A program made the position numbers and the translations under genes. From an uncultured Phycisphaerales bacterium (lineage in GTDB: Bacteria > Planctomycetota > Phycisphaerae > Tepidisphaerales > Tepidisphaeraceae), in NCBI GenBank assembly GCA_963755915.1, contig CAVWLP010000002.1, forward strand, positions 1,216,001 to 1,280,000: a stretch of 64,000 nt of DNA, in the 5' to 3' direction. Position 1 is the first letter of the stretch. Each line of letters begins with the position of its first letter. Positions 1-64,000 of the stretch are shown here, piece after piece. The notes under the pieces were generated by a model. It did no database searches and was not told the DNA's origin. It saw nothing but the letters and a program-made list of their open reading frames with translations.

Positions 1-35
1 CTCTCGTCACCCAGACCGTAACCGATAAAAATCTT
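1..35 (-). repeat. Edge-truncated third copy of the 114-bp dispersed non-coding module
   Basis: Reverse complement reads aagatttttatcggttacggtctgggtgacgagag, matching aagaatttttatcggttacggttttggtgacgagaag at the start of the copy at 50994. Confidence 0.75.
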
Positions 36-177
36 CCTTCTATGTTTTCGGAAAACGCAACGGCGTCCCCTTGATATATGTGAATGACAAGTGGTACCGA
101 CAGAGAATCTCCAACCGAATACAGTTCCTCACAGCGACGAATAAGCCAATAATTCTTTTTCCCGGAAACCCCCACAC

Positions 178-1032
178 TTGTCCCGCGTTCAATTCAACCA
201 GGTCTTCATCGTCCTCCTCCTCCTGAGTTTCCTCAGCGCCTTCGTATTACCCCGCCGCATGACCGACCTCGGCCGAATGCCCCTGCAAACCCTCCTGATC
301 CCCATCTCCCATCCCACCTATACCCTGGCCAACGCCATCCGAAATCATTTCCAGCCGCACACGGCCGAGGACACCCGCCCGCTTGAAACCATCGAGCAGG
401 AAAACCTCGGCCTGAAACAGCAGATCCAGGAAATGTCCGCACAGATCGAAGACCTCAAACAGCGCGCCGGCGAGCGTGAAAGCCTCGGCGGATTCGAAAC
501 CTACTGCACCCGCTTCGAAGTTACCGGCGCCGACAGTGACGACCGCGAGGGCCTGACCATCGCTGGCACCGGCTTCGGCGGTCTCAACGTCGATCAGCCC
601 GTCCCCGTCCTCTCCTCCGGCGCAGTAATTGACCTGATCGGCCGAATCACCGCCGTAGGCGCGCTCTCGGCTCGCGTTCGTCTCATCACCGACGCCGGCT
701 TCACCGTCACCGCCCATTTCAAAAGCTATTCCCCCTCCGCTGGATTCCAGGAAAACCCCAATCTCCTCGCCATCGTCAAGGGTCGCGGCACCGGCGAAAT
801 GTCCATCCAGAATCTCTTCATCAAGGATGTCCGCGACGCAAAGCTTGCCCCCGGCGATTGGGTCGTCCTCTCCGATGACACCTGGCCGCACGCGCTTCAG
901 GGAATTCGTATCGGCCGCATCTCCTCCATCGAGCCCCTGCCCCAGCAGTCTCTCTTCGCCGACATCCGTCTCGCCCCCGAGCAGGATTTGATGCATCTCA
1001 ACGACGTATGGGTCATGCTTCGCCAGCCATAA
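178..1032 (+). CDS. mreC: Rod shape-determining protein MreC
   Basis: N-terminal TM, coiled coil (EQENLGLKQQI), LIGRI..V...SARVRLITD, GD.VV.S..WP..L.IGRI pattern; followed by an MreD-like gene. Confidence 0.85.
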   Translation: MSRVQFNQVFIVLLLLSFLSAFVLPRRMTDLGRMPLQTLLIPISHPTYTLANAIRNHFQPHTAEDTRPLETIEQENLGLKQQIQEMSAQIEDLKQRAGERESLGGFETYCTRFEVTGADSDDREGLTIAGTGFGGLNVDQPVPVLSSGAVIDLIGRITAVGALSARVRLITDAGFTVTAHFKSYSPSAGFQENPNLLAIVKGRGTGEMSIQNLFIKDVRDAKLAPGDWVVLSDDTWPHALQGIRIGRISSIEPLPQQSLFADIRLAPEQDLMHLNDVWVMLRQP

Positions 1033-1043
1033 AAAGGTATTCA

Positions 1044-1544
1044 ATGCGCTGGCTCAGCTTTTTCATTCTCGCGTACATCACCCTCGGCCTTCAAACCGGC
1101 CTCGCCCGCGCCATCCAGTGGGATTCCGCCACCCCCAATTTCGTCCTGATCGCGGTGATTTTCATCGCCATCAACGCCCCGCGCGACGCCGCCCTGCTCG
1201 GCGCCTTCATCCTCGGCGCCCTCGATGACATGACCTCGCAAGGCATTCTCGGCCTCCTCGCCTTCTCCTACGCCCTCTCCGCAGCCATGATCCTTCCCAT
1301 CGCCCGCGGCATGCAACGCAAGCACCCCGCGACCCATTTCGGACTCGTCCTGGCGGCAGGGCTTTTAACGGCGATCATTGTCGCCTTTCACGGAATGATC
1401 CGCCCGGTCACCGGCAGCATCCGCCCGCCCACAGGGCCCCTGTTCTATTCAGCGATCTATTCGGCCGTCCTTGCCCCCTTTGTTCTCGCCGGTTTACAGC
1501 GCATGTCAAAGCTCTTCCGCTTCCAAAGAACTTCCCGAGTGTAA
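1044..1544 (+). CDS. mreD: Rod shape-determining protein MreD
   Basis: Hydrophobic 166 aa protein with PNFVLIAVIF and AFILGALDD motifs directly after mreC; ATG at 1044 preferred over ORF start 1008. Confidence 0.85.
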   Translation: MRWLSFFILAYITLGLQTGLARAIQWDSATPNFVLIAVIFIAINAPRDAALLGAFILGALDDMTSQGILGLLAFSYALSAAMILPIARGMQRKHPATHFGLVLAAGLLTAIIVAFHGMIRPVTGSIRPPTGPLFYSAIYSAVLAPFVLAGLQRMSKLFRFQRTSRV

Positions 1545-1577
1545 ACCACCAACCACCATTCCCGGGCACCTCCTCTC

Positions 1578-1607
1578 CCCGTGTAGCCGCCCCCGCTTGC
1601 GGGGCGC
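1578..1607 (+). repeat. GTGTAGCC-type REP-like hairpin
   Basis: gtgtagccgcccccgcttgcggggcgc; related copies on the other strand at 51113-51162, 53086-53111 and 58734-58782. Confidence 0.7.
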
Positions 1608-1731
1608 TTCTTGGGGGGTCGCCTCTTGCGATCGTCGGGAATTGCAGAACCGCCCGCATGTCAGATTCTTTGCATTCTCACCAATCGCACCCAAAAAATT
1701 CCCGGATTTTCGAAAAATAGGTACAAAACGT

Positions 1732-3221
1732 TAATCCCGTTCGGCACGGGGTTCGCGCAAGCAGCAAGATATTGAGATTGCGCCTTTGATCTTTTTATGG
1801 CATGCTGCCGGACGTGCAGGCAAGACTGAAGGAAAAAGAGATCCTGTGCCTCGGACATCTGCGGCGCGTCTTCGCGCTGCTGCCCACGCTGCGGGATGTG
1901 GGCTGTGAGCGGGATCGAGCCGGGAACCGCCAGCTTCACTTCGACGATTATTGCAAGCTGGTTTTGCTTTACACCTGGAATCCGCTGATCCAATCCCTGC
2001 GGGATCTTCAGGAGGTTGCTGAACTGCCCAAGGTGGCCAAGGCGCTGGGAATTAAGCGTTTTTCCGTGGGCAGTTTCTCTGAATCGGTTCGGGTGTTCGA
2101 GCCGGGGCGTTTGACGCCGCTGATTGAGGAATTGGCGGGGGAACTGCCCCAGGCGCCCGATCCGCGTCTTGCGGACTTTGGGCAGGCGATCACGCTGGTC
2201 GACGGGACGGTGCTGACGGCGCTGAGTCGGCTGGCCAAATCCGCTTGCGGCATCGATGCGCACTACAACACCTCCCGGGACGGGAAAGCGGTCTATGGCT
2301 GGCGTTTGCACGTTCAATTCGATCTGGAGACGTTCAAAGTCCATCGCCTCGACCGCACTGGCGCTCGCAACGCGGGGGCCAACCGTGAAAACAACGTCCT
2401 GCGGCGCAGCCTGGAAGCAGGACGGTGCTATGTAGGAGACGGCGGCTACGCCGACCGGAGCCTCTTTGCGGACATCGCCGCGGCGCAAAGCTCCTTTGTG
2501 ATGCGGGCCGCGGAAAACTCGGTGTTTGAGCTGTTTGAAGAACGATTGCTTTCACAGGAAGCATTGGACGGCGGCGTGGTGCGAGACGCGCTGGTGAAAC
2601 TCGACGGCCTGGAGACGGCGGCGGATAGGGTGGTGCGACGGGTGGAAGTGCAGGTGAAACCCCATCCGCGCCGCACGCGCAGCGGCAACAAGCCGACGGA
2701 CCTGATCATCCTGTACACGAACCTGCTGGACCTGCCGGCGGAATTGATCGCCCTGATTTATCTGTACCGCTACACCGTTGAGTTGTTCTTCCGGATCTTC
2801 AAGCAACTGCTGGGCATGCGTCACCTGCTGAGCCAACGCCAGGAGGGGATCGACATCCAAATCCACTGCGCGCTGATCGTCTGCGTGCTGATTCAGCTGA
2901 TCAGCGGCAGGAAGCCGAACAAGGCGATGCGGAACATGATCGGCTGGTATCTGCTGGGGCTGGCCGAGGAACAGGACGTGCTTCGATTCCTGAACAAGCC
3001 GGATAACACCGGGATTAAGCTGAGGGCAAGAGCGGAGGCCTTGAAAAAACTGGGAGTAAACTGAAGGGGAATCCGTCGCCGCGGAGACCTCGCGGTTGAT
3101 GCTGCGCTCTTGCGGACGCCGGCGTGCAGCAGGGGAAAGTAAAAGTATCTAAGCTTCAATTGTTTCGCGTCCTCCACAGCTTTGGAATGCTCCGATGAAG
3201 CCTGCGTGCCGAACGGGATTA
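1732..3221 (+). mobile_element. Complete IS4-family insertion sequence (1490 bp)
   Basis: Perfect 17-bp terminal IRs taatcccgttcggcacg (1732-1748) / cgtgccgaacgggatta (3205-3221); 9-bp direct repeat acaaaacgt at 1723-1731 and 3222-3230; encloses a DDE transposase. Confidence 0.95.
1802..3064 (+). CDS. IS4-family DDE transposase
   Basis: LVDGT, YVGDGGY and YLYRYTVELFFRIFKQLLG (YREK-like signature of the IS4 family). Confidence 0.92.
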   Translation: MLPDVQARLKEKEILCLGHLRRVFALLPTLRDVGCERDRAGNRQLHFDDYCKLVLLYTWNPLIQSLRDLQEVAELPKVAKALGIKRFSVGSFSESVRVFEPGRLTPLIEELAGELPQAPDPRLADFGQAITLVDGTVLTALSRLAKSACGIDAHYNTSRDGKAVYGWRLHVQFDLETFKVHRLDRTGARNAGANRENNVLRRSLEAGRCYVGDGGYADRSLFADIAAAQSSFVMRAAENSVFELFEERLLSQEALDGGVVRDALVKLDGLETAADRVVRRVEVQVKPHPRRTRSGNKPTDLIILYTNLLDLPAELIALIYLYRYTVELFFRIFKQLLGMRHLLSQRQEGIDIQIHCALIVCVLIQLISGRKPNKAMRNMIGWYLLGLAEEQDVLRFLNKPDNTGIKLRARAEALKKLGVN

Positions 3222-3596
3222 ACAAAACGTACACCTTTTGGACCTGTATATAGACGCGTGCGTTTTTCTTACCCCGAGCATATTCGCGCAGCGTGCGTCG
3301 ACGGATTTTTTTCCCATGAATGTCGCTTCTCACTCAGCGATCTCCGCGCTCTCCAGCGAAGCGGGCGGTGATACGAATTGTCCGGGCTCCAAACAGAGCA
3401 CCCCAAACGAAGTTACCCGAAATTGTGGGAAATTTTGGGGAAAAGCGAGAAATTTTGCAGAATCATGCTTGAACGCCCACGGTACTGCCGTGGGTTTTTG
3501 AAGAACCCCAGGTTCCGATAATACCCGCCCCATTTATTCAAGCCCCCACGCCTCTCCGTCCGATAACCCAAAAATCAATCTAAGGAAAGGCGACCT

Positions 3597-4070
3597 ATGA
3601 AAGCATACACCCTGTCGATCTGTGGCGGATTCCTGGCTCTGGCCGTTCTACTTCCCCTCAGCGGGTGCGCGGTGGAAGACGGCCGTCCATCCCTCCTCCC
3701 CAATGCCGACCCGCTCCTGCGCAAGACTTCCACGGAACTCGCCGCCGACGCCGCCAAACGCTCCTATCCGATGGACGCTCCCCGCGGCTCCGACACCATC
3801 GCCCGCGCCCAGTACAACCTCATGGAGAAGCAGTTCGAAGTCGCCAACCTCAGCGGCTCCGACATGCAGAACGTCGAGGTCTGGCTCAATCAGAAGTATG
3901 TCGTCAGCGTTCCCGATTTTGATCATAACAAAGGCAAAACCCTCGACTTCGGTCTCTTCTACGACAGCGAAGGCCACCATTTCGACACCGACTTTGGCGG
4001 CAACCCCGTCAAGACCCTGCAAATCTACCAGGGCGGAAAACTCTACGACGTAGTCGCCGTGCTCGAATAG
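3597..4070 (+). CDS. Hypothetical lipoprotein
   Basis: RBS aaggaaagg, signal peptide with lipobox LPLSGC, host-like codon usage. Confidence 0.75.
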   Translation: MKAYTLSICGGFLALAVLLPLSGCAVEDGRPSLLPNADPLLRKTSTELAADAAKRSYPMDAPRGSDTIARAQYNLMEKQFEVANLSGSDMQNVEVWLNQKYVVSVPDFDHNKGKTLDFGLFYDSEGHHFDTDFGGNPVKTLQIYQGGKLYDVVAVLE

Positions 4071-4128
4071 TCGCGGTCATTCCGACGCGGTTGAGACGCC
4101 CGGCCTATAGCCTTATAGTTATCGCCCC

Positions 4129-5592
4129 ATGCTGTTTACCGACCCGTGTTTCCTTTTCCTCTACCTCCCGGTAGTCCTGACGATCTACTATCTCACCCCC
4201 CGGGCAGGCAAAAATTACGTCCTCCTCGGCGGCAGCATCCTCTTCTACGCCCTCGGTGAAGGCTGGTCGACCGCCGTCGTCCTCGCATCGATCATCATCA
4301 ATTTCATCCTCGGCAAGTTCATCGCCGCCGCCCCCGATGAAACTGAAGCACGCAACCGGGCAGCCATCGGCATCGTCGTCAACCTCTTCATTCTCTGCGT
4401 CTTCAAATACGCCGCCTTCTTCGTCATGAACCTTAATTTCCCCTTGGCGATGCTGGGGATCAAGACGATTCCGCTCCCCAAAATCCACCTCCCCCTCGGC
4501 ATCTCCTTCTTCACCTTCCACGCACTCTCCTACCTGATCGATATCTTCCGCAAGGAAGTGAAGCCGATGGAGCGCTCCAGCACCTTCGGCCTCTACATCA
4601 TGCTCTTCCCCCAGCTCATCGCCGGCCCCATCATTCGTTACAAAACCATCTGCGATCAGTTCACCATCGGCGGCCCGCGCGGACGCAAGCATTCCTGGGA
4701 CAATTTCTCCGAAGGCGTTCGCCGCTTCATCATCGGCCTGGGCAAGAAAATGCTCATCGCCAACACCGTCGCCAAAACCGCCGACCTCATCTTCACCATC
4801 AAGCCCAACCTCATCACCCCCTCGGTCGCCTGGCTCGGCGTCATCTGCTACACCCTCCAGATCTACTTCGATTTCTCCGGCTACTCCGACATGGCCATCG
4901 GCTTGGGCAAAATGTTCGGATTCACCTTCCCCGAAAACTTCAACTACCCCTACATCGCCACCAGCATCACCGACTTCTGGCACCGCTGGCACATCACCCT
5001 CTCAAGCTGGTTCCGCGACTACCTCTACATCCCCCTCGGCGGCAACCGCGTCTCCAAGCCCCGTCTCTATTTCAACCTGCTCACCGTCTTCTTCCTCTGC
5101 GGCATGTGGCACGGCCCAACCTGGACCTTCATCGCCTGGGGACTCTTCCACGGCCTGTTCCTCATCATCGAACGCGTCGGCCTCCGCGAATGGCTCCAGC
5201 GCCGAATCATCCTCCGGCACATCTATGTCCTCGTCGTCGTCATGATCGGTTGGGTCTTCTTCCGCGCCGATGATTTCAACCTGGCCTGGCAATATCTCGG
5301 AAGAATGACTTTCCTGACGAACAACACCAACGCCTTCTTCGGCCTCCGCCAGTGCCACGGCTTGGCCCTTGAGCTGTCCCTGGCCGCCGGAATTCTCGGC
5401 AGCCTGCCGATCGTCCCCATGCTCGGCAGCCTGGTCGACCGGCTTTATGCAACATTGGAAGGCGCCGGAATGTGGATCGTGGATCTCCTCGCCGGCATGG
5501 GCGAATTCGCCGCCCTGGGCGCAATTTTCTTCGCCTCCGTTGCCCTTTCCGCCGCCGGAACCTACAACCCCTTCATCTACTTCCGCTTCTAA
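4129..5592 (+). CDS. MBOAT family O-acyltransferase (AlgI/PatA-like)
   Basis: LPLGISFFTF, FPQLIAGPI, QIYFDFSGYSDMAIG, FWHRWHITLSSWFRDYLYIPLGG, GMWHG, C-terminal YNPFIYFRF. Confidence 0.95.
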   Translation: MLFTDPCFLFLYLPVVLTIYYLTPRAGKNYVLLGGSILFYALGEGWSTAVVLASIIINFILGKFIAAAPDETEARNRAAIGIVVNLFILCVFKYAAFFVMNLNFPLAMLGIKTIPLPKIHLPLGISFFTFHALSYLIDIFRKEVKPMERSSTFGLYIMLFPQLIAGPIIRYKTICDQFTIGGPRGRKHSWDNFSEGVRRFIIGLGKKMLIANTVAKTADLIFTIKPNLITPSVAWLGVICYTLQIYFDFSGYSDMAIGLGKMFGFTFPENFNYPYIATSITDFWHRWHITLSSWFRDYLYIPLGGNRVSKPRLYFNLLTVFFLCGMWHGPTWTFIAWGLFHGLFLIIERVGLREWLQRRIILRHIYVLVVVMIGWVFFRADDFNLAWQYLGRMTFLTNNTNAFFGLRQCHGLALELSLAAGILGSLPIVPMLGSLVDRLYATLEGAGMWIVDLLAGMGEFAALGAIFFASVALSAAGTYNPFIYFRF

Positions 5593-5624
5593 ATTGAAAA
5601 CCACGATTCAACGACATCTTCTCT

Positions 5625-5655
5625 CCCCGTTTAGCCGCGACCCGCAGGGGAGCGC
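5625..5655 (+). repeat. GTTTAGCCGC-type REP-like element
   Basis: cccgtttagccgcgacccgcaggggagcgc; near-identical copies at 8172-8198 (+) and 31202-31231, 39100-39129, 44416-44445, 57633-57662 (-), mostly at gene 3-prime ends. Confidence 0.85.
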
Positions 5656-5697
5656 TTTCCGTGCGTCCCAAAACTTGCGGTCCACGATCTGAACGCC

Positions 5698-6899
5698 ATG
5701 CACATGCAGTCGAAATCCTCAATCTTGGAATTCCAATCGGGGACAACTCAAGCCCCGCCCCCGCAGCGCATTCGCCCCCTCAGCCGAAGGCTCATCGCAA
5801 TCCTTTTCGTCCTCGGAATGTTCGTCCCCTTCATCGGCACCATCATGAAATGGGATCCGGTCCAGTCCCAGGAAAACCGCCTGATGGCCAAGTACCCCGG
5901 CATCCCCAAAACTTTCGTAGATGTCAAACACTGGTCCGAACTCATGATGATCGCCTACCGCGATCATTTCGGCTTCCGCAACACCCTCATCCGCGCCCTC
6001 GCCGTCCATGGCGGCCTCGCCGTCGACCAGAACACGCAAATCATCATCGGCAAGAACGGCTGGCTCTACTATCCGCCCGGCCACAACAACATGCTGGCCG
6101 ATCGCAACCTCGACCCCTTCAGCAGCGAAGACCTCGACATTTGGCAAGCCGTCCTCGAGCGCCGCCGCCAGTGGTGCCTCGACCACGGCATGCAGTTCAT
6201 CGTCGTCGTCCCCCCCGACAAGCAGAGCATCTACCGCGAATTCATGCCCGATTCCTTCGCGCCGTTAGGCCCCACGACCCGCCTCGATCAGCTCATCCAG
6301 CGACTGAAGGAAACCCATTCCAAGGTCAATCTCATCGACCTTCGCGCCACCCTCCTCGCCGCCAAGACCAAACAAACCATCCCCATCTATTTCAAAACCG
6401 ACACCCATTGGAACGATTACGGCTCCTGGTATTCCTATCCCGTTCTGATGGACGAGGTTAACCGCGTGCTCGGCACCCACATCGTCCCCCAGCCCGCCAG
6501 CAATTTCTATCCCATCCAAACCTGCGCTCCGGCGACCTCGCCCGCTTCATGGACATGTATTACGAATACGGCGAAATGTGGCCCCAATTCGTCCTCAAGG
6601 CCAAAGCCCAGCCCACCTTCCTCCTCGAAAACGCCTTCACCCCCGTCGTAACCCACGGCGATCCCAATGGCCCCCGCGCCTACATCATCCACGATTCCTT
6701 CGGCAACTATTTCGGCCCCTTCATCGAGCCCCACTTCAGTGTCATCCAGTGGCAATGGACCAACGTCCTCGAAGGCTATCGCGTCCTCAGCGTCAAACCC
6801 AATCTGGTCATCGACGAATTCCTCGAAAGAATGCTCTACTTGCAGCAGCCAACCGACACTTCCGATATCATGGCCACCCAGTATCACATCGGCCAGTGA
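5698..6899 (+). CDS. AlgJ/AlgX-like SGNH O-acetyltransferase, copy 1 (frameshift near 6520)
   Basis: ENR..A..P, DHFGFRN, IIGKNGWLY, PPDKQSIY, YFKTDTHWN; the C-terminal HDSFG and ERML segments continue in ORF 6549-6899. Confidence 0.85.
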
Positions 6900-6904
6900 C
6901 GCCT

Positions 6905-8155
6905 ATGTCGACAACGCCCGCAAGACTAACCCCCGCCCCCGGTACTCCGGGGGAGGGCAGGGGAGGGGGTGCCCCGCAAACGCAAAAACCTCCAATCCCG
7001 AAACATCCCTCGCCGCTCCTTCGCAAGCTCTCAATCCATTTCCTCGCCGCAATCTTTCTCCTCAGCCTCTTCATCCCACTTCTCGGCCTCTGCTTTCACT
7101 GGGACCCCTCCCACGAATCCAACGAAAACCGCCGCCTCGCCGAATTGCCCAGCCTGCCGCACACGATGAAAGATCTCAACGCCTTCGGCGACAACCTGCT
7201 CGACTATTACCGCGACCATTTCGGCTTGCGCAACACCCTCATCCGCGCCGTTGCTCTAACCCGCGTCCGCGGCTTTAGCGACGACACCGACGGCTCCGTC
7301 CTCATGGGCCAAAACGGCTGGCTCTTCCTCCGCCCCGACGGCGACACCAACCTCATCGCCACCCGCGGCCTAAACCCCCTCACCGACGCCCAGCTAGACG
7401 CCTGGCAATCCGTCCTCGAAAAACGCCGCGCCTGGCTCGCCGCCCAGGGCATCCCCTATCTCCTCGTAATTCCCCCCGACAAACCTACGATCTATCCCGA
7501 ATACCTCCCGCCGCAGTACGCCCCCCTCCGCCCAATCTCCCGCCTCGATCAGCTCTTGGATCGCCTGCGCGATTCCCATTCCCCGATCGATTTCGTGGAT
7601 GTTCGCCCCGCCCTATTGGCCGCAAAATCCTCCGGCCAGCTCTATTACCGCACCGACACCCATTGGAACGACTGGGGCGCCTTCATCGCCTACCAGCAGA
7701 TCATCGCCGCCATCCAGAACCTCCTGCCCCAGTGGCACATCGTCCCCCAGACCCGCGAAGATTTTGCCCCCGGAAAACTCGCCCCCTGGCCCGGCGACCT
7801 GGCACGCATGATGGACATGCCCGATAAATTTCAGGATTCCACGATCCCCCTCCTGCGTAAGAAGCCCTACCCCATTCCCGATTCCCTGAGCATTCGCAAC
7901 AGCGTGGTAACAATCGACAACCACAATCCCTCCCTGCCGCGAATCGTCCTTTATCGCGATTCCTTCGCAATCGCCCTGGTCCCGATGCTCGGCCCGAATT
8001 TCGGACGAATCGTCTACGCCTTTCACTACACGATCGACCCCGATTTAATTTCCCGCGAAAAGCCGGATTTGGTGATCGATGAATTCCTGGAGCGGAATCT
8101 TTTTCTAGACCCTCCCAAAGATCCCCTTCCGATCAGTGGATTTAAACTGAGATAA
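6905..8155 (+). CDS. AlgJ/AlgX-like SGNH O-acetyltransferase, copy 2
   Basis: ENRRLA, DHFGLRN, GQNGWLF, PPDKPTIYPE, YYRTDTHWN, GDLARM, RDSF; tandem paralog of the previous gene. Confidence 0.88.
   Translation: MSTTPARLTPAPGTPGEGRGGGAPQTQKPPIPKHPSPLLRKLSIHFLAAIFLLSLFIPLLGLCFHWDPSHESNENRRLAELPSLPHTMKDLNAFGDNLLDYYRDHFGLRNTLIRAVALTRVRGFSDDTDGSVLMGQNGWLFLRPDGDTNLIATRGLNPLTDAQLDAWQSVLEKRRAWLAAQGIPYLLVIPPDKPTIYPEYLPPQYAPLRPISRLDQLLDRLRDSHSPIDFVDVRPALLAAKSSGQLYYRTDTHWNDWGAFIAYQQIIAAIQNLLPQWHIVPQTREDFAPGKLAPWPGDLARMMDMPDKFQDSTIPLLRKKPYPIPDSLSIRNSVVTIDNHNPSLPRIVLYRDSFAIALVPMLGPNFGRIVYAFHYTIDPDLISREKPDLVIDEFLERNLFLDPPKDPLPISGFKLR
6931..6970 (-). repeat. CCCTC(A/C)CCC...CCCTC-type REP-like element inside the 5-prime end of the AlgJ-like gene
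   Basis: ccccgcccccggtactccgggggagggcaggggaggggg; relatives at 12365-12435, 31846-31905, 39072-39086 (partial), 54449-54490 and 62753-62811. Confidence 0.75.
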
Positions 8156-8200
8156 GTCCCTCACGGTTCTTGTTTAGCCGCGACCCGAAGGGAAGCGCTT

Positions 8201-9064
8201 TCATACGATGTCCCCGATTTGCCGGATTCCGTGCCTGAGCCATTGCCGCAAGTCGTTAGCCTGTTCTGACGTGCAACGGATTTCGGCGTCGACGGGATAG
8301 TCGGTGAAAATCCACCATTTTCGGTCAAATCGTAAGCGGAAGACGTTCGCCCTTTCCTCGCCAAGCATGAAGTCGGAGATTTTCTTCCACGGCGTGATGC
8401 TGTAGCGGGCGGCGTTGCGATCGGCGATGGCACTGTCCGGAATCTGGGCCATCGTTAGCCGAAATCGACGGCATCGGCGCCAAAGTACAACCGAGGTGAT
8501 GGCCGACAAATAGAACCACACCCAGAATTGCAGCGCGTCCATCCAACCGCTGAGGTACATCCAGATGAGAACCGGCGCCGCCAGAACTGCAATGACCCAG
8601 GCGTGTCCCCACACCAATTCCGCCAAAAAACTGGGACCGCCGACATTATCGTATTGCACGCATCCGTAATCGTTCAATCGAATCTGGATCAGGCCGGGAT
8701 GATCGGAGCTTTTTCGGCGCAGCAGGGTTATGCCAATCACCACAATCGTGATCCCGCCGAACAGCGCAAGCCAGGTCCGGCGTCTCAGGTTGGTGCCAGA
8801 AAAGGGGCTCATCATGGTGACATAAAAAAGCCAGAATACGGAAACAGCGACACGCCCGGCGATTTTGGATCGCGAGGCGTTGCCCAGGTTTGCATGCTGC
8901 CCCATCGCCCAGCCATAAAGGACGATTTCATTGACTTGCGGCGCCCGGCCGCATTCAGGACACGGCGATGATTCAGCCAACCCAGCGAGTGAATACCCAC
9001 AGTTCGGGCAGATTTCGCTGCACAGGGAGCGAGGAACCGAGGATGGGGCTAGTATTGCAACCAT
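8201..9064 (-). CDS. Membrane protein with N-terminal zinc ribbon
   Basis: CPNCGYSLAGL-CPECG followed by about 4 TM segments. Confidence 0.75.
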   Translation of the reverse strand: MVAILAPSSVPRSLCSEICPNCGYSLAGLAESSPCPECGRAPQVNEIVLYGWAMGQHANLGNASRSKIAGRVAVSVFWLFYVTMMSPFSGTNLRRRTWLALFGGITIVVIGITLLRRKSSDHPGLIQIRLNDYGCVQYDNVGGPSFLAELVWGHAWVIAVLAAPVLIWMYLSGWMDALQFWVWFYLSAITSVVLWRRCRRFRLTMAQIPDSAIADRNAARYSITPWKKISDFMLGEERANVFRLRFDRKWWIFTDYPVDAEIRCTSEQANDLRQWLRHGIRQIGDIV

Positions 9065-9187
9065 CCATCTATTTTAACTTTTTGTTGTGGGGCGACACCA
9101 ACTGATTCTTGGTGGGAACGGGGACGATCCGGCTCTGGCGCGGATGAAAACATAACTCTCGAATCGGCCACCAAAACACGCTATGCT

Positions 9188-10141
9188 GTGGCAATTGCAA
9201 GGGAAGAGGTCGCTGTGAGTTCAACCCAATCGATGCCCCTCACCGAGGTCGACGCTGCTGAGCTGCTTGAAACCAGCGCCCGCCTGGTCACCGCGTATTT
9301 CCAAGGCTTCGGCAAACGCTTCTCCGACGCTCCGCCTCGATTGATCGAGGCGATTCAATATAGCCTCATGGCCGGCGGAAAACGCCTCCGCCCCGCCCTC
9401 GTCTTCGAATCCGCCCGCGCCTGCCAGAAAAAAGCGACCCCCTCGAATCCCTCCCCATCCGTCCTCGCCGCCGCCGCCGCCATGGAGCTGATCCACACCT
9501 TCAGTTTGGTTCACGACGATCTCCCCGCCATGGACGACGACGACCTTCGCCGCGGCCGTCCCACGAATCACAAGGTCTTTGGCGAAGCGATGGCCATCCT
9601 TGCCGGCGACGCCATGACCACCATCGCCTTCGAAATCCTCGCTGCCGATGCCGACCCAAAGCTCGTCGCCCCCCTCGTCGGTGAGCTCGCCCGCGCCTCC
9701 GGCCCCTCCGGAATGATCGGCGGCCAGGTCATCGACATGGACAACGCCCACCCCGCCAAAAATCTCACCGAGCTTCAGCATCTTCACCGCATGAAGACCG
9801 GCGCCCTGCTCACCGCCTCCTGCCGCATGGGCGGCATCGCCGCCGCCGCCGAGCCCCATGAACTCTCCGCCCTCGAAGCCTTCGGCCGACACATGGGCCT
9901 CGCTTTCCAGATCGTCGACGACATCCTCGACGAAACTTCCACTGCCGAGCAGCTTGGCAAAGCCACGAAAAAGGACGCAGCAAAAGGAAAAGTGACCTAC
10001 CCGATGCTTCTGGGCCTGGAAAAAAGTCGGTCCGCCGCAAAAGAGCAATTATCCGCTGCTCTGGCCGCGATTAAACCGCTCGGCGATCGCGCCCGAGGAC
10101 TCCGGTCACTTGCGGAATTTGTCGTCGAACGCAACAAATAA
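9188..10141 (+). CDS. ispA: Farnesyl/geranylgeranyl diphosphate synthase
   Basis: GGKRLRP, SLVHDDLPAMDDDDLRRGRPT, KTGAL, AFQIVDDILD; upstream of dxs. Confidence 0.95.
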   Translation: MAIAREEVAVSSTQSMPLTEVDAAELLETSARLVTAYFQGFGKRFSDAPPRLIEAIQYSLMAGGKRLRPALVFESARACQKKATPSNPSPSVLAAAAAMELIHTFSLVHDDLPAMDDDDLRRGRPTNHKVFGEAMAILAGDAMTTIAFEILAADADPKLVAPLVGELARASGPSGMIGGQVIDMDNAHPAKNLTELQHLHRMKTGALLTASCRMGGIAAAAEPHELSALEAFGRHMGLAFQIVDDILDETSTAEQLGKATKKDAAKGKVTYPMLLGLEKSRSAAKEQLSAALAAIKPLGDRARGLRSLAEFVVERNK

Positions 10142-10343
10142 TCAATATCTGACAATATCATCCGAAAGTTCTGACATGGACGGTTATGCCCTCCTAAGCT
10201 AAAAAGGTACCCCTGAGGGCTGGAAATGCGGTTGGAAATCGCAATAGTTGTTGTGCGATGTTGCATGGGTTCGGTTGTCTGTGTCTCTCGGCCCATTGGC
10301 GCATTGCCCGGGCAAGGACGTCCGGCTAGTAGGAGATCGAAAT

Positions 10344-12347
10344 ATGGGATTGTTGGAATCGATTCGTATTCCGACGGACATTCGTCGCCTCACCATGGAA
10401 GAGTTGACGACGCTTGCCTCGGAAATCCGTGACCGTATCGTTCAATCCGTCAGTCAAAATGGGGGTCATCTCGCCAGTAACCTCGGCGTAGCCGAGCTTA
10501 CGATCGCCCTCCACTACGTTTACGACCTCGGTCCCTATCCCACCGGCCCAGACTGGCTCCTCTGGGACGTCGGCCACCAGTGCTACGCCCACAAAATGCT
10601 CAGCGGCCGCCTCGCGAAGTTCCCAACCCTTCGCAAAAAGGGCTCCGTCAGCGGCTTCCCTAACCCCGACGAATCCCCCTACGACCTCTTCTCCGTCGGT
10701 CATGCGGGCACCGCCATCAGCACCGCCGTCGGAATGGCCCGCGGCTGCGACCTCATGCGCCGCACCGGCAACGTCATCGCCGTCGTCGGCGATGCCTCTA
10801 TCGTAAATGGTTTGGCCTTCGAGGGTTTAAACAACGCCGGAACCTTAAAACGGCAAATGCTGGTCATCCTGAACGACAACGGCATGAGCATCAGCCAGCC
10901 CCAGGGCGCCTTCAGCCAATACCTCGAGCGCATCCGCGTCAGCACCACCTACGGCGAAGCCAAACGCCTCGCCGAAAAATTCGTCGGCCGCCTTCCGCCC
11001 ACCGTCGGGCACACCGTCGAGCAGGTCTGGCGCCATGTCACCGATGGCGTAAAAAGCGCCATCTGGCCCGGCCAGATCTTCGAAACCCTCGGCCTCAAAT
11101 ATTTTGGCCCCCTCGATGGTCACGACATTCCCGGAATGATCGACCTCCTCGCCGAAATCAAGCACGTTCAGGCCCCCGTCCTCCTTCACGTGAAGACGGT
11201 CAAAGGCAACGGCTACGAAATCGCCAGCGCCGAGCCGACCCGCTTCCACAGCCCCTCGGCATTCCAGGTCAACGGCTGCCGGGTCGAAATTATAAAAGGC
11301 CCCGGCAAAACCTGGACCTCCGCCTACGCCGACGCCATGATCGCCCTCGCCAAAAAAGACCAGCGTGTCGTCGCATTAACGGCTGCCATGCCCGACGGCA
11401 CCGGCCTCTCCAAATTCGAAAAGGAGATCCCCAACCGCTATTACGACACCGGAATCTGCGAAAGCCATCTCACCGCCATGGCCGCCGGAATGGCCAAAGC
11501 CGGAATGCGCCCCTTCGCCGCCATCTATTCCACCTTCCTCCAGAGGGCCTTCGACCAGGTCTGGCAGGAAGTCGCCCTCAATCATTTGCCCGTCTGCTTC
11601 TGCATGGACCGCGCCGGTTTCGTCGGCGACGACGGCGCCGTCCATCACGGATTCATGGACCAGGCCTTCCTGCGGCCCCTTCCCGGAATCGTCCTCATGG
11701 CTCCCAGCGACGAAGCCGAGCTCAATCGCTGCTTGCGCCTGGCGCTCACCCTCGAAACTCCCAGTGCCGTGCGCTATCCGCGCGACAACGTCCCGGCCAA
11801 AAATCTCGATGAAATCATCGACTCCGCCCTTCATGCCGCCGCCATCGAGGAATGGACCGTCGGCAAGAGCCGCACCCTCCGCACCGGCCCCGACGCCACG
11901 CTGATCGCCTACGGCGCCTTCGCCGAAAGCGCGATGGAAGTCGCCGCTTTGCTCGCCCAGGATGAAATCGAAATCGAAGTCATCGACGCCCGCTTCTGCA
12001 AGCCCCTCGATGGCGCGATGCTCTCGCGCGTCCTCCGCCCCGCCCATGCGGTGCTCACGCTCGAAGACCATTCCCTCCAAAACGGTTTCGGCTCCGCCGT
12101 CGCAGAACACGCCGTCGGCCACTCCTTGCCCACCGCGCATCTCACCGCCCTAGGCATGCCCGACCGCCTCATCGCCCACGCCACCCGCAAGCAGCAGCTT
12201 GCCGACGTCGGCCTCGACGTCACCGGCATCGCGCAAACCGTGCGCGACGCCATTCACGCCGCGCAAAACTTGCCCGCCGAAGCCCCGGCCGTCGAAGTCT
12301 CCGTCCGCGCCCCCAAAAATCGCAAGGCAATGGCTAATCAGGAATGA
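10344..12347 (+). CDS. dxs: 1-deoxy-D-xylulose-5-phosphate synthase
   Basis: GGHLASNLGVAELT, WDVGHQCYAHK, GHAGTAIS, VGDASI..G.AFEGLN, DRAGFVGDDGAVHHG. Confidence 0.97.
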   Translation: MGLLESIRIPTDIRRLTMEELTTLASEIRDRIVQSVSQNGGHLASNLGVAELTIALHYVYDLGPYPTGPDWLLWDVGHQCYAHKMLSGRLAKFPTLRKKGSVSGFPNPDESPYDLFSVGHAGTAISTAVGMARGCDLMRRTGNVIAVVGDASIVNGLAFEGLNNAGTLKRQMLVILNDNGMSISQPQGAFSQYLERIRVSTTYGEAKRLAEKFVGRLPPTVGHTVEQVWRHVTDGVKSAIWPGQIFETLGLKYFGPLDGHDIPGMIDLLAEIKHVQAPVLLHVKTVKGNGYEIASAEPTRFHSPSAFQVNGCRVEIIKGPGKTWTSAYADAMIALAKKDQRVVALTAAMPDGTGLSKFEKEIPNRYYDTGICESHLTAMAAGMAKAGMRPFAAIYSTFLQRAFDQVWQEVALNHLPVCFCMDRAGFVGDDGAVHHGFMDQAFLRPLPGIVLMAPSDEAELNRCLRLALTLETPSAVRYPRDNVPAKNLDEIIDSALHAAAIEEWTVGKSRTLRTGPDATLIAYGAFAESAMEVAALLAQDEIEIEVIDARFCKPLDGAMLSRVLRPAHAVLTLEDHSLQNGFGSAVAEHAVGHSLPTAHLTALGMPDRLIAHATRKQQLADVGLDVTGIAQTVRDAIHAAQNLPAEAPAVEVSVRAPKNRKAMANQE

Positions 12348-12519
12348 TAATCGACCCGCCTTTTCCCCCGCCACCGGTACTCCGGCCTTCGGCTCTGAGG
12401 CTCAGGCTCGAAGAGGGGAGGGCAGGGGAGGGGGTTTTCCCCGACGGGGAGATCTTGCGAAGGTGTTGCTGGTAAAATCGCTTTCGGCTAAACCAGTTGT
12501 TGTTCGCCAGGAGTTCATT

Positions 12520-14523
12520 ATGCGCTGGGCGGGTCTCCTTTTAGTCTTCTTCATCGCCGGCTGTACCACGACGCGGGAAATTACGATCACCGCCAGGCCC
12601 CCCGACACCATGATTACCGTCGACAACGGCCTTCAGAAGGGCATGGGCCAGATCACCGCCACCATTAAGTTCAAGAACGACACCGATGTCCATCTCGTCA
12701 CCGCCCAGCGCCGCGGCTACCAGGACAAAACCATCGCCCTGCATCGTGACGATCCCTCCAACAGCGTTGAAGTCGATCTCAGCCCCTATCAGAAGCACCT
12801 GAGCTTCTCCATCGTGCCGATCCCGGCAAACGTCTATGTCGATGGCACGCCGATCACCAGCGGGCCCGTTTCCCAGGCCGGCTCAGTCCAGGATTTCACC
12901 ATTGACGAGCAGGACAACTGGACGCATCACGACATCGTCGCCTCGCGCGAGGGTTGGGAGCCCGCTCGTCTCACCGTCAACTGGACCGACGCCTCCGCCG
13001 ATTACGTCCTCCAGCTCCAGCCCAAACGCAAGGACGTAACCATCACCACCAATCCCCCCGGCGCAACGGTCAATCTCGACGGCACCGACATCGGCACCGG
13101 CCCCGTCGTCGCCAAACAGCTCGCCTTTCCCTTCGACAACAGCAGCGGCCAATTCCCCAGCAAACGAATCATCATCTCTAAGGCCGGCTACGATCCCGTC
13201 GAGCGCGACATCTCCTGGGACAACGGCAAGGGCGATTACCAGATCGACCTCGTCCCCCACCAGAAAATCGTCCGCATCGTCACCGATCCCGCCGGCGCAG
13301 TCGTTAGCATCAACGGCCAACAAGCCGTCCCCGGCCCTGACGGCGTGCCCACGATTCAGCTCAGCTACGTGCCCGACAACGACGGCAATCTGCCGGTCTT
13401 TACGGCCAACGCCAGCAAACAAACCCAGCAGACCGAGTGGTATCCCGCCAACATCCCCATCGGCTGGGACGACGGCCGCAGCGAGTATTCCGTCACCCTC
13501 AAGGAAATCATGACCCGCTTCGTCCAGCAGACGACGGTCGATCTGCAGCGCGATTCCGACGGCGTCTGGCAGATCGTCCCCAAAGTTCAGCCCGATACCG
13601 TTGCGATGAAAGACATCAGCGAAGGCCCCGGCAAAGATCCCCCCACGCAGATCTTCCAGGCCCCGCACGGCTCCACGATCGGCACGCTGGCCGTCAGCCC
13701 CGACGGCACCAAAATCGTCTTCACCCTCATCTCCGGCTCCACCCGGCAGGAACTCCGCTCGCAAATCCTCGCCGTCGATACCAGCGGCCCCGGAAACGTC
13801 CAGGAAGTCACGGACGGCAAATCGCTCGACCTCATGCCCTCCTTCACGCCCGATGGCAGCCAGATCGTCTACTCCTCCAACCGCGCCGGCAAATACCTCA
13901 ACGTCTGGCGCAAGAGCCTCGACGGCGCGACCGGCATTGACCAGCTCACCTACGGCGACGAGCAGGATATGTGGCCCATGATCGACGCGATGCCTAAGCC
14001 GCGGCTATTTTACGAAGTCCTCTCCGACAGCCAGCCCGACCCGCAGCTTTACGTGGCGCCGGTGGACAGCAACCTGCGGACGGACCTGGCGACGATCCCG
14101 GTGAGTCAGCCGCGCGTGAGCCCGCGGGCGGATTCGCTGCTCTTCACCAGCGTCAACCAGCGGACTGGAAATAGAGAAATCTACCGCATCTCCGACCGCG
14201 GCGGCTCGCCGATCGAGATCACCAACGATCCCGATTCCGAGTGCTACGACCCCGCCTGGTCCAAGGACGGCAGCATGATGGCGTTCGTCTCCGACCGCTC
14301 GTTCGCGATTTTCCCCGAGCTGCACGACAACCGCGTCATCGACGTCCGCCGGCGGAATCCGGATATCTGGGTGGTGGAATTGGCCCATTCGGATAAGCCA
14401 GAGCAGGTGACGACAAACGGCAGCATCGACGACTGCCCGGCGTGGGACCCCAGCGGAAATGCCGTCTACTTCCGGAGTAACCGCGGCGGGGAGTGGGGGA
14501 TTTGGAAGATACCCGTCCGTTAG
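12520..14523 (+). CDS. Lipoprotein with PEGA-like domains and TolB-like PD40 beta-propeller
   Basis: Lipobox FIAGC; repeated IT.NPPGA.V.LDG PEGA-like units; PSFTPDG, PAWSKDG and PAWDPSG propeller repeats. Confidence 0.85.
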   Translation: MRWAGLLLVFFIAGCTTTREITITARPPDTMITVDNGLQKGMGQITATIKFKNDTDVHLVTAQRRGYQDKTIALHRDDPSNSVEVDLSPYQKHLSFSIVPIPANVYVDGTPITSGPVSQAGSVQDFTIDEQDNWTHHDIVASREGWEPARLTVNWTDASADYVLQLQPKRKDVTITTNPPGATVNLDGTDIGTGPVVAKQLAFPFDNSSGQFPSKRIIISKAGYDPVERDISWDNGKGDYQIDLVPHQKIVRIVTDPAGAVVSINGQQAVPGPDGVPTIQLSYVPDNDGNLPVFTANASKQTQQTEWYPANIPIGWDDGRSEYSVTLKEIMTRFVQQTTVDLQRDSDGVWQIVPKVQPDTVAMKDISEGPGKDPPTQIFQAPHGSTIGTLAVSPDGTKIVFTLISGSTRQELRSQILAVDTSGPGNVQEVTDGKSLDLMPSFTPDGSQIVYSSNRAGKYLNVWRKSLDGATGIDQLTYGDEQDMWPMIDAMPKPRLFYEVLSDSQPDPQLYVAPVDSNLRTDLATIPVSQPRVSPRADSLLFTSVNQRTGNREIYRISDRGGSPIEITNDPDSECYDPAWSKDGSMMAFVSDRSFAIFPELHDNRVIDVRRRNPDIWVVELAHSDKPEQVTTNGSIDDCPAWDPSGNAVYFRSNRGGEWGIWKIPVR

Positions 14524-14827
14524 GACGGGATTGCCGATTGCCGAATGGCGGATTGAAAAAGGTGCGAGCGAGATCGCTTTCTGGAGTCAGGACTTCGGTA
14601 CAAAACTTTACAGTCCGCAGACCTTGCACACCGGAAAGTTTTTAAGCCTTTTTGTTGTGCAGGGTTGCGTTCTGTTGTGCAGGAGCCCGACCACAAAGTT
14701 CAAAAAAAGAATGCCCGACCTATCAAATCGGGCACTCAAAGCCATTATGGGGAGGGGTTTTTCAACCTTCTCCGCCTTAGCGGGCAATCGTAATTATCGA
14801 CCAAATTAGCATAAAAGTCAAGTAAAG

Positions 14828-14858
14828 TACGGTGGGCGGGAGTCGAACCCGCACGCCC
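14828..14858 (-). other. tRNA 3-prime fragment (Leu-like), probable att-site remnant
   Basis: Minus strand gggcgt-GCGGG-TTCGACT-CCCGC-ccaccgta is a canonical T-arm plus acceptor 3-prime strand; no D-arm or anticodon arm upstream. Confidence 0.65.
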
Positions 14859-14901
14859 GCTAAAGCTGGGCTGGATGGGGGATTTGGGTGGCCGGTTTTC
14901 G

Positions 14902-14937
14902 TGATATCAATGATATCAATGATATCGGTGATATCGT
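14902..14937. repeat. Four tandem 9-bp units TGATATCNN
   Basis: tgatatcaa tgatatcaa tgatatcgg tgatatcgt. Confidence 0.85.
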
Positions 14938-15279
14938 GTTGAAACTCTAACCTGAAATTCGTCTTCCACCCTGACTTCGGCAAGCTCAGTCGAGTCGAGG
15001 CTAAGACCCGAAGAGAATCAAATTCGAATTCTGAAGTTCGAAATGGGGAAGGGATTCTAATCGGGTTGGGGCGGGTGAGCTGGGCGCCCGAGGGGGCGAC
15101 TGGATTCATTTCCGCAGCAACCGCACAGGGGAGTGGGGGATTCAGAAGATTCCGGTGAGGTGATGAGGGCAATTTGGGAAGCAACCCTTGTATGATGCCC
15201 TTATGACAGCTCTTTACTACGCGTGCGTCGTCCCGAATCAGGGGGCCCCGTTCCTGAGGAGCCAATATTTGGATGGCGA

Positions 15280-16035
15280 ATGAAAAATCCGCAGAATAAG
15301 GAAAATGGCATTATCGCAATTCTTGACGCTCTCGGGGCTGCCAACTACGGCGAGACGGAAATCGCGCGCTTTGTGGATTCGCGCCAACAGGTTCTTGAAC
15401 TTCTCGATGAGAAAGCATCCAATGTTTTCGGCAAAATCGACGCAGGAATGGTAACGACTTTCACTTTCAACGACACGATATTGATCGTGCTACGCACGGG
15501 ACTGACCCCACCGAAGCTTCAGGAAATTGGCAAATTCTTCTCAATAATGCGCAAATTTTTTGTTGATTCGCTCGAACACGGGATACTTTTCCGCGGATCA
15601 ATCGCGGTCGGAGACTTCTATGTCAATGACAAGACCAACACCGTGCTCGGAAAGGCCATTACCGATGCAGCTGCGTGGTATGACAAGGCAGACTGGATCG
15701 GTATTCACGCCACTCCACGAACCTCAATGGTGATACAGCGCTGGATCGAGAATTCACTTAGTATTAAAAAGGAGAATGTTCTTATCGACTACGATGTCCC
15801 GATGAAACACGGAGGCGCGGTTCGATTAAAGGCCGTAAATTGGCCGAAGATGTTCTTCAATAATTCCTATTCGCCCTGCAAAAACGATGAAGAACCAAGA
15901 GAAAAGCTCCTCCAGTTCTTGACGATTCATCAGGTTCCGGCCGGAACGGAATCTAAGTTTTTCAACACCGTCTCGTTCTTTGACCACGCGGCGAAACAAT
16001 TTTCCGGTTCACGGAAGCCAAAGAAAGCTAACTAG
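15280..16035 (+). CDS. Class III nucleotidyl-cyclase-like hypothetical protein
   Basis: IIAILDALG, FTFNDTILIV, LFRGSIAVGDF and VLGKAITDAA parallel the two metal-binding Asp strands and the RiGi..G / GxxVnxAa motifs; lower GC than the host. Confidence 0.55.
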   Translation: MKNPQNKENGIIAILDALGAANYGETEIARFVDSRQQVLELLDEKASNVFGKIDAGMVTTFTFNDTILIVLRTGLTPPKLQEIGKFFSIMRKFFVDSLEHGILFRGSIAVGDFYVNDKTNTVLGKAITDAAAWYDKADWIGIHATPRTSMVIQRWIENSLSIKKENVLIDYDVPMKHGGAVRLKAVNWPKMFFNNSYSPCKNDEEPREKLLQFLTIHQVPAGTESKFFNTVSFFDHAAKQFSGSRKPKKAN

Positions 16036-16099
16036 CCGAGGACAAGGGACGGGGACGGACAAGGAACTGGGACACAGTTAGTTTGAAACTAGCTGCGTT

Positions 16100-16245
16100 C
16101 CTAATGCCACGAAGTTAAGCTGCAACACAGTGTTTCTCCCATAGTTGCGATTTTACCTGGGCGCGAGGCTCGGTCAGATACGGAAACTGCTTCTTGGCAC
16201 GCTTCAGCACGCGCGGCTCCAGCCGACCCGGACGAAGCGGGGTCG
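16100..16245 (-). pseudogene. Remnant C-terminus and terminal IR of an IS4-family transposase
   Basis: RPGRLEPRVLKRAKKQFPYLTEPR resembles IS4-family C-termini; followed by cgtggcattag, an IS4-like end. Confidence 0.6.
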
Positions 16246-16252
16246 AACTCGA

Positions 16253-16300
16253 ACTGAATTGGACAGGACCCTTAATATTAAGGGTCCTGTCCAATTCAGT
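16253..16300. repeat. Perfect 48-bp palindrome
   Basis: actgaattggacaggacccttaat|attaagggtcctgtccaattcagt. Confidence 0.95.
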
Positions 16301-16456
16301 GATCTCAAAATACCGAGAATTGAGTTTTGCCGGTGATTCACGGCATAGGTCGGTCGAATTTGACAGCCCCATTCACGACCCCGAGACTATTTGGACATTT
16401 TTCCGCATTGCACAACCCAACTGCTAGAGGGCCACCGCCCTAGGAAATGGGATGCA

Positions 16457-17017
16457 ATGGATTACCTGAAAGCAATCCTTCCAGTTCTAACCTTCATCGC
16501 CGGTTATTTCTTGAGTAACCTCGACCGTCACCGAGATTTGCGGCGCAAGCTTCGCAATTTGAAGATGATTCTCTTCATGGAAATGTCGGCCAACTACGAA
16601 TTTCTAAACTCGGTCCTTCCGCTAAACGTGGAAGAGAAACCAATCGCCGAGCTTGTAGAAAGTGTGGCGTGGCGGTTGTCGTCTGACGTATATGACCGTT
16701 ATCTGGACCGACTTGACCAACTGCAAATTCAAGACCTAAGTAAGATCTACCAGGGCTGTGCAATGTTGAAGCGGCTTCAGGCTGACGTCAAAAAATTTCG
16801 AGCCCTCAAGGATCGCATCAACGCCGGCCCCGAAATTACGATCGAGCTGAACATGCAGGCCATGGTCCTTTCCGACGACGTCCAGATTTGCCACGAGCCC
16901 TTGGCCAAAGCCCTCGGCGTCTTTCAAAATGGGCCGTCATTTCTGCAGGGACAAAAGGCCAAACAGGGCAAACTATATGAACTCTACAAAGAAAGCTGCG
17001 AGAAATCGCGAGACTAA
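16457..17017 (+). CDS. Hypothetical protein with N-terminal TM anchor and helical body
   Basis: MDYLKAILPVLTFIAGYFLS then a charged helical region; lower GC. Confidence 0.65.
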   Translation: MDYLKAILPVLTFIAGYFLSNLDRHRDLRRKLRNLKMILFMEMSANYEFLNSVLPLNVEEKPIAELVESVAWRLSSDVYDRYLDRLDQLQIQDLSKIYQGCAMLKRLQADVKKFRALKDRINAGPEITIELNMQAMVLSDDVQICHEPLAKALGVFQNGPSFLQGQKAKQGKLYELYKESCEKSRD

Positions 17018-17164
17018 CGGGATCAGGTTCCGATCTGGGATAAATAATTCACCGCTCTCTCGCCTCGGCGAATCGACTGCTTCGCGAACCCACTGTCGCC
17101 GGGAAGGTCTGCTAGACTTAGGGCACTATGTGGTGCGCCCCCGCGACGTCAGACGTGTACTGTC

Positions 17165-18057
17165 ATGGGAAAAATGAACCCGCTCGGATTTGCCCTTTTC
17201 GGTCTGTCGTTCGGATTCATCGCGGCCCTGGCCGCGAGCGCCTTTGCTGCCGACACCCAGCCGTCCCCGCCCGAGCCGGTAGAAGTCCGCTATTCGCCGC
17301 CCATGCATCCGGCAGTGCTGGGGACGACGTTTGTGGACTGGGATTCGCTGGTGCCGCGGTATACGCCGGTGGGGCGGGCGGTGTCGGTTTTCGATAATCC
17401 CACGGCTGCGCTCCTCAAATTCGAAGTTCACATCACCACGCTGCGGCCGGGGATGCTTTCGCACGCGGTTCACCATCATGCCTGGGAGGAAATGCTGCTG
17501 ATCAAGGAGGGAAAAGTAGAAGTCTCGATCAACGGGAAGAAACATCCGGCCGGGCCGGGGTTTCTGATCTTTTTCGCTTCGCATGATCCGCACAACCTGA
17601 AAAACGTGGGGACGACGGATGCCACTTATTATGTCATCAATTTTGTGACCGATGTCGTTCACAGCGCTGAGGATCGGCCGGCGAGCGAGCAGGCCGTGCC
17701 CGGCAAACTGGCGTCCAGCGTGATTGACTGCGATGGCATTACGCCAACCGCAACGCCGACGGGGTCGCGAGTCGCCATCCTCGATTCGCCCACGCTCACG
17801 TTTCAGCGTCTGGTGATCCACATCACCACGCTGAATCCGGGTGAGAGCACTCGCTCTGACATGATCGACCCCGGCGATGAGCTGTTCATCGTCCGCTCGG
17901 GATTTCTGGAAGCGACAGTCAACGGCGTTACCTCCCGCATGAAGGAAGGCTCGCTCTTCTATTGCGCCCGAACGACAAGCGGGCGTTCAAGAACATCGGG
18001 GCTGCACCGGCGAGTTATCAGGTCTTCAAAGTCGTCTCGGACAAGTCGCCGCGTTAA
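17165..18057 (+). CDS. Secreted double-cupin protein (frameshift near 17965)
   Basis: Signal peptide; two HITTLxPG units, HHHAWEEMLLIKEG, PHNLKNVG; the corrected frame ends ..DKSPR-TAA at 18057. Confidence 0.8.
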
Positions 18058-18182
18058 GACGGATCACTCACCGCGGAGCACGCCAAGAGACTTCGGTGAA
18101 CTCAGTCGAACCGTGCCAAGAAAATACAAAACCGGAATTTCCTCCGCGATCTTTGCGCTCTCCGCGGTGACGTGCAAAACAT

Positions 18183-20866
18183 TCAGCGCGATTCCGCGAA
18201 ATCGGCGTAGGGGGAGACGCTTGCTTCCTTGACGGCGGGGGCGTTTGTCGTCGGCCGCATGCAGATCGCGACCACGTTTTGCGCGGTCGGGCCGAAGTTG
18301 AGCCAGCATTCGGGGAGGAAGAAATCCTTCTGCGGGCCGATTTCCCACCACCGGCCGAGCTGGTGGCCGTTGAGGTAGATAAACCCGTTTCCGTCGGCTT
18401 CGATGTGGAGCTTCCAGGGGACCCAGACGTGCGGATTAGCGGCCGGCAAGGGGAATTTCAGGCGGTACCAGACGAGGTTGATGGGCGTGTTTGCGGGGGG
18501 ATCGACAGCGGCGTGGGAATCGAGTTTGACGTCGGTCCAGTTGGAGTCGTCGAGATCGGCGGCCTGCCAGTTGTTGGCCAAGCCGGTGGTTTGGGTGGAG
18601 ATTTGCCACTGGATGGGCAGGGCGCTGGGGGAGTTGACCGGGTCGAGTTCGGCGCTGCCGCCAATGCCGGCATGCGGGTGCTTGCGACGACGATGACGGA
18701 AATGGTGTTGCGGCCGGGGTGGAGAAGGTTCGTCAGGTCGTAGCGCGGCGGGCCGGCTTTGCCGAGGATGATGGAGCCGTTCACGTAAACATGGCGCTGG
18801 CCGGAGAGGGCGCCGAAGACAAGCTGGCGCTGGCCGGCGGCGATGTCGGCCTGAGTCAGGTCAAAATGTGTGCGGAAGACGGAGGTTTGCTGGGGGCGAA
18901 CTTGATTGGGGCGGTTGTCGATGTTGGTGGAGGCCCAGGTGGAATCATCGACATCGGTGGCGACGTCGGGGGTGGGATCGCCGGTCTCGGGTTTGCGAAC
19001 CCACTCGGGCAGGTCCATGGGCAAAAGTCCGCCTGACGAGACGGCGAGATTTTTGAGGCCGCAGCGGGCGTCGATTCCGCCGCCGTTATCGCGGCCGCCG
19101 TTTTCGTAGAGCAGCTCAAGTTGGTTGGAGCCGGTGGAGAGGTTGGAGAGGATAGCGCCGACGGTGCCGCGGCCGTGGTGTTTGGTCTCCATGCGATTGC
19201 CGTTGAGCGAGCCGATAAAGTCATCCTGCCAGGAGAGATCGGCGGAGATCATGGCGGGGACGGAAGTGGAGAGGGTGAATGGGGCGGATTTAAAGAAGAC
19301 GTATCCGCGGTTAAAGACGCCGACGTCTTCGATGGAGTCGCCGGTGGGGAGATCGCGCCAGGAGCCATCGATGGGGCCGGGGTCGACCTGGGTGCGCACG
19401 TCGGCGATGGTCACGGGAGCGGGGAGATTCGTTGGGCGCGCGGGGGGAGTGACGGCTTGGGGATACCACTGGCCCTTGGAGGCATCGGTTACGCCGGGCG
19501 GGAGATAGAGGATTTTCGCGTCGTAGGGAGTTAAGTCGTACTGGACGTTTCCGGTAATGGTGTTGGCGACCGGAAAGGAGCCGGAGGCGGGGCTGTTTTG
19601 CTGGTCGTTGAAGACGAAGAGGAAAAGGCTGCCGTCGCGGCCTTTGCGAAGCTGGCCGGAGATTCCATCGGGGGCGTTGGTGCCGGAGATATCGACATCC
19701 TGGGAGCGGGCGAGCTGTGCGCCGTGATCCTTGAGGAAATTGGCCATTGACTGGACGGCGAAATAGCGTGGTCCGACGCCGCCCCATTCGCGGATGGGGG
19801 CGGCGTAGTCATAGCTGGTGGTTTTGTTGGCGGAGCCCCAGTCCCAGAGGTTGGTGCCGCCGAACATCATGTAATAGTTGGAGCCGGTATATCCGTTTGC
19901 CCAGGCGAGGAGGGTGACGTGGGTGATCTGCTGGGCGGTGAATCCCTGGTCGCCGCTGAGACGATTGCCGTTTTCGGAAAACCATCCGCCCTGCAGCTCG
20001 GTGATCATGCGGGGTTTTTCCGGCTGGTAGGTTTTCAGGACGTTGATGTCGCGCAGCTCGTTGTCGGGATTGAAGCCGGGATACGTGTTGCGGCACTCGA
20101 TGACGTTGGCGAGGAGATAGGGATCCTGCCGGTAGAGGGGCGATTCGCTGGTCATGCAGGTGATCAGCGGCACGTCGATGCCGAGATCTCGTGAGTCGTG
20201 GGCGAGGGCCTGTAGCTGGTGGAGTTTTACCTCGGCGGGGAATTGGGCGTAGTTATATTCATTTTCGATCTGCCAGAGGATGACGCCGGGCTTTCCGGTG
20301 GGCATGTGAGTGATCTGGAAGGGGACGGCGACCTTGGCAACCTCGGTGTACCAGTGCCTGCACCATTGGAGATAGACCGGATCGTCACTGCGGTACCAAT
20401 GCTCGGGGGCCGTCGCGGGGCGCTTGGTGACGAGCCACTGGGGATATCCGCCGCCGTCCCACTCGGCGCAGATGTAGGGGCCGGGGCGAAGGATGACGTA
20501 GAGACCGAACTGGTTGATAGCCATGTTGAGCCAGTCGGTGAGATCGGTCATGTCGACCTTCGAATAATCATCGGGAGAGGACGGCATCTGCTGCTCGTGC
20601 CAGTTCCAGGCGACGTAGGTTTCGACGCAGTTCATGCCGGCGTCTTTCATTTTCTGGAAGCGGTCGGCCCAGAGGGCCTTGGGGCAGCGGAAGTAGTGGA
20701 AGGAGCCGCTGTAGAGGAAGGTGTCCTTGCCGTCGATGATGAAGCACTGGTTGTCGTAACTAATTCGGGGAGATGTGGTGGCTTGGGCAGATGCGTCGGG
20801 GGCCGATGCGAAAGTCGCGAAGGCGCTCGCGGCGGCGAGCACGGCGACAAGAGCGTGTCTGATCAT
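18183..20866 (-). CDS. GH35 beta-galactosidase, secreted (frameshift near 18680)
   Basis: SGSFHYFR, ETYVAWNWHE, LRPGPYICAEWDGGGYP, QIENEY, TELQGGWF, NYYMMFGGTN, TSYDYAAPI; C-terminal LNGHQLGRWW in ORF 18183-18581. Confidence 0.92.
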
Positions 20867-23800
20867 TGATGTTCCTCGTCCGATCCCTTGAAGACTTCGT
20901 CGACGGTCGTGGTGACGGTGTCGAATGTACTGGCCGAGACTTTCGGCTGCTCGATTGTGCCCTTTATGTGGACGCGAAGCAATTCCTGATTGGCGCCGCT
21001 GATGAGGGGACCAAGGATGGGGAGGGCGACGAGGGTGGGGTTGGTGGTGGCGAGCCAGAGGCTGACCGTGCGCTTGGAGAAGTCCATTTCACCGCTGCCG
21101 GTCATGGAAACGTCGTTGCTCTTGAGGTCGATGTCTTCGAATTCAACTTTTTGGCCTTGAAGGGCATAGCGTGTGGTGATCTGGTTGAAAGGGCTGGTGG
21201 TGGGGAGGGCGAGGTTGGTAATTTGCATAAGGCCGAGCATGACGGGGATGTTGTACATTTTTTCACCGACGACGGAGACATCGCCGTGCCCGCGGCGGGA
21301 AGAGGGGTCGTCCCAGGTTCCGCCCATCTGGAGGGAAGCGGTGACGCGGCCGTGAATGTCCTGGCCGGCGGGGTTGGTGATCTGCCTTACGTCCGCGTCG
21401 CGGAGGACGAGGTTGATGTCGTAACGGCTGGCGCCAGAATCGGGGTAGATGTAATCGCCCTGTCCGGCGAGATCGCCGGACGCGAAGGTGCCTTCAACGT
21501 GGGAGATATCGATTTCGGGATCGTCAGTGATTTTGGCGAGGGTGAGTTTGAGGTTGGACCCCTGCCGTCCGGCGAGCATGACGGAATCGACCTGGCATTG
21601 CCCTTCGAGGCGATGGAGGCGGCCGGAGCGGATCAGGCCGGCGAGGTCCATCGTGCCGTGAACGTCGGTGGCGGGGAGGCCGACTTCCAGGTTGGTTCCC
21701 TTCATGGTGATTTTTGCGGCGAAGTCGACATCCGGGCCGGCGGGTTGAGTCGCGGATTGGCCGGTGGGCCAGTATTCGAGCTTGGAGAGATCGAGGCCGA
21801 TGTTTCCGCGAACTTTCAGGCCATTGAGGATCTGGAAGACGGAGGCGGGGAGGGCGTTGAGGAGCTCGTCATCGACGTTCATCGTGTCGGCGGAGATATG
21901 GAGGACCCAATCCGGGCGCCCGGAGAGATTGCCGGCGCCGGAGATCGTGAGCTGTGATTTGCCGTGGTGAGCGGTGAGATTGCTGAGGGTGACCTGCTGG
22001 GGGGCGACGGAGATATCTCCCTGCACATTATCGAGGCGATAGGGGAGCGCGATGGGGGTGACGGAAAGATTTTTCGGGATGATGTGGAGCTGGAGCTTGT
22101 CGGGGGCCGCGCCGAGCGTTTCGGAAAGCTGGAGGGTGGCGTCGATCGTTCCCTGCGGCTGGACGGTGTTCCATGCGTCGCGGGCGGCTGGGGGAGCATT
22201 TTGAATAGCGAGGGGCTGAGCTCCAGGTCTTTCGCGGCGCCGGAGAGGGCGATGTGCGGGCGCGAGGACCAGTCGAGGACCGCGTTGGCCGTGACGGCGC
22301 TGGGGCCGCGACGGCCGGTGAGATCGTCGATCAGGAGTCGCGTCGGCGTGAGATGGAGCTGGGCGGTGAGGCCGGACATGGCCGATTCACTGCCGTCGGG
22401 GGTTTGGATAGCGCCGCCCTTGAGCGTGGCGTTGAAGGCGTAGGCGATCGGTTTGTGATTCCCGGTGGAGAAGACGCGGCCGGCGAAATCGAGATTGCCG
22501 GTCAGGCCGGCGTTCTGGACCCATTGGCGCTGCATCGGGGGAAGAGCGCCGGAGAGATCGTTGTCAATGGGGAGGTTTGTGCCGGTGATCTCGATGTTGG
22601 GTCCGTCCGGTTCGTTGGTGGGTGGCGAGAGGTTGGTTTTCCAGCGGACGATTCCGCTGACGCCGATGGTCCCCGCGCCGTGGGGCATCTGGCCGTTGAT
22701 GACGTGGAGGATCCCCTCGCCGATGTCGAGCTGGCAGGAGAAATCGCGCAGCGGGTAGGGGAAGGCGGCCATTTTTCCCTCGGCGTCTTTCACATCGACA
22801 ACGCTTTCGATGTTAAACGGTTTTCCGGGCCCGGGCTGGCGGATGACGTTGGTGGAGAAGTCGCAGTGGAATTTGGGGAAGAGGCCGTGGGCGTCGGCAT
22901 CGAAAATGGCCAGTGCGCTCTGCGGCGCCGGGAGACAGGATCGCATGAGGGGATCGCCCGTGAAATTGTTTCCGCTGATGTGGAGCCAGGCGCCGGCGAC
23001 GCCCTGGAGCGGGCCGACGAAACCATCGACGGAAAGCGTCGCGTTTTCATTTACGTTTCCGACCGGGCCATGGCCAACGATGTTGAGCAGGCGGACGCCG
23101 TCCATTTTGGCGATGGGGTCATAGCCGATGACCAGTTTCCCAGTGACCTGGGAGACGGGGTAGGGGAGATCCGCGAAATGGAACTGGCCGTCTTTGACGT
23201 CGATCTCGCCGGAGACGGTGGGGTCGCTATCGGGCTCGTTGCGGCGAATGTCGAGGGTGAGGGAGCAGGTGCCGTGGGGGTGGAGATGCTCGATGAGGTC
23301 CTGCGCCTGCGCGGGAGGGTGCCGAGATAGTCCGGCGGCATGTCGGGGATTTCCAGGTCGTGCCCGGAAACGGAGGAGATGGTCAGATGTGCGGGGGCAT
23401 CGGGGGAATATCCGGACATCTGTCCGTCGATGTTGAACCAGTTGTTTTCGATTTTTCCGCTGATTCCTTTGAGCTCGATTCCGGCCTGGGTGAAGACGAG
23501 GTCGCCGGAGACCTGCGTGAAGCTGACCGGAGCCGGGGTGCTGAGGCGGCGCATGGTCTGGGCGAAGTCGGGGGTGATCCATTTTTTCTTTTCCGCCGAG
23601 TCGAGGAAATCATGCATGAACTGCACACGCTGGTTTTGCTCGCGGCTCATCCATTCCTGGGGGTGGACGACCATCTGCACGTCGCTGAGAACCAACTCGG
23701 CGCGGAAGATGGGGCCGCCACCGCCGGGGTTGGGGTTGTAGACCATCTCGGGGACTTCGATGTGTCCTTCGAGCTGATGCCATTCGCACCATTGCCGGGG

Positions 23801-24589
23801 CTCGGCGAGGAGCATGGTCTTGATGTCGGGTCCGAAAGTGAAGTTCTGCATGTGGGCGACGGAAACACCGCCTTCGGTGCGGATGGTGCCGTCCACGCTG
23901 GGGCCCATGGCTTCGCGTCCGCGGCTCTGGAGCTGGAAGTCATAGCGGTCGGGCTCTTCGTCGGAGGGGTTGAGGCTGCCTTCGATGCTGTACCAGCCGA
24001 GCGGGTAGGTTTTGCCGTCGCGCATTTCCATGTAGGCGACCTGCGCGTCGCGGAGGATGATCTGGGGGAGCTGTGCGGGGCCGGGGAGGCCGTTGGAGTT
24101 TTTGCGCTTCGGCGGGTGGCCGACGCCGTGCCACATGCGCTGGTAATTCCAGCGGTGGGTGTCGGGGTTTTCCACGAGCATCACCACCGGGGCGATGGCG
24201 ACGATCTGCGTCGCGGAGAGCTTGCCTTCGAGCAGCTCGGCGGGGTGATAGCGGATGAGGAAGGTGCGGGCGTGGAAGATGATGGAGTCGGGCTGGTTGG
24301 AGTTATCGACGCGGAGGGTGACATCGTCGAGGCGGAGGCCTTCAAAGACGGTGAGGTTGGCGCTGCCGATGGTGACTTCTCCGCCGAGGAGGTCGGAGAG
24401 ATAGGCGCTGGCCATGGAGCGGACGCGCTGGGCGTCGGTGAGATAGATGTACCCGAAGATGATGATGCAGAGGAACAGGAGGACACCAGCCATGCACCGT
24501 CGGCGCGCGGCGCAGTGCTGCCGCCGCAGGGGATGGCGCGGCCGCCAGCTTTTTTCGAAAAGGCGCTCCGGGTTAACAAGCATTTTCAT
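20863..24589 (-). CDS. AsmA/YhdP-like large beta-rich envelope protein (frameshifts near 23300 and 22180)
   Basis: N-terminal TM then long beta-rich repeats ending GSGEMDF...IKGTIEQPKV (AsmA-like C-terminus); spread over ORFs 23051-24589, 21879-23582 and 20863-22026. Confidence 0.75.
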
Positions 24590-25859
24590 CAGATCCGCCC
24601 CCGATGAGCCGACTTGGGACGCGGCAGCAGGCTGAGGCGGCTAAAATAGCCATCGGTCCTTCACCTGGGACGCGATAACGCAGCGACCCGACCGATAACG
24701 CGGCGGCGATGGTAAAATAGACCGCCGGCAACAATAACAGCCGCTTGACCGCTCCAGGCAGTACGGTCTTCCATAGTCCGGCGAGCAGCAGCAGGTCGAA
24801 CCCAACCCCATAAACGAGCCCCACCATCCTATACGATAATCGGCTTCCATACTGCGCACTAAGTGGGATTGGACTCCAGGTCCGAGCGATTTTGATAGCG
24901 GCCAGATGCAGGCAGTCCCATGGATGGTCTTTGATCCATTCGTTGGCAAGACCGGTGAAATAGCGGGAGCGGGCGACCTCCGTCATGTCCCGCGTCCAGG
25001 GCATGAACTGGACGAAGGATTGATTGCTGTCTCCGACGGCGTCGGGGCTGAAGCCGTCGTAGCGGGTGATACCGGCGTCGGTGGCGGTCCAGATCCATGA
25101 ACCCAGGACAAAGCGGTTTCGCGCCGCCCAGGGGAAGATCGCCAGGACGGAGACGAGCAGCATGGTCGCGGCGACGGGGAGGGGAAAATTCCCCACGGCA
25201 GCGCCGTGGGCGTTTCGGGAGCGATTCACAATATCAGTACGATTGGCGAGGGCCGCCCCGCAACCAAGCACAACGGGCATGAGGATTGCGCCGGGCCGAA
25301 CCAGCGCGGCAAAGGCCAGCAGCACCGCACCTCCGATCCAGGCCAGGAGCTTCGATCCATCCGGCCACGGCCCGCGACTGAGGACCAGCAGCGCCAATCC
25401 CCAGCAGAGCATCGAGGTGAAAAGGGTCTCGGAGAGGATGAGTCCCGTAAAAAAGATCATAAAGGGGTTGATCGCGACGATGGCGGAGGCGGCCAGCGCG
25501 CCGCGCATGGTGAGCCAGCGGCGCGCGAGCAGAAAGATGGCGAGGATGGTGCTGGTGTCCATAAAAGCCTGCACGATGCGCACCATCATCGGCTTAGCGC
25601 CGCAGAGTGCGACAAGCAGGGGATAGCCCGGCGTCCGATAGGCATAGACCGCCTGGTCGAAGCGCGGATCGATCATCCAAAGACTGGAGGAGCTTTTGAG
25701 GTTCTGGGCGAGCTGGAGGTATTCGCGCTGATCGGGAAGCTGGTCGATTGCGGCGTCGTCCGAAGGCTGGTGCAATGCCCAGGCAAGGCGAAGGGCAAGG
25801 GCGACGAGCAATATGACGGCCAGGGCGATCCAGCCGGTGCGGTTGGGGGAATCGGACAC
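24573..25859 (-). CDS. ArnT/GT39-like membrane glycosyltransferase
   Basis: DQREYLQLAQNL, AYRTPGYPLLVA, ILSETLF, LVRP, PWAARN, LRYRVP; GTG start at 25859. Confidence 0.82.
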   Translation of the reverse strand: MSDSPNRTGWIALAVILLVALALRLAWALHQPSDDAAIDQLPDQREYLQLAQNLKSSSSLWMIDPRFDQAVYAYRTPGYPLLVALCGAKPMMVRIVQAFMDTSTILAIFLLARRWLTMRGALAASAIVAINPFMIFFTGLILSETLFTSMLCWGLALLVLSRGPWPDGSKLLAWIGGAVLLAFAALVRPGAILMPVVLGCGAALANRTDIVNRSRNAHGAAVGNFPLPVAATMLLVSVLAIFPWAARNRFVLGSWIWTATDAGITRYDGFSPDAVGDSNQSFVQFMPWTRDMTEVARSRYFTGLANEWIKDHPWDCLHLAAIKIARTWSPIPLSAQYGSRLSYRMVGLVYGVGFDLLLLAGLWKTVLPGAVKRLLLLPAVYFTIAAALSVGSLRYRVPGEGPMAILAASACCRVPSRLIGGGSDENAC

Positions 25860-25923
25860 GTGAGGGAACGTACCGCGCGGGGAATGTGAAACCAACAATC
25901 CCAAGCCGCTACAATCTGGCCCG

Positions 25924-27412
25924 ATGTCTACCGAGACAATCGAACGCGATCTTGTCTGCCGGGGGTGCGGGTATAACCTGCGGAGCCTGCCGGCGAATGG
26001 CATCTGCCCTGAATGCGCGGTCCCGGTGGGTTTTTCGCTGCTGCCGGATTCGCTTTCGCTGAATGAGCCGGGGCATTTTCAAACCGCCCGGCTGGGGGTT
26101 TTGCTGATTATCGGGGTCGCCTGCTGGGAGGTGCTCGATAAATCGCTTCTGATCCTGCCGGCGGCGAACCTTCCAAATTATTTCGTGCAGTGGGTAAGGC
26201 CGTACTATGCGCATTCGGGGATCCTGTACTGGTTGGCTTTCATCGGGCAGGCCTTCGCTTTGTACACGTTCACGGCGATTCATCGCACGACATTTCGGCG
26301 CACATCGCTGGTTATATGCCTGGTCGCGGGATTTTTTTTGTTGCGCTTCTGTGTTGGCTGGGCGGGCAGATCGTACGTGTGTCCTTTGAACCAGCTTGCA
26401 TTCGATCCGATCTTCAACTCGCTTTGGCTGGGATACGGCGCAAAGTTCGCGAGGGAATACGCAACGCCATCGCTGGCGAAACAGATCAACCTTCTGCGGT
26501 GGATGCTGCCCGCGGCGATGGTGATTTGTTTGGTAGTGATATTCAGCCAAGTACCGGAACTGTTTCCGGTGTTTGACGCGGCGGCCGTGGTGGTTATCTG
26601 CCTGAATGTCTATCTGATTATTCTTTTTGTCAGGCTTCGCACGGCGCTGGTTTGGCAGATGCCTGCCGAGGGGGGTATCGCCGCGCACGTTTTGGAGGCC
26701 GAGGCGGGGATAGCAACAGGAGATAGCCAGTGGCGTCAGCGGGTGCGATGGGGGCTTACGCTGGAGGGAATTTATGCCGGCGTGATCTTGCTGGTTCATG
26801 TGGTTTCTTTCGTCGGTTCTCGATTGCAGAGATTCGGCGCGAGTGTGCCGATGACCGGCACGCGCATCCCCGATCAATTCGTCGACGGGGGCGTGCTCCT
26901 GCTTTCGATGATTACGGGCGCCCTGCAATTGCTTGGGATTTGGTGGATATCTATGCCAACGGCAGAACAGCTATCGGCCGAAACCACCGCTGGCGAATGG
27001 ATGCCCCGGCAACTGCTGCGTTTTTTTTCGGGCTGTGCAGTTGCTATCTCGCTGATCAATCCGATTTGCGACGTGGCGGCTTTGCGGGAGCCGGCGATCG
27101 TCTATTGGTTGCCCCTGCTCACGAGGGCAGTGATGCTTTTCTGCCTTTTTCACTATTTCGAGCGCGAAGCTGGCGCGGCGGGCGGGATCGGAATTGATTC
27201 GCAGAGAGGCGGAGATCGTGAAATGGGGATTGCCGCTGCTGGCTGCGATCTTGCCGGCGATTCTGCAGGTAGCGGAGGGATTTGGATTTTCGGGTGGGGC
27301 TGCCACGGCCGTGTTTCACCTGCAACGGGTCTATCTTCTGGTGGCGGAAATCTGGGGGATATGGATTTTCTATCAGCTCTGGCGCTGCTTCGCCCCGGCG
27401 GGTGCGAAGTGA
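25924..27412 (+). CDS. Multi-pass membrane protein with N-terminal zinc ribbon (probable frameshift near 27180)
   Basis: CRGCGYNLRSL-CPECA, many TM segments; the hydrophobic tail continues in ORF 27194-27412. Confidence 0.72.
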
Positions 27413-27430
27413 TATAACATTGTTTCGCTG

Positions 27431-29119
27431 ATGGGCATCAAATCCCTCGAAAAATCCCTTGAGGCGCTGGACGGGAAAGTGGGATCGCTGCGCGGCGGCT
27501 TGCCGGCGATTGCGCTGGCGCGGGGATGCGGCGGCGGCGCTGTTTCATATCCGGCAGAAGAACGACGGGCGAATCATTGTTTGTATTCTGGGGGGGACCG
27601 GCACGGGCAAAAGCACGCTGGTGAACCGGCTGCTGGGGGCGAATCTTTCGGCGGCGAGTTTTCGGCGGACGTTTACGGCTGGGCCGGTGGCGATTGCTTC
27701 GGGCGGCGTGCCGGAGAACTGGCTGGGGATTCAGCATGCGGCGGTGAATCCGGCGGAGCTCCCGGCGCGGGGGCAGAACGATTCGCTGCTGGTGGTGGAG
27801 GCGAAGAACGAATTGCTCGAGAAAGTCGTTCTGGTCGACACGCCGGATTTGGACGGGGATCAGCCGGTGCATCATGCGCAGGCGGAGCGGGTTTTTCGGT
27901 GGGCGGAGGGGATTATTTTTCTGGTTTCGCCGGAGAAATATCAGATGACGGAGCTGCTGCCGTATTACCGGCTGGCGGGCCGGTATGGGCTGCCGGCGAT
28001 TTATGTGATGAACAAATGCGAGACGGCGGAGATGCTGGAGGACTATCGGCAGATGGTGCAGAGCGACGTTTTTGCGATCGCTCGGGATGACGCGGCGTAT
28101 GAGCCGCCGGTGGAGCGGAATCTGGCGGCGCTGCGGCGGCAATTGCGGGGATGAAATTGCCGGAGGAATCGGCGCGAGAAGGGGCTGGGGATGCGGATGA
28201 GCGATCTGCTGGGGAGATTGCGCGATCAGATTACTTCGCCCCTGCGCGAGCAGCGGCGGGAGATTGACGCGATTGGTTTGGCGCTGCGGGCGATGGAAAC
28301 GCCGGCGCCGGGGATCGACGTGAATCCGATCACGGAACAATTGCAGCGGCGGCTTCAGCATAAAAGCGTGCTGTACCTCATCGGCCCGGGGCGGATTCGG
28401 GATCGGATCCGGCAGATGCCGGGGCTGCTGGTGCGTTTTCCGCGCGGCGTGTGGGATTTGCTGGTGCATGGGAAGACCGATCAGAAATTTTCGCTGGCGG
28501 TGGATGAAAGTTCGCAAGCGGGCGAGGGGCCGGATTTTCGGGCGGATCTGGTGGATCAATTCACGGTGATCCAGAGCCGGATCGATGACTGTTTGCGCTC
28601 CACCGCATGGGGCAGGAAATGGGTCGAGGATCCGGCTTCGGGTTATGCTGCGAGCAAATTCGATCCCCAGGATGCGGGGAAGATCGCGGATGAGGAGCTG
28701 GCGCAGCTCAAGGAGTGGCTGCAGAAGCGCTGGAACGCGACGCCGCGCGATACGGCTATTTTGCTGAAGGTGCTGAAGCATATTCCTGGTGGTGAAAAGC
28801 TGACGCAATGGACCGAGGCCGCGCCTTACCTGCTGGCGATTATTGTCGCGGCGCATCACGCGATTTTCGGGCATATCGACCTGATGGTTTTGGGGGGATA
28901 TTCGCTGGCGACCTGGCTGACGGAGCGGCTGAGCAACGAAGTCGCCTCGCGGACGCGGCTGGCGAACCGGACGATCGGGGCGCGGTTTGAACGGCTGGCG
29001 CATCAGCAGCTTCGGCAGACGCTGGGGTGGATCGAAGCGCGGCGCCGAAGTTTTCGGAGATCGAATCGATCGAAACGATGGCGGATCAGTTGCAGGAGTC
29101 GATCCATGAATCGAAGTGA
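27431..29119 (+). CDS. Dynamin-like P-loop GTPase A (three apparent frameshifts)
   Basis: G1 GGTGTGKST, G2 RRTFT, G3 DTPD, G4 NKCE; long helical region; hydrophobic hairpin APYLLAIIVAAHHAIFGHIDLMVLGGYSLATWL. Confidence 0.78.
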
Positions 29120-30826
29120 AGCGGAAACACTGGTGCGCGAGACGATGGAGCTGACCGGGGCGAGTGGGCCGGAGCTGCTGGAGGACGATTCGCCGACGTT
29201 GGCGGGAGATCCCGCAGGGGGGATTTATCTGGTGGGGCTGATCGGGGGGAAGGAAGTGGGGAAGAGCGCGCTGGTGAATGCGCTGGCGGGGGCGGCGATT
29301 ACTGCCGAGACCTCGCATGGGCCGGGTACGCAGATGGCCATCGCGTATGTGCATCGGTCGCGGCAGGGTGAGGCGGCGGAGTTGCTGGAGCGGGCCATTC
29401 CGGGGAAGTTCCGCATCGTGCCGCATGATGAAGCGAAATTGGGGGGGCAGGTTTTGGTGGATCTGCCGGATATCGACAGCCGGTTCGCATCGCATCTGCA
29501 GATTACGCGCGGTGTGCTGCGGCACATGCTTTTTCCGGTGTGGATTCAGAGCGTGGAGAAATATGCGGATATTCAGCCGCTGAATCTGCTGGCGAAGGTG
29601 GCGGCGGGGAATGATCCGGGGAATTTTTTGTTCTGTCTGAACAAGATGGACCAGGTTTCCGCGGAGGAGGCGGAGGAGCTGCGCGAGGATTTTCGGGGCG
29701 GATTCAGCGGGCGGTTTCGCTGGCCCAACGGCCGCGGATTTTTATGATCTCGGCGAAGAAGCAGAAGGAATTCGATCTGCCGGAGCTGGTGAAATTGCTT
29801 TCGCGGGAGAAATCGGCGGATACGCTGGAGCAATCGCGGGAGCTGGCGGCGCGGCGCCGGAGCCGGTCGCTGCTGGATTGGCTGGGGAGGCAGGATCTGC
29901 CGGGGCGGGCGGCGCAACTGCGACGGCTGGATGAGTTGGCATCCGATATTCTGGACGAGCGGGTGGGCGTGCCGCTGGTGGAGGGGATTATTCCGGGGAT
30001 GATCGACGATCCGGTTTACCGGATGGTGATGACGGACGGGGTCTTTGCGCGGCGGGTTTCGCGCTGGCCGATCGTGAACGTGCTGCATGCGCTGCTTTCG
30101 CCGCTGCGGTTTGTACTGCGGGAGAACGCGAGTGCCGGGTCGTTCTTTGGGGGAGAAGAGGCGCTGATCGAAGCGCATGTGAAGATCGGGGGCGGGTCGA
30201 TTGCAACGCCGGTGCAGTCGGCGTTTGCGCAGCTCAATCAGTCGGATCCGGCGGTGGCGGGGCTTTATGCGGGGAAGAAACTGTGGGAGCCGATGGAGGC
30301 TTCGATGGCGGAGGGGCGGCTGCGGCAATCGCTGGTGGAGACTGTGCGGGCGCAGCGCGGGGTGGCGCTGGAAAAGCTGTCGGGGCGGAATGGAATCATC
30401 GCGCCGGTCGTGCGAGTGGTTTTGACGATCGGGGCGCTGCTGTGGTTTCCGCTGGTGCAGCCGCTGCTGGAGGCGATGCTTTCGGGGCAGTCGGTGTTTG
30501 CCAGTTCGCGGGAGGCGGCGGTGGTGTTCGTGGAGATATTCGGGGCGGCGTATCTGCTGCGGAGCGCGGTGTTTCTGCTGATCTGGTATCTGGTGATCTG
30601 GGGGTTGCTTCGCTGGAGCACTCGGCGGCGGGTGGATCGGCTGCTGGGGAGATGGAAATCGGCGGATGACCGCGAGGATTCGCTGAACCTTACGACGCGG
30701 GCACTGGGGTGGATCGGGGAGATGCTGGAGCCGATCCAGAAGCGGCGGGAGAGGATGGAGGAGCTGGCCAAGCGAGTGGGGGAACTGCGCGAGGAGCTCG
30801 GAGTCGAGTCGCGGAATGCGGCGTGA
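29106..30826 (+). CDS. Dynamin-like P-loop GTPase B (frameshift near 29700-29740)
   Basis: G1 GGKEVGKSA, G3 DLPD, G4 NKMD, ISAK; two C-terminal TM helices and a terminal coiled coil; start overlaps the end of GTPase A. Confidence 0.78.
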
Positions 30827-31264
30827 AGGAGGGGAGGATTTCGTGGATTGCGACTTCATATATAGCGGGGTGGAATCATAGGGAAGTTAGTGGTTGCAAA
30901 TCGTTAATACTGCGATGTGGCGGGGGGTTTCGTTACCGTTGACGGATTGGAGATTTTTTGAAGAGGGGGGTGGGCGGATCCGGGGGTTTTTCGCGAATTG
31001 CGACGGGGGGAAAGGTTGTAGGTTTTGAGCTTCATGATCATCTTCATGGGAAAGTGTGCGCCTCTATAAGTAGGGCGAAAGGTGCACGTTTTGGACGTAT
31101 TTTGGACGTATCGTGAAATTTTTTTTTCGGAATTCTGATATTGTTTTAACTGACGGGGAGGAGAGATGGTTTTATGCGCGGAATGACGAGGAAAAGACAC
31201 ACGCACCCCTGCGGGGTTGCGGCTAAACGGGGGCGGGGAGGGGGTCGGAATTGCGAGTGCTTGG

Positions 31265-31699
31265 TTAGGTTCCGGGGATGACCTGGAAACCGCGCGGCTC
31301 GGCGGGTTCGGGCATGTACTGGGCATCGCCGAAGCCGAGGATCGGATAGAAAATAAATCCGAGGAACAAAAGGCCGAATCCGAAGGCGGTTCCCTGGCCG
31401 AATTTTTTGGCGATGTCGAAGGGGAGGACCAGGAGGATGAGGTTGATGAAGGGGATGAAGCCGAGGATCAGCCACCAGCCCGGTCGGCCGGCGATCTTGA
31501 GCAATATATAAAAGTTGTAGATCGGAACGATCGCGGCCCAGCCGGGTTGGCCTGCCTTGGCGTATACCTTCCACAGCGCGGCGATCATGAGGATGACAAT
31601 GCCTAATTCGATAATCGCGAAAACCATCATGGCAACGGGGGATCCGGATTGGGTAACCACCGGTCCGTTGGTCTGGGCCAACCAGAAAAGGTTTGACAT
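31265..31699 (-). CDS. DUF5684-type small membrane protein
   Basis: WKVYAKAGQPGWAAIVPIYNFYILLKIAGRPGWW...IAKKFGQGTAFGFGL...ILGFGDAQY; RBS aaggaga. Confidence 0.85.
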   Translation of the reverse strand: MSNLFWLAQTNGPVVTQSGSPVAMMVFAIIELGIVILMIAALWKVYAKAGQPGWAAIVPIYNFYILLKIAGRPGWWLILGFIPFINLILLVLPFDIAKKFGQGTAFGFGLLFLGFIFYPILGFGDAQYMPEPAEPRGFQVIPGT

Positions 31700-31915
31700 T
31701 CGTTTCTCCTTCGCGCGTGAGACAGAAATGGCTGAACTGTTAACCCTGTACGGCAGACGTATGTGCTGCTGAGCGGAAGGGGAGTATACCGCTGCACAAA
31801 GGGAATAGGCAAAAACATGTAACTAAACGCGCGACGCAACTGAGGGCCCTCACCCGCGCGGGTCGGGGCTCGCTTGCCCTCTCGCGGATTACCGGGCGAG
31901 GGGGAAGACGGGGGG

Positions 31916-32746
31916 TCAATTCGAGGTTCGAACCGATCCGCTGGTTGTGGGGAGGATGGGAAGAAGCAAATGATTTCCGGGCCTCTGGCGTCGGCGTCTG
32001 CGAAATAGGCTGGACGCGGCGATCAGTGTGATCGCGGCTGTCGAAGGTTCGGGAACCGTCGCCGCGATGCTGAAGCTGTTTATCCCCTGTTCCAATGTGT
32101 CGTCGTTGTTCGTCTGCGACGAAGTTGCCGCCAACGTATAAGAAACTCCCGGCATAAGCAGCAACGAAAAAGAGACGGGAGCGGAGCCGTAGTCGGCGAG
32201 GGTTCCATTGACACTTGCCTGATAAAGCACATCCGCCCCCTGACTGAACGTGACATCGTCGCTTCCAAGGGATTGTCCAAGGCTGCCGGTGAGGGTGAAT
32301 TCCTCCGGCGTTGAAACTTGAAAGGTCGAGGAGAAGCTGGTCATGCCGGTTGAAGTGGCGGTTCCACCATCGGGCGCAGACGCATAGCCGAGGTCGCCAC
32401 CACCTGCAGTAATGGTATACGTGTCCAACACGTCATTCTGGCTGGCTTCAACGGATGTTGCGGTGGCATACTCGGCTCCGGGCGACGATCCGGAGGCGGC
32501 GTTCGCGGACTGATCATTGGTGAGCACATTTTGATTGCTGAAGCTTTGGCTTGCGGGGGTGCCATCGGTTGCGGATGAGGTGGCGGATTCACTATATTGC
32601 TCACTGGTAAATTCGAATTGTGCTTCGACGCGCTGTGCGCAGAGGGCGATGAGCGTGCCGGCCAAGGGCACGAATTTGTGCTTTGGTGGGCGGATCAATT
32701 TTGGGGTGATTTCACAATAAGCCGCTGGCTGCCTCCGGGCACGCAT
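31916..32746 (-). CDS. PEP-CTERM sorting domain protein
   Basis: Ser/Thr/Ala-rich body; VPEPS + hydrophobic helix + RRRRR; RBS aagggg. Confidence 0.85.
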   Translation of the reverse strand: MRARRQPAAYCEITPKLIRPPKHKFVPLAGTLIALCAQRVEAQFEFTSEQYSESATSSATDGTPASQSFSNQNVLTNDQSANAASGSSPGAEYATATSVEASQNDVLDTYTITAGGGDLGYASAPDGGTATSTGMTSFSSTFQVSTPEEFTLTGSLGQSLGSDDVTFSQGADVLYQASVNGTLADYGSAPVSFSLLLMPGVSYTLAATSSQTNNDDTLEQGINSFSIAATVPEPSTAAITLIAASSLFRRRRRQRPGNHLLLPILPTTSGSVRTSN

Positions 32747-32887
32747 ACTCGTTTCCCCTTCTGCCTGTCACGGGGCGCACCAAAACCAGCCAGGGCGGGG
32801 CGCTTCAAAACCGGCCAATGTGCTGACGTATTCTATACCGCATCCGTTCTATCCGACGCAACTGTTCCTTGAGTTATTGGTCCCCGT

Positions 32888-33778
32888 TCACGCCGTCTGG
32901 CCGGCGGATACCCCCACATCAGAAGACAACGGCGGCTCTGTCACGGTGTCTTCCGGGGGGGAGCACCCTTCATCGCCGGCGGTACTCCGCCGTCCTTTTG
33001 GATTTGTCTTTTCCGGTGTCCCGGATTGGCCTGCCGTGAGCGAAGTCGAATGGCCCCCATGCCGAAGGCGGTAGCTCTTGCCGGTGATGTTGATGATCGT
33101 GGCGTGCTGCAGGAACCGATCCAGAATGGCCGTGGCCGCCGGCACGTCGCCGATCAGCTTGGCCCAGTCCTCCAGTGGACGGTTGCTGGTCATCATCGTC
33201 GAGCGGTTCTCGTGCCGGCGCATGACGATCTCCAGCAGGCATTCGCCGCTGCGCCGCGGAAGCTGCTTCATTCCCATGTCGTCGATGATAAGCAGATCAG
33301 GCTTGAGATACCGGGCCAGCGTCTTGTCCTGGGCTCCCAGATCCTCGTCGCCTAAAAAGTCGCGGGCCAGGTCGAAGATGGATCGGTACAGGACCACCAA
33401 GCCGCTCTTGATCGCCTGGTGTCCGATGGCCTGGGCCAAAAACGATTTGCCCACGCCGGGCGGACCCAGCAAGAGCACGTCACGTTTGTCACGAATGAAC
33501 TGGCCGGCGGCCAGATCGTGAATCTGTTTGCGTTTGATGGAGGTGTTGAAGGAGAAGTCGAACTCGTCGAGGTTTTTGGTGTCGCGGAACATCGCCGCCT
33601 TGACGCGCCGGCCGATCTGCCGGCTGGATCGGACGTTCAGTTCATCCTGAAGGATCAGTTCCAAAAACTCACTGTGGTCGAGCCGATTGCCGGCCGCCTC
33701 GCTCAGGCGAACTTCAAGGCTGCTCGCCAGACCTGAAAGCCGAAGTTGCTTGAGCGTCTGCATCAACGAAGGTCTCAT
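32888..33778 (-). CDS. istB: IS21 helper ATPase IstB
   Basis: LDEFDFSF, GPPGVGKS, LLIIDDMG, TSNRPLEDW, AILDRFLQHA, GKSYR. Confidence 0.95.
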   Translation of the reverse strand: MRPSLMQTLKQLRLSGLASSLEVRLSEAAGNRLDHSEFLELILQDELNVRSSRQIGRRVKAAMFRDTKNLDEFDFSFNTSIKRKQIHDLAAGQFIRDKRDVLLLGPPGVGKSFLAQAIGHQAIKSGLVVLYRSIFDLARDFLGDEDLGAQDKTLARYLKPDLLIIDDMGMKQLPRRSGECLLEIVMRRHENRSTMMTSNRPLEDWAKLIGDVPAATAILDRFLQHATIINITGKSYRLRHGGHSTSLTAGQSGTPEKTNPKGRRSTAGDEGCSPPEDTVTEPPLSSDVGVSAGQTA

Positions 33779-35531
33779 GGGGTGGACTCCCTTCGGCTCT
33801 GCTCAGGGCAGGCCTGTAAAGGTTGTGCGGCAGGCAAAGCCTCCGCTTGGGTGATTGCGTCGCGTACGAACTGTCCGTAATCGGCCAGTCCGCGGATGAT
33901 TGGATGTTCCTGAACAAACTCGAAGTGTTGTTGAACCGGCGCGCCGTTTTGGTGTTCGATGAGCTGCCGCAGGGAGCGCAGGTGATACGCGCCATGCCCC
34001 AGAGCAATCTCGCAGGCTCGTTCCACGGCCGGTCGCGGCTGCTGATTGGCCAGCGACAGCAGCCCCATCAACACGCGCACGCCTTCGATGCCGCGATGCT
34101 GAAGCATTGACTGCGCCCACTGCGTGGCGTGCGGCCCGATGCATTCGATCCGCTGGAGAAGCCAGGTCGTTCCACGCTCGATGCCGCTGATCTTCTCCGG
34201 CAGGATATGGGCGTCTTGCGTCGAGAACCTGCCCGGCGGACGCTGCGCGTGCAGAGCGATCGCACGCATCTTCTGATCGAACAGCCGGACCGTGCGCCCG
34301 TCCCACCGCGCCCAGACCCGCTGGCCCAAAAACTCCGGCGGGACCGAATAGTACGCCCCCTTGATCTCCACGTGCCCGTCGCGGTGAACACTGCGCAACG
34401 CCTCGGTGAAAAGATCGAATCGCACCGGCGGCAGAGCCAACAGTGCCGGCTTCTCTACCTGCTCGAAGACTTCCTTCACCTGCCGCCGCGTCGTGCCGTG
34501 GATGCGCGTGTCGGCCACGCTCTTCTCCCACGTCAGCAGATGCGCGTTCTGATCCGAGAGCGAGGCGAATTGCCGGCCTTTGAGAGCATTGCTCTTCACA
34601 TAGCCGATGCCCCGCTCGATCTTCCCCTTGTGCCGCGGCGTGTACGGCTTGGTGGGCAGAATGGCGATTCCATAATGTTCGGCGAACGACCGGACCTTGG
34701 GACACAACTCCGCCTCGAACCAGTCCGCCCGCGTCACCGCCGCGCGAAGATTGTCGATCACCAGCGCTGACGGCATCCCGCCGAAGTGCGTAAAGGCATT
34801 TTCCAGACAACGCAGAAAATCATCGGTCGTCTGCCGCTCCACCGCCTCGGCGTACCCCTTGCGGCTGTGGCTCAGCACAATGCGGAAGACCCAGGTTGCT
34901 TTGCGTTTGCCGTCAGGACCGACCAGGGCGCACCCCGGCCGAAGTCCACCTGCACCTCGGCTCCCGGCTCGCATTCCATCCGGCGAAAGGGCGCCGGCGC
35001 GGCAGCCGAGAGCTTCTTGATGAACCGGCGCACGCTGTAATAGCTGCCGGCATAGCCGTGATCGCTGGAGATGTCTTGATAAATCCGCTGGGCCGTCAGC
35101 CCGGCTTCCAACTTCTGAACAATGACCTCACGCCAGGGCGATGCCGTACTGACCGACCCGATGGGCGCACCGGATAACCCGGTGGGCGCGCTCTCCGAGC
35201 CGCCTGCGGCGAGCACCGTCGAGCCGCCTGCGGCGAGCACCGTCGAGCCGCCTGCGGCGAGCACCGTCGAGCCGCCTGCGGCGAGCACCGTCGAGCCGCC
35301 TGCGGCGAGCACCGTCGAGCCGCCTGCGGCGAGCACCGTCGAGCCGAGGGGCGCGCTGGCCGGTTTTGAATCCGATCCGGGCGCCGCAGGATCGCCGCCC
35401 GACAACCGGATGTGGCGTCCAACGGTCTCCCGGTGAACGCCGAGTTGGCGGGCGATGTTCCGATTGGACCAGCCGCTGCGCACAAGTGCCAAAATTGCTT
35501 GTACTTCCGCCATCTTGAGTTGATTGGCCAT
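33775..35531 (-). CDS. istA: IS21 transposase IstA (frameshift near 34925)
   Basis: N-terminal HTH (WSNRNIARQLGVHRETV), EPGAEVQVDFG, VIDNLR, PRHKGKIERGIGYVK, RIHGTT, YYSVP. Confidence 0.93.
35197..35346. repeat. 24-bp tandem repeat x6 inside istA
   Basis: (gagccgcctgcggcgagcaccgtc)x6 + gagccg; encodes (STVLAAGG)x6. Confidence 0.97.
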
Positions 35532-35807
35532 CCCACCATTGGCTTGCGGCAACCGCCGAAAGCCAAGGTCGATAACCCAATCTCCTGTGCCTCAAAATGG
35601 CCGGTTTTGGCGCGCCCTCAATTGGCCGGTTTTGCGCCCCATGACATCTGCCGTTGGAATGGCATTATCAATATAACGACTACGGGTGGAGCGCGAAGAG
35701 TGAAAATTTGTTTTGGTGGGGTTTTGTCAATTTTTTAGTAAATGTGGCGGCGAGTTTTTAGGGTTTGGGGGGTAGTGGTATACTCTCGCAATAACAGTTT
35801 TCGGTCA

Positions 35808-36086
35808 TTATAGCCTTGCACACACAATCACCACGAAGACAGCCAGGAATACGGCGCTGAGTCCAAATCCGATCCATCCTGGAACCGATCTGCTTCGGCA
35901 TATTACGACTGAATCAATCCCGCAAAACAGGGATATAACGAGAAACGGAAGCGCGAGAATCGACATCCCCGATGCGAATAGCATAAAAAAGGTAAGGGAT
36001 ACGAGCGAGAGCCATCCTGTCCACTTGCCGCGTCGTTTAACGGGTGGCTCGGGGCTTCGATAATCTAAAGTCTGGTTGCTCATCAC
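35808..36086 (-). CDS. Small 3-TM passenger protein
   Basis: MSNQTLDYRSP then three hydrophobic segments. Confidence 0.6.
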   Translation of the reverse strand: MMSNQTLDYRSPEPPVKRRGKWTGWLSLVSLTFFMLFASGMSILALPFLVISLFCGIDSVVICRSRSVPGWIGFGLSAVFLAVFVVIVCARL

Positions 36087-36130
36087 CCAGCGTATTCTAC
36101 CGGGCTCTCTGTGCTGGTTATAATCCCCTC

Positions 36131-36361
36131 ATGAAAAAGGCCAAGAATCCCGATCCGGCCCAGGTCGCCCACCGCGTCGTTTCCGAGATAATTTCCCGCC
36201 ACGAAAAGCCGCTGCCATCGGATTTTGAGGCAGCGTGGACAGAGTGGTCAAGGGCAATCCAGAACATTGACGGGAGGACTATGGCGCTGCTGCGGGCGGC
36301 GTTTGAGGCGGGAGCGCAGGTGGCGAGGACACAGAAACCCGGACATCGTGATAATGGTTGA
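36131..36361 (+). CDS. Small hypothetical passenger protein
   Basis: TATAAT 6 nt before the ATG; MKKAKNPDPAQVAHRVVSEII... Confidence 0.55.
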   Translation: MKKAKNPDPAQVAHRVVSEIISRHEKPLPSDFEAAWTEWSRAIQNIDGRTMALLRAAFEAGAQVARTQKPGHRDNG

Positions 36362-37493
36362 ACTTTTCTACATCCGGTTGCACGCGATTACCAGCGTCCA
36401 TTATCGCCACAAGGTGGCCCATCATCTTTTTGTAGCCAGCCGCACTGTAATAGTTTTTTCTTTTGCGAATTATTTTTTGCCCGCCGATTAGATCAAGCGA
36501 ATTGTCGATTAACTTTGCGCTCGCGACCCTGGCGTTGTCCCATTGCACTTTTATATCTTCTGCCGACTTTTGCTGGACCTTCCCGTAAACGTGCACGTTT
36601 GCCCAGATGCCCCTTAGCGGCGCGGGCGGATGGGATGCCTTGTGGATTGATCTCATCGTAATCGGGACATCAAACAGCCAAAACATAAAAACGATTGCAA
36701 ACACCCAATCGGACATTAGCAATTGATCCCGATTTACAAGGTCCTTTCCCCGCTCTATGAGCGCGCGGGCAGTCTTTTGTGAATCGCTCATATTTCTCAA
36801 CCGCTTTAGCCACGACCAGAGCGATGCGTGAGCATCCGCGACCACCTCAAAGTATTGCTTAACAAGCGGGTGAAGATTTAGTCGGCCAGTTTGAAGTTCA
36901 AACAAAAGAGGACTCTTGGCTTTGGCGTTCTTGTATTCAGAATGTCCGGCTGCCAGATGCGCCAACTCATGAATGATTGCGAACTCAAAGGCTATGAGCG
37001 ATAGGCTCTCCGCGTGCGTTTTGCGGACCTCATCAATCGGGAACACTTCCGCCAATCTTCCGCCCAGATGATTTCCTAGCACGGAAAGTTTTGAAAAGTC
37101 GTTAACGATGCCTTCCGAACAGTAGGGTCGGCGAAGTCTCTCCGCGCGAGAGTTTCCGAGATTGGGAAGCACATCGGGACGAGAAAGCAGCCGGTAAAAC
37201 AGGTCATAGATCAGACAAATAGTTCCGGTGTGGACCGCTATAAAGCCGCATCCCGATTTTTCCTCGTGGAACGCAAATGCGTTCAGGCGACTGTTGTCCA
37301 CGAAACCAAAATGAACCTTCGGCAATTTGGGGCAGACTTGGTGCCGGTATTCCTCGATTAGATCATTTCCAAAACCGTGAAGATGGCGCAGCGTTTTTGA
37401 TTCAACCAACTCCGGATCGGCGGCGAGTGGATCATAAACCGTGTATCCATAGTAGTTGCAAACATCATTGAATGTTTGTTCTAAAGCTGTCAT
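36279..37493 (-). CDS. Zincin metalloprotease, Lit (U49)/M48-like
   Basis: NAFAF, IHELAHLAAGH (HExxH), EVVAD third-ligand motif, SHPPAPLR; no signal peptide. Confidence 0.7.
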   Translation of the reverse strand: MTALEQTFNDVCNYYGYTVYDPLAADPELVESKTLRHLHGFGNDLIEEYRHQVCPKLPKVHFGFVDNSRLNAFAFHEEKSGCGFIAVHTGTICLIYDLFYRLLSRPDVLPNLGNSRAERLRRPYCSEGIVNDFSKLSVLGNHLGGRLAEVFPIDEVRKTHAESLSLIAFEFAIIHELAHLAAGHSEYKNAKAKSPLLFELQTGRLNLHPLVKQYFEVVADAHASLWSWLKRLRNMSDSQKTARALIERGKDLVNRDQLLMSDWVFAIVFMFWLFDVPITMRSIHKASHPPAPLRGIWANVHVYGKVQQKSAEDIKVQWDNARVASAKLIDNSLDLIGGQKIIRKRKNYYSAAGYKKMMGHLVAIMDAGNRVQPDVEKFNHYHDVRVSVSSPPALPPQTPPAAAP

Positions 37494-37519
37494 AAGCCAT
37501 CCCAATAGGAGATTTCTTC

Positions 37520-37855
37520 ATGAATTCAGTTAGTTCGATGCCGGATATAGAACTGCGTGAGGCCATTGCTTCCGAGTTGGCTCCCCGCAGATGGGAAGAT
37601 ATTCGCATCAATGACGCTGGCCGACTGGTGGCCGACATGGTTGGCATACTCTCCGAATTTCCGGTTGAGATTCCTAACTGGACATCGAATCGGAAAGACG
37701 CCATTTGGCTTGAGGGGCAGATTAGAAAAGGCGGACTAGGAAATGCGTACAAGGTCGCCCTCAATAAGATTGTCTCTCGCGGGCAATCGCCAAGCCCCCG
37801 GCAGATTAGCGAAGCCGGGCTTATGGCTTTGCGGATGAACGCTTGCGTGGCGTAG
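37520..37855 (+). CDS. Hypothetical protein resembling phage ABA-sandwich domains
   Basis: RBS aggag; D.EL..AIA, PNWTSNRKDAIWL and SPRQISEAGLMAL pattern. Confidence 0.5.
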   Translation: MNSVSSMPDIELREAIASELAPRRWEDIRINDAGRLVADMVGILSEFPVEIPNWTSNRKDAIWLEGQIRKGGLGNAYKVALNKIVSRGQSPSPRQISEAGLMALRMNACVA

Positions 37856-38030
37856 CGCGTTTAATAAGTTTTTCCTCCGCAAACCCCAAGAGGATCGGCC
37901 TAGCCCACGTAGCAACGTCCGCGTGGTCGTCGGCGGCCGCCTCTAGGACGAGCTTTTTCTGGTCCTCGGTCATGGGGATACGGATATCAACACTTTTTCG
38001 TTCCGACGGGTCTTTTTTTGGTCTAGCCAT
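37821..38030 (-). CDS. Ribbon-helix-helix-like DNA-binding protein
   Basis: MARPKKDPSERKSVDIRIPMTEDQKKLVLEAA...VATWARPIL; divergent from the transposase. Confidence 0.7.
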   Translation of the reverse strand: MARPKKDPSERKSVDIRIPMTEDQKKLVLEAAADDHADVATWARPILLGFAEEKLIKRATPRKRSSAKP

Positions 38031-38038
38031 ATAGCGTT

Positions 38039-38108
38039 ATTATGGCCAAATAAATCTATTCTGTCAAGCGGAAATCTCTTGACGGCCGTGGATTACTTTG
38101 GCTATAAT
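38039..38108. promoter_or_regulatory. Back-to-back sigma70-type promoters for the transposase and RHH gene
   Basis: Plus: TTGACG(38079)-18nt-TATAAT(38103)-7nt-ATG; minus: TTGACA(38067)-17nt-CATAAT(38044)-8nt-ATG. Confidence 0.75.
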
Positions 38109-38115
38109 AACCCAC

Positions 38116-39010
38116 ATGAAGAAATTAAACATCGGCACGCGGGCGGCGATTCTTACGGCTCTAGTCGAGGGGAACAGCATCGCCTCAACGTGCCGGATGT
38201 ACGGGGTGAACAAAATCACCGTCCTTCGCTTGCTGGCGGACGCCGGAACGCTCGCCGCTCAATACCACGATTTGACGGTCTGCAACATTCGAAGCCGTCG
38301 CGTCCAATGCGACGAAGTTTGGGCATTCATCGGCGCAAAGCAAAAGAACGTCCCCGCCGACCTTGAAGGCGTTTTTGGCATCGGCGACGTGTGGACGTGG
38401 GTAGCAATCGACGCGGACACAAAGCTCATTATCGGCTACACCGTCGGCCAGCGCAACGGATGGTTCGCCCACAAATTTATGACCGATGTTGCCGACAGGC
38501 TGGCAAATCGCGTTCAGCTAACTTCCGATGGCTTGCGGGCGTACCTAGACGCGGTGGATAGCGCCTTCGGTAATGACATAGACTTCGCGCAGCTCGTCAA
38601 GATTTACGGTCCGGATAAATCTGGGCCGGGCCGATACAGTCCTCCGCAAGTAATCGGCGCAAAAGAACGCGATATGTGGAAATCCTAAATCAAAACACGT
38701 TTCGACCAGTTACGTCGAACGCCAGAATTTAACCGTCCGAATGGGCAATCGACGATTCACTCGACTCACAAATGGATTCTCGAAAAAGCTGGCGAATCAC
38801 GAGCACATGGTTGCGTTGCAGTATTTTCACTACAACTTCGTTCGAAAACACACGACGATCAAAACGACACCAGCAATGGCGGCGGGGCTTGCCGATAAGC
38901 AGTGGACGATGCGTGATTTTGTCGAATTGCTGGAGCGGGAAGAGCGATTGCTTGGCGGGCGTTTGACTAATTACAAGCCCGCGAGAAAGAAGATTTCGCC
39001 GGTTATTTGA
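38116..39010 (+). CDS. IS1-family (ISMhu11-like) transposase (frameshift near 38670)
   Basis: LVEGNSIASTCRMYGV HTH, VQCDEVWAFIG, WTWVAIDADTKL, QLTSDG, STSYVERQNLTVRM, RRFTRLTNGFSKK, TPAMAAGL. Confidence 0.9.
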
Positions 39011-39160
39011 GAGTATACCACTACCGTTTGGGGGAAAGTGGGGCACTTTCTTTTGACTGGGGTTTGGTGCAGGCCCTCACCCGCGCTGGAGCGGGAAAGC
39101 GCACCCCTACGGGGTTGCGGCTAAACGGGAGGGGTGATTTCGGTTGGCGCGGGAATTGAT

Positions 39161-40804
39161 TTATTCCTTCTGAGGCTTGCGGCGGCGCGAGTAGATTGCG
39201 AATCCCGCGAGGATGCCAACCGCCGGGGTCCAGATGGCGTAGCGGTTGAAGAGGTGGAGGCCGACATCCTGCGGCAGGCGCGTGGTGGGGGCGGTGAAGG
39301 GGGCGAAGAGGGGGGTTGAGGGGTCGCGGAGAGTGTTGCAGTAGTTTTCGGTTTCCTGGGCGGATTGTTCGACGAAGCGGTCGATGTCCATGAGGCGGGT
39401 GCCGCCGATGAGGCTGAGGAGGGCGAGAGCGCCGAGGGGGAACCAGAAGCTGGTGCGTTCGCGGGCGCGTTCGAAGAAGGGGTAGTTTCGAGGGAGGCCA
39501 AAGAAGATGAGCATCCAGCAGCGGGTGAGGTAGAGGGCGGTGAGGATGGAGACGAGGGAGGGGAGGGCGAAGAAGATCCAGAAGAATCCGCCGCGGGTGG
39601 CGGCCAAAGCGCCGGAGTGTTGGAAGATGAGCTGGGAGCTGTAGTAGCCAGCGGTGAAGGGGGCGGGGGCCATGGCGAGGAGGGGGATGGCGAAGAAGAT
39701 GGAGAGGACGGGGAGTTTTCGGGCGAGGCCACCGAGTTCGGCGAGGCGTTGCTGGCCGCCGGTGGTTTGGACGACGGCGCCGGCGGCGAGGAGGAGCGCG
39801 GATTTGAAGAAGGCGTGGGAGAGGAGTTGGAAGAGGGCGCCGGCCCAGGAGCCGATGCCGATGGCCATGTACATGAGGCCGAGTTGGGAGAGGGTGCTGA
39901 AGCCGAGGAGGGGGGCGATGTCCTGCTGCATCAGGGCGAGGATGGCGCCGGCGATGAGCATCAATAGTCCAATCGCGGCGATGGCGATTTGGATTTGGGG
40001 TGTGAGGAGGGGGAAGATGCGGGCGAGGAAGTAGACGGCGGCGGCGCTGGCGGTGACGGTCTGGAGAATGGCGGCGGCGACGAGGCGCGGGCGGAAGATC
40101 AACTGGATGGATTTGATGAGGGAGGCGAGGGCCAGCGCGGACCCGGCAATCGCAAGGGTTTTGGCGGGGATCATGTTGGCGGCGACGAGGCGGTCGAGTT
40201 GCAGGAATGTGGAATTGCCGGTGGAACGCCAGAGGGTGATTGCGCCGAGGAGAAGTGCGGCGTCGCCGAGGCGGAAGAGGATGAAGGCGCGCATGGAGGT
40301 TGGCGGGGGGGAAAGGAGATAGCCGGCGAGGGCGATGAGTTCCCAGAAGATGACGGCCATCAAGAGATTGCCGCTGAGGACGAGGGCGAGGGTTGAGAAG
40401 AGTAGGAGCTGGAAATATTTGAAGAATTGAACGAAGCGGACGTCGTCGCGGAGGATTCGGACGGCGAAGAGGCAGACGAGTGCGGCGACGGGGGTGATGG
40501 TGTTGAACATCGCGACGGTGAGGGTGTCGATATAGAGGTTCAGATTGCCGAAGGGGGTGGGGAGGATTTTGAAGGCGAGTTCGATGGGTTTGTCGCCAAA
40601 GCCCCAGGTGAGTCCGGCGAGCTCACCGCCGCCGATCCAGGCGATGGTGGCGGCCATGGAGAGGGCGAAGCATGCGGCGGAGATGGCGCAGGCGATCCAG
40701 CCGGAGAGGGGCTGTCCCATGCGGCGGCCGATGGAGAGGAGGAGCGTGAACGACGCGAGGGGGAGGAGGGTCGCTACGATGAGGAATAGCGCGGGCGTCG
40801 GCAT
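39161..40804 (-). CDS. Orphan NuoL/MrpA-like antiporter-type membrane subunit
   Basis: FWELIALAGYLL, FRLGD, GFSTLSQLGLM, HAFFKSALLLAAGAV, LTALYLTR; no other nuo/mrp genes adjacent. Confidence 0.8.
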   Translation of the reverse strand: MPTPALFLIVATLLPLASFTLLLSIGRRMGQPLSGWIACAISAACFALSMAATIAWIGGGELAGLTWGFGDKPIELAFKILPTPFGNLNLYIDTLTVAMFNTITPVAALVCLFAVRILRDDVRFVQFFKYFQLLLFSTLALVLSGNLLMAVIFWELIALAGYLLSPPPTSMRAFILFRLGDAALLLGAITLWRSTGNSTFLQLDRLVAANMIPAKTLAIAGSALALASLIKSIQLIFRPRLVAAAILQTVTASAAAVYFLARIFPLLTPQIQIAIAAIGLLMLIAGAILALMQQDIAPLLGFSTLSQLGLMYMAIGIGSWAGALFQLLSHAFFKSALLLAAGAVVQTTGGQQRLAELGGLARKLPVLSIFFAIPLLAMAPAPFTAGYYSSQLIFQHSGALAATRGGFFWIFFALPSLVSILTALYLTRCWMLIFFGLPRNYPFFERARERTSFWFPLGALALLSLIGGTRLMDIDRFVEQSAQETENYCNTLRDPSTPLFAPFTAPTTRLPQDVGLHLFNRYAIWTPAVGILAGFAIYSRRRKPQKE

Positions 40805-40826
40805 AATGTGGATTCGAACTGCGGCG

Positions 40827-41168
40827 TCATGCCAGCAGGTCGTTCACCTTCGCGGCGCAGATAAAGTCATTCTCCGAGAGTCCTTTCACAGAGTGGGTGC
40901 TAAAGTGGACTTCGCAGCGGTTATAGCCGACCTTGAGGTCGGGGTGATGGTCCTGGCGGTGGGCGACCCAGGCAACGGCGTTTACGAAGGCCATGGTGTG
41001 GTGGTAGTCCTTGAAGTCGAAGGATCGGCAGAGAGCGCCGTCGTGGATTTTCCAGCCGGGGACGTCGGGGAGGAGGTTGTCGATCTGCTTCTGGGAGAGG
41101 GCGGGGGTGCCGGGGGCGCAGGGTTGGCAGCGTTTTTCGGAAAGGGTTGTGGGTTTTTCGGAATTCAT
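40827..41168 (-). CDS. phhB: Pterin-4-alpha-carbinolamine dehydratase
   Basis: FVNAVAWVAHRQDHHPDL, STHSVKGLSENDFICAAK. Confidence 0.92.
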   Translation of the reverse strand: MNSEKPTTLSEKRCQPCAPGTPALSQKQIDNLLPDVPGWKIHDGALCRSFDFKDYHHTMAFVNAVAWVAHRQDHHPDLKVGYNRCEVHFSTHSVKGLSENDFICAAKVNDLLA

Positions 41169-41170
41169 GG

Positions 41171-41692
41171 TCAGCCTTTTGCAAAGCCGGGGATTGTACC
41201 CGAATGGAGTTGGCGGAGCGCCTCAAATAATCCGACGGCGGCGGCGACGGAAAGGTTCAAACAGCGCTGGTCGGGGGCTTGGGGGATGCGTAGGACGCGG
41301 CCGGGGTGGGTGGAGAGGATGGAATCGGGGATACCGGCGGTTTCGCTGCCGAAGATGAGCCAGTCGGAGTCGGAGAATTTTACGTCCCATAACGAGAGAG
41401 AGCCTTTGGTGGAGAAGAGCCAGAGGTTGCCGCCGGCGCGGTTGGCGAAATCGAAGAAGGCTGGTGAATCGTCATGGACGGTGAGGCGGAGTTTGGGCCA
41501 GTAGTCCATGGCGCTGCGGCGGAGGTTTTTGTCGGAGAGGACGAAGCCGAGGGGGCGGACGAGATGGAGCTCGGAGGAGGTGGCGACGCAGGCGCGGGCG
41601 ATGTTGCCGGTGTTGGGGGCGATCTGCGGCTGGAGGAGCGCGAGCTTGAGGTGGTGGGGGCGAAGGTGGGGGAGATCGGTTTGGGGCGGCAT
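41171..41692 (-). CDS. trmL: tRNA (cytidine/uridine-34-2-O)-methyltransferase
   Basis: PQIAPNTGNIARAC, LRRSAMDYW, FGSETAG, RCLNLSVA. Confidence 0.92.
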   Translation of the reverse strand: MPPQTDLPHLRPHHLKLALLQPQIAPNTGNIARACVATSSELHLVRPLGFVLSDKNLRRSAMDYWPKLRLTVHDDSPAFFDFANRAGGNLWLFSTKGSLSLWDVKFSDSDWLIFGSETAGIPDSILSTHPGRVLRIPQAPDQRCLNLSVAAAVGLFEALRQLHSGTIPGFAKG

Positions 41693-41778
41693 AGGGAAAT
41701 CCCCCACGGCGGCGCGGTTCGACTGCGCTCACCGAAGTCCGTGGCGTTCACAGATCAGAGTGACCTACGATTATGGCA

Positions 41779-42600
41779 TTAAGTGTTGTCAACGGGTTTT
41801 CCCTGGCGATCGACCTGGATGTAGCTGCGGTTGTCGGGGGAGAAGGCGGTGAGGCGGCCGACGGGGCTGAGGGCGGCGGCGGTGTCTAAGAGGACCATTT
41901 TTTCGCCGATGATGGGGACGAGCTTTCCACCGCCCTGGGGGTTGAAGCCGCCGCGGACGCCGTAGAAGTCGACGGGAGTGTGTCCGAAGAAGCCGGTGCG
42001 ACGCCAGGTTTTGGGCTGATCTACTTCTTCGATGGTGAAGCGTCCCCAGGTGGCGGTTTTGCGGAGGTTGGTGTCGACGTCGAGATAGGTTGTGGGGCTG
42101 GGGTCTTCATCGGGGGTGGCGGGGTCCCAGCGGGCGTGGACAATGAAGATATCTTTTTCTTCGATGACGGGAAGAAGGTTGCGGATGAAGCTGCGGTGCG
42201 ATTGCGGGATGCCGGAGATGAGATCGTCGAGGCCGGCGGTGGTGGGGTGCGTGAGCATTCCCCGCATCGTGGAATCTCTGGCGCCGTAGCTGGCGAGGGT
42301 TTCGCGGAGGCCGTGCTCCATGAACCATTTGAAAGCGCCAGCGCGGTTGTTGTTGGTGAGCTGCTCGACGTAGCTTTGGCCGTTGATGAGGACGTCGAAG
42401 ATGTCGTCGTGATTGCCGCGTCCGAAGCGGGCGTTGGGGAGCTTGAGCAAGAGATCGATGACACCGCGGGAATCTGGGCCGCGGTTGACGTAGTCGCCGA
42501 CGAAGATCCAGGAGGGAGAGGGATCGCGTTTGGAGACGGCGTCGAGCAGTCCCTTAAGGGGGAGCGACATTCCGTGAATATCGCCGACGATCCAGCGCAT
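41779..42600 (-). CDS. Calcineurin-like metallophosphoesterase
   Basis: GDIHG, GDYVNRGP, GNHD, VHA, FGHTP, LDTAA. Confidence 0.9.
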   Translation of the reverse strand: MRWIVGDIHGMSLPLKGLLDAVSKRDPSPSWIFVGDYVNRGPDSRGVIDLLLKLPNARFGRGNHDDIFDVLINGQSYVEQLTNNNRAGAFKWFMEHGLRETLASYGARDSTMRGMLTHPTTAGLDDLISGIPQSHRSFIRNLLPVIEEKDIFIVHARWDPATPDEDPSPTTYLDVDTNLRKTATWGRFTIEEVDQPKTWRRTGFFGHTPVDFYGVRGGFNPQGGGKLVPIIGEKMVLLDTAAALSPVGRLTAFSPDNRSYIQVDRQGKPVDNT

Positions 42601-42757
42601 GCCGATAACTTACCTCTCTTGAGGCGGGTGGGACAGGGCCATTATCGGTCTGTCCAGTTATTCGGAGTGGATGACCGAAGAGAGGCTACAGTCGCCGGTA
42701 TTTGAAACGGAGTTTCTCATGCGACGAGAAAGGTTTGAAGTGGGAAAGGTAAGAGCG

Positions 42758-43541
42758 ATGATAACGGCAAGGAAAGTAGCCTTTGGGGCGGTGGCGCTTG
42801 GGGCGGTGGCGGTTGCGCACGGGACGTCGGTTCCGATTTCGTACGCACTTCAGAATAGATCGGTGTCGGCGAGTGCGGTGGTATCGGGGCGCGCGCGGAG
42901 GGACGGGGACGGTTGCGCATACGATCCAGGAGAATCAGTCGCAGCAGGCGGGGGGATTGGGGGATTTTCTGGGGAATGCGTCGGCGTCGGCGAGTTTGGG
43001 GGCGGAGAGCGCGAATTCTTCGGCGTCGGCGCTGCAGAATTCGGCGCTGGGAGGGACGGGGTTTGCGGACAGCGGGTTCGTGCAGAGTAGCTCGATATTG
43101 GGGACGGGGATTTCGGACAGTGGATCGAGCACGTCGGTGTTTGAGGTGACGTTCAAGGTTTCGGAGGCGGAAGGGTATACGTTAACGGCGAACCTGAGCG
43201 GGGAAGGGTCGGCGATGGGGCATATCAGCCTGACCAATGGCGAGGGGGCGAATGTGTTTACGCCGATCGCGACGGATAACCTCGATGGGTTCAAGGTGCA
43301 GGGCGTTCTGGGGGCTGGGACGTATTCGATGGTGGTGGATGCGAATGCGCTGACGATCGGGGATGAAAGCGGGAAGCTGAATTTCAGCGCGGCGCTGGCG
43401 GATGGAGCGGTGGCGTCGCCGAGCGTGGCGCCGGTTTCGCAGGCGGTTCCGGCGCCACCGGCGTGGATGAACTCCAGCGTGATGCTGGGGGTGCTGGGAT
43501 TGGTGGCGGTGGGGCGGAGGAGACTGGTGAGGGTGAGATAG
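42758..43541 (+). CDS. Secreted protein with PEP-CTERM-like (VPAP) C-terminus (frameshift near 42890)
   Basis: Signal peptide MITARKVAFGAVALG...; C-terminus VPAPP + hydrophobic helix + RRR. Confidence 0.72.
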
Positions 43542-43575
43542 GGGGTTACATGGTCGAATGGGGCATCTATTATGT

Positions 43576-43609
43576 AGCCTCCGGGATTTTTTCTCCGGGG
43601 GCTTTTTTT
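43576..43609 (+). terminator. Probable intrinsic terminator
   Basis: agcctccgg...ccgggggct hairpin followed by a T-run, downstream of the gene ending at 43541. Confidence 0.65.
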
Positions 43610-43668
43610 ATGGGTGGTTTTTCCGCAAATGAGGGTTATTTGGAGCTTCAAGAGAATAAAGAGTATTT

Positions 43669-43782
43669 TCGGTTACGGTTTTGGTGACGAGAAGAATCGC
43701 TGGCTCGTATATCACACGCGGTTCCGCTGCGATAACACTTGGCTGCCTTGGTAACGTTCGGTACGGCCTTGAGGTGTTGGGC
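43669..43782 (+). repeat. 114-bp dispersed non-coding module, copy A
   Basis: Colinear with 50994-51107 (14 mismatches, no indels, by manual alignment). Confidence 0.92.
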
Positions 43783-43832
43783 AAGAAGGGGGGGGCGTTT
43801 GTTTCGGGGGGAAAAAGGGGTAGCCTTTGGGG

Positions 43833-44390
43833 ATGGAAGTTCCGGGAAGACCGTCGAAGGGGTTGCAGGCGGTGATGCGGTTTGCTTTGGTGGAAGGGGG
43901 TTATATCGTCGCGCCTAATTGCACGATTGTGGGGGATGTGAAGATTGGGGGTGAGAGTAGTGTTTGGTTTGGGGCGGTGATTCGAGGGGATGTGGCGCCG
44001 GTGATCATCGGGCGGCAGGTGAATGTGCAGGATAATGCAGTCATTCACTGCGATTCGGGGGTGGAGAATGAGATCGGGGATCAGGTGACGATCGGGCATG
44101 GGGCGATTGTGCATGGGAAGTATGTGGGGGAGGGGTCGCTGATTGGGATGGGGGCGACAGTGCTGAGCCGGACGGTGATTGGGAGGGAGTGTTTAATCGC
44201 GGCGGGGGCGGTGGTGCCGCCGGATTTGGTGGTGCCGGACCGGATGGTGGTGATGGGGGTGCCGGGGAAGGTTGTTAGGGCGATTAAGGCGGAGGAGTTG
44301 GAGTATATGCGGTGGTTGACGGGGCATTATCTGGAGTTGGCGCGGGGGTATGTGGAGGGGAAGTTTGGGGTGGGGGGGAAGACGAGTTGA
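43833..44390 (+). CDS. Gamma carbonic anhydrase family protein
   Basis: IVGDVKIG..SSVWFGAVIRGD, NVQDNAVIH, TIGHGAIVHG, IGMGATVL hexapeptide repeats. Confidence 0.92.
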   Translation: MEVPGRPSKGLQAVMRFALVEGGYIVAPNCTIVGDVKIGGESSVWFGAVIRGDVAPVIIGRQVNVQDNAVIHCDSGVENEIGDQVTIGHGAIVHGKYVGEGSLIGMGATVLSRTVIGRECLIAAGAVVPPDLVVPDRMVVMGVPGKVVRAIKAEELEYMRWLTGHYLELARGYVEGKFGVGGKTS

Positions 44391-44461
44391 ATGGCGCGCA
44401 ACATGAGCGTGGGACGCGCTCCCCTGCGGGTCGCGGCTAAACGGGAAATCCGATTTCAGAT

Positions 44462-44695
44462 TTAGAGCATTAGGCTGACGCGGGTGATCTGGAAGCCTGC
44501 CTGGCGCAGGGCGTCGACGGTGGATTGGACGGTTTGGGTGAGCTTGTCGAGGCTGATGTCGCCGGGGACGTCGTCGATGTTGATCTGGGTGGAACCGGAG
44601 CCGGTGAGGGGGCTGCTGCCGGGGACCTGGAAGGTCTGGGTGAACTGGACGAGGAAAGTGACTTTACGCTTTTTGTTAGAAGCTTCGGTGGCCAT
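44462..44695 (-). CDS. Small hypothetical protein
   Basis: Host-like codon usage; TATACT 6 nt upstream of the ATG. Confidence 0.6.
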   Translation of the reverse strand: MATEASNKKRKVTFLVQFTQTFQVPGSSPLTGSGSTQINIDDVPGDISLDKLTQTVQSTVDALRQAGFQITRVSLML

Positions 44696-44811
44696 GGGGG
44701 GAGTATAGCGATAAGGGGCGTTTGGGGGAAAAAATGTGGGGGAAATGAACGGGGGGAGAGAATGCCGATTGCCAAATGCCGAACTGGAAGACTGGGATTC
44801 GGTATTCGTTC

Positions 44812-45204
44812 TCAGGGGGTTTGGGGGGTGGTGTATTGTTTTAGGGATTCCATCAAATGGGGGACGTTGACGGGTTTGCTCATGAAGATGGTTGCGCCGG
44901 CGTCGGGGAGGGAGCGGAGGGTGTCGATGGAGCTGTCGCCGGAGAAGATGATGATGGGGAGGCTATTGCCGTGGATTTTGCGGAGTTGGCGGGAGAGTTC
45001 GAGGCCGGAGATGTCGGGGAGGTGGATGTCGAGGAGGGCGATGTCGGGGCAATGGTCACGGATGTAATCAAGTGCTGGCCGGCCGGCCTGGAAGGTTTTT
45101 GGCTCGAAACCCTCGGTTCGAAGCAAAGACATTAGAGAGCGGGTGACGACCTGGTTGTCGTCGACGACAAGGACGGTGCGGGTGGCTTGCTGCGGGGTGG
45201 ACAT
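44812..45204 (-). CDS. Single-domain response regulator
   Basis: VLVVDDN, ALLDIHLPDISG, PIIIFSG, FMSKP. Confidence 0.9.
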   Translation of the reverse strand: MSTPQQATRTVLVVDDNQVVTRSLMSLLRTEGFEPKTFQAGRPALDYIRDHCPDIALLDIHLPDISGLELSRQLRKIHGNSLPIIIFSGDSSIDTLRSLPDAGATIFMSKPVNVPHLMESLKQYTTPQTP

Positions 45205-45527
45205 GGAATTGACTATATGGGGGGAATTCCTATGGGAGAACTGCAATAATTTTTTAAGGTAGGGCGAAAAATTTATTGCAAATTTGCCCGGAACTGTTAA
45301 CCTTAAAGACGTCTTAATTTGTGACCACGTCGCAATCGGTTGGAATAATTGCATGTCGGCCCGAGAAGTATGGTTGGGCAGTACAAAAAGGTCACTTCGT
45401 ATGCGCTGGCGTCTTGCCAATTGGGGCAGGAGCTATCGCAATTTCATTTCTTTGGTTGTCGGCGGGATTTTGGGCTCACATCAAACCGCCCGTTGAATCT
45501 TGCCGTTTTTTCTGTGGGAGAACGGTT

Positions 45528-45755
45528 ATGGCCACAGGAACCGTCAAATGGTTTGATTCGAAAAAGGGTTTCGGATTCATTCTGAATCCCGAAGGAATGG
45601 ACGTTTTCGTTCATTTCAGCAGTATCCACGGAGATGGATTCCGTTCGTTGAAGGACGGGGAGAAGGTCGAGTACGACCAGGTCTCCGGCGCCAAGGGACT
45701 GAGTGCACAGGCGGTGAAGCGGATAGCCGAACGGGCCAAGGTAGTTAGAGTTTAG
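45528..45755 (+). CDS. Cold-shock domain protein
   Basis: MATGTVKWFDSKKGFGFI, DVFVHFSSI, GFRSLKDGEKVEY. Confidence 0.95.
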   Translation: MATGTVKWFDSKKGFGFILNPEGMDVFVHFSSIHGDGFRSLKDGEKVEYDQVSGAKGLSAQAVKRIAERAKVVRV

Positions 45756-45785
45756 CGTCGGCGAGGTTAAATTAGCCTCCCGCCC

Positions 45786-46640
45786 ATGAACCACTTTTTG
45801 CCAGGACTGCTGATCGGTTTGCTCGGCAGTCTGCTGGTGTGCGGGGGAATTGCCGTCGTGATTGGGCGGCGAGTTGGGGCGGCGCTGGGCGCGGCCGGCG
45901 AACTCTGCGGCGCATCCGGGCGGCTTCGAATCGGCGCATCGCGCGGCTGAGGTCGCGCATCGCGAACGTGGAGCGACTGGCAGAGGTTGGTACGTTTACG
46001 GGGGGCTGGCGCATGAGATCAAGAATCCCCTGTCTACGGTATTGCTGAATCTGCAACTGCTTCAGGAAGATTTGGATCCGAATGATCCGGCGCACAGCCG
46101 GCTGATCGCACGGCTGGGGACGGTGACGCGGGAGGCGTCGCGGCTGCGGGAAATCCTGGACGATTTTTTGCGGTTTGCGGGGAAGATCGAGCTTCGGCGG
46201 CAGCGGGTGGATTTGAATGTGCTGCTGGAGGAGCTGACGGATTTTTATGTGCCGCAGGCGCAGCTCAATCGGGTGCAATTGAGGTTTAAGCCGAATCCGG
46301 GGCCGCTGATGGCGGAGGTGGATCCGCGGCTGATCAAACAGACGATATTGAACCTGATGATCAATGCGATGCAGGCGATGCCGGCGGGAGGGGAATTGAT
46401 TCTATCGGCGGCCAGCAGCGGGGGGGATGCGGTGATCGATGTGATCGATACGGGGATGGGGATTCCGGCGGAGGATCTGGACAAGATTTTTCGGGCGTAT
46501 TACTCGACGAAAAAGGGGGGACGGGGCTGGGGCTGGCGATGGCGCAGCGGATTGTAAGTGAGCATGGGGGGAAGATTGAGGTTACCACCGAGGCGGGGAA
46601 GGGGACGGATTTTAGGATCAGGCTGCCATTGAATGGGTAG
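45786..46640 (+). CDS. Sensor histidine kinase (frameshifted)
   Basis: GLAHEIKNPL (H box), NLMINAMQAM, DTGMGI, STKKGG(T)GLGL. Confidence 0.88.
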
Positions 46641-46647
46641 GCACGGC

Positions 46648-47064
46648 TTAAATCAGGGCGCCGGGGTTTATGCGAAAATGGTCGGCGAGGGTGCGGATAT
46701 GTTCTTTGCTGAGCTGGCGCTGGCCGCTGAGGATGCGTGAGCCGAGGCTTCGGTCTCCGAGCAGGCGACCGAGGTCTGAAGCGTTCATGTGATGCTCTGC
46801 CATGAGGGACTGAATCAGCCCTAATGGTTTCATCTTTATGTTGCTGATGGAGTGGTGTTCTGCTTCGTATTTTTCAACGAAGGTGGCGATTGCGTCGAAG
46901 TAGTCATCCTGGTCAGAATTCAATTTGAAACCGGCCATGGAATCCAGGACTTCGATGGCGTTGTGATAGTCTACTTCGTCGTGGAGCGGGCGAGGCATGA
47001 AGTTCTCGACAAGCTTTGCATAGGTTCGAGGGATTGGATTTCGATTAGTCGTTTTGCTTTTCAT
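46648..47064 (-). CDS. higA: HigA-type antitoxin (HTH)
   Basis: PRPLHDEVDY, FVEKYEAEH, PLGLIQSLMAEH, SRILSGQRQLSKEHIRTLADHF; ATGA overlap with the toxin. Confidence 0.85.
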   Translation of the reverse strand: MKSKTTNRNPIPRTYAKLVENFMPRPLHDEVDYHNAIEVLDSMAGFKLNSDQDDYFDAIATFVEKYEAEHHSISNIKMKPLGLIQSLMAEHHMNASDLGRLLGDRSLGSRILSGQRQLSKEHIRTLADHFRINPGALI

Positions 47065-47369
47065 AGCTGTTTTTTCCAGTCGTTCCGATCGTAGTCTTTG
47101 TGGGTGAGAAGCCTCAGTGTAAATACAATCTGGGTATTGAAATGCACGGCCGCGATAAGACGGTAACGATTGTGAGCAATGTTGAAGATTACCACCTGGC
47201 GCCCGCTGGAGACGGTCGCAAGGTCGGCGCTGGGTATCGTCTTGCGTATATCGGCGAAGTTCCTCCAATCAGCGGCTTTTATCTGTCCGATCCAGTTTCG
47301 CAGCGAGGCTTCGGTTTCGGGATGCGACTGCCAGAACGCACGCAAGGTGCTGATCTTAATGATTCGCAT
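47061..47369 (-). CDS. higB: HigB-type toxin (RelE superfamily)
   Basis: MRIIKISTLRAFWQSHP, W.NFADIRKTIPSAD, VIFNIAHNRYRLI, LTHKDYD. Confidence 0.9.
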   Translation of the reverse strand: MRIIKISTLRAFWQSHPETEASLRNWIGQIKAADWRNFADIRKTIPSADLATVSSGRQVVIFNIAHNRYRLIAAVHFNTQIVFTLRLLTHKDYDRNDWKKQL

Positions 47370-47380
47370 CTGATCGATTT

Positions 47381-47408
47381 AGTGTATGGCTTGATGACAA
47401 AATGTCAA
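47381..47408 (-). promoter_or_regulatory. higBA promoter with overlapping palindromic operator
   Basis: TTGACA-16nt-TACACT, 11 nt before the ATG; TGACAaaaTGTCA palindrome (47395-47407) covers the -35. Confidence 0.7.
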
Positions 47409-47513
47409 CATATCCCGGGCACCACCGGAATATCGGCTGTTTCCTGCCAAAAAATTCCATACGGCGAAGCGGTTCTTTGCGGGCTGCCCTGGCTGTAATA
47501 TGTCGGCCACAAT

Positions 47514-48887
47514 ATGTCCGAGACCGACACCCCAAAATCCGACATTCTCGTGATCGATGACGAGAAGGACCATGCGCAGGTGATGTGCGAGGCGCTTACG
47601 CGGCAGGGGCATCGGTGTGATGTTTCTTACAACCTGGCGGAGGGGGAGGCGCGGTTGAAGCAGAAAACGTATGACGTGATCGTGACGGATTTGATGATGG
47701 AGGGGAAGCGGGAGGGGTTGGAGGTTTTGAAGAAGGCGAAGACGCTGACGCCGCAGCCGCAGGTGATTCTGGTTTCGGCGCATGGGGATATTCCGATCGC
47801 GGTGCAGGCGATGAATGATGGGGCGTATGGGTTTATCGAGAAGCCGCTGGATCTGAATCATTTCCGGGCGCAGGTGAACCGTGCGGCGGAGAGGGCGGCG
47901 CTGCAGAAGCAGAACCAGGTTTTGCAGGCGGAATTGCTGGAGCAGAGCGGGTTTGAAGGGATCATCGGGAAGAGCGGGGCGATGCAGAAGATTCTGACGA
48001 CGGCGCGGCAGGTGGCGTCGAGCGATATTCCGGTGCTGATCATGGGGGAAAGCGGGACGGGGAAGGAATTGATCGCGCGGGCGATTCATTACAACAGCCG
48101 GCGGAGGAAGAGCCGGCTGGTGACGCTGAACTGCGCGGGGCTTAGCGAGAGTATTTTGGAGGACGAGCTGTTTGGGCACGTGCGCGGTGCGTTTACGGGT
48201 GCGCAGAGCGATCGGGAAGGGCGATTTGAACATGCGGACAGGGGGACGCTGTTCATGGATGAGATCGGGGACATGCCGGCCGTCATGCAGGCGAAATTGC
48301 TGCGGGTGCTCGAGAACGGGGAGGTGGTTCGGCTGGGGAGCAATGAGCCTTTGAAGGTGGACGTGCGGCTGATCAGCGCGACGAACCGGAAGCTGGATGA
48401 GATGGTGGCGGAGAAGCAGTTTCGGGAGGACCTGTTTTTCCGGATCAAGGGGGTGACGTTTACGCTGCCACCGCTGAGGGAGAGGCGGGAGGACATTCCG
48501 CTGCTGATGCATTATTTTTTGAATGAATTCGGTGAGAAATATCACAAGGAGGTGGAGGGGATATCACCGGCGGCGCAGCAGCTTTTGATGAGCTATAGCT
48601 GGCCCGGGAATGTGCGGCAACTGCGGACGGCAGTTGAGAATATGGTGGTTTTGAGCCCCGGCAAGATTCTGGGTCCGGAGTCGCTGCCGGTGGAGATTCA
48701 ACCGGCGACGGGGGCGGAGCAGATCGCGGGGATGACCAACTTAGTGGGCATTAGTATAGAAGAGGCGGAGAAGGAATTAATCCGAAATACATTGAAGATG
48801 GTCGATGGTAATCGGGAGCAGGCGGCGCGGATATTGCGGATCGGGGAGCGGACGCTGTATCGCAAAATCAGGGAATATGGTTTGTGA
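47514..48887 (+). CDS. Sigma-54-dependent response regulator (NtrC/AtoC family)
   Basis: Receiver domain, GESGTGKE, GAFTGA, LFMDEIGDM, FREDLFFR, WPGNVRQL, Fis-type HTH. Confidence 0.95.
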   Translation: MSETDTPKSDILVIDDEKDHAQVMCEALTRQGHRCDVSYNLAEGEARLKQKTYDVIVTDLMMEGKREGLEVLKKAKTLTPQPQVILVSAHGDIPIAVQAMNDGAYGFIEKPLDLNHFRAQVNRAAERAALQKQNQVLQAELLEQSGFEGIIGKSGAMQKILTTARQVASSDIPVLIMGESGTGKELIARAIHYNSRRRKSRLVTLNCAGLSESILEDELFGHVRGAFTGAQSDREGRFEHADRGTLFMDEIGDMPAVMQAKLLRVLENGEVVRLGSNEPLKVDVRLISATNRKLDEMVAEKQFREDLFFRIKGVTFTLPPLRERREDIPLLMHYFLNEFGEKYHKEVEGISPAAQQLLMSYSWPGNVRQLRTAVENMVVLSPGKILGPESLPVEIQPATGAEQIAGMTNLVGISIEEAEKELIRNTLKMVDGNREQAARILRIGERTLYRKIREYGL

Positions 48888-49381
48888 ATAAATTTTCACC
48901 GGATGATTTGCGGATCGGACATGGATACGATATCCACCGCCTGCGGGAGGGCGGGAAATTGCTATTGGCCGGCGTGGAAGTCGCCGGCGACATGTCGCCC
49001 ATCGCCCATTCGGACGGCGATGTCGTATTGCATGCGGTGGTGGATGCGTTGCTGGGCGCGATCGGCGCGGGCGACATCGGCGAGATGTTTCCCAATTCGG
49101 ACCCGCGCTGGAAGGGCGCATCGAGCCGGGTGTTTGTAGAAGCGGCGATGAAAGAGGTTGCTGCGAAAGGATTTGCATTGGCGAACGTGGACATAACGAT
49201 TCTGGCGGAGAGGCCGAAGTTGAAGGGATTCAAGGCGAAGATGGCCGCGTCGCTGGGTGAGATGGTGAATTGCGCGGTGAGCATCAAGGCGGGGACGAAC
49301 GAGAATTGTGATGCGATCGGTCGTGGCGAGGCGATTGCGGCACATGCGGTGGCGCTGCTGGTCCGGAAAGGTTCGCTATGA
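48884..49381 (+). CDS. ispF: 2-C-methyl-D-erythritol 2,4-cyclodiphosphate synthase
   Basis: RIGHGYDIHRL, HSDGDVVLHA..DALLGA..GDIG..FP, IKAGTNE, GRGEAIAA. Confidence 0.95.
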   Translation: MNKFSPDDLRIGHGYDIHRLREGGKLLLAGVEVAGDMSPIAHSDGDVVLHAVVDALLGAIGAGDIGEMFPNSDPRWKGASSRVFVEAAMKEVAAKGFALANVDITILAERPKLKGFKAKMAASLGEMVNCAVSIKAGTNENCDAIGRGEAIAAHAVALLVRKGSL

Positions 49382-50885
49382 GCCTACGCGTTTACGATAC
49401 GCTGTCGCGAGAGAAGCAGTTGTTTGTGCCGGTTCGGCCTGGGAAGGTGGGGATGTACCTGTGCGGTCCGACGGTTTACAAGCCGCCGCACATCGGGCAC
49501 ATGGTGGGGCCGGTGATTTTTGACGCGATCAAGCGCTACCTGAAATTCAAGGGGTTCGACGTTTTGTGGGTGGTGAACATCACCGATGTGGACGACAAGC
49601 TGATCGAGGCGGCGGCGAAGCAGGGGACGACGGTGCAGGAACTGGCGACGAAATACACCGGGGAATACATGGATTGCCTGGTGCGGTTTGGGATTGAATC
49701 GGTGGATAAATTTCCGAAGGCGTCGGAGCACATGGGGGAGATCATCGCGATGTGCGAGAAGCTGGTCGAGCTGGGATTCGCGTATGCGGCGGCGGGGAAT
49801 CTTTGGTTTGACGTGACGAAAGACGCGGATTACGGGAAGCTGTCGAACCGGAAGGTGGAAGAACAGGAGAGCGGGACGCGGGCGCTGGAAGGGCAGGGGA
49901 AGCGGAACCCAGCGGACTTTGCGCTGTGGAAATCGGCGAAGCCGGGCGAGCCGGCGTGGGATTCGCCTTGGGGGAAGGGGAGGCCGGGCTGGCATATCGA
50001 GTGCTCGGCGATGAGCAGCAAATATCTTGGGGAGACGTTTGATCTTCATGGCGGCGGGATGGACCTGATGTTTCCGCACCATGAGAACGAATTGGCGCAA
50101 TCGGAGTCGGCGTCGGGGAAGCAGTTCGTGAAATACTGGCTGCACAACGGGCTGACGCGGATCAAAACGAAAGCCGCGGGCGGGGAATGGTCGACCGAGA
50201 AGATGAGCGGGAGCATCGGGAACGTGATCTCGGCGCGGGAGCTGCTGGATACGTGGGGTGCGGAATTGCTGCGGTATATGCTGCTGTCGACGCACTATCG
50301 GCGGCCGATCGAATTCACGGAGGACGTGCTGACGAATTCGAAGAAGGGGCTGGGGGTGTTCAGCCGGCTGAATGAGCGGCTGGAAAGACTGACGGGCAAG
50401 GGGCTGACGGACAGTTCGCCGGACATGGATTCGCTGGCGAATCGGCTGCTGGAGTCGGAGGTGGGGAATTTCGTGAGGCAGGTGATCGGGGACAAGATGC
50501 GGTTCCTGGAGATGATGGACGACGATTTCAACACGGCGGGGGCGATCGCGGTGCTGCATGAGATGGCGGGATCGATCAACGCGTTTCTGGAGCAGAACCG
50601 GACGGAGACGGAGCGGCAGCCGGACGTGATGCAGGCGGCGGCGGCGGGGCGCAGACGCTGAGGAAGCTGGGGCTGATTCTGGGGCTATTTCGTGCGGAGG
50701 TTGCGGGTGTGCGTGGCAAGGAGCCGGGGACGGTGGATCAGCTTATGGAGCTGCTGATTCAGTTGCGGAATGAGGCACGGAAGAACAAGCAGTTTGCGAT
50801 CGCGGATGCGGTGAGGGATGGGTTGAAGAAGATCGGGATTACGCTGGAGGATCGGCCGGATGGGACGGGGTGGAGGAAAGAGTAG
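49378..50885 (+). CDS. cysS: Cysteine--tRNA ligase (frameshift near 50645)
   Basis: [52 protein letters not shown]; the tail [18 protein letters not shown] is in the shifted frame. Confidence 0.96.
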
Positions 50886-50993
50886 TCGGTTCATTCACTG
50901 GCGGGGCGTTGTTGGTCACGTTGTCCGTTTTAGCTCCACGTTTATCCGTTGGACCCCGTATGGCTTTCAGCGAAAAAAGCAGAAGAATTTTTA

Positions 50994-51107
50994 TCGGTTA
51001 CGGTTTTGGTGACGAGAAGATTCGGGGGCTCGAATATAAAACGCGGTTCCGCTGCGAGGACACATGGCTGGCCTGGTGACGTTCGGTGCGGCCTTGGGGT
51101 GTTGGGC
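50994..51107 (+). repeat. 114-bp dispersed non-coding module, copy B
   Basis: About 88 percent identical to 43669-43782. Confidence 0.92.
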
Positions 51108-51263
51108 GGAAAGCGCCGTGCGGTTCGATGCAGCTCACCGAAATCAAGCACGGCGGCTACACGGGGTGGTCGATGGCGATTCAGTTTTGGACGTTTGTTT
51201 TGCGGTAATTAAATTCCTTGTCGACGGCGGTTGGGATTATGTCGAGCAGGGTAAAATGGGGTT

Positions 51264-52309
51264 GTGATACAGGCGCAAGGCATTCATGGCCGCGGGGCGG
51301 GGGAGAATCCGCGAAATCGTTTTTTGCCGCTGGAGGTTTTGCGGGATGAGGAGTTGGGTGGGGAAGAGGGGCCGGGGGTTGCGACTTCGTTTTTTAACGA
51401 TACCACGCGGAAAATTATCGCGACGAATGACAGCCCGGATGTGGGGTTTGAGGCGAGCGTTAATCCTTACCGGGGGTGCGAACATGGGTGCGTTTATTGT
51501 TTTGCGCGGCCGGGGCATGAATACCTGGGTTTGTCGGCGGGGCTGGATTTTGAGACGAAGATCATGGTGAAGCCGGAGGCGGCGCGGCTTTGTGCGCGGA
51601 GCTTTGCAGCGAGCGGTGGAAGCCGAAGGTGGTTCAGCTTTCGGGGGTGACGGATTGCTATCAGCCGGTGGAGCGGCGATTGAAGATCACGCGGGCGTGC
51701 CTGGAGGTGCTGGCGGAGTTTCGCAATCCGGTGACGATCGTGACGAAGAATCATTTGGTGACGCGAGATATCGATCTGCTGGGGGAATTGGCGCGGCACC
51801 ATTGCACGGCGGTGATGGTTTCGATAACGACGCTGGATAAGTCGCTGACGATGAAGATGGAGCCGCGGACGAGCGTGCCGGCGCGGCGGCTGGATGCGAT
51901 TCGGGAGCTATCGGCGGCGGGGGTTCCGGTGGGGGTGATGGCGGCGCCGATGATTCCGGGGCTGAACGATCAGGAGTTGCCGGCGATCCTGGAGGCGGCG
52001 GCGCGGGCGGGGGCGAAGTTCGCGGGGTATACGATGGTGCGATTGCCATTTGCGGTGAAGGAGTTGTTCGCGAGCTGGCTGGAGCGGCATTTTCCGGAGA
52101 GGAAAGAGAAGACTTTGAATCGCATTCGGGAGATTCGAGGGGGGAAATTGAATGACGCGAATTTCGGGTCGCGGATGTCGGGGGAGGGGATTTGGGCGGA
52201 GCAGCTCAGGGGGATGTTTGAGATGGGGAAGAAGAGGGCGGGGATGACGGGGACATTTCCGGGGCTTTCGACAGAGGGGTTTCGGAGGGGGCAGATGGAG
52301 CTGTGGTGA
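51264..52309 (+). CDS. PA0069-family radical SAM protein (frameshift near 51595)
   Basis: GRGA..NP.NRF, NPYRGCEHGCVYCFARP, SGVTDCYQPVE, MEPRTS. Confidence 0.9.
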
Positions 52310-52392
52310 TTTCCTATTTCCCATTGCCTATTTAAATGCGGGGATGGAGCGTCTCTGCTGCAATAGGAAATAGGAAATAGGAAATAGGCAAT
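52309..52392. repeat. Heptamer-based inverted repeat
   Basis: atttcct/attgcct units (52309-52333) facing aggaaat units (52361-52392). Confidence 0.8.
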
Positions 52393-52444
52393 CAATCACT
52401 TGGGGTGACAAAACCATCGTGATGGATCAAAATCAAATCGACTC

Positions 52445-53053
52445 ATGGTGATGCCGCAGCATGTTTCGCTGGATCCTCGGACGCTGCTGAGTGCGTATGC
52501 GCAGGGGTTGTTTCCGATGGCGAATCGATCGGGGCGGATTCAGTGGTATACGGCGGAGCCGCGGGGGATTATTCCGCTGGATCGGTTTCATGTGCCGGGG
52601 ACGCTGAAGTCGCTGGTGAAGAAATTGCCGCATGAGGGGGGGTTTGAGGTGAGGGTTAATTTTGATTTTGAGACGACGATGCGGTCTTGTCAGCTTGAAC
52701 ATCCGGATGGGACGTGGATCAACGATGAGCTGATCGCGGCGTATGTGCGGCTGCATAAGCTGGGGAGCGCGCACAGCGTGGAGACTTGGAAGGATGGGGA
52801 GCTGGCGGGGGGGTTGTATGGGGTGAGTTTGGGGGGGGCGTTTTTTGGGGAGAGTATGTTTCACAGGGTAAGGGATGCGAGCAAGGTGGCATTGGTTCAT
52901 TTGGTGAATCGGCTGAGGGAGAGGGGGTTTGAGCTTTTGGATACGCAGGCGACGACCCCGCATTTGAGAAGGTTTGGGTGCGTGGATATTCCATCCGAGG
53001 AGTATCTGAAGCTTTTGACGAGGGCGATTAAGAGGGAGTGTGAGTTTGCGTGA
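52445..53053 (+). CDS. aat: Leucyl/phenylalanyl-tRNA--protein transferase
   Basis: LLSAYAQGLFPM, PRGII, TWI, AHSVETW, LAGGLYGV.LGGAFFGESMF, DASKVAL. Confidence 0.95.
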   Translation: MVMPQHVSLDPRTLLSAYAQGLFPMANRSGRIQWYTAEPRGIIPLDRFHVPGTLKSLVKKLPHEGGFEVRVNFDFETTMRSCQLEHPDGTWINDELIAAYVRLHKLGSAHSVETWKDGELAGGLYGVSLGGAFFGESMFHRVRDASKVALVHLVNRLRERGFELLDTQATTPHLRRFGCVDIPSEEYLKLLTRAIKRECEFA

Positions 53054-53136
53054 GGGTTAAGCGGCGCGGCGTTTGACAGGGTGAAGCGGCGAGCAAGCTC
53101 GCCGGCTACACGAAGAGTTGGGGGCGTGGGGGGAAG

Positions 53137-53481
53137 TTAGGCTTCGGGCTCGATGGTGACGGTGAGGCCCTTGGACTGGAACTGCTCCTGGTAGAGCTCT
53201 GCGCGTTCTTTGTGGGTGGTGAGGAGTAGGGCGAGTCCGCGATCGTGGGCTTCGAGCATGCGGTTCATGGCGTCCTGGCGATTGAGGGGGGTGAGCTCGA
53301 CAATCGACTGGATGACGAAGAGCATTTCGTTCTTATCATCATTGTGGAGCAGGACTTTCCACTTGGGGAGCTGGGCCGGGGGGGACTTGGCCGGGGTGGT
53401 CTGAGGCCGGGGCGCGGCGACAGCGGTAGAGGCCGTCCCTTCGGATGGCGGCGAATCGAGTTGTTTCCCCTGCTCAGGCAT
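53137..53481 (-). CDS. clpS: Clp protease adaptor ClpS
   Basis: WKVLLHNDDKN, MLEAHDRG, HKERAELY, LTVTIEP. Confidence 0.9.
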   Translation of the reverse strand: MPEQGKQLDSPPSEGTASTAVAAPRPQTTPAKSPPAQLPKWKVLLHNDDKNEMLFVIQSIVELTPLNRQDAMNRMLEAHDRGLALLLTTHKERAELYQEQFQSKGLTVTIEPEA

Positions 53482-53666
53482 GTGGTACTAATCGGTCAAA
53501 ATACGACATCGGGCCAAACAACCCCATCGAATCATAATACACTTCAAATGTTCGACAGGAAAGCGGATTTTTCGGTAATGTTACGGTGATTTAGCGCCGC
53601 GGTAGTTCAAAATAGAGAATTTATGGGGCGATAAAGGACGGAACTCGGGCTACGGTTGTAATTTTC

Positions 53667-54831
53667 ATGGATGGAAACCAGCGAATAATTGCCGGAGCGA
53701 TGAGCGGGACCAGCGCGGATGGGGTGGACGTGGCGCTGGTGAGGATTACCGGATGCGGTCTGGAAATGAGGGCGGAGCTGATGCGGTGGCATGCGAGGGC
53801 TTTTCCGCGGGAGCTTCGAGAAGCCATCTGCTGGATCAGGATGGGGGAGAAGATAGCCATTGGGGAATTGGCGCGGGTGGGGAGGGAGATTTCGATTTGT
53901 TATGCGGCGGGGATCAATGAGGCGCTGCTGATGTCGGGAGTTGGGTCGGATGAGCTTGCCGCGGTGGCGGCGCATGGGCAGACGCTTTACCACGATCCGC
54001 CTTGCACGGTTCAATGGTTTGATCCGGCACTGGTGGCGGCGGAAGTGGGGTGCGCGGTGATCAGCGATTTTCGGCGGGCGGATTGCGCGGCGGGAGGGCA
54101 GGGGCGCCGCTGGTGCCGTTCGCGGATTTTGTGCTGTTTCGAGATCCAAAGAAGAACCGGGTGCTGCTGAATATTGGGGGGATTGCGAATATTACTTATC
54201 TTCCGCGCGGCGGGGGGATTGAGGATGTGGTGGCGTTCGATACGGGGCCGGGGAATTGTATCAGTGATTATCTGGTGCGGCAGGCGGATGGGGGCGGGGC
54301 GGGACATGATGCTGGGGGAAAGATGGCGGCGAGCGGGAGGGTGATCGAGGAGATCGTGGAGGGGGTGATGGGGGATGAGTATTTTGCGAAAGGGCCGCCG
54401 AAATCTACGGATGGGAAGGGGATGATTGAAATATTCTTGAAGCACGCGGCCCCCACCCTGGCCCTCCCCCGGAGTACCAGGGGAGGGGAAGAGGGGAAAA
54501 ATCGCTGGCGGATCTTTTGAGCACGGCGTGCGCGATTACCGTAAGATCGATCATGGAATCGATGCGGCGATTTTTGAAGGCGTTTCCGGAGGAGATTTTC
54601 GTCAGCGGCGGGGGAGTGCATAATGCGACGATGATGGGAATGCTGCGAAGCGCCGCGCGTGAGTCGGTGGTGAAGACGGCGGAGGATCTGGGGATTGCGG
54701 CGGAGGCGAAGGAGGCGATGGCGTTTGCGCTGCTGGGGGCGGCGACGCTGGATGGAGTGGGGGGGAATGTGCCGAGCGCGACGGGGGCGAGGAAGAGGGT
54801 GGTGTTGGGGTCGGTGACGCCCAGGCCGTGA
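53667..54831 (+). CDS. anmK: Anhydro-N-acetylmuramic acid kinase (two frameshifts, REP insertion)
   Basis: GAMSGTSADGVD, HGQTLYH, DFRRAD.AAGGQGAPLVP, LNIGGIANIT, FDTGPGN, PPKST, SGGGVHN, KEAMAFA. Confidence 0.93.
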
Positions 54832-54842
54832 GGGGAAATCTT

Positions 54843-54897
54843 AAATCCGAAATCCGAAGTCCGAATGACGAATCAAACTCGAAATCCGAATGACGAA
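54843..54897 (+). repeat. Heptamer (aatccga/aatgacg) repeat tract between anmK and murQ
   Basis: aaatccgaaatccgaagtccgaatgacgaatcaaactcgaaatccgaatgacgaa. Confidence 0.75.
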
Positions 54898-55809
54898 AGG
54901 GGGGCGGTGGTGGATCGATCGCATTTGCTCACGGAGCGGCGACTCGCGGAGTCGGTGAATCTGGATCGGCTTCCGGTTGCGGAGGCGCTGGCGATTTTTA
55001 ATGAGCAGGATGCGATCGCGGTGAGGGCGGTGGGTTCGCAACAGGAGCAGATTGCGCGGGCGATTGAAATCGTGGCGGGGGCGCTGGGGGCGGGGGGAAG
55101 GCTGATTTATGTGGGGGCGGGGACGAGCGGAAGGCTGGGAGTGCTGGATGCGGCGGAATGTCCGCCGACGTTTGGGGTCGATCCGAATATGGTGCAGGGG
55201 ATTATCGCGGGGGGGCCGTCGGCGGTTTTCCGGTCGGTCGAAGGGGCGGAGGATCGGGGGGAGTATGGGGCGGCGGCGATGGATGAGGCGAAGGTGGGGA
55301 AATTGGATGTGGTGATGGGGATCGCGGCGGGGGGGACTACGCCGTTTGTGCGCGGGGCGGTGGAGAGGGCGCGGGAGGTGGGGGCGAAGACGATTTTTTT
55401 GTGCTGCGTGGGTCAGACGCCGGGGGAGCCGGCGGTTGACGTGGTGATCCGGCCGCTGACGGGGGCGGAGATTTTGACGGGATCGACGCGGCTGAAAGCG
55501 GGGACGGCGACGAAGCTGGTGCTGAATCAGATTACGACACTGAGCATGGTGCGGCTGGGGAAGGTTTATGAGAATTTGATGGTGGATTTGAAGGCGACGA
55601 ATGCGAAATTGCGGGATCGGGCGGTGAGGATTGTGGCGACGTTGTGCGGGTTGTCGCGAGAGGAGGCGATGGGAGTGCTGGAATTGGCGGGGGGGGAAGT
55701 GAAGATGGCGATTGTGATGAAGAGACGTTCGGTTGATAAAAGGGAAGCGGCGGAGCTGCTGCGAAAGACCGCGGGGAATTTAAGGGAGGCGCTTTCGGGT
55801 CAGCGCTGA
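54865..55809 (+). CDS. murQ: N-acetylmuramic acid 6-phosphate etherase
   Basis: LTERR, YVGAGTSGRLGVLDAAECPPTFG, EGAED, TGSTRLKAGTATKLVLN, NLMVD; the true start may be slightly downstream. Confidence 0.95.
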   Translation: MTNQTRNPNDERGAVVDRSHLLTERRLAESVNLDRLPVAEALAIFNEQDAIAVRAVGSQQEQIARAIEIVAGALGAGGRLIYVGAGTSGRLGVLDAAECPPTFGVDPNMVQGIIAGGPSAVFRSVEGAEDRGEYGAAAMDEAKVGKLDVVMGIAAGGTTPFVRGAVERAREVGAKTIFLCCVGQTPGEPAVDVVIRPLTGAEILTGSTRLKAGTATKLVLNQITTLSMVRLGKVYENLMVDLKATNAKLRDRAVRIVATLCGLSREEAMGVLELAGGEVKMAIVMKRRSVDKREAAELLRKTAGNLREALSGQR

Positions 55810-56942
55810 TCGATCGGCACGGTTTTGAGTCCCATCGGGCCGTGATAATCGTCCTGGGGGCGGATGATGCGGTTGTTGCTGTGCTGCTCCATGATGTGGG
55901 CGGTCCAGCCGGCGATTCTTGCGATGGCGAAGATAGGGGTGTAGAGGTCGATGGGGATGCCCATGGTGTAGTAGGCGCTGGCGCTGAAGAAATCGACGTT
56001 GGGGTCTTTGTTCTTCATTTCCTTGACGACGGGGATGAGCCGCTCGGACATTTCATACCACTTGGAGTTTCCGGCGGCTTCGCCGAGCTGTTTGCTCATT
56101 TTGCGGAGGAAGGCGGCGCGTGGATCGAAGGTTTTGTAGACGCGGTGACCGAAGCCGGGGACTTTTTCGCCGCTGGAGAGCATGGCGCGGACTTTTTTGA
56201 CGGCGGTTTCGGCGCTGCCGCAATCGAGGAGGAGCTGCATGACTTCCTGGTTGGCGCCGCCATGGAGGGGACCCTTGAGCGCGGCGATGGCCGCGGTGAC
56301 GGCGGCGTGCATGTCGGCGAGGGTGGCGGCGGTGACTCGGGCGGCGAAGGTGCTGGCGTTAAAGCCGTGCTCGGCGTGGAGGACCAGGGCGGCGTCGAGG
56401 ACGCGCACGAGGGTGTCGTGCGGGTGGGAGCCGGTGAGCATGTGCAGAAAGTTGGCGGCGATGGAAATGCCGGGGTCGGGCTCGATCAGTTTCTGGTTGT
56501 TGCGCAGGCGGTGGAAGGCGGCGACGATTGTCGGAAATTGAGCGGTGAGGCGGATGGCTTTTCGAAGGTTGGCGGCGGGTTCGTTGCTTTGAAGATCGGG
56601 GTCGGTGCTGCTGAGGGAGCTGACGGCGGTGCGAAGGGCGTCCATCGGCTCGGTGGAGGCGGGGAGGGCGCGGAGGATGGCCAGCGTGTGGCCGGGGAGG
56701 GTGGCGTGGGCGCCGAGATCGGATTTAAGTTTTGAAAGCTCGGAGCGGTTGGGGAGCTTGTTGGACCAGAGGAGGTAGGCGGTTTCCTCGAAGGAGGGGT
56801 TTTCGACGAGGTCGCCGATGTCGTAGCCGCGGTAGACCAATTTGCCGGCGGAGCCGTCGATGAAACAGATTTCGCTGGGTGCTGCGACGACGCCTTCAAG
56901 TCCGCCCGGATTTTTTGCTGGAGACGAAACCACCTGAGTCAT
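55800..56942 (-). CDS. Citrate synthase (type I)
   Basis: GLEGVVA, LVYRGY, LHAEHGFNASTFAAR, LKGPLHGGAN, PGFGHRVYK..DPR, PNVDF. Confidence 0.95.
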   Translation of the reverse strand: MTQVVSSPAKNPGGLEGVVAAPSEICFIDGSAGKLVYRGYDIGDLVENPSFEETAYLLWSNKLPNRSELSKLKSDLGAHATLPGHTLAILRALPASTEPMDALRTAVSSLSSTDPDLQSNEPAANLRKAIRLTAQFPTIVAAFHRLRNNQKLIEPDPGISIAANFLHMLTGSHPHDTLVRVLDAALVLHAEHGFNASTFAARVTAATLADMHAAVTAAIAALKGPLHGGANQEVMQLLLDCGSAETAVKKVRAMLSSGEKVPGFGHRVYKTFDPRAAFLRKMSKQLGEAAGNSKWYEMSERLIPVVKEMKNKDPNVDFFSASAYYTMGIPIDLYTPIFAIARIAGWTAHIMEQHSNNRIIRPQDDYHGPMGLKTVPIDQR

Positions 56943-57255
56943 GCAAACTCCGATCAACCAAAATCGCGAGGTTCCACCGCAAATGCGAGGGTTCCGGCGG
57001 ACTATAGCGGTGGGGGGGAGGGGTCGTCAATTCAAAAGTGGGGGTTGCGGCAAAGTGTTTGGGGGCGGATATTTGGGGCCTGAAAACGGGGCGAAAGCAA
57101 GTCAATGGTGAGGGTTGCAAGGGGTGTGAGGGAGGCGGGTTCGGGGAGGTAAACGGCGAAGATTACGCTGTCGGAATTCTGTCTGCTGGAGGCGGCGACG
57201 GGGCGGGCGGATTAGGCTTGACGAAGTCGGGGTCGATTGGGCAACCTAGCTGGCC

Positions 57256-57594
57256 ATGGAACCCACACTATTTTCAAAGATCATCGATCGGAAGATTCCG
57301 GCGAAGGTGGCGTATGAGGATGAGCGATATATTGCGATCTATGACATCAGCCCTCAGGCGCCGGTGCATTTTCTGGTGATTACCAAGAAGGTGATTCCGA
57401 CGCTGAATGATCTGAAGCCGGGGGATGCGGAGCTGGTGGGGGGGATGTTTCTGGTGGCGGCGCAATTGATGAAGCAGATGGGGCATAGCGATTATCGAAC
57501 GGTCTTTAACTGCGGGCCGGGGGCGAATCAGACGGTTTTTCATCTGCATTTGCATGTGCTGGCGGGGAGGGAGTTTGGGTGGCCACCGGGGTGA
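57256..57594 (+). CDS. Histidine triad (HIT) nucleotide-binding protein
   Basis: LFSKII..KIPA, DISPQAPVH, QTVFHLHLHVLAGR..WPPG. Confidence 0.95.
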   Translation: MEPTLFSKIIDRKIPAKVAYEDERYIAIYDISPQAPVHFLVITKKVIPTLNDLKPGDAELVGGMFLVAAQLMKQMGHSDYRTVFNCGPGANQTVFHLHLHVLAGREFGWPPG

Positions 57595-57694
57595 CCCTGG
57601 ATACGGAATCGCGACTCTTGGGGGGTGCGAAACGCACCCCTGCGGGGTTGCGACTAAACGGGGAGGGGTATTTCTCACGAGTGTGGTCATCGAA

Positions 57695-58657
57695 TCAGCC
57701 GGCGCCGCCGATGAGGATGCCGGCGAGAAAGACAAGCACGCCGCCGACGATGACCTGGAAGGCGGCGGAGAGGAAGGGGGTGTCCATGTAATGGTTGCGG
57801 ATATAGCTGATGACCAGCAGCTCGATGGCGACGACGATGACGGCGACGGCGGTGGCGGTGTGGAAGCTGGGGATGAGAAAGGGCATGGTGTGGCCGATGC
57901 CGCCGGCGGTGGTCATCAGGCCGCAGACGATGCCGCGGAGGAGGGGTTTTCCGCGGCCGGTGAGTGAGCCATCGTCGCTGGCGGATTCCGCGAAGCCCAT
58001 GGAGATTCCCGCGCCGACGCTGGCGGCGAGGCCGACGCGGAAGGCGTCGTGGGAACTTTGGGTGGCGAAGGCGGCGGCAAAGAGGGGGGCGAGGGTGGAG
58101 ACGGAGCCGTCCATCAAGCCGGCCAATCCCGGCTGGACGACCTGGAGGACGAAGAGCCGGCGGGTGGCTTCGTCCTCGGCATTTTCGGCGGCCGGAGTCA
58201 GGTTTTTTTCGGTCAGGGATTCAGCGAGCTGCTCGTGGCCGCGCTCGGCCTGGGCGAGGTCGAGCAGCAACTGGCGGGTGGAGACATCCGACACTTTCTC
58301 GGCGGATTTTTCGTAAAAGAGGCGGGTTTCCAATTCCATCGATTCGGCGAGCTTGCGGACGGATTTGATGGGAAGCACGCGCGTTGTCCAGACGGGGCGG
58401 CGGTTGACGAAGCCTTTGACGTCGCCGCGGCGGAGGAGGGGAATGTGCTCGCCGAAACGCTGGCGGTAGATTTCGGTGAGGCGGCGGTGGTGCTCGACTT
58501 CCTCGGCGCGCATGCCGTCGAAAACTTTGGCGGTGGAGGGGTTGTCGGTGCTGAGGCGCGTGGCGATGTCGGCGTAGATTCTGGCGTCTTCTTCTTCAGA
58601 GGAGATGGCGACGGCGAGGATTTCCTGTTCGGTGAGGTCGATGAAGCGTTTGGGCAT
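57695..58657 (-). CDS. mbfA: Iron exporter MbfA (rubrerythrin + VIT1/CCC1)
   Basis: LTEQEILAVAISSEEEDARIY, VQPGLAGLMDGSVSTLAP, VGAGISMGFAE, GGIGHTMPF. Confidence 0.92.
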   Translation of the reverse strand: MPKRFIDLTEQEILAVAISSEEEDARIYADIATRLSTDNPSTAKVFDGMRAEEVEHHRRLTEIYRQRFGEHIPLLRRGDVKGFVNRRPVWTTRVLPIKSVRKLAESMELETRLFYEKSAEKVSDVSTRQLLLDLAQAERGHEQLAESLTEKNLTPAAENAEDEATRRLFVLQVVQPGLAGLMDGSVSTLAPLFAAAFATQSSHDAFRVGLAASVGAGISMGFAESASDDGSLTGRGKPLLRGIVCGLMTTAGGIGHTMPFLIPSFHTATAVAVIVVAIELLVISYIRNHYMDTPFLSAAFQVIVGGVLVFLAGILIGGAG

Positions 58658-58806
58658 TGGGGCTCCGAGAAGGTGGAAGGGGCGGGGGATTTTATCAAAT
58701 TGTGAGGGACGAAGGGATTTTTGAAAGGGCGGAGCGGCGAGCCGTTCGGCGGGCTCACGGCGAGCAAGCTCGCCGGCTACACGGGATACAAGGGGGTATA
58801 CGGGGG

Positions 58807-60500
58807 TTACTTTACCGCGGGCTGCTGCTGGAGGGCTTTTCTTACTTCGCTGAGGAGTTGCTCTACGCGGAAGGGTTTGAAGAGGACGGCCTGGAGGCCC
58901 TCCTGGCTGGCGCGGACGATGCTGTGGTTGGGGTCGTAGCCGAAGCCGGTCATGAGGATGACGGGGGTGATGGTGTTTTTCTTGTGCGCGGCGGCGAAGA
59001 CGTCGTAGCCGTTTTTGTCGGGCATTTTGATGTCGCTGATGACCAAATCGAACGTGGTTTGTTCGACGAGGGTGATGGCTTCGCAGCCGCAGGCGGCGAT
59101 GGTGACGCGGGCGTGATATTTGCGGAGGACGTCGCTGATGGTGTTGCGGATGTTGGGCTCGTCGTCGGCGACGAGGATGCTCATGTTGCTGATGATCGGG
59201 TCATCGGCGCCTTTGACGTCGCCGGTGCCGAGGATGGTTTTGGGGCCTTCGGCGGCCTGGCGGAGGCTTTTGCGGATGGTGCCGACGTTGTCGAGGATCT
59301 GCTGGAGGCGGAGGCGGAGGTCTTCCTGGCCGATGTATTCGTCGATCAGGGCGTTGGCATCGGAGGCGATGTCGTTCAGGGGTCCGGCGACTTCGCTGCA
59401 GACGTCGTCGGCGACTTTGTGGCTGGTGCTGACGCGCTCGACGACCATGAGGTCGAGAATGTTGAGGGCAATGGCGACGTAGCGGCCGAAGATTTCGGCG
59501 AACTGGCGGTCGTCTTCGTTGAAGGCGGCGCGCTGGCGGCTTTCGATATTGAAGATGCCGATGACCTTGTCGTGCAGGCGAAGGGGAACGGTGAGGCTGC
59601 TCTTGGCGCTGTCGAGGCCGACGACGTAGCGCGGATCGCGGTCGACGTCGGGGCAGATGTAGCTTCGGCCGGTGGCGGCGACGTAGCCGCTGATTCCGTT
59701 GCCCTCGGTTTCGGCGAGAAGGTCGATGGCGCAGCGCTTCGGGGGCAAGGCCGGCGCTGATGACCAGCTCTAGCTTGTTGTTCTTGCGGTCGAGCAGGCG
59801 GATGGCGAAATGATCGAAATGCATCAGCTCGCGCGTGAAGCTGATGATTTTTTCCTCGAGGAGCTTGAGGCGCTGGCCGACGTTGAGCTTGCTCATGGCG
59901 TCGCCTTCGAGGCGGACGAGCTCGCGGCCGGCCTTGTCGATGGCGTCGATTTTCTGCTGTAGGCGGCGGGTGCCGGTGGCGTCCCAGACGACGGCGACGA
60001 CCTGCACGACCTGCCCGCGCGGATTGATCACCGGGCTGGCGATCAGTTCCATGTATTGCTGGTCTTCGATATTCAGAGCGTAACGTTTTGATCGGCTGAA
60101 GGCGGGGGCGTCGGGGGTTTGCGGGGAGACTTGCTTGCTGAAGAGGTCGAAGGCTTCCTGACACGTGCGGCGGATTTTTTCGTGGATCCTCGCGGGCCAG
60201 GCCTGCATCTTTTTGTTCATCCAGTTGGAGCGGCCTTCGCGATCGACGATGCAGACGCCTTCGCCGATGGTGTTGAGGATAAGGTTTGCCTGCTGGCTGA
60301 TGAGGGCGCGTTCGAGGGGGAGGAAATCGGAGGCTTCGGAGAAGATGGCGGAGAACTGATCGGTTTTGATCAGTTCGATGGCTTTGTCGATGGAGTCGAC
60401 CTGCTCGACCTCGCAACGCGATTTGAGACCCTCGATAGCGGCAGCGTTAGCTGCTCGAGGGACCGCCTAAGACCAAAACTTTATTCCGCGGAAGTTCCAA
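58807..60500 (-). CDS. GAF + receiver signalling protein (frameshifted; start uncertain)
   Basis: GEGVCIVD PAS-like part, GAF (GISGYVAATGRSY..PDV, VPL....VIG..NIES), C-terminal receiver (VADDE, SDIKMPD, MTGFG, KPF). Confidence 0.8.
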
Positions 60501-60656
60501 ACCTAAATTCCCGCTTCTAGAGGCCGTTGTATTGTAGGCTGTATTGTAGATTGTGAAACATTTCTCAGTCAATTTAAAACTGGCGTGGCGACGGGGTTAT
60601 CGGGCTATTTTTTTGGGTGATGGGGCAGGGTGCGGGATTTGACGATGATGAGGGAT

Positions 60657-60735
60657 GAGTTGCGGGTTGCGAGTCGCCAGTTGCGAGTGAAATACGCGGT
60701 ATTTGCTCGCAACTCGCAACTTGTAGCCCGCAACC
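60657..60735. repeat. Heptamer-based inverted repeat upstream of glmS
   Basis: gttgcga/gttgcgg units facing tcgcaac/ccgcaac units. Confidence 0.8.
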
Positions 60736-60821
60736 TGGTTCTATAACCAGTTCTTGTCCCGGTTCCGAATGCGGTTACACTGAAATGAGGGGAAATGGTT
60801 GTTGCAGCAGGAGATAATTAA

Positions 60822-62697
<1,876 letters not shown>

Positions 62698-62865
62698 AAT
62701 CCTGATTGCCGGGTTTGGGTGAGGGTCTGGTTAGAAATCTGACGCACCGGCGGCCCTCACCCGCGCGGGCTTTGGCCCGCTTGCCCTCTTCCGGGGTACC
62801 GGGAGAGGGGAAACGCGCGGAATTTGCAGCATGGGATGCGGGCGGGGTATTTTTTCCTGCGTTCC

Positions 62866-64000
62866 ATGAATATCGGGTGGGCTCCAATTCGCCGAGTTTC
62901 GCAATTTGTGCGGCAGCGTCCGGGTGTCGCATTTACGCTTCTTCTGATTCTGGGGATTGCGCTTGGCGGGGTGCTGGCGGTCAAACCTGCGGTGTGGCTG
63001 GCGCTGGCGACGGGGTTTTTGATTTTGACGATTGTGAGCCGGCGGGTTTTTGTGGTTGGGGCGGCGATTGTTTTTGTGGGGATATCCGCGGCGCAGATCG
63101 CGCGGTTTCAGTTTCCATCCGATTCGATTGGTAATTTTGCGACGGATTCGGAGCGTTTGGCACAGATCGAGGCGCGGATCGACGATCCGCCGCGATTGCT
63201 CCTCTCTTCGGCGGCGGGGCTTCGACTGGCGCCGCCGAAACAGACGGCGACTGCGTCGGTGCGGGCGGTGCGGACGACAAGCGGGTGGGAAGAGGCGTCG
63301 GGGAAGATTGCGATCACGATTGAGGAGCCGAATATTCTTCTGCGGGCCGGGCAGACGGTGCGGATGATCGGGATGCTGCAGCGGCCCGGTGGGGCGATGA
63401 ATCCGGGGGAGTTTGATTACGCGGCGTGGTGCAGGCAGCAGCGGATTTTGGCGACGGTTCGGGTGAGCCATGCGGAGGGAGTACAGATTCTGGCGGAGCC
63501 CTGGCCGCAGCCGATGCTGTGGCTGCGGCGGAAGACGCGGCGATCTGCTGGCGGAGGGGTTTGACGAACGACAGACGTATGACCAGTCGCTGCTGCGGGC
63601 GTTTGTGCTGGGGGATAGCGATCCGGAGCTTGCGGACCTGGACGACAAATTCGTCCGCACGGGTATGGTTCATTATCTCGTCGTCAGCGGATTGCACGTG
63701 GCGATCGTGGGAGAATTCGCGCTGCTGATTTGCCGGCTTCTGCGGCGTTCGCCGCGGACTTCGGCGATGATCGCGCTGGGGGTGGTGGTGTTTTATGCGA
63801 TGGTGGCAAATCCAACCTGGCCGGGGTGGCGGTCGATCATTCTGTGCGCCTCGGCGACGGCGGGGCTGCTTTTTCGCCGGGCGGTGGATGCGCTGCACAA
63901 TTTCGCGCTGGGCGTGGCGGCGGTGCTGCTGATTCATCCGGCCGACCTGGGGGAGGGAGGGTTTCAGGTGAGTTGCGCGGCGGTGCTGGGATTCATTCTT
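62866..64000 (+). CDS. comEC: ComEC/Rec2 competence protein (partial, frameshifted)
   Basis: MNPGEFDYAAW, then in another frame FVRTGMVHYLVVSGLHVAI and GFQVS..AV; runs off the window. Confidence 0.88.

Follow-up and report, generated by a model that had tools for sequence, protein, structure and literature searches.

Units and repeats in the window

The window, by which we mean the whole stretch of 64,000 nucleotides analysed, includes short units lying in other repeats, empty versions of some of these repeats, and an IS21-family element with units in its istA and istB genes (Table 1). There was no Rfam match within the window. The initial annotation described nine stretches as one family of palindromic insertions. 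All nine are present at the coordinates given, and both the units and the filled and empty pairs are real, but they do not form a single palindromic family. Four belong to what we call F1, a precisely bounded 24-nt unit, GACTTCGGYGAGCNNNGTCGARCC, with members at 14973, 18089, 41716 (minus strand) and 51122 (minus strand). Two are a diverged form, F1b, at 58743 (minus strand) and 33031, one is F2, one is F3-like and one is a tandem array in istA. F2 (30 nt) and F3 (24 nt) have a CTTCG...GCTCAG core in common with F1. Neither F1 nor F3 is a palindrome (z-scores of folding 0.1 to 1.35), and it is F2 alone that folds as a hairpin (z -2.0).

Table 1. Units, host repeats and empty counterparts in the window
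Feature	Position	Strand	Context
Empty GTAG-type REP (GTAGCCGCCCCCGCTT^GCGGGGCGC)	1580..1607	+	
Host hairpin a, empty sister, loop TACT	3474..3496	+	
REP, empty counterpart of F2-filled 12365-12435	6931..6970	+	
F2b copy, 30-nt hairpin unit CCTTCGGCTCTGAGGCTCAGGCTCGAAGAG	12386..12415	+	3' arm of CCGGTACTCCGG^GGGAGGG REP (12365-12435)
F1 copy (GACTTCGGCAAGCTCAGTCGAGTC)	14973..14996	+	Intergenic, followed by G; spanned by short-read contig, 0 differences
F1 copy	18089..18112	+	Within CGCCAAGA-type short tandem repeat; spanned by short-read contig
F1b-like 24-mer (GCCTGCCGTGAGCGAAGTCGAATG, then G)	33029..33052	+	Antisense in istB, directly after IstB_IS21 domain
F3-like 25-mer (CCCTTCGGCTCTGCTCAGGGCAGGC)	33789..33813	+	Final codons of istA
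Tandem array, 5 nt + 6 x 24 nt (GCCTGCGGCGAGCACCGTCGAGCC on + strand)	35197..35345	-	In istA, IS21-family element
F1 copy, exact T/A variant, GCA centre	41716..41739	-	5' arm of host hairpin a (GAACGCCCACG^GCGCCGCCGTGGGG)
Diverged F1 copy	51122..51145	-	GCTT^GC, loop of GTAG-type REP (host b)
Empty GTAG-type REP (gcggcgagc^aagctcgccggctacac)	53077..53103	-	Sister of filled 58734
F1b copy, 23 nt, GCTCGCCGTGAGCCCGCCGAACG	58743..58765	-	GTAG-type REP, stem GGCGAGC/GCTCGCC

The pairing of filled with empty sites was borne out: the empty REP at 6931-6970 and its filled counterpart differ by exactly 30 nt, the sites at 53086 (empty) and 58734 (filled) differ by 23 nt, and the GTAG-type REP that holds the unit at 51122 has an empty copy at 1580-1607. 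The hairpin at 3476-3494, put forward as the empty analogue of that at 41716, is a sister of it, with TACT as its loop. The first 7 nt of the copy at 58743 duplicate the REP arm that comes after the unit. The F3-like 25-mer at 33789 is similar to a 24-mer, CCCTTCGACAGGCTCAGGGCAGGC, that is host to F1 in other phyla, and the istB 24-mer, a candidate insertion, is found in all copies of the IS.

The units in the istA array are identical to F1 at 20 of 24 positions. The array is in-frame on the minus strand, where its product, (GSTVLAAG)6, separates the HTH domain from the rve domain, and its length ranges from 1 to 12 units over 30 arrays. There are 31 copies of the element, and the array multiplies along with it.

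Differences at orthologous loci were also found, in comparison with the nearest relative (G001). The G001 ortholog of the 18089 site has an F1-like unit in the opposite orientation, inside a longer repeat block, that of the 51122 REP has a different and longer filler, and the REP at 53077 is missing at the orthologous place. The 41716 hairpin with its unit is entirely missing from the orthologous spacer in all 12 of the 12 genus relatives. With regard to read support, the contigs that span the units at 14973 and 18089 come from independent runs and show no differences at the unit.

F1 copies and their hosts in this genome

There are 67 F1 pattern matches in the genome of this soil bacterium (G000) and none in the reversed control, and chance is therefore excluded as their origin. 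With nhmmer we find 84 F1 copies in 17 host contexts, 73 of them in intergenic DNA, which by crude gene calls is about 24% of the genome. F1 entry is always at full length and almost always beside a G. Of 12 left-only matches 7 are split by a nested F2, 4 are a 26-nt variant and 1 is an apparent chance match in coding DNA, and one of the 3 right-only matches is apparently a real truncated copy. There is no bias with respect to transcription (24 sense, 23 antisense).

F1 copies likewise show no replication-strand bias (38 leading, 46 lagging). For single-stranded DNA elements of the IS200/IS605 type a strand bias would be expected, and its lack here counts against movement as single-stranded DNA, although hitch-hiking on host repeats blurs the test.

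Genome-wide, host a is found 34 times empty, 13 times with 24 nt added and twice with 54 nt, host d 19, 5 and 2 times respectively, and host b, the GTAG-type REP, 47 times empty, 16 times with 24 nt and 3 times with 23 nt; the GGTACTCCGG REP, which takes F2, is found 151 times empty, 11 times with 30 nt and once with 60 nt. All of these are minimum numbers, obtained with strict regex anchors. The 54-nt inserts are F1 with a nested F2, and lengths are indeed mostly multiples of three (24, 30, 54), as had been noted. F2 is nested in F1 in both orientations and also in F2, an F1-like unit is nested in F2, and in other phyla F1 is nested in F1 or in F3 (L005, L019, L026, L046, L064, L090, L050, L063, L100, L120). 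The empty and filled sites, and the nesting of units in one another and in themselves, uphold the description of ultra-short, non-coding and evidently non-autonomous elements.

Within each host repeat all copies have the same position and the same orientation. For this reason much of the F1 copy number is probably due to hitch-hiking on REP amplification or to REP-to-REP conversion and not to separate insertions, and there may have been something closer to 17 than to 84 independent F1 insertions here.

Among 67 deduplicated contexts the only near-invariant feature of the target is a G at +1, present in 65; a C stands at -2 in 38 of them. REP hairpin loops had been proposed as the target, and this was sustained only in part. 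Some sites are in loops, but others are in stem arms, in heptamer arrays or elsewhere in coding DNA, and in hosts a and d the insert is not in the loop as thought but 3 nt away from it, within the stem's 5' arm. Outside this genome, in other phyla, a perfect stem of at least 7 bp is present at 12 of 64 sites and at 11 of 256 control positions, an enrichment over random positions that is real but modest, with many of the sites in coding DNA.

Distribution

In the genus the number of F1 copies ranges from 0 to 87 per genome (at most one mismatch), with 110 pattern matches in G001, and F1 was not found in any of 12 genomes from other families of the same class. There are 74 copies in a Chloroflexota genome (G031) and 79 in a MAG titled 'delta proteobacterium' with a local GC of 40% (G033), with 0 in the control in both cases. 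Among the matches listed there are more than 121 F1 stretches in genome_contigs, and the 24-mer occurs in more than 15 phylum-level groups as judged by record title; viral contigs have 18 stretches. Expansions to about 75-110 copies are seen in unrelated phyla, and the dominant variant differs by genome. In the 40%-GC genome most of about 140 listed copies are letter-for-letter identical.

F1 also occurs in genes. In 5 of 12 reading frames tested, one Pfam domain match runs through the insert, the domains being penicillin amidase, pyruvate kinase, MR_MLE_N, PurH and MacB_PCD, and there are further in-frame copies in an acyl-carrier-protein linker region.

Structure of the unit

F1 has a conserved helix of 4 bp, positions 6-9 with 22-25, which includes the flanking G 3' of the insert. 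It closes a loop of 12 nt whose ends are conserved (GAGC...GTCGA) and whose centre, positions 14-16, is hypervariable. The pairs with the highest mutual information in F1, (9,22) and (8,23), are in this helix. Watson-Crick pairs are found in 109 of 120 cells, which was equalled by 0 of 2000 permutations, and slid controls gave 15/120, 41/120 and 28/90. The pair types are GC/CG, GC/AT/TA and CG/TA. Covariation supports the helix, although it is drawn from a small number of subfamilies with shared descent. When counted by eye, intermediate states show no clear bias to one strand. For F2, one strand gives a clearly better fold than the other (-13.7 vs -8.3 kcal/mol).

Search for a mobilising enzyme

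As the initial annotation had it, there is no mobilising enzyme within the window, nor did any such protein turn up beside the clusters of copies in C1 of this genome, in G033 or in G031. The suggested co-occurrence with Y1/RAYT was looked for and not found, and the number of Y1_Tnp copies does not rise and fall with that of F1. The single strong RAYT-like gene of this genome is bordered by its own, unrelated palindromes. There are 15 RVT_1 matches in this genome, of which 12 are identical and look like those of group II introns; in G001 (6.1 Mb in 5 contigs) there are none, which at a marker completeness of 66% does not prove absence.

Interpretation

We think it likely that the units in the window are members of a superfamily of ultra-small non-autonomous mobile insertions which behave as the Nostoc small dispersed repeats do, being moved or copied as a single-stranded hairpin, with the copies mostly second-hand. 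The earlier interpretation is kept as regards ultra-short non-autonomous insertions, but not as regards palindromes and strict targeting of loops. The F1 unit would be copied or moved as a single-stranded hairpin, with single-stranded DNA likelier than RNA, and a trans-acting enzyme would recognise the tail and hairpin of the unit. The unit would be joined next to a G where the DNA is transiently single-stranded, and the over-representation of hairpin tips, stem arms and heptamer arrays among its sites would follow from this. Most copies in one genome would then be amplified with the host REP or passed on by REP conversion.

It could be argued that the units are immobile now, or moved in no more than a handful of events, with each host repeat hit once long ago and all else due to gene conversion and to amplification of what carries them (REPs, heptamer arrays, the IS21 element). 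The uniform position and orientation in each host fit this well, as do the multiplication of the istA array in 31 copies of its IS, the partly host-specific variants (TGT centre in 11 of 22 host-b copies), and the differences between G000 and G001 at 41716 and 12386, which are of whole REP-plus-unit composites and not bare units. However we consider it unlikely, given that C/G and T/A variants are both found at the same site of the same hosts, that there are 17 contexts within one genome and nested F1/F2/F1 stacks, that near-identical bursts are seen in three phyla, the 40%-GC genome among them, and that unique coding sequence is also invaded. Selection for a functional motif, for instance a site for protein binding or a module for RNA stability or termination, with spread by recombination, would account for the extreme sequence conservation across phyla and for the mostly intergenic copies of this genome in or near hairpins. 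It is very hard to reconcile with in-frame copies within enzyme domains and the acyl-carrier-protein linker region, with F1 inserting into F1, with the patchy distribution (0 to 87 copies in the genus, none found in the 12 genomes of other families) or with a window free of Rfam matches, and we give it little credence.

RNA-mediated retro-insertion, in which a transcript of the unit is processed to a structured RNA of 24 nt and a reverse transcriptase copies this back into DNA, has reportedly been suggested for the Nostoc repeats. The conserved helix that tolerates G-T (G-U) states, the better folding of F2 on one strand and the 15 RVT_1 matches could all be read in this way. We nevertheless regard it as quite improbable, as there are essentially no 5'-truncated copies and no sense/antisense bias relative to flanking genes, and G001 has 110 pattern matches and no RVT_1 match, subject to its incompleteness. 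The 24-mer might also be the two ends (12 + 12 nt) of a departed cut-and-paste transposon with a repair scar at the centre, as positions 14-16 are hypervariable and the halves form a weak inverted repeat (6/12, by eye). But the unit has a fixed length, the pairs that covary (6-9/22-25) are out of register for a terminal inverted repeat, and this genome has no longer element bounded by both halves, all 12 left-only halves being otherwise explained, so that such an origin is most improbable.

Comparison with known systems

Rickettsia palindromic elements are palindromic, about 100-150 nt long and confined to Rickettsia, and are selfish repeats that survive in protein-coding genes because the reading frame is kept. 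F1 resembles them as a selfish repeat that keeps the frame inside protein-coding genes, but is 24 nt, non-palindromic and pan-phylum.

REP/REPIN sequences, which go with RAYT transposases and among which are REPs tagged with GTAG or CGTC, have a short tail and hairpin in 20-40 nt (Di Nocera et al. 2013, PMC3733652; Bertels & Rainey 2011, PMC3116915). F1 resembles them in the short tail and hairpin, in a presumed single-strand substrate, in being mostly extragenic and sometimes intragenic, and in copy number that varies among relatives, whereas REPs are lineage-specific and F1 has near-same sequence in many phyla. One of the F1 hosts, host b, belongs to the GTAG-type REPs. F1 differs further in its stem of just 4 bp, in having no GTAG or CGTC tag and in a copy number unrelated to that of Y1_Tnp. 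Ssn GIY-YIG single-strand nucleases recognise NTS/SRM repeats, which are hairpins of about 30 nt carrying a tag that is oriented and not palindromic (Chenal et al. 2025, PMC11893778). Such recognition is a possible model for that of F1, although by eye F1 does not match the SRM search pattern given in that paper, HGTCWY...RNCYNB.

F1 has its closest known analogue, going by described features, in the Nostoc small dispersed repeats (SDR). In Nostoc punctiforme and relatives, SDR1-8 are said to be 21-27 nt, dispersed and multi-copy with no encoded enzyme, to be embedded in heptamer tandem repeats or other small repeats and nested in their own copies, and to share a secondary structure with compensatory changes. 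F1 is alike in size class, dispersal, heptamer and small-repeat hosts, self-nesting, covarying structure and the lack of an encoded enzyme. SDRs are given as Nostocaceae only (PMC5861425), whereas F1 is in more than 15 phylum-level groups by record title among the matches listed, as well as in viral contigs, and is also found in-frame in conserved enzyme genes. We have near-same 24 bases in many unrelated phyla, landing in repeats, in their own copies and, in other bacteria, in enzyme genes.

Families of small units

The initial annotation had described nine short palindromic insertions as one family that targets the loops of REP hairpins. That observation was largely right, and all nine stretches are where they had been placed, but three points in it need correction: how the family was defined, the term 'palindromic' and the targeting of hairpin loops. 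With regard to the first of these, the nine are not a single family and fall into several groups (see table), of which the main one, F1, is 24 nt long with consensus GACTTCGGYGAGCNNNGTCGARCC and accounts for four of the nine. F1b, a diverged form, has as its habitat one subtype of GTAG-tagged REP. The third 24-mer, F3 (CCCTTCGACAGGCTCAGGGCAGGC), has 15 of 24 positions in common with F1, and serves as a host for F1 in other phyla.

Mini-units and the IS21-family element of the window, with positions, strand and assignment
Feature	Position	Strand	Remarks
F1 copy	14973-14996	+	24 nt
F1 copy	18089-18112	+	24 nt
F1 copy	41716-41739	-	24 nt
F1 copy	51122-51145	-	24 nt
F1b copy	58743-58765	-	23 nt (GCTCGCCGTGAGCNNNGYCGAACG); diverged F1 subfamily
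F1b-like 24-mer	33029-33052		inside istB of the IS21-family element; best placement of the 33031 stretch
F2 copy	12386-12415		30-nt family that folds as a hairpin
F3-like stretch	33789-33813		resembles the 24-mer F3
Tandem array (x6)	35197-35340	minus-strand gene	inside istA; unit GCCTGCGGCGAGCACCGTCGAGCC, 20/24 identical to F1
IS21-family element, istA and istB	32888-35650	minus	31 genomic copies

Three of the mini-element-like stretches lie inside genes of the IS21-family element. The F1b-like 24-mer of istB is present in all copies of that element. The istA array separates the HTH domain from the integrase core and is translated, as (GSTVLAAG)6; in the whole genome (G000) there are 30 such arrays of 1 to 12 units, 172 units in total. 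As by our estimate about 0.2 matches of 20/24 would be expected from chance alone in a genome this large, and as the period is also 24 nt, a relationship of the array unit to F1 is plausible from the sequences, if not proven. In the window copy, istA is divided between two ORFs that overlap but differ in frame (35552-34872 and 34974-33775), a sign of a frameshift, either peculiar to this copy or programmed.

F1b also occurs elsewhere in the genome as tandem doublets with a 23-nt period (C2:4617981-4618027 and C2:4857252), with the REP arm GCTCGCC after each. In this the F1b units resemble the istA array, and a tendency to tandem duplication seems common to both. Short repeats are unusually abundant in the genome, and include REP families of the GGTACTCCGG type (more than 150 copies), the GTAG type and the GTTTAGCCGCGAC type, and many heptamer arrays (GGCAATC, CGCAGAG, GAAATTC, GGTTTCT and TGCGAGT).

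Copy number and empty and filled sites

The F1 pattern with at most one mismatch gives 67 matches in G000 and none for the reversed control, and a profile search with the IS arrays set aside gives 84 copies. By their flanks these cluster into 17 contexts, or hosts, of which b, a, d and c carry 22, 21, 8 and 8 copies respectively. The pairs of filled and empty sites reported for the window were confirmed, and the same pattern is seen genome-wide. With ^ as the insertion point, host a (GAACGCCCACG^GCGCCGCCGTGGGG) is found 34 times empty, 13 times with exactly 24 nt and twice with exactly 54 nt inserted, and host d (GTGCCGCCG^GTGTCCTCACCGGCGG) 19 times empty, five times with 24 nt and twice with 54 nt. 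Host b, a GTAG-type REP (GTAGCCGCCNNGCTT^GCNNGGCG), is empty at 47 sites and has 24 nt at 16 and 23 nt at three, while for the CCGGTACTCCGG^GGGAGGG REP there are 151 empty sites, 11 with the 30-nt F2 and one with 60 nt; the anchors were strict, and all of these counts are lower bounds. The 54-nt inserts consist of F1 carrying a nested F2 at GAGCT^CAGTC, with both orientations seen, and the 60-nt insert is F2 within F2.

Truncated copies of F1 are essentially lacking in G000, and no parent element was found, in a half-site scan with strict patterns, looser ones being swamped by coding matches. Two units, those at 14973 and 18089, are spanned unchanged by contigs (X3 record 21 and X2 record 15 respectively) from among four public short-read runs. 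As the sample of origin may be one of these, the contigs rule out an assembly artefact only.

Target sites

Insertion is not confined to hairpin loops, and stem arms and heptamer arrays are also used. In hosts a and d the insert interrupts the 5' arm of the stem, with three bases between it and the loop, in host b it is at the 3' edge of the loop, and in hosts c and f it is inside heptamer arrays. In other genomes the junction has a perfect stem of at least 7 bp at 12 of 64 sites, compared with 11 of 256 control positions taken from those loci, and there the association with hairpins is an enrichment, though no rule.

More constant is the base next to the unit. In other genomes F1 is followed by G in 65 of 67 deduplicated contexts, and has C two bases ahead of it in 38. 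As the unit itself starts with G, the junction can be read as [GACTT...CC]^G or G^[ACTT...CCG], and any duplication is at most this 1-nt G ambiguity. Of the 84 copies in G000, 73 are intergenic by our crude, home-made gene calls, which leave about 24% of the genome intergenic. There is no bias in G000 with respect to the direction of replication (38 against 46) or of the flanking genes (24 against 23).

Structure of F1

F2 does fold as a hairpin, but F1 is no palindrome, and shuffled sequences have fold energies as good as its own. What F1 does have is a short helix, 6-9:22-25, in which the unit is numbered 1-24 and position 25 is the flanking G. In the mutual information among the 36 distinct 25-mers of G000, positions 9/22 rank first and 8/23 third, and once the F1b copies are included, 109 of the 120 helix cells are Watson-Crick. 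In 2000 permutations (mean 83.6) none reached 109, a figure that overstates independence because the sequences are related by descent; with slid partners only 15/120, 41/120 and 28/90 are Watson-Crick. Three of the four pairs have changed on both sides (G-C/C-G, G-C/A-T/T-A and C-G/T-A). The loop closed by this helix has 12 nt; its ends (GAGC...GTCGA) are conserved and its centre, positions 14-16, is hypervariable. Intermediate pair states in relatives and other phyla, counted by eye, do not clearly favour either strand. From this covariation we infer that F1 has a single-stranded hairpin form, which could be on either strand and in DNA or RNA.

Several other structures were considered and rejected. 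These include palindrome and pseudoknot models, and a hairpin 4-9:17-22 that fits F1 and fails for F1b (C7/C19, G5/A21 and C4/A22 mismatched). A likeness to the tRNA D-arm (a 10-nt identity) falls on the hypervariable positions 14-16, and a hammerhead-like core on the reverse strand did not match the hammerhead consensus. At the gathering score, Rfam gave no match in the whole 64-kb window.

Distribution among relatives

Of 18 genomes in the family, 13 have the F1 pattern (including one match in the unpublished G014), with copy number ranging from 0 to 87 within the genus, and the pattern was absent from all 12 genomes that represent other families of the class. Loci in records titled Phycisphaerales have host repeats in common with G000, from which the organism of the window probably belongs to the Phycisphaerae. 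The nearest relative, G001, has a coding identity of about 86-95% at orthologous loci. Alignment with it showed that repeat content differs. At the six window loci compared, no clean empty site lacking only the unit was obtained, and either the whole repeat is absent or other fillers are present. The 41716 hairpin with its unit is absent from the orthologous locus of G001 and of all 12 genus relatives, and both the 12386 REP with its F2 and the empty REP of 53086 are absent from G001. At the site orthologous to 18089, G001 has an F1-like unit in the opposite orientation, inside a longer repeat block. The REP loop orthologous to that of 51122 (window 51100-51170; locus L168, G001:C5) has a different filler of about 55 nt that contains GGAGTACC and is related to a 24-copy repeat of G000 (TGCGGAGTACCGCTCCTCGCCTCCGGCTGCGG), and it therefore seems that REP loops are hit by several kinds of mini-insert. 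These differences indicate a rapid turnover of repeat content at the sites.

Occurrence in other phyla

A scan with the exact pattern, taking one genome per species, gave at least 121 stretches. The titles among the matches listed include Planctomycetota, Chloroflexota, Nitrospirota, Nitrospinota, Verrucomicrobiota, Victivallales, Acidobacteriota, Bdellovibrionota, several 'delta'/Desulfobacterota groups, Latescibacterota, Tectomicrobia, Sumerlaeota, Omnitrophota, WOR-3, Methylomirabilis and Patescibacteria. The titles of metagenome-assembled genomes (MAGs) can be wrong. Also among the matches listed are an atypical match in one Actinomycetes record, probably due to chance, and one Promethearchaeota record whose sole copy is on a 4-kb contig. 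Two loci, L012 and L047, have identical unit flanks and the same isolate-name prefix and are titled Bryobacteraceae and Tepidisphaeraceae, which suggests mis-binning or recent transfer and calls for caution in counting phyla from MAG titles. Viral contigs have 18 F1 stretches.

Counted over whole genomes with up to two mismatches, there are 74 copies in G031 (titled Ca. Amarolinea aalborgensis) and 79 in G033 (titled 'delta proteobacterium', with 40% GC in two fetched regions), and 4, 2 and 1 in three other genomes, with all controls at 0. Among the copies listed, one identical variant dominates in each, T/A in G033 and C/G in G031, and this difference points to separate recent expansions. Many of the copies in other phyla sit within F1 or F3.

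At least one frame is open across the whole 324 nt in 56 of 113 full-length loci, which is not much more than expected for GC-rich DNA. Of 12 protein-like frames that we chose, five have a single Pfam match that spans the insert (penicillin amidase, pyruvate kinase, MR_MLE_N, AICARFT/IMPCHase and MacB_PCD), two have a domain on one side only and five have no Pfam match. In G033 there is also a locus (L170, G033:C41:111836-113692) at which a single ORF with acyl-carrier-protein (PP-binding) domains contains six copies of F1 in a stretch of 1.1 kb. This ORF lies between polyketide-synthase-type ORFs in a polyketide- or PUFA-synthase-like cluster of this 40%-GC genome, and its F1 copies are partly embedded in a 60-nt tandem module.

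Candidates for the mobilising enzyme

No transposase-like gene was found beside F1 clusters, where the neighbours are ordinary genes; those checked were from G000 C1 (translated ORFs), G031 (as listed ORFs) and G033 C35/C41 (Pfam matches FTHFS, MltA and PKS/ACP). Co-occurrence with RAYT genes had been suggested, and Y1_Tnp (IS200/RAYT) genes are indeed in all genomes tested, but their number does not track that of F1: G000 has two with 67 F1 matches, G011 one (weak) with 17, G003 six with none and G008 three with none. The one strong RAYT-like gene of G000 (C3:1125095-1125780) has its own palindromic repeat on both sides (GGGGACGCAGCTAG...CTAGCTGCGTCCCC), and looks like a REPtron unrelated to F1. 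A reverse-transcriptase route could also be considered, as RVT_1 has 15 matches in G000; there are none in G001, which has 110 F1 pattern matches, and this absence is only mildly against such a route because marker completeness for G001 is 66%. At 12 places G000 has identical 474-aa reverse-transcriptase ORFs, probably group II intron copies. The cumulative GC skew of G000 C3 rises monotonically from end to end, and C3 may be a single replichore or piece of chromosome and no separate replicon.

Interpretation and significance

The best reading is that F1 represents a class of ultra-small mobile insertions, similar to the small dispersed repeats (SDRs) of Nostoc, with a signature of tail plus hairpin and a target adjacent to G, and that within G000 it has multiplied largely by riding on REPs. 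A wider proposal, which we think somewhat improbable, is that F1, F2 and F3 are pan-bacterial and the smallest known mobile DNA, moved beside G by an unrecognised or hijacked single-stranded DNA enzyme. The mobile unit would be a tail plus hairpin of 24-30 nt, inserted adjoining a G that would complete the helix of the unit itself, and the mover would be either an unrecognised, horizontally spreading enzyme acting on single-stranded DNA or a universal one that has been hijacked.

If so, the class would reshape intergenic repeats, and add loops of eight residues to proteins, across more than 15 phylum-level groups, and there may be a mechanistic link to the heptamer arrays that accompany it. 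A defined sequence of 24 bases that multiplies in unrelated phyla without a gene of its own poses a clean question of recognition and movement. The mover would probably be an enzyme of a new kind, one specific for a site or structure in single-stranded DNA, and of interest for basic and perhaps for applied work. The patchy, burst-like distribution of F1 could also mark recent horizontal exchange among soil and water bacteria.

We suggest that F1 be taken into account in annotation of genomes. It yields spurious small ORFs, and in real enzymes it yields in-frame inserts of eight residues such as DFGELSRA, TSASSVEP, GSTELAEV and ARLSSPKS. It also makes 'long forms' of simple REPs, and can mislead the discovery of repeats or RNA motifs.

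Comparison with known systems

REPs and REPINs are imperfect palindromes of 20-40 nt with a GTAG/CGTC tag, whereas F1 has no tag, a fold z of about 0 and only a 4-bp covarying stem, and it is not a REP in the sense of Di Nocera et al. (PMC3733652). Nor does F1 show the pairing of REP with RAYT: the two do not co-occur in number, and palindromes of another kind flank the RAYT-like gene of G000. MITEs have terminal inverted repeats, a duplication of at least 2 nt and a related autonomous IS, and are usually longer than 50 nt, while F1 is 24 nt long, has a junction ambiguous by no more than the single G and has no parent element that we could find. SRM (NTS) repeats, the substrates of Ssn, are defined by a degenerate pattern and a neighbouring ssnA gene; compared by eye, F1 does not seem to fit the pattern as given by Chenal et al. 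(PMC11893778). In the literature searched by sequence there was no printed occurrence of the 24-mer or of its 19-nt parts, and a search by concept gave nothing relevant to F1.

The likeness to SDRs is one of described features. SDRs, in the 2008 work of Elhai et al., are said to be dispersed repeats of 21-27 nt, in many copies and without a gene of their own, which reportedly lie within heptamer tandem repeats, other small repeats and copies of their own family, and to have secondary structure backed by compensatory changes; they are said to be from Nostoc, and confined to Nostocaceae. F1 shares the size and copy class (24 nt, 84 copies in G000), the kinds of host (GGCAATC, CGCAGAG and TGCGAGT arrays and GTAG-type REPs), the nesting (F2 in F1 and F2 in F2, and F1 in F1 in other phyla), the lack of a gene and the compensatory structure, with three pairs of helix 6-9:22-25 changed on both sides. 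Among HIP1-rich cyanobacteria, SDR-like repeats were not found outside Nostocaceae, according to one study (PMC5861425). Unlike the SDRs of Nostocaceae, F1 has a host that is not a cyanobacterium, and the element is pan-phylum.
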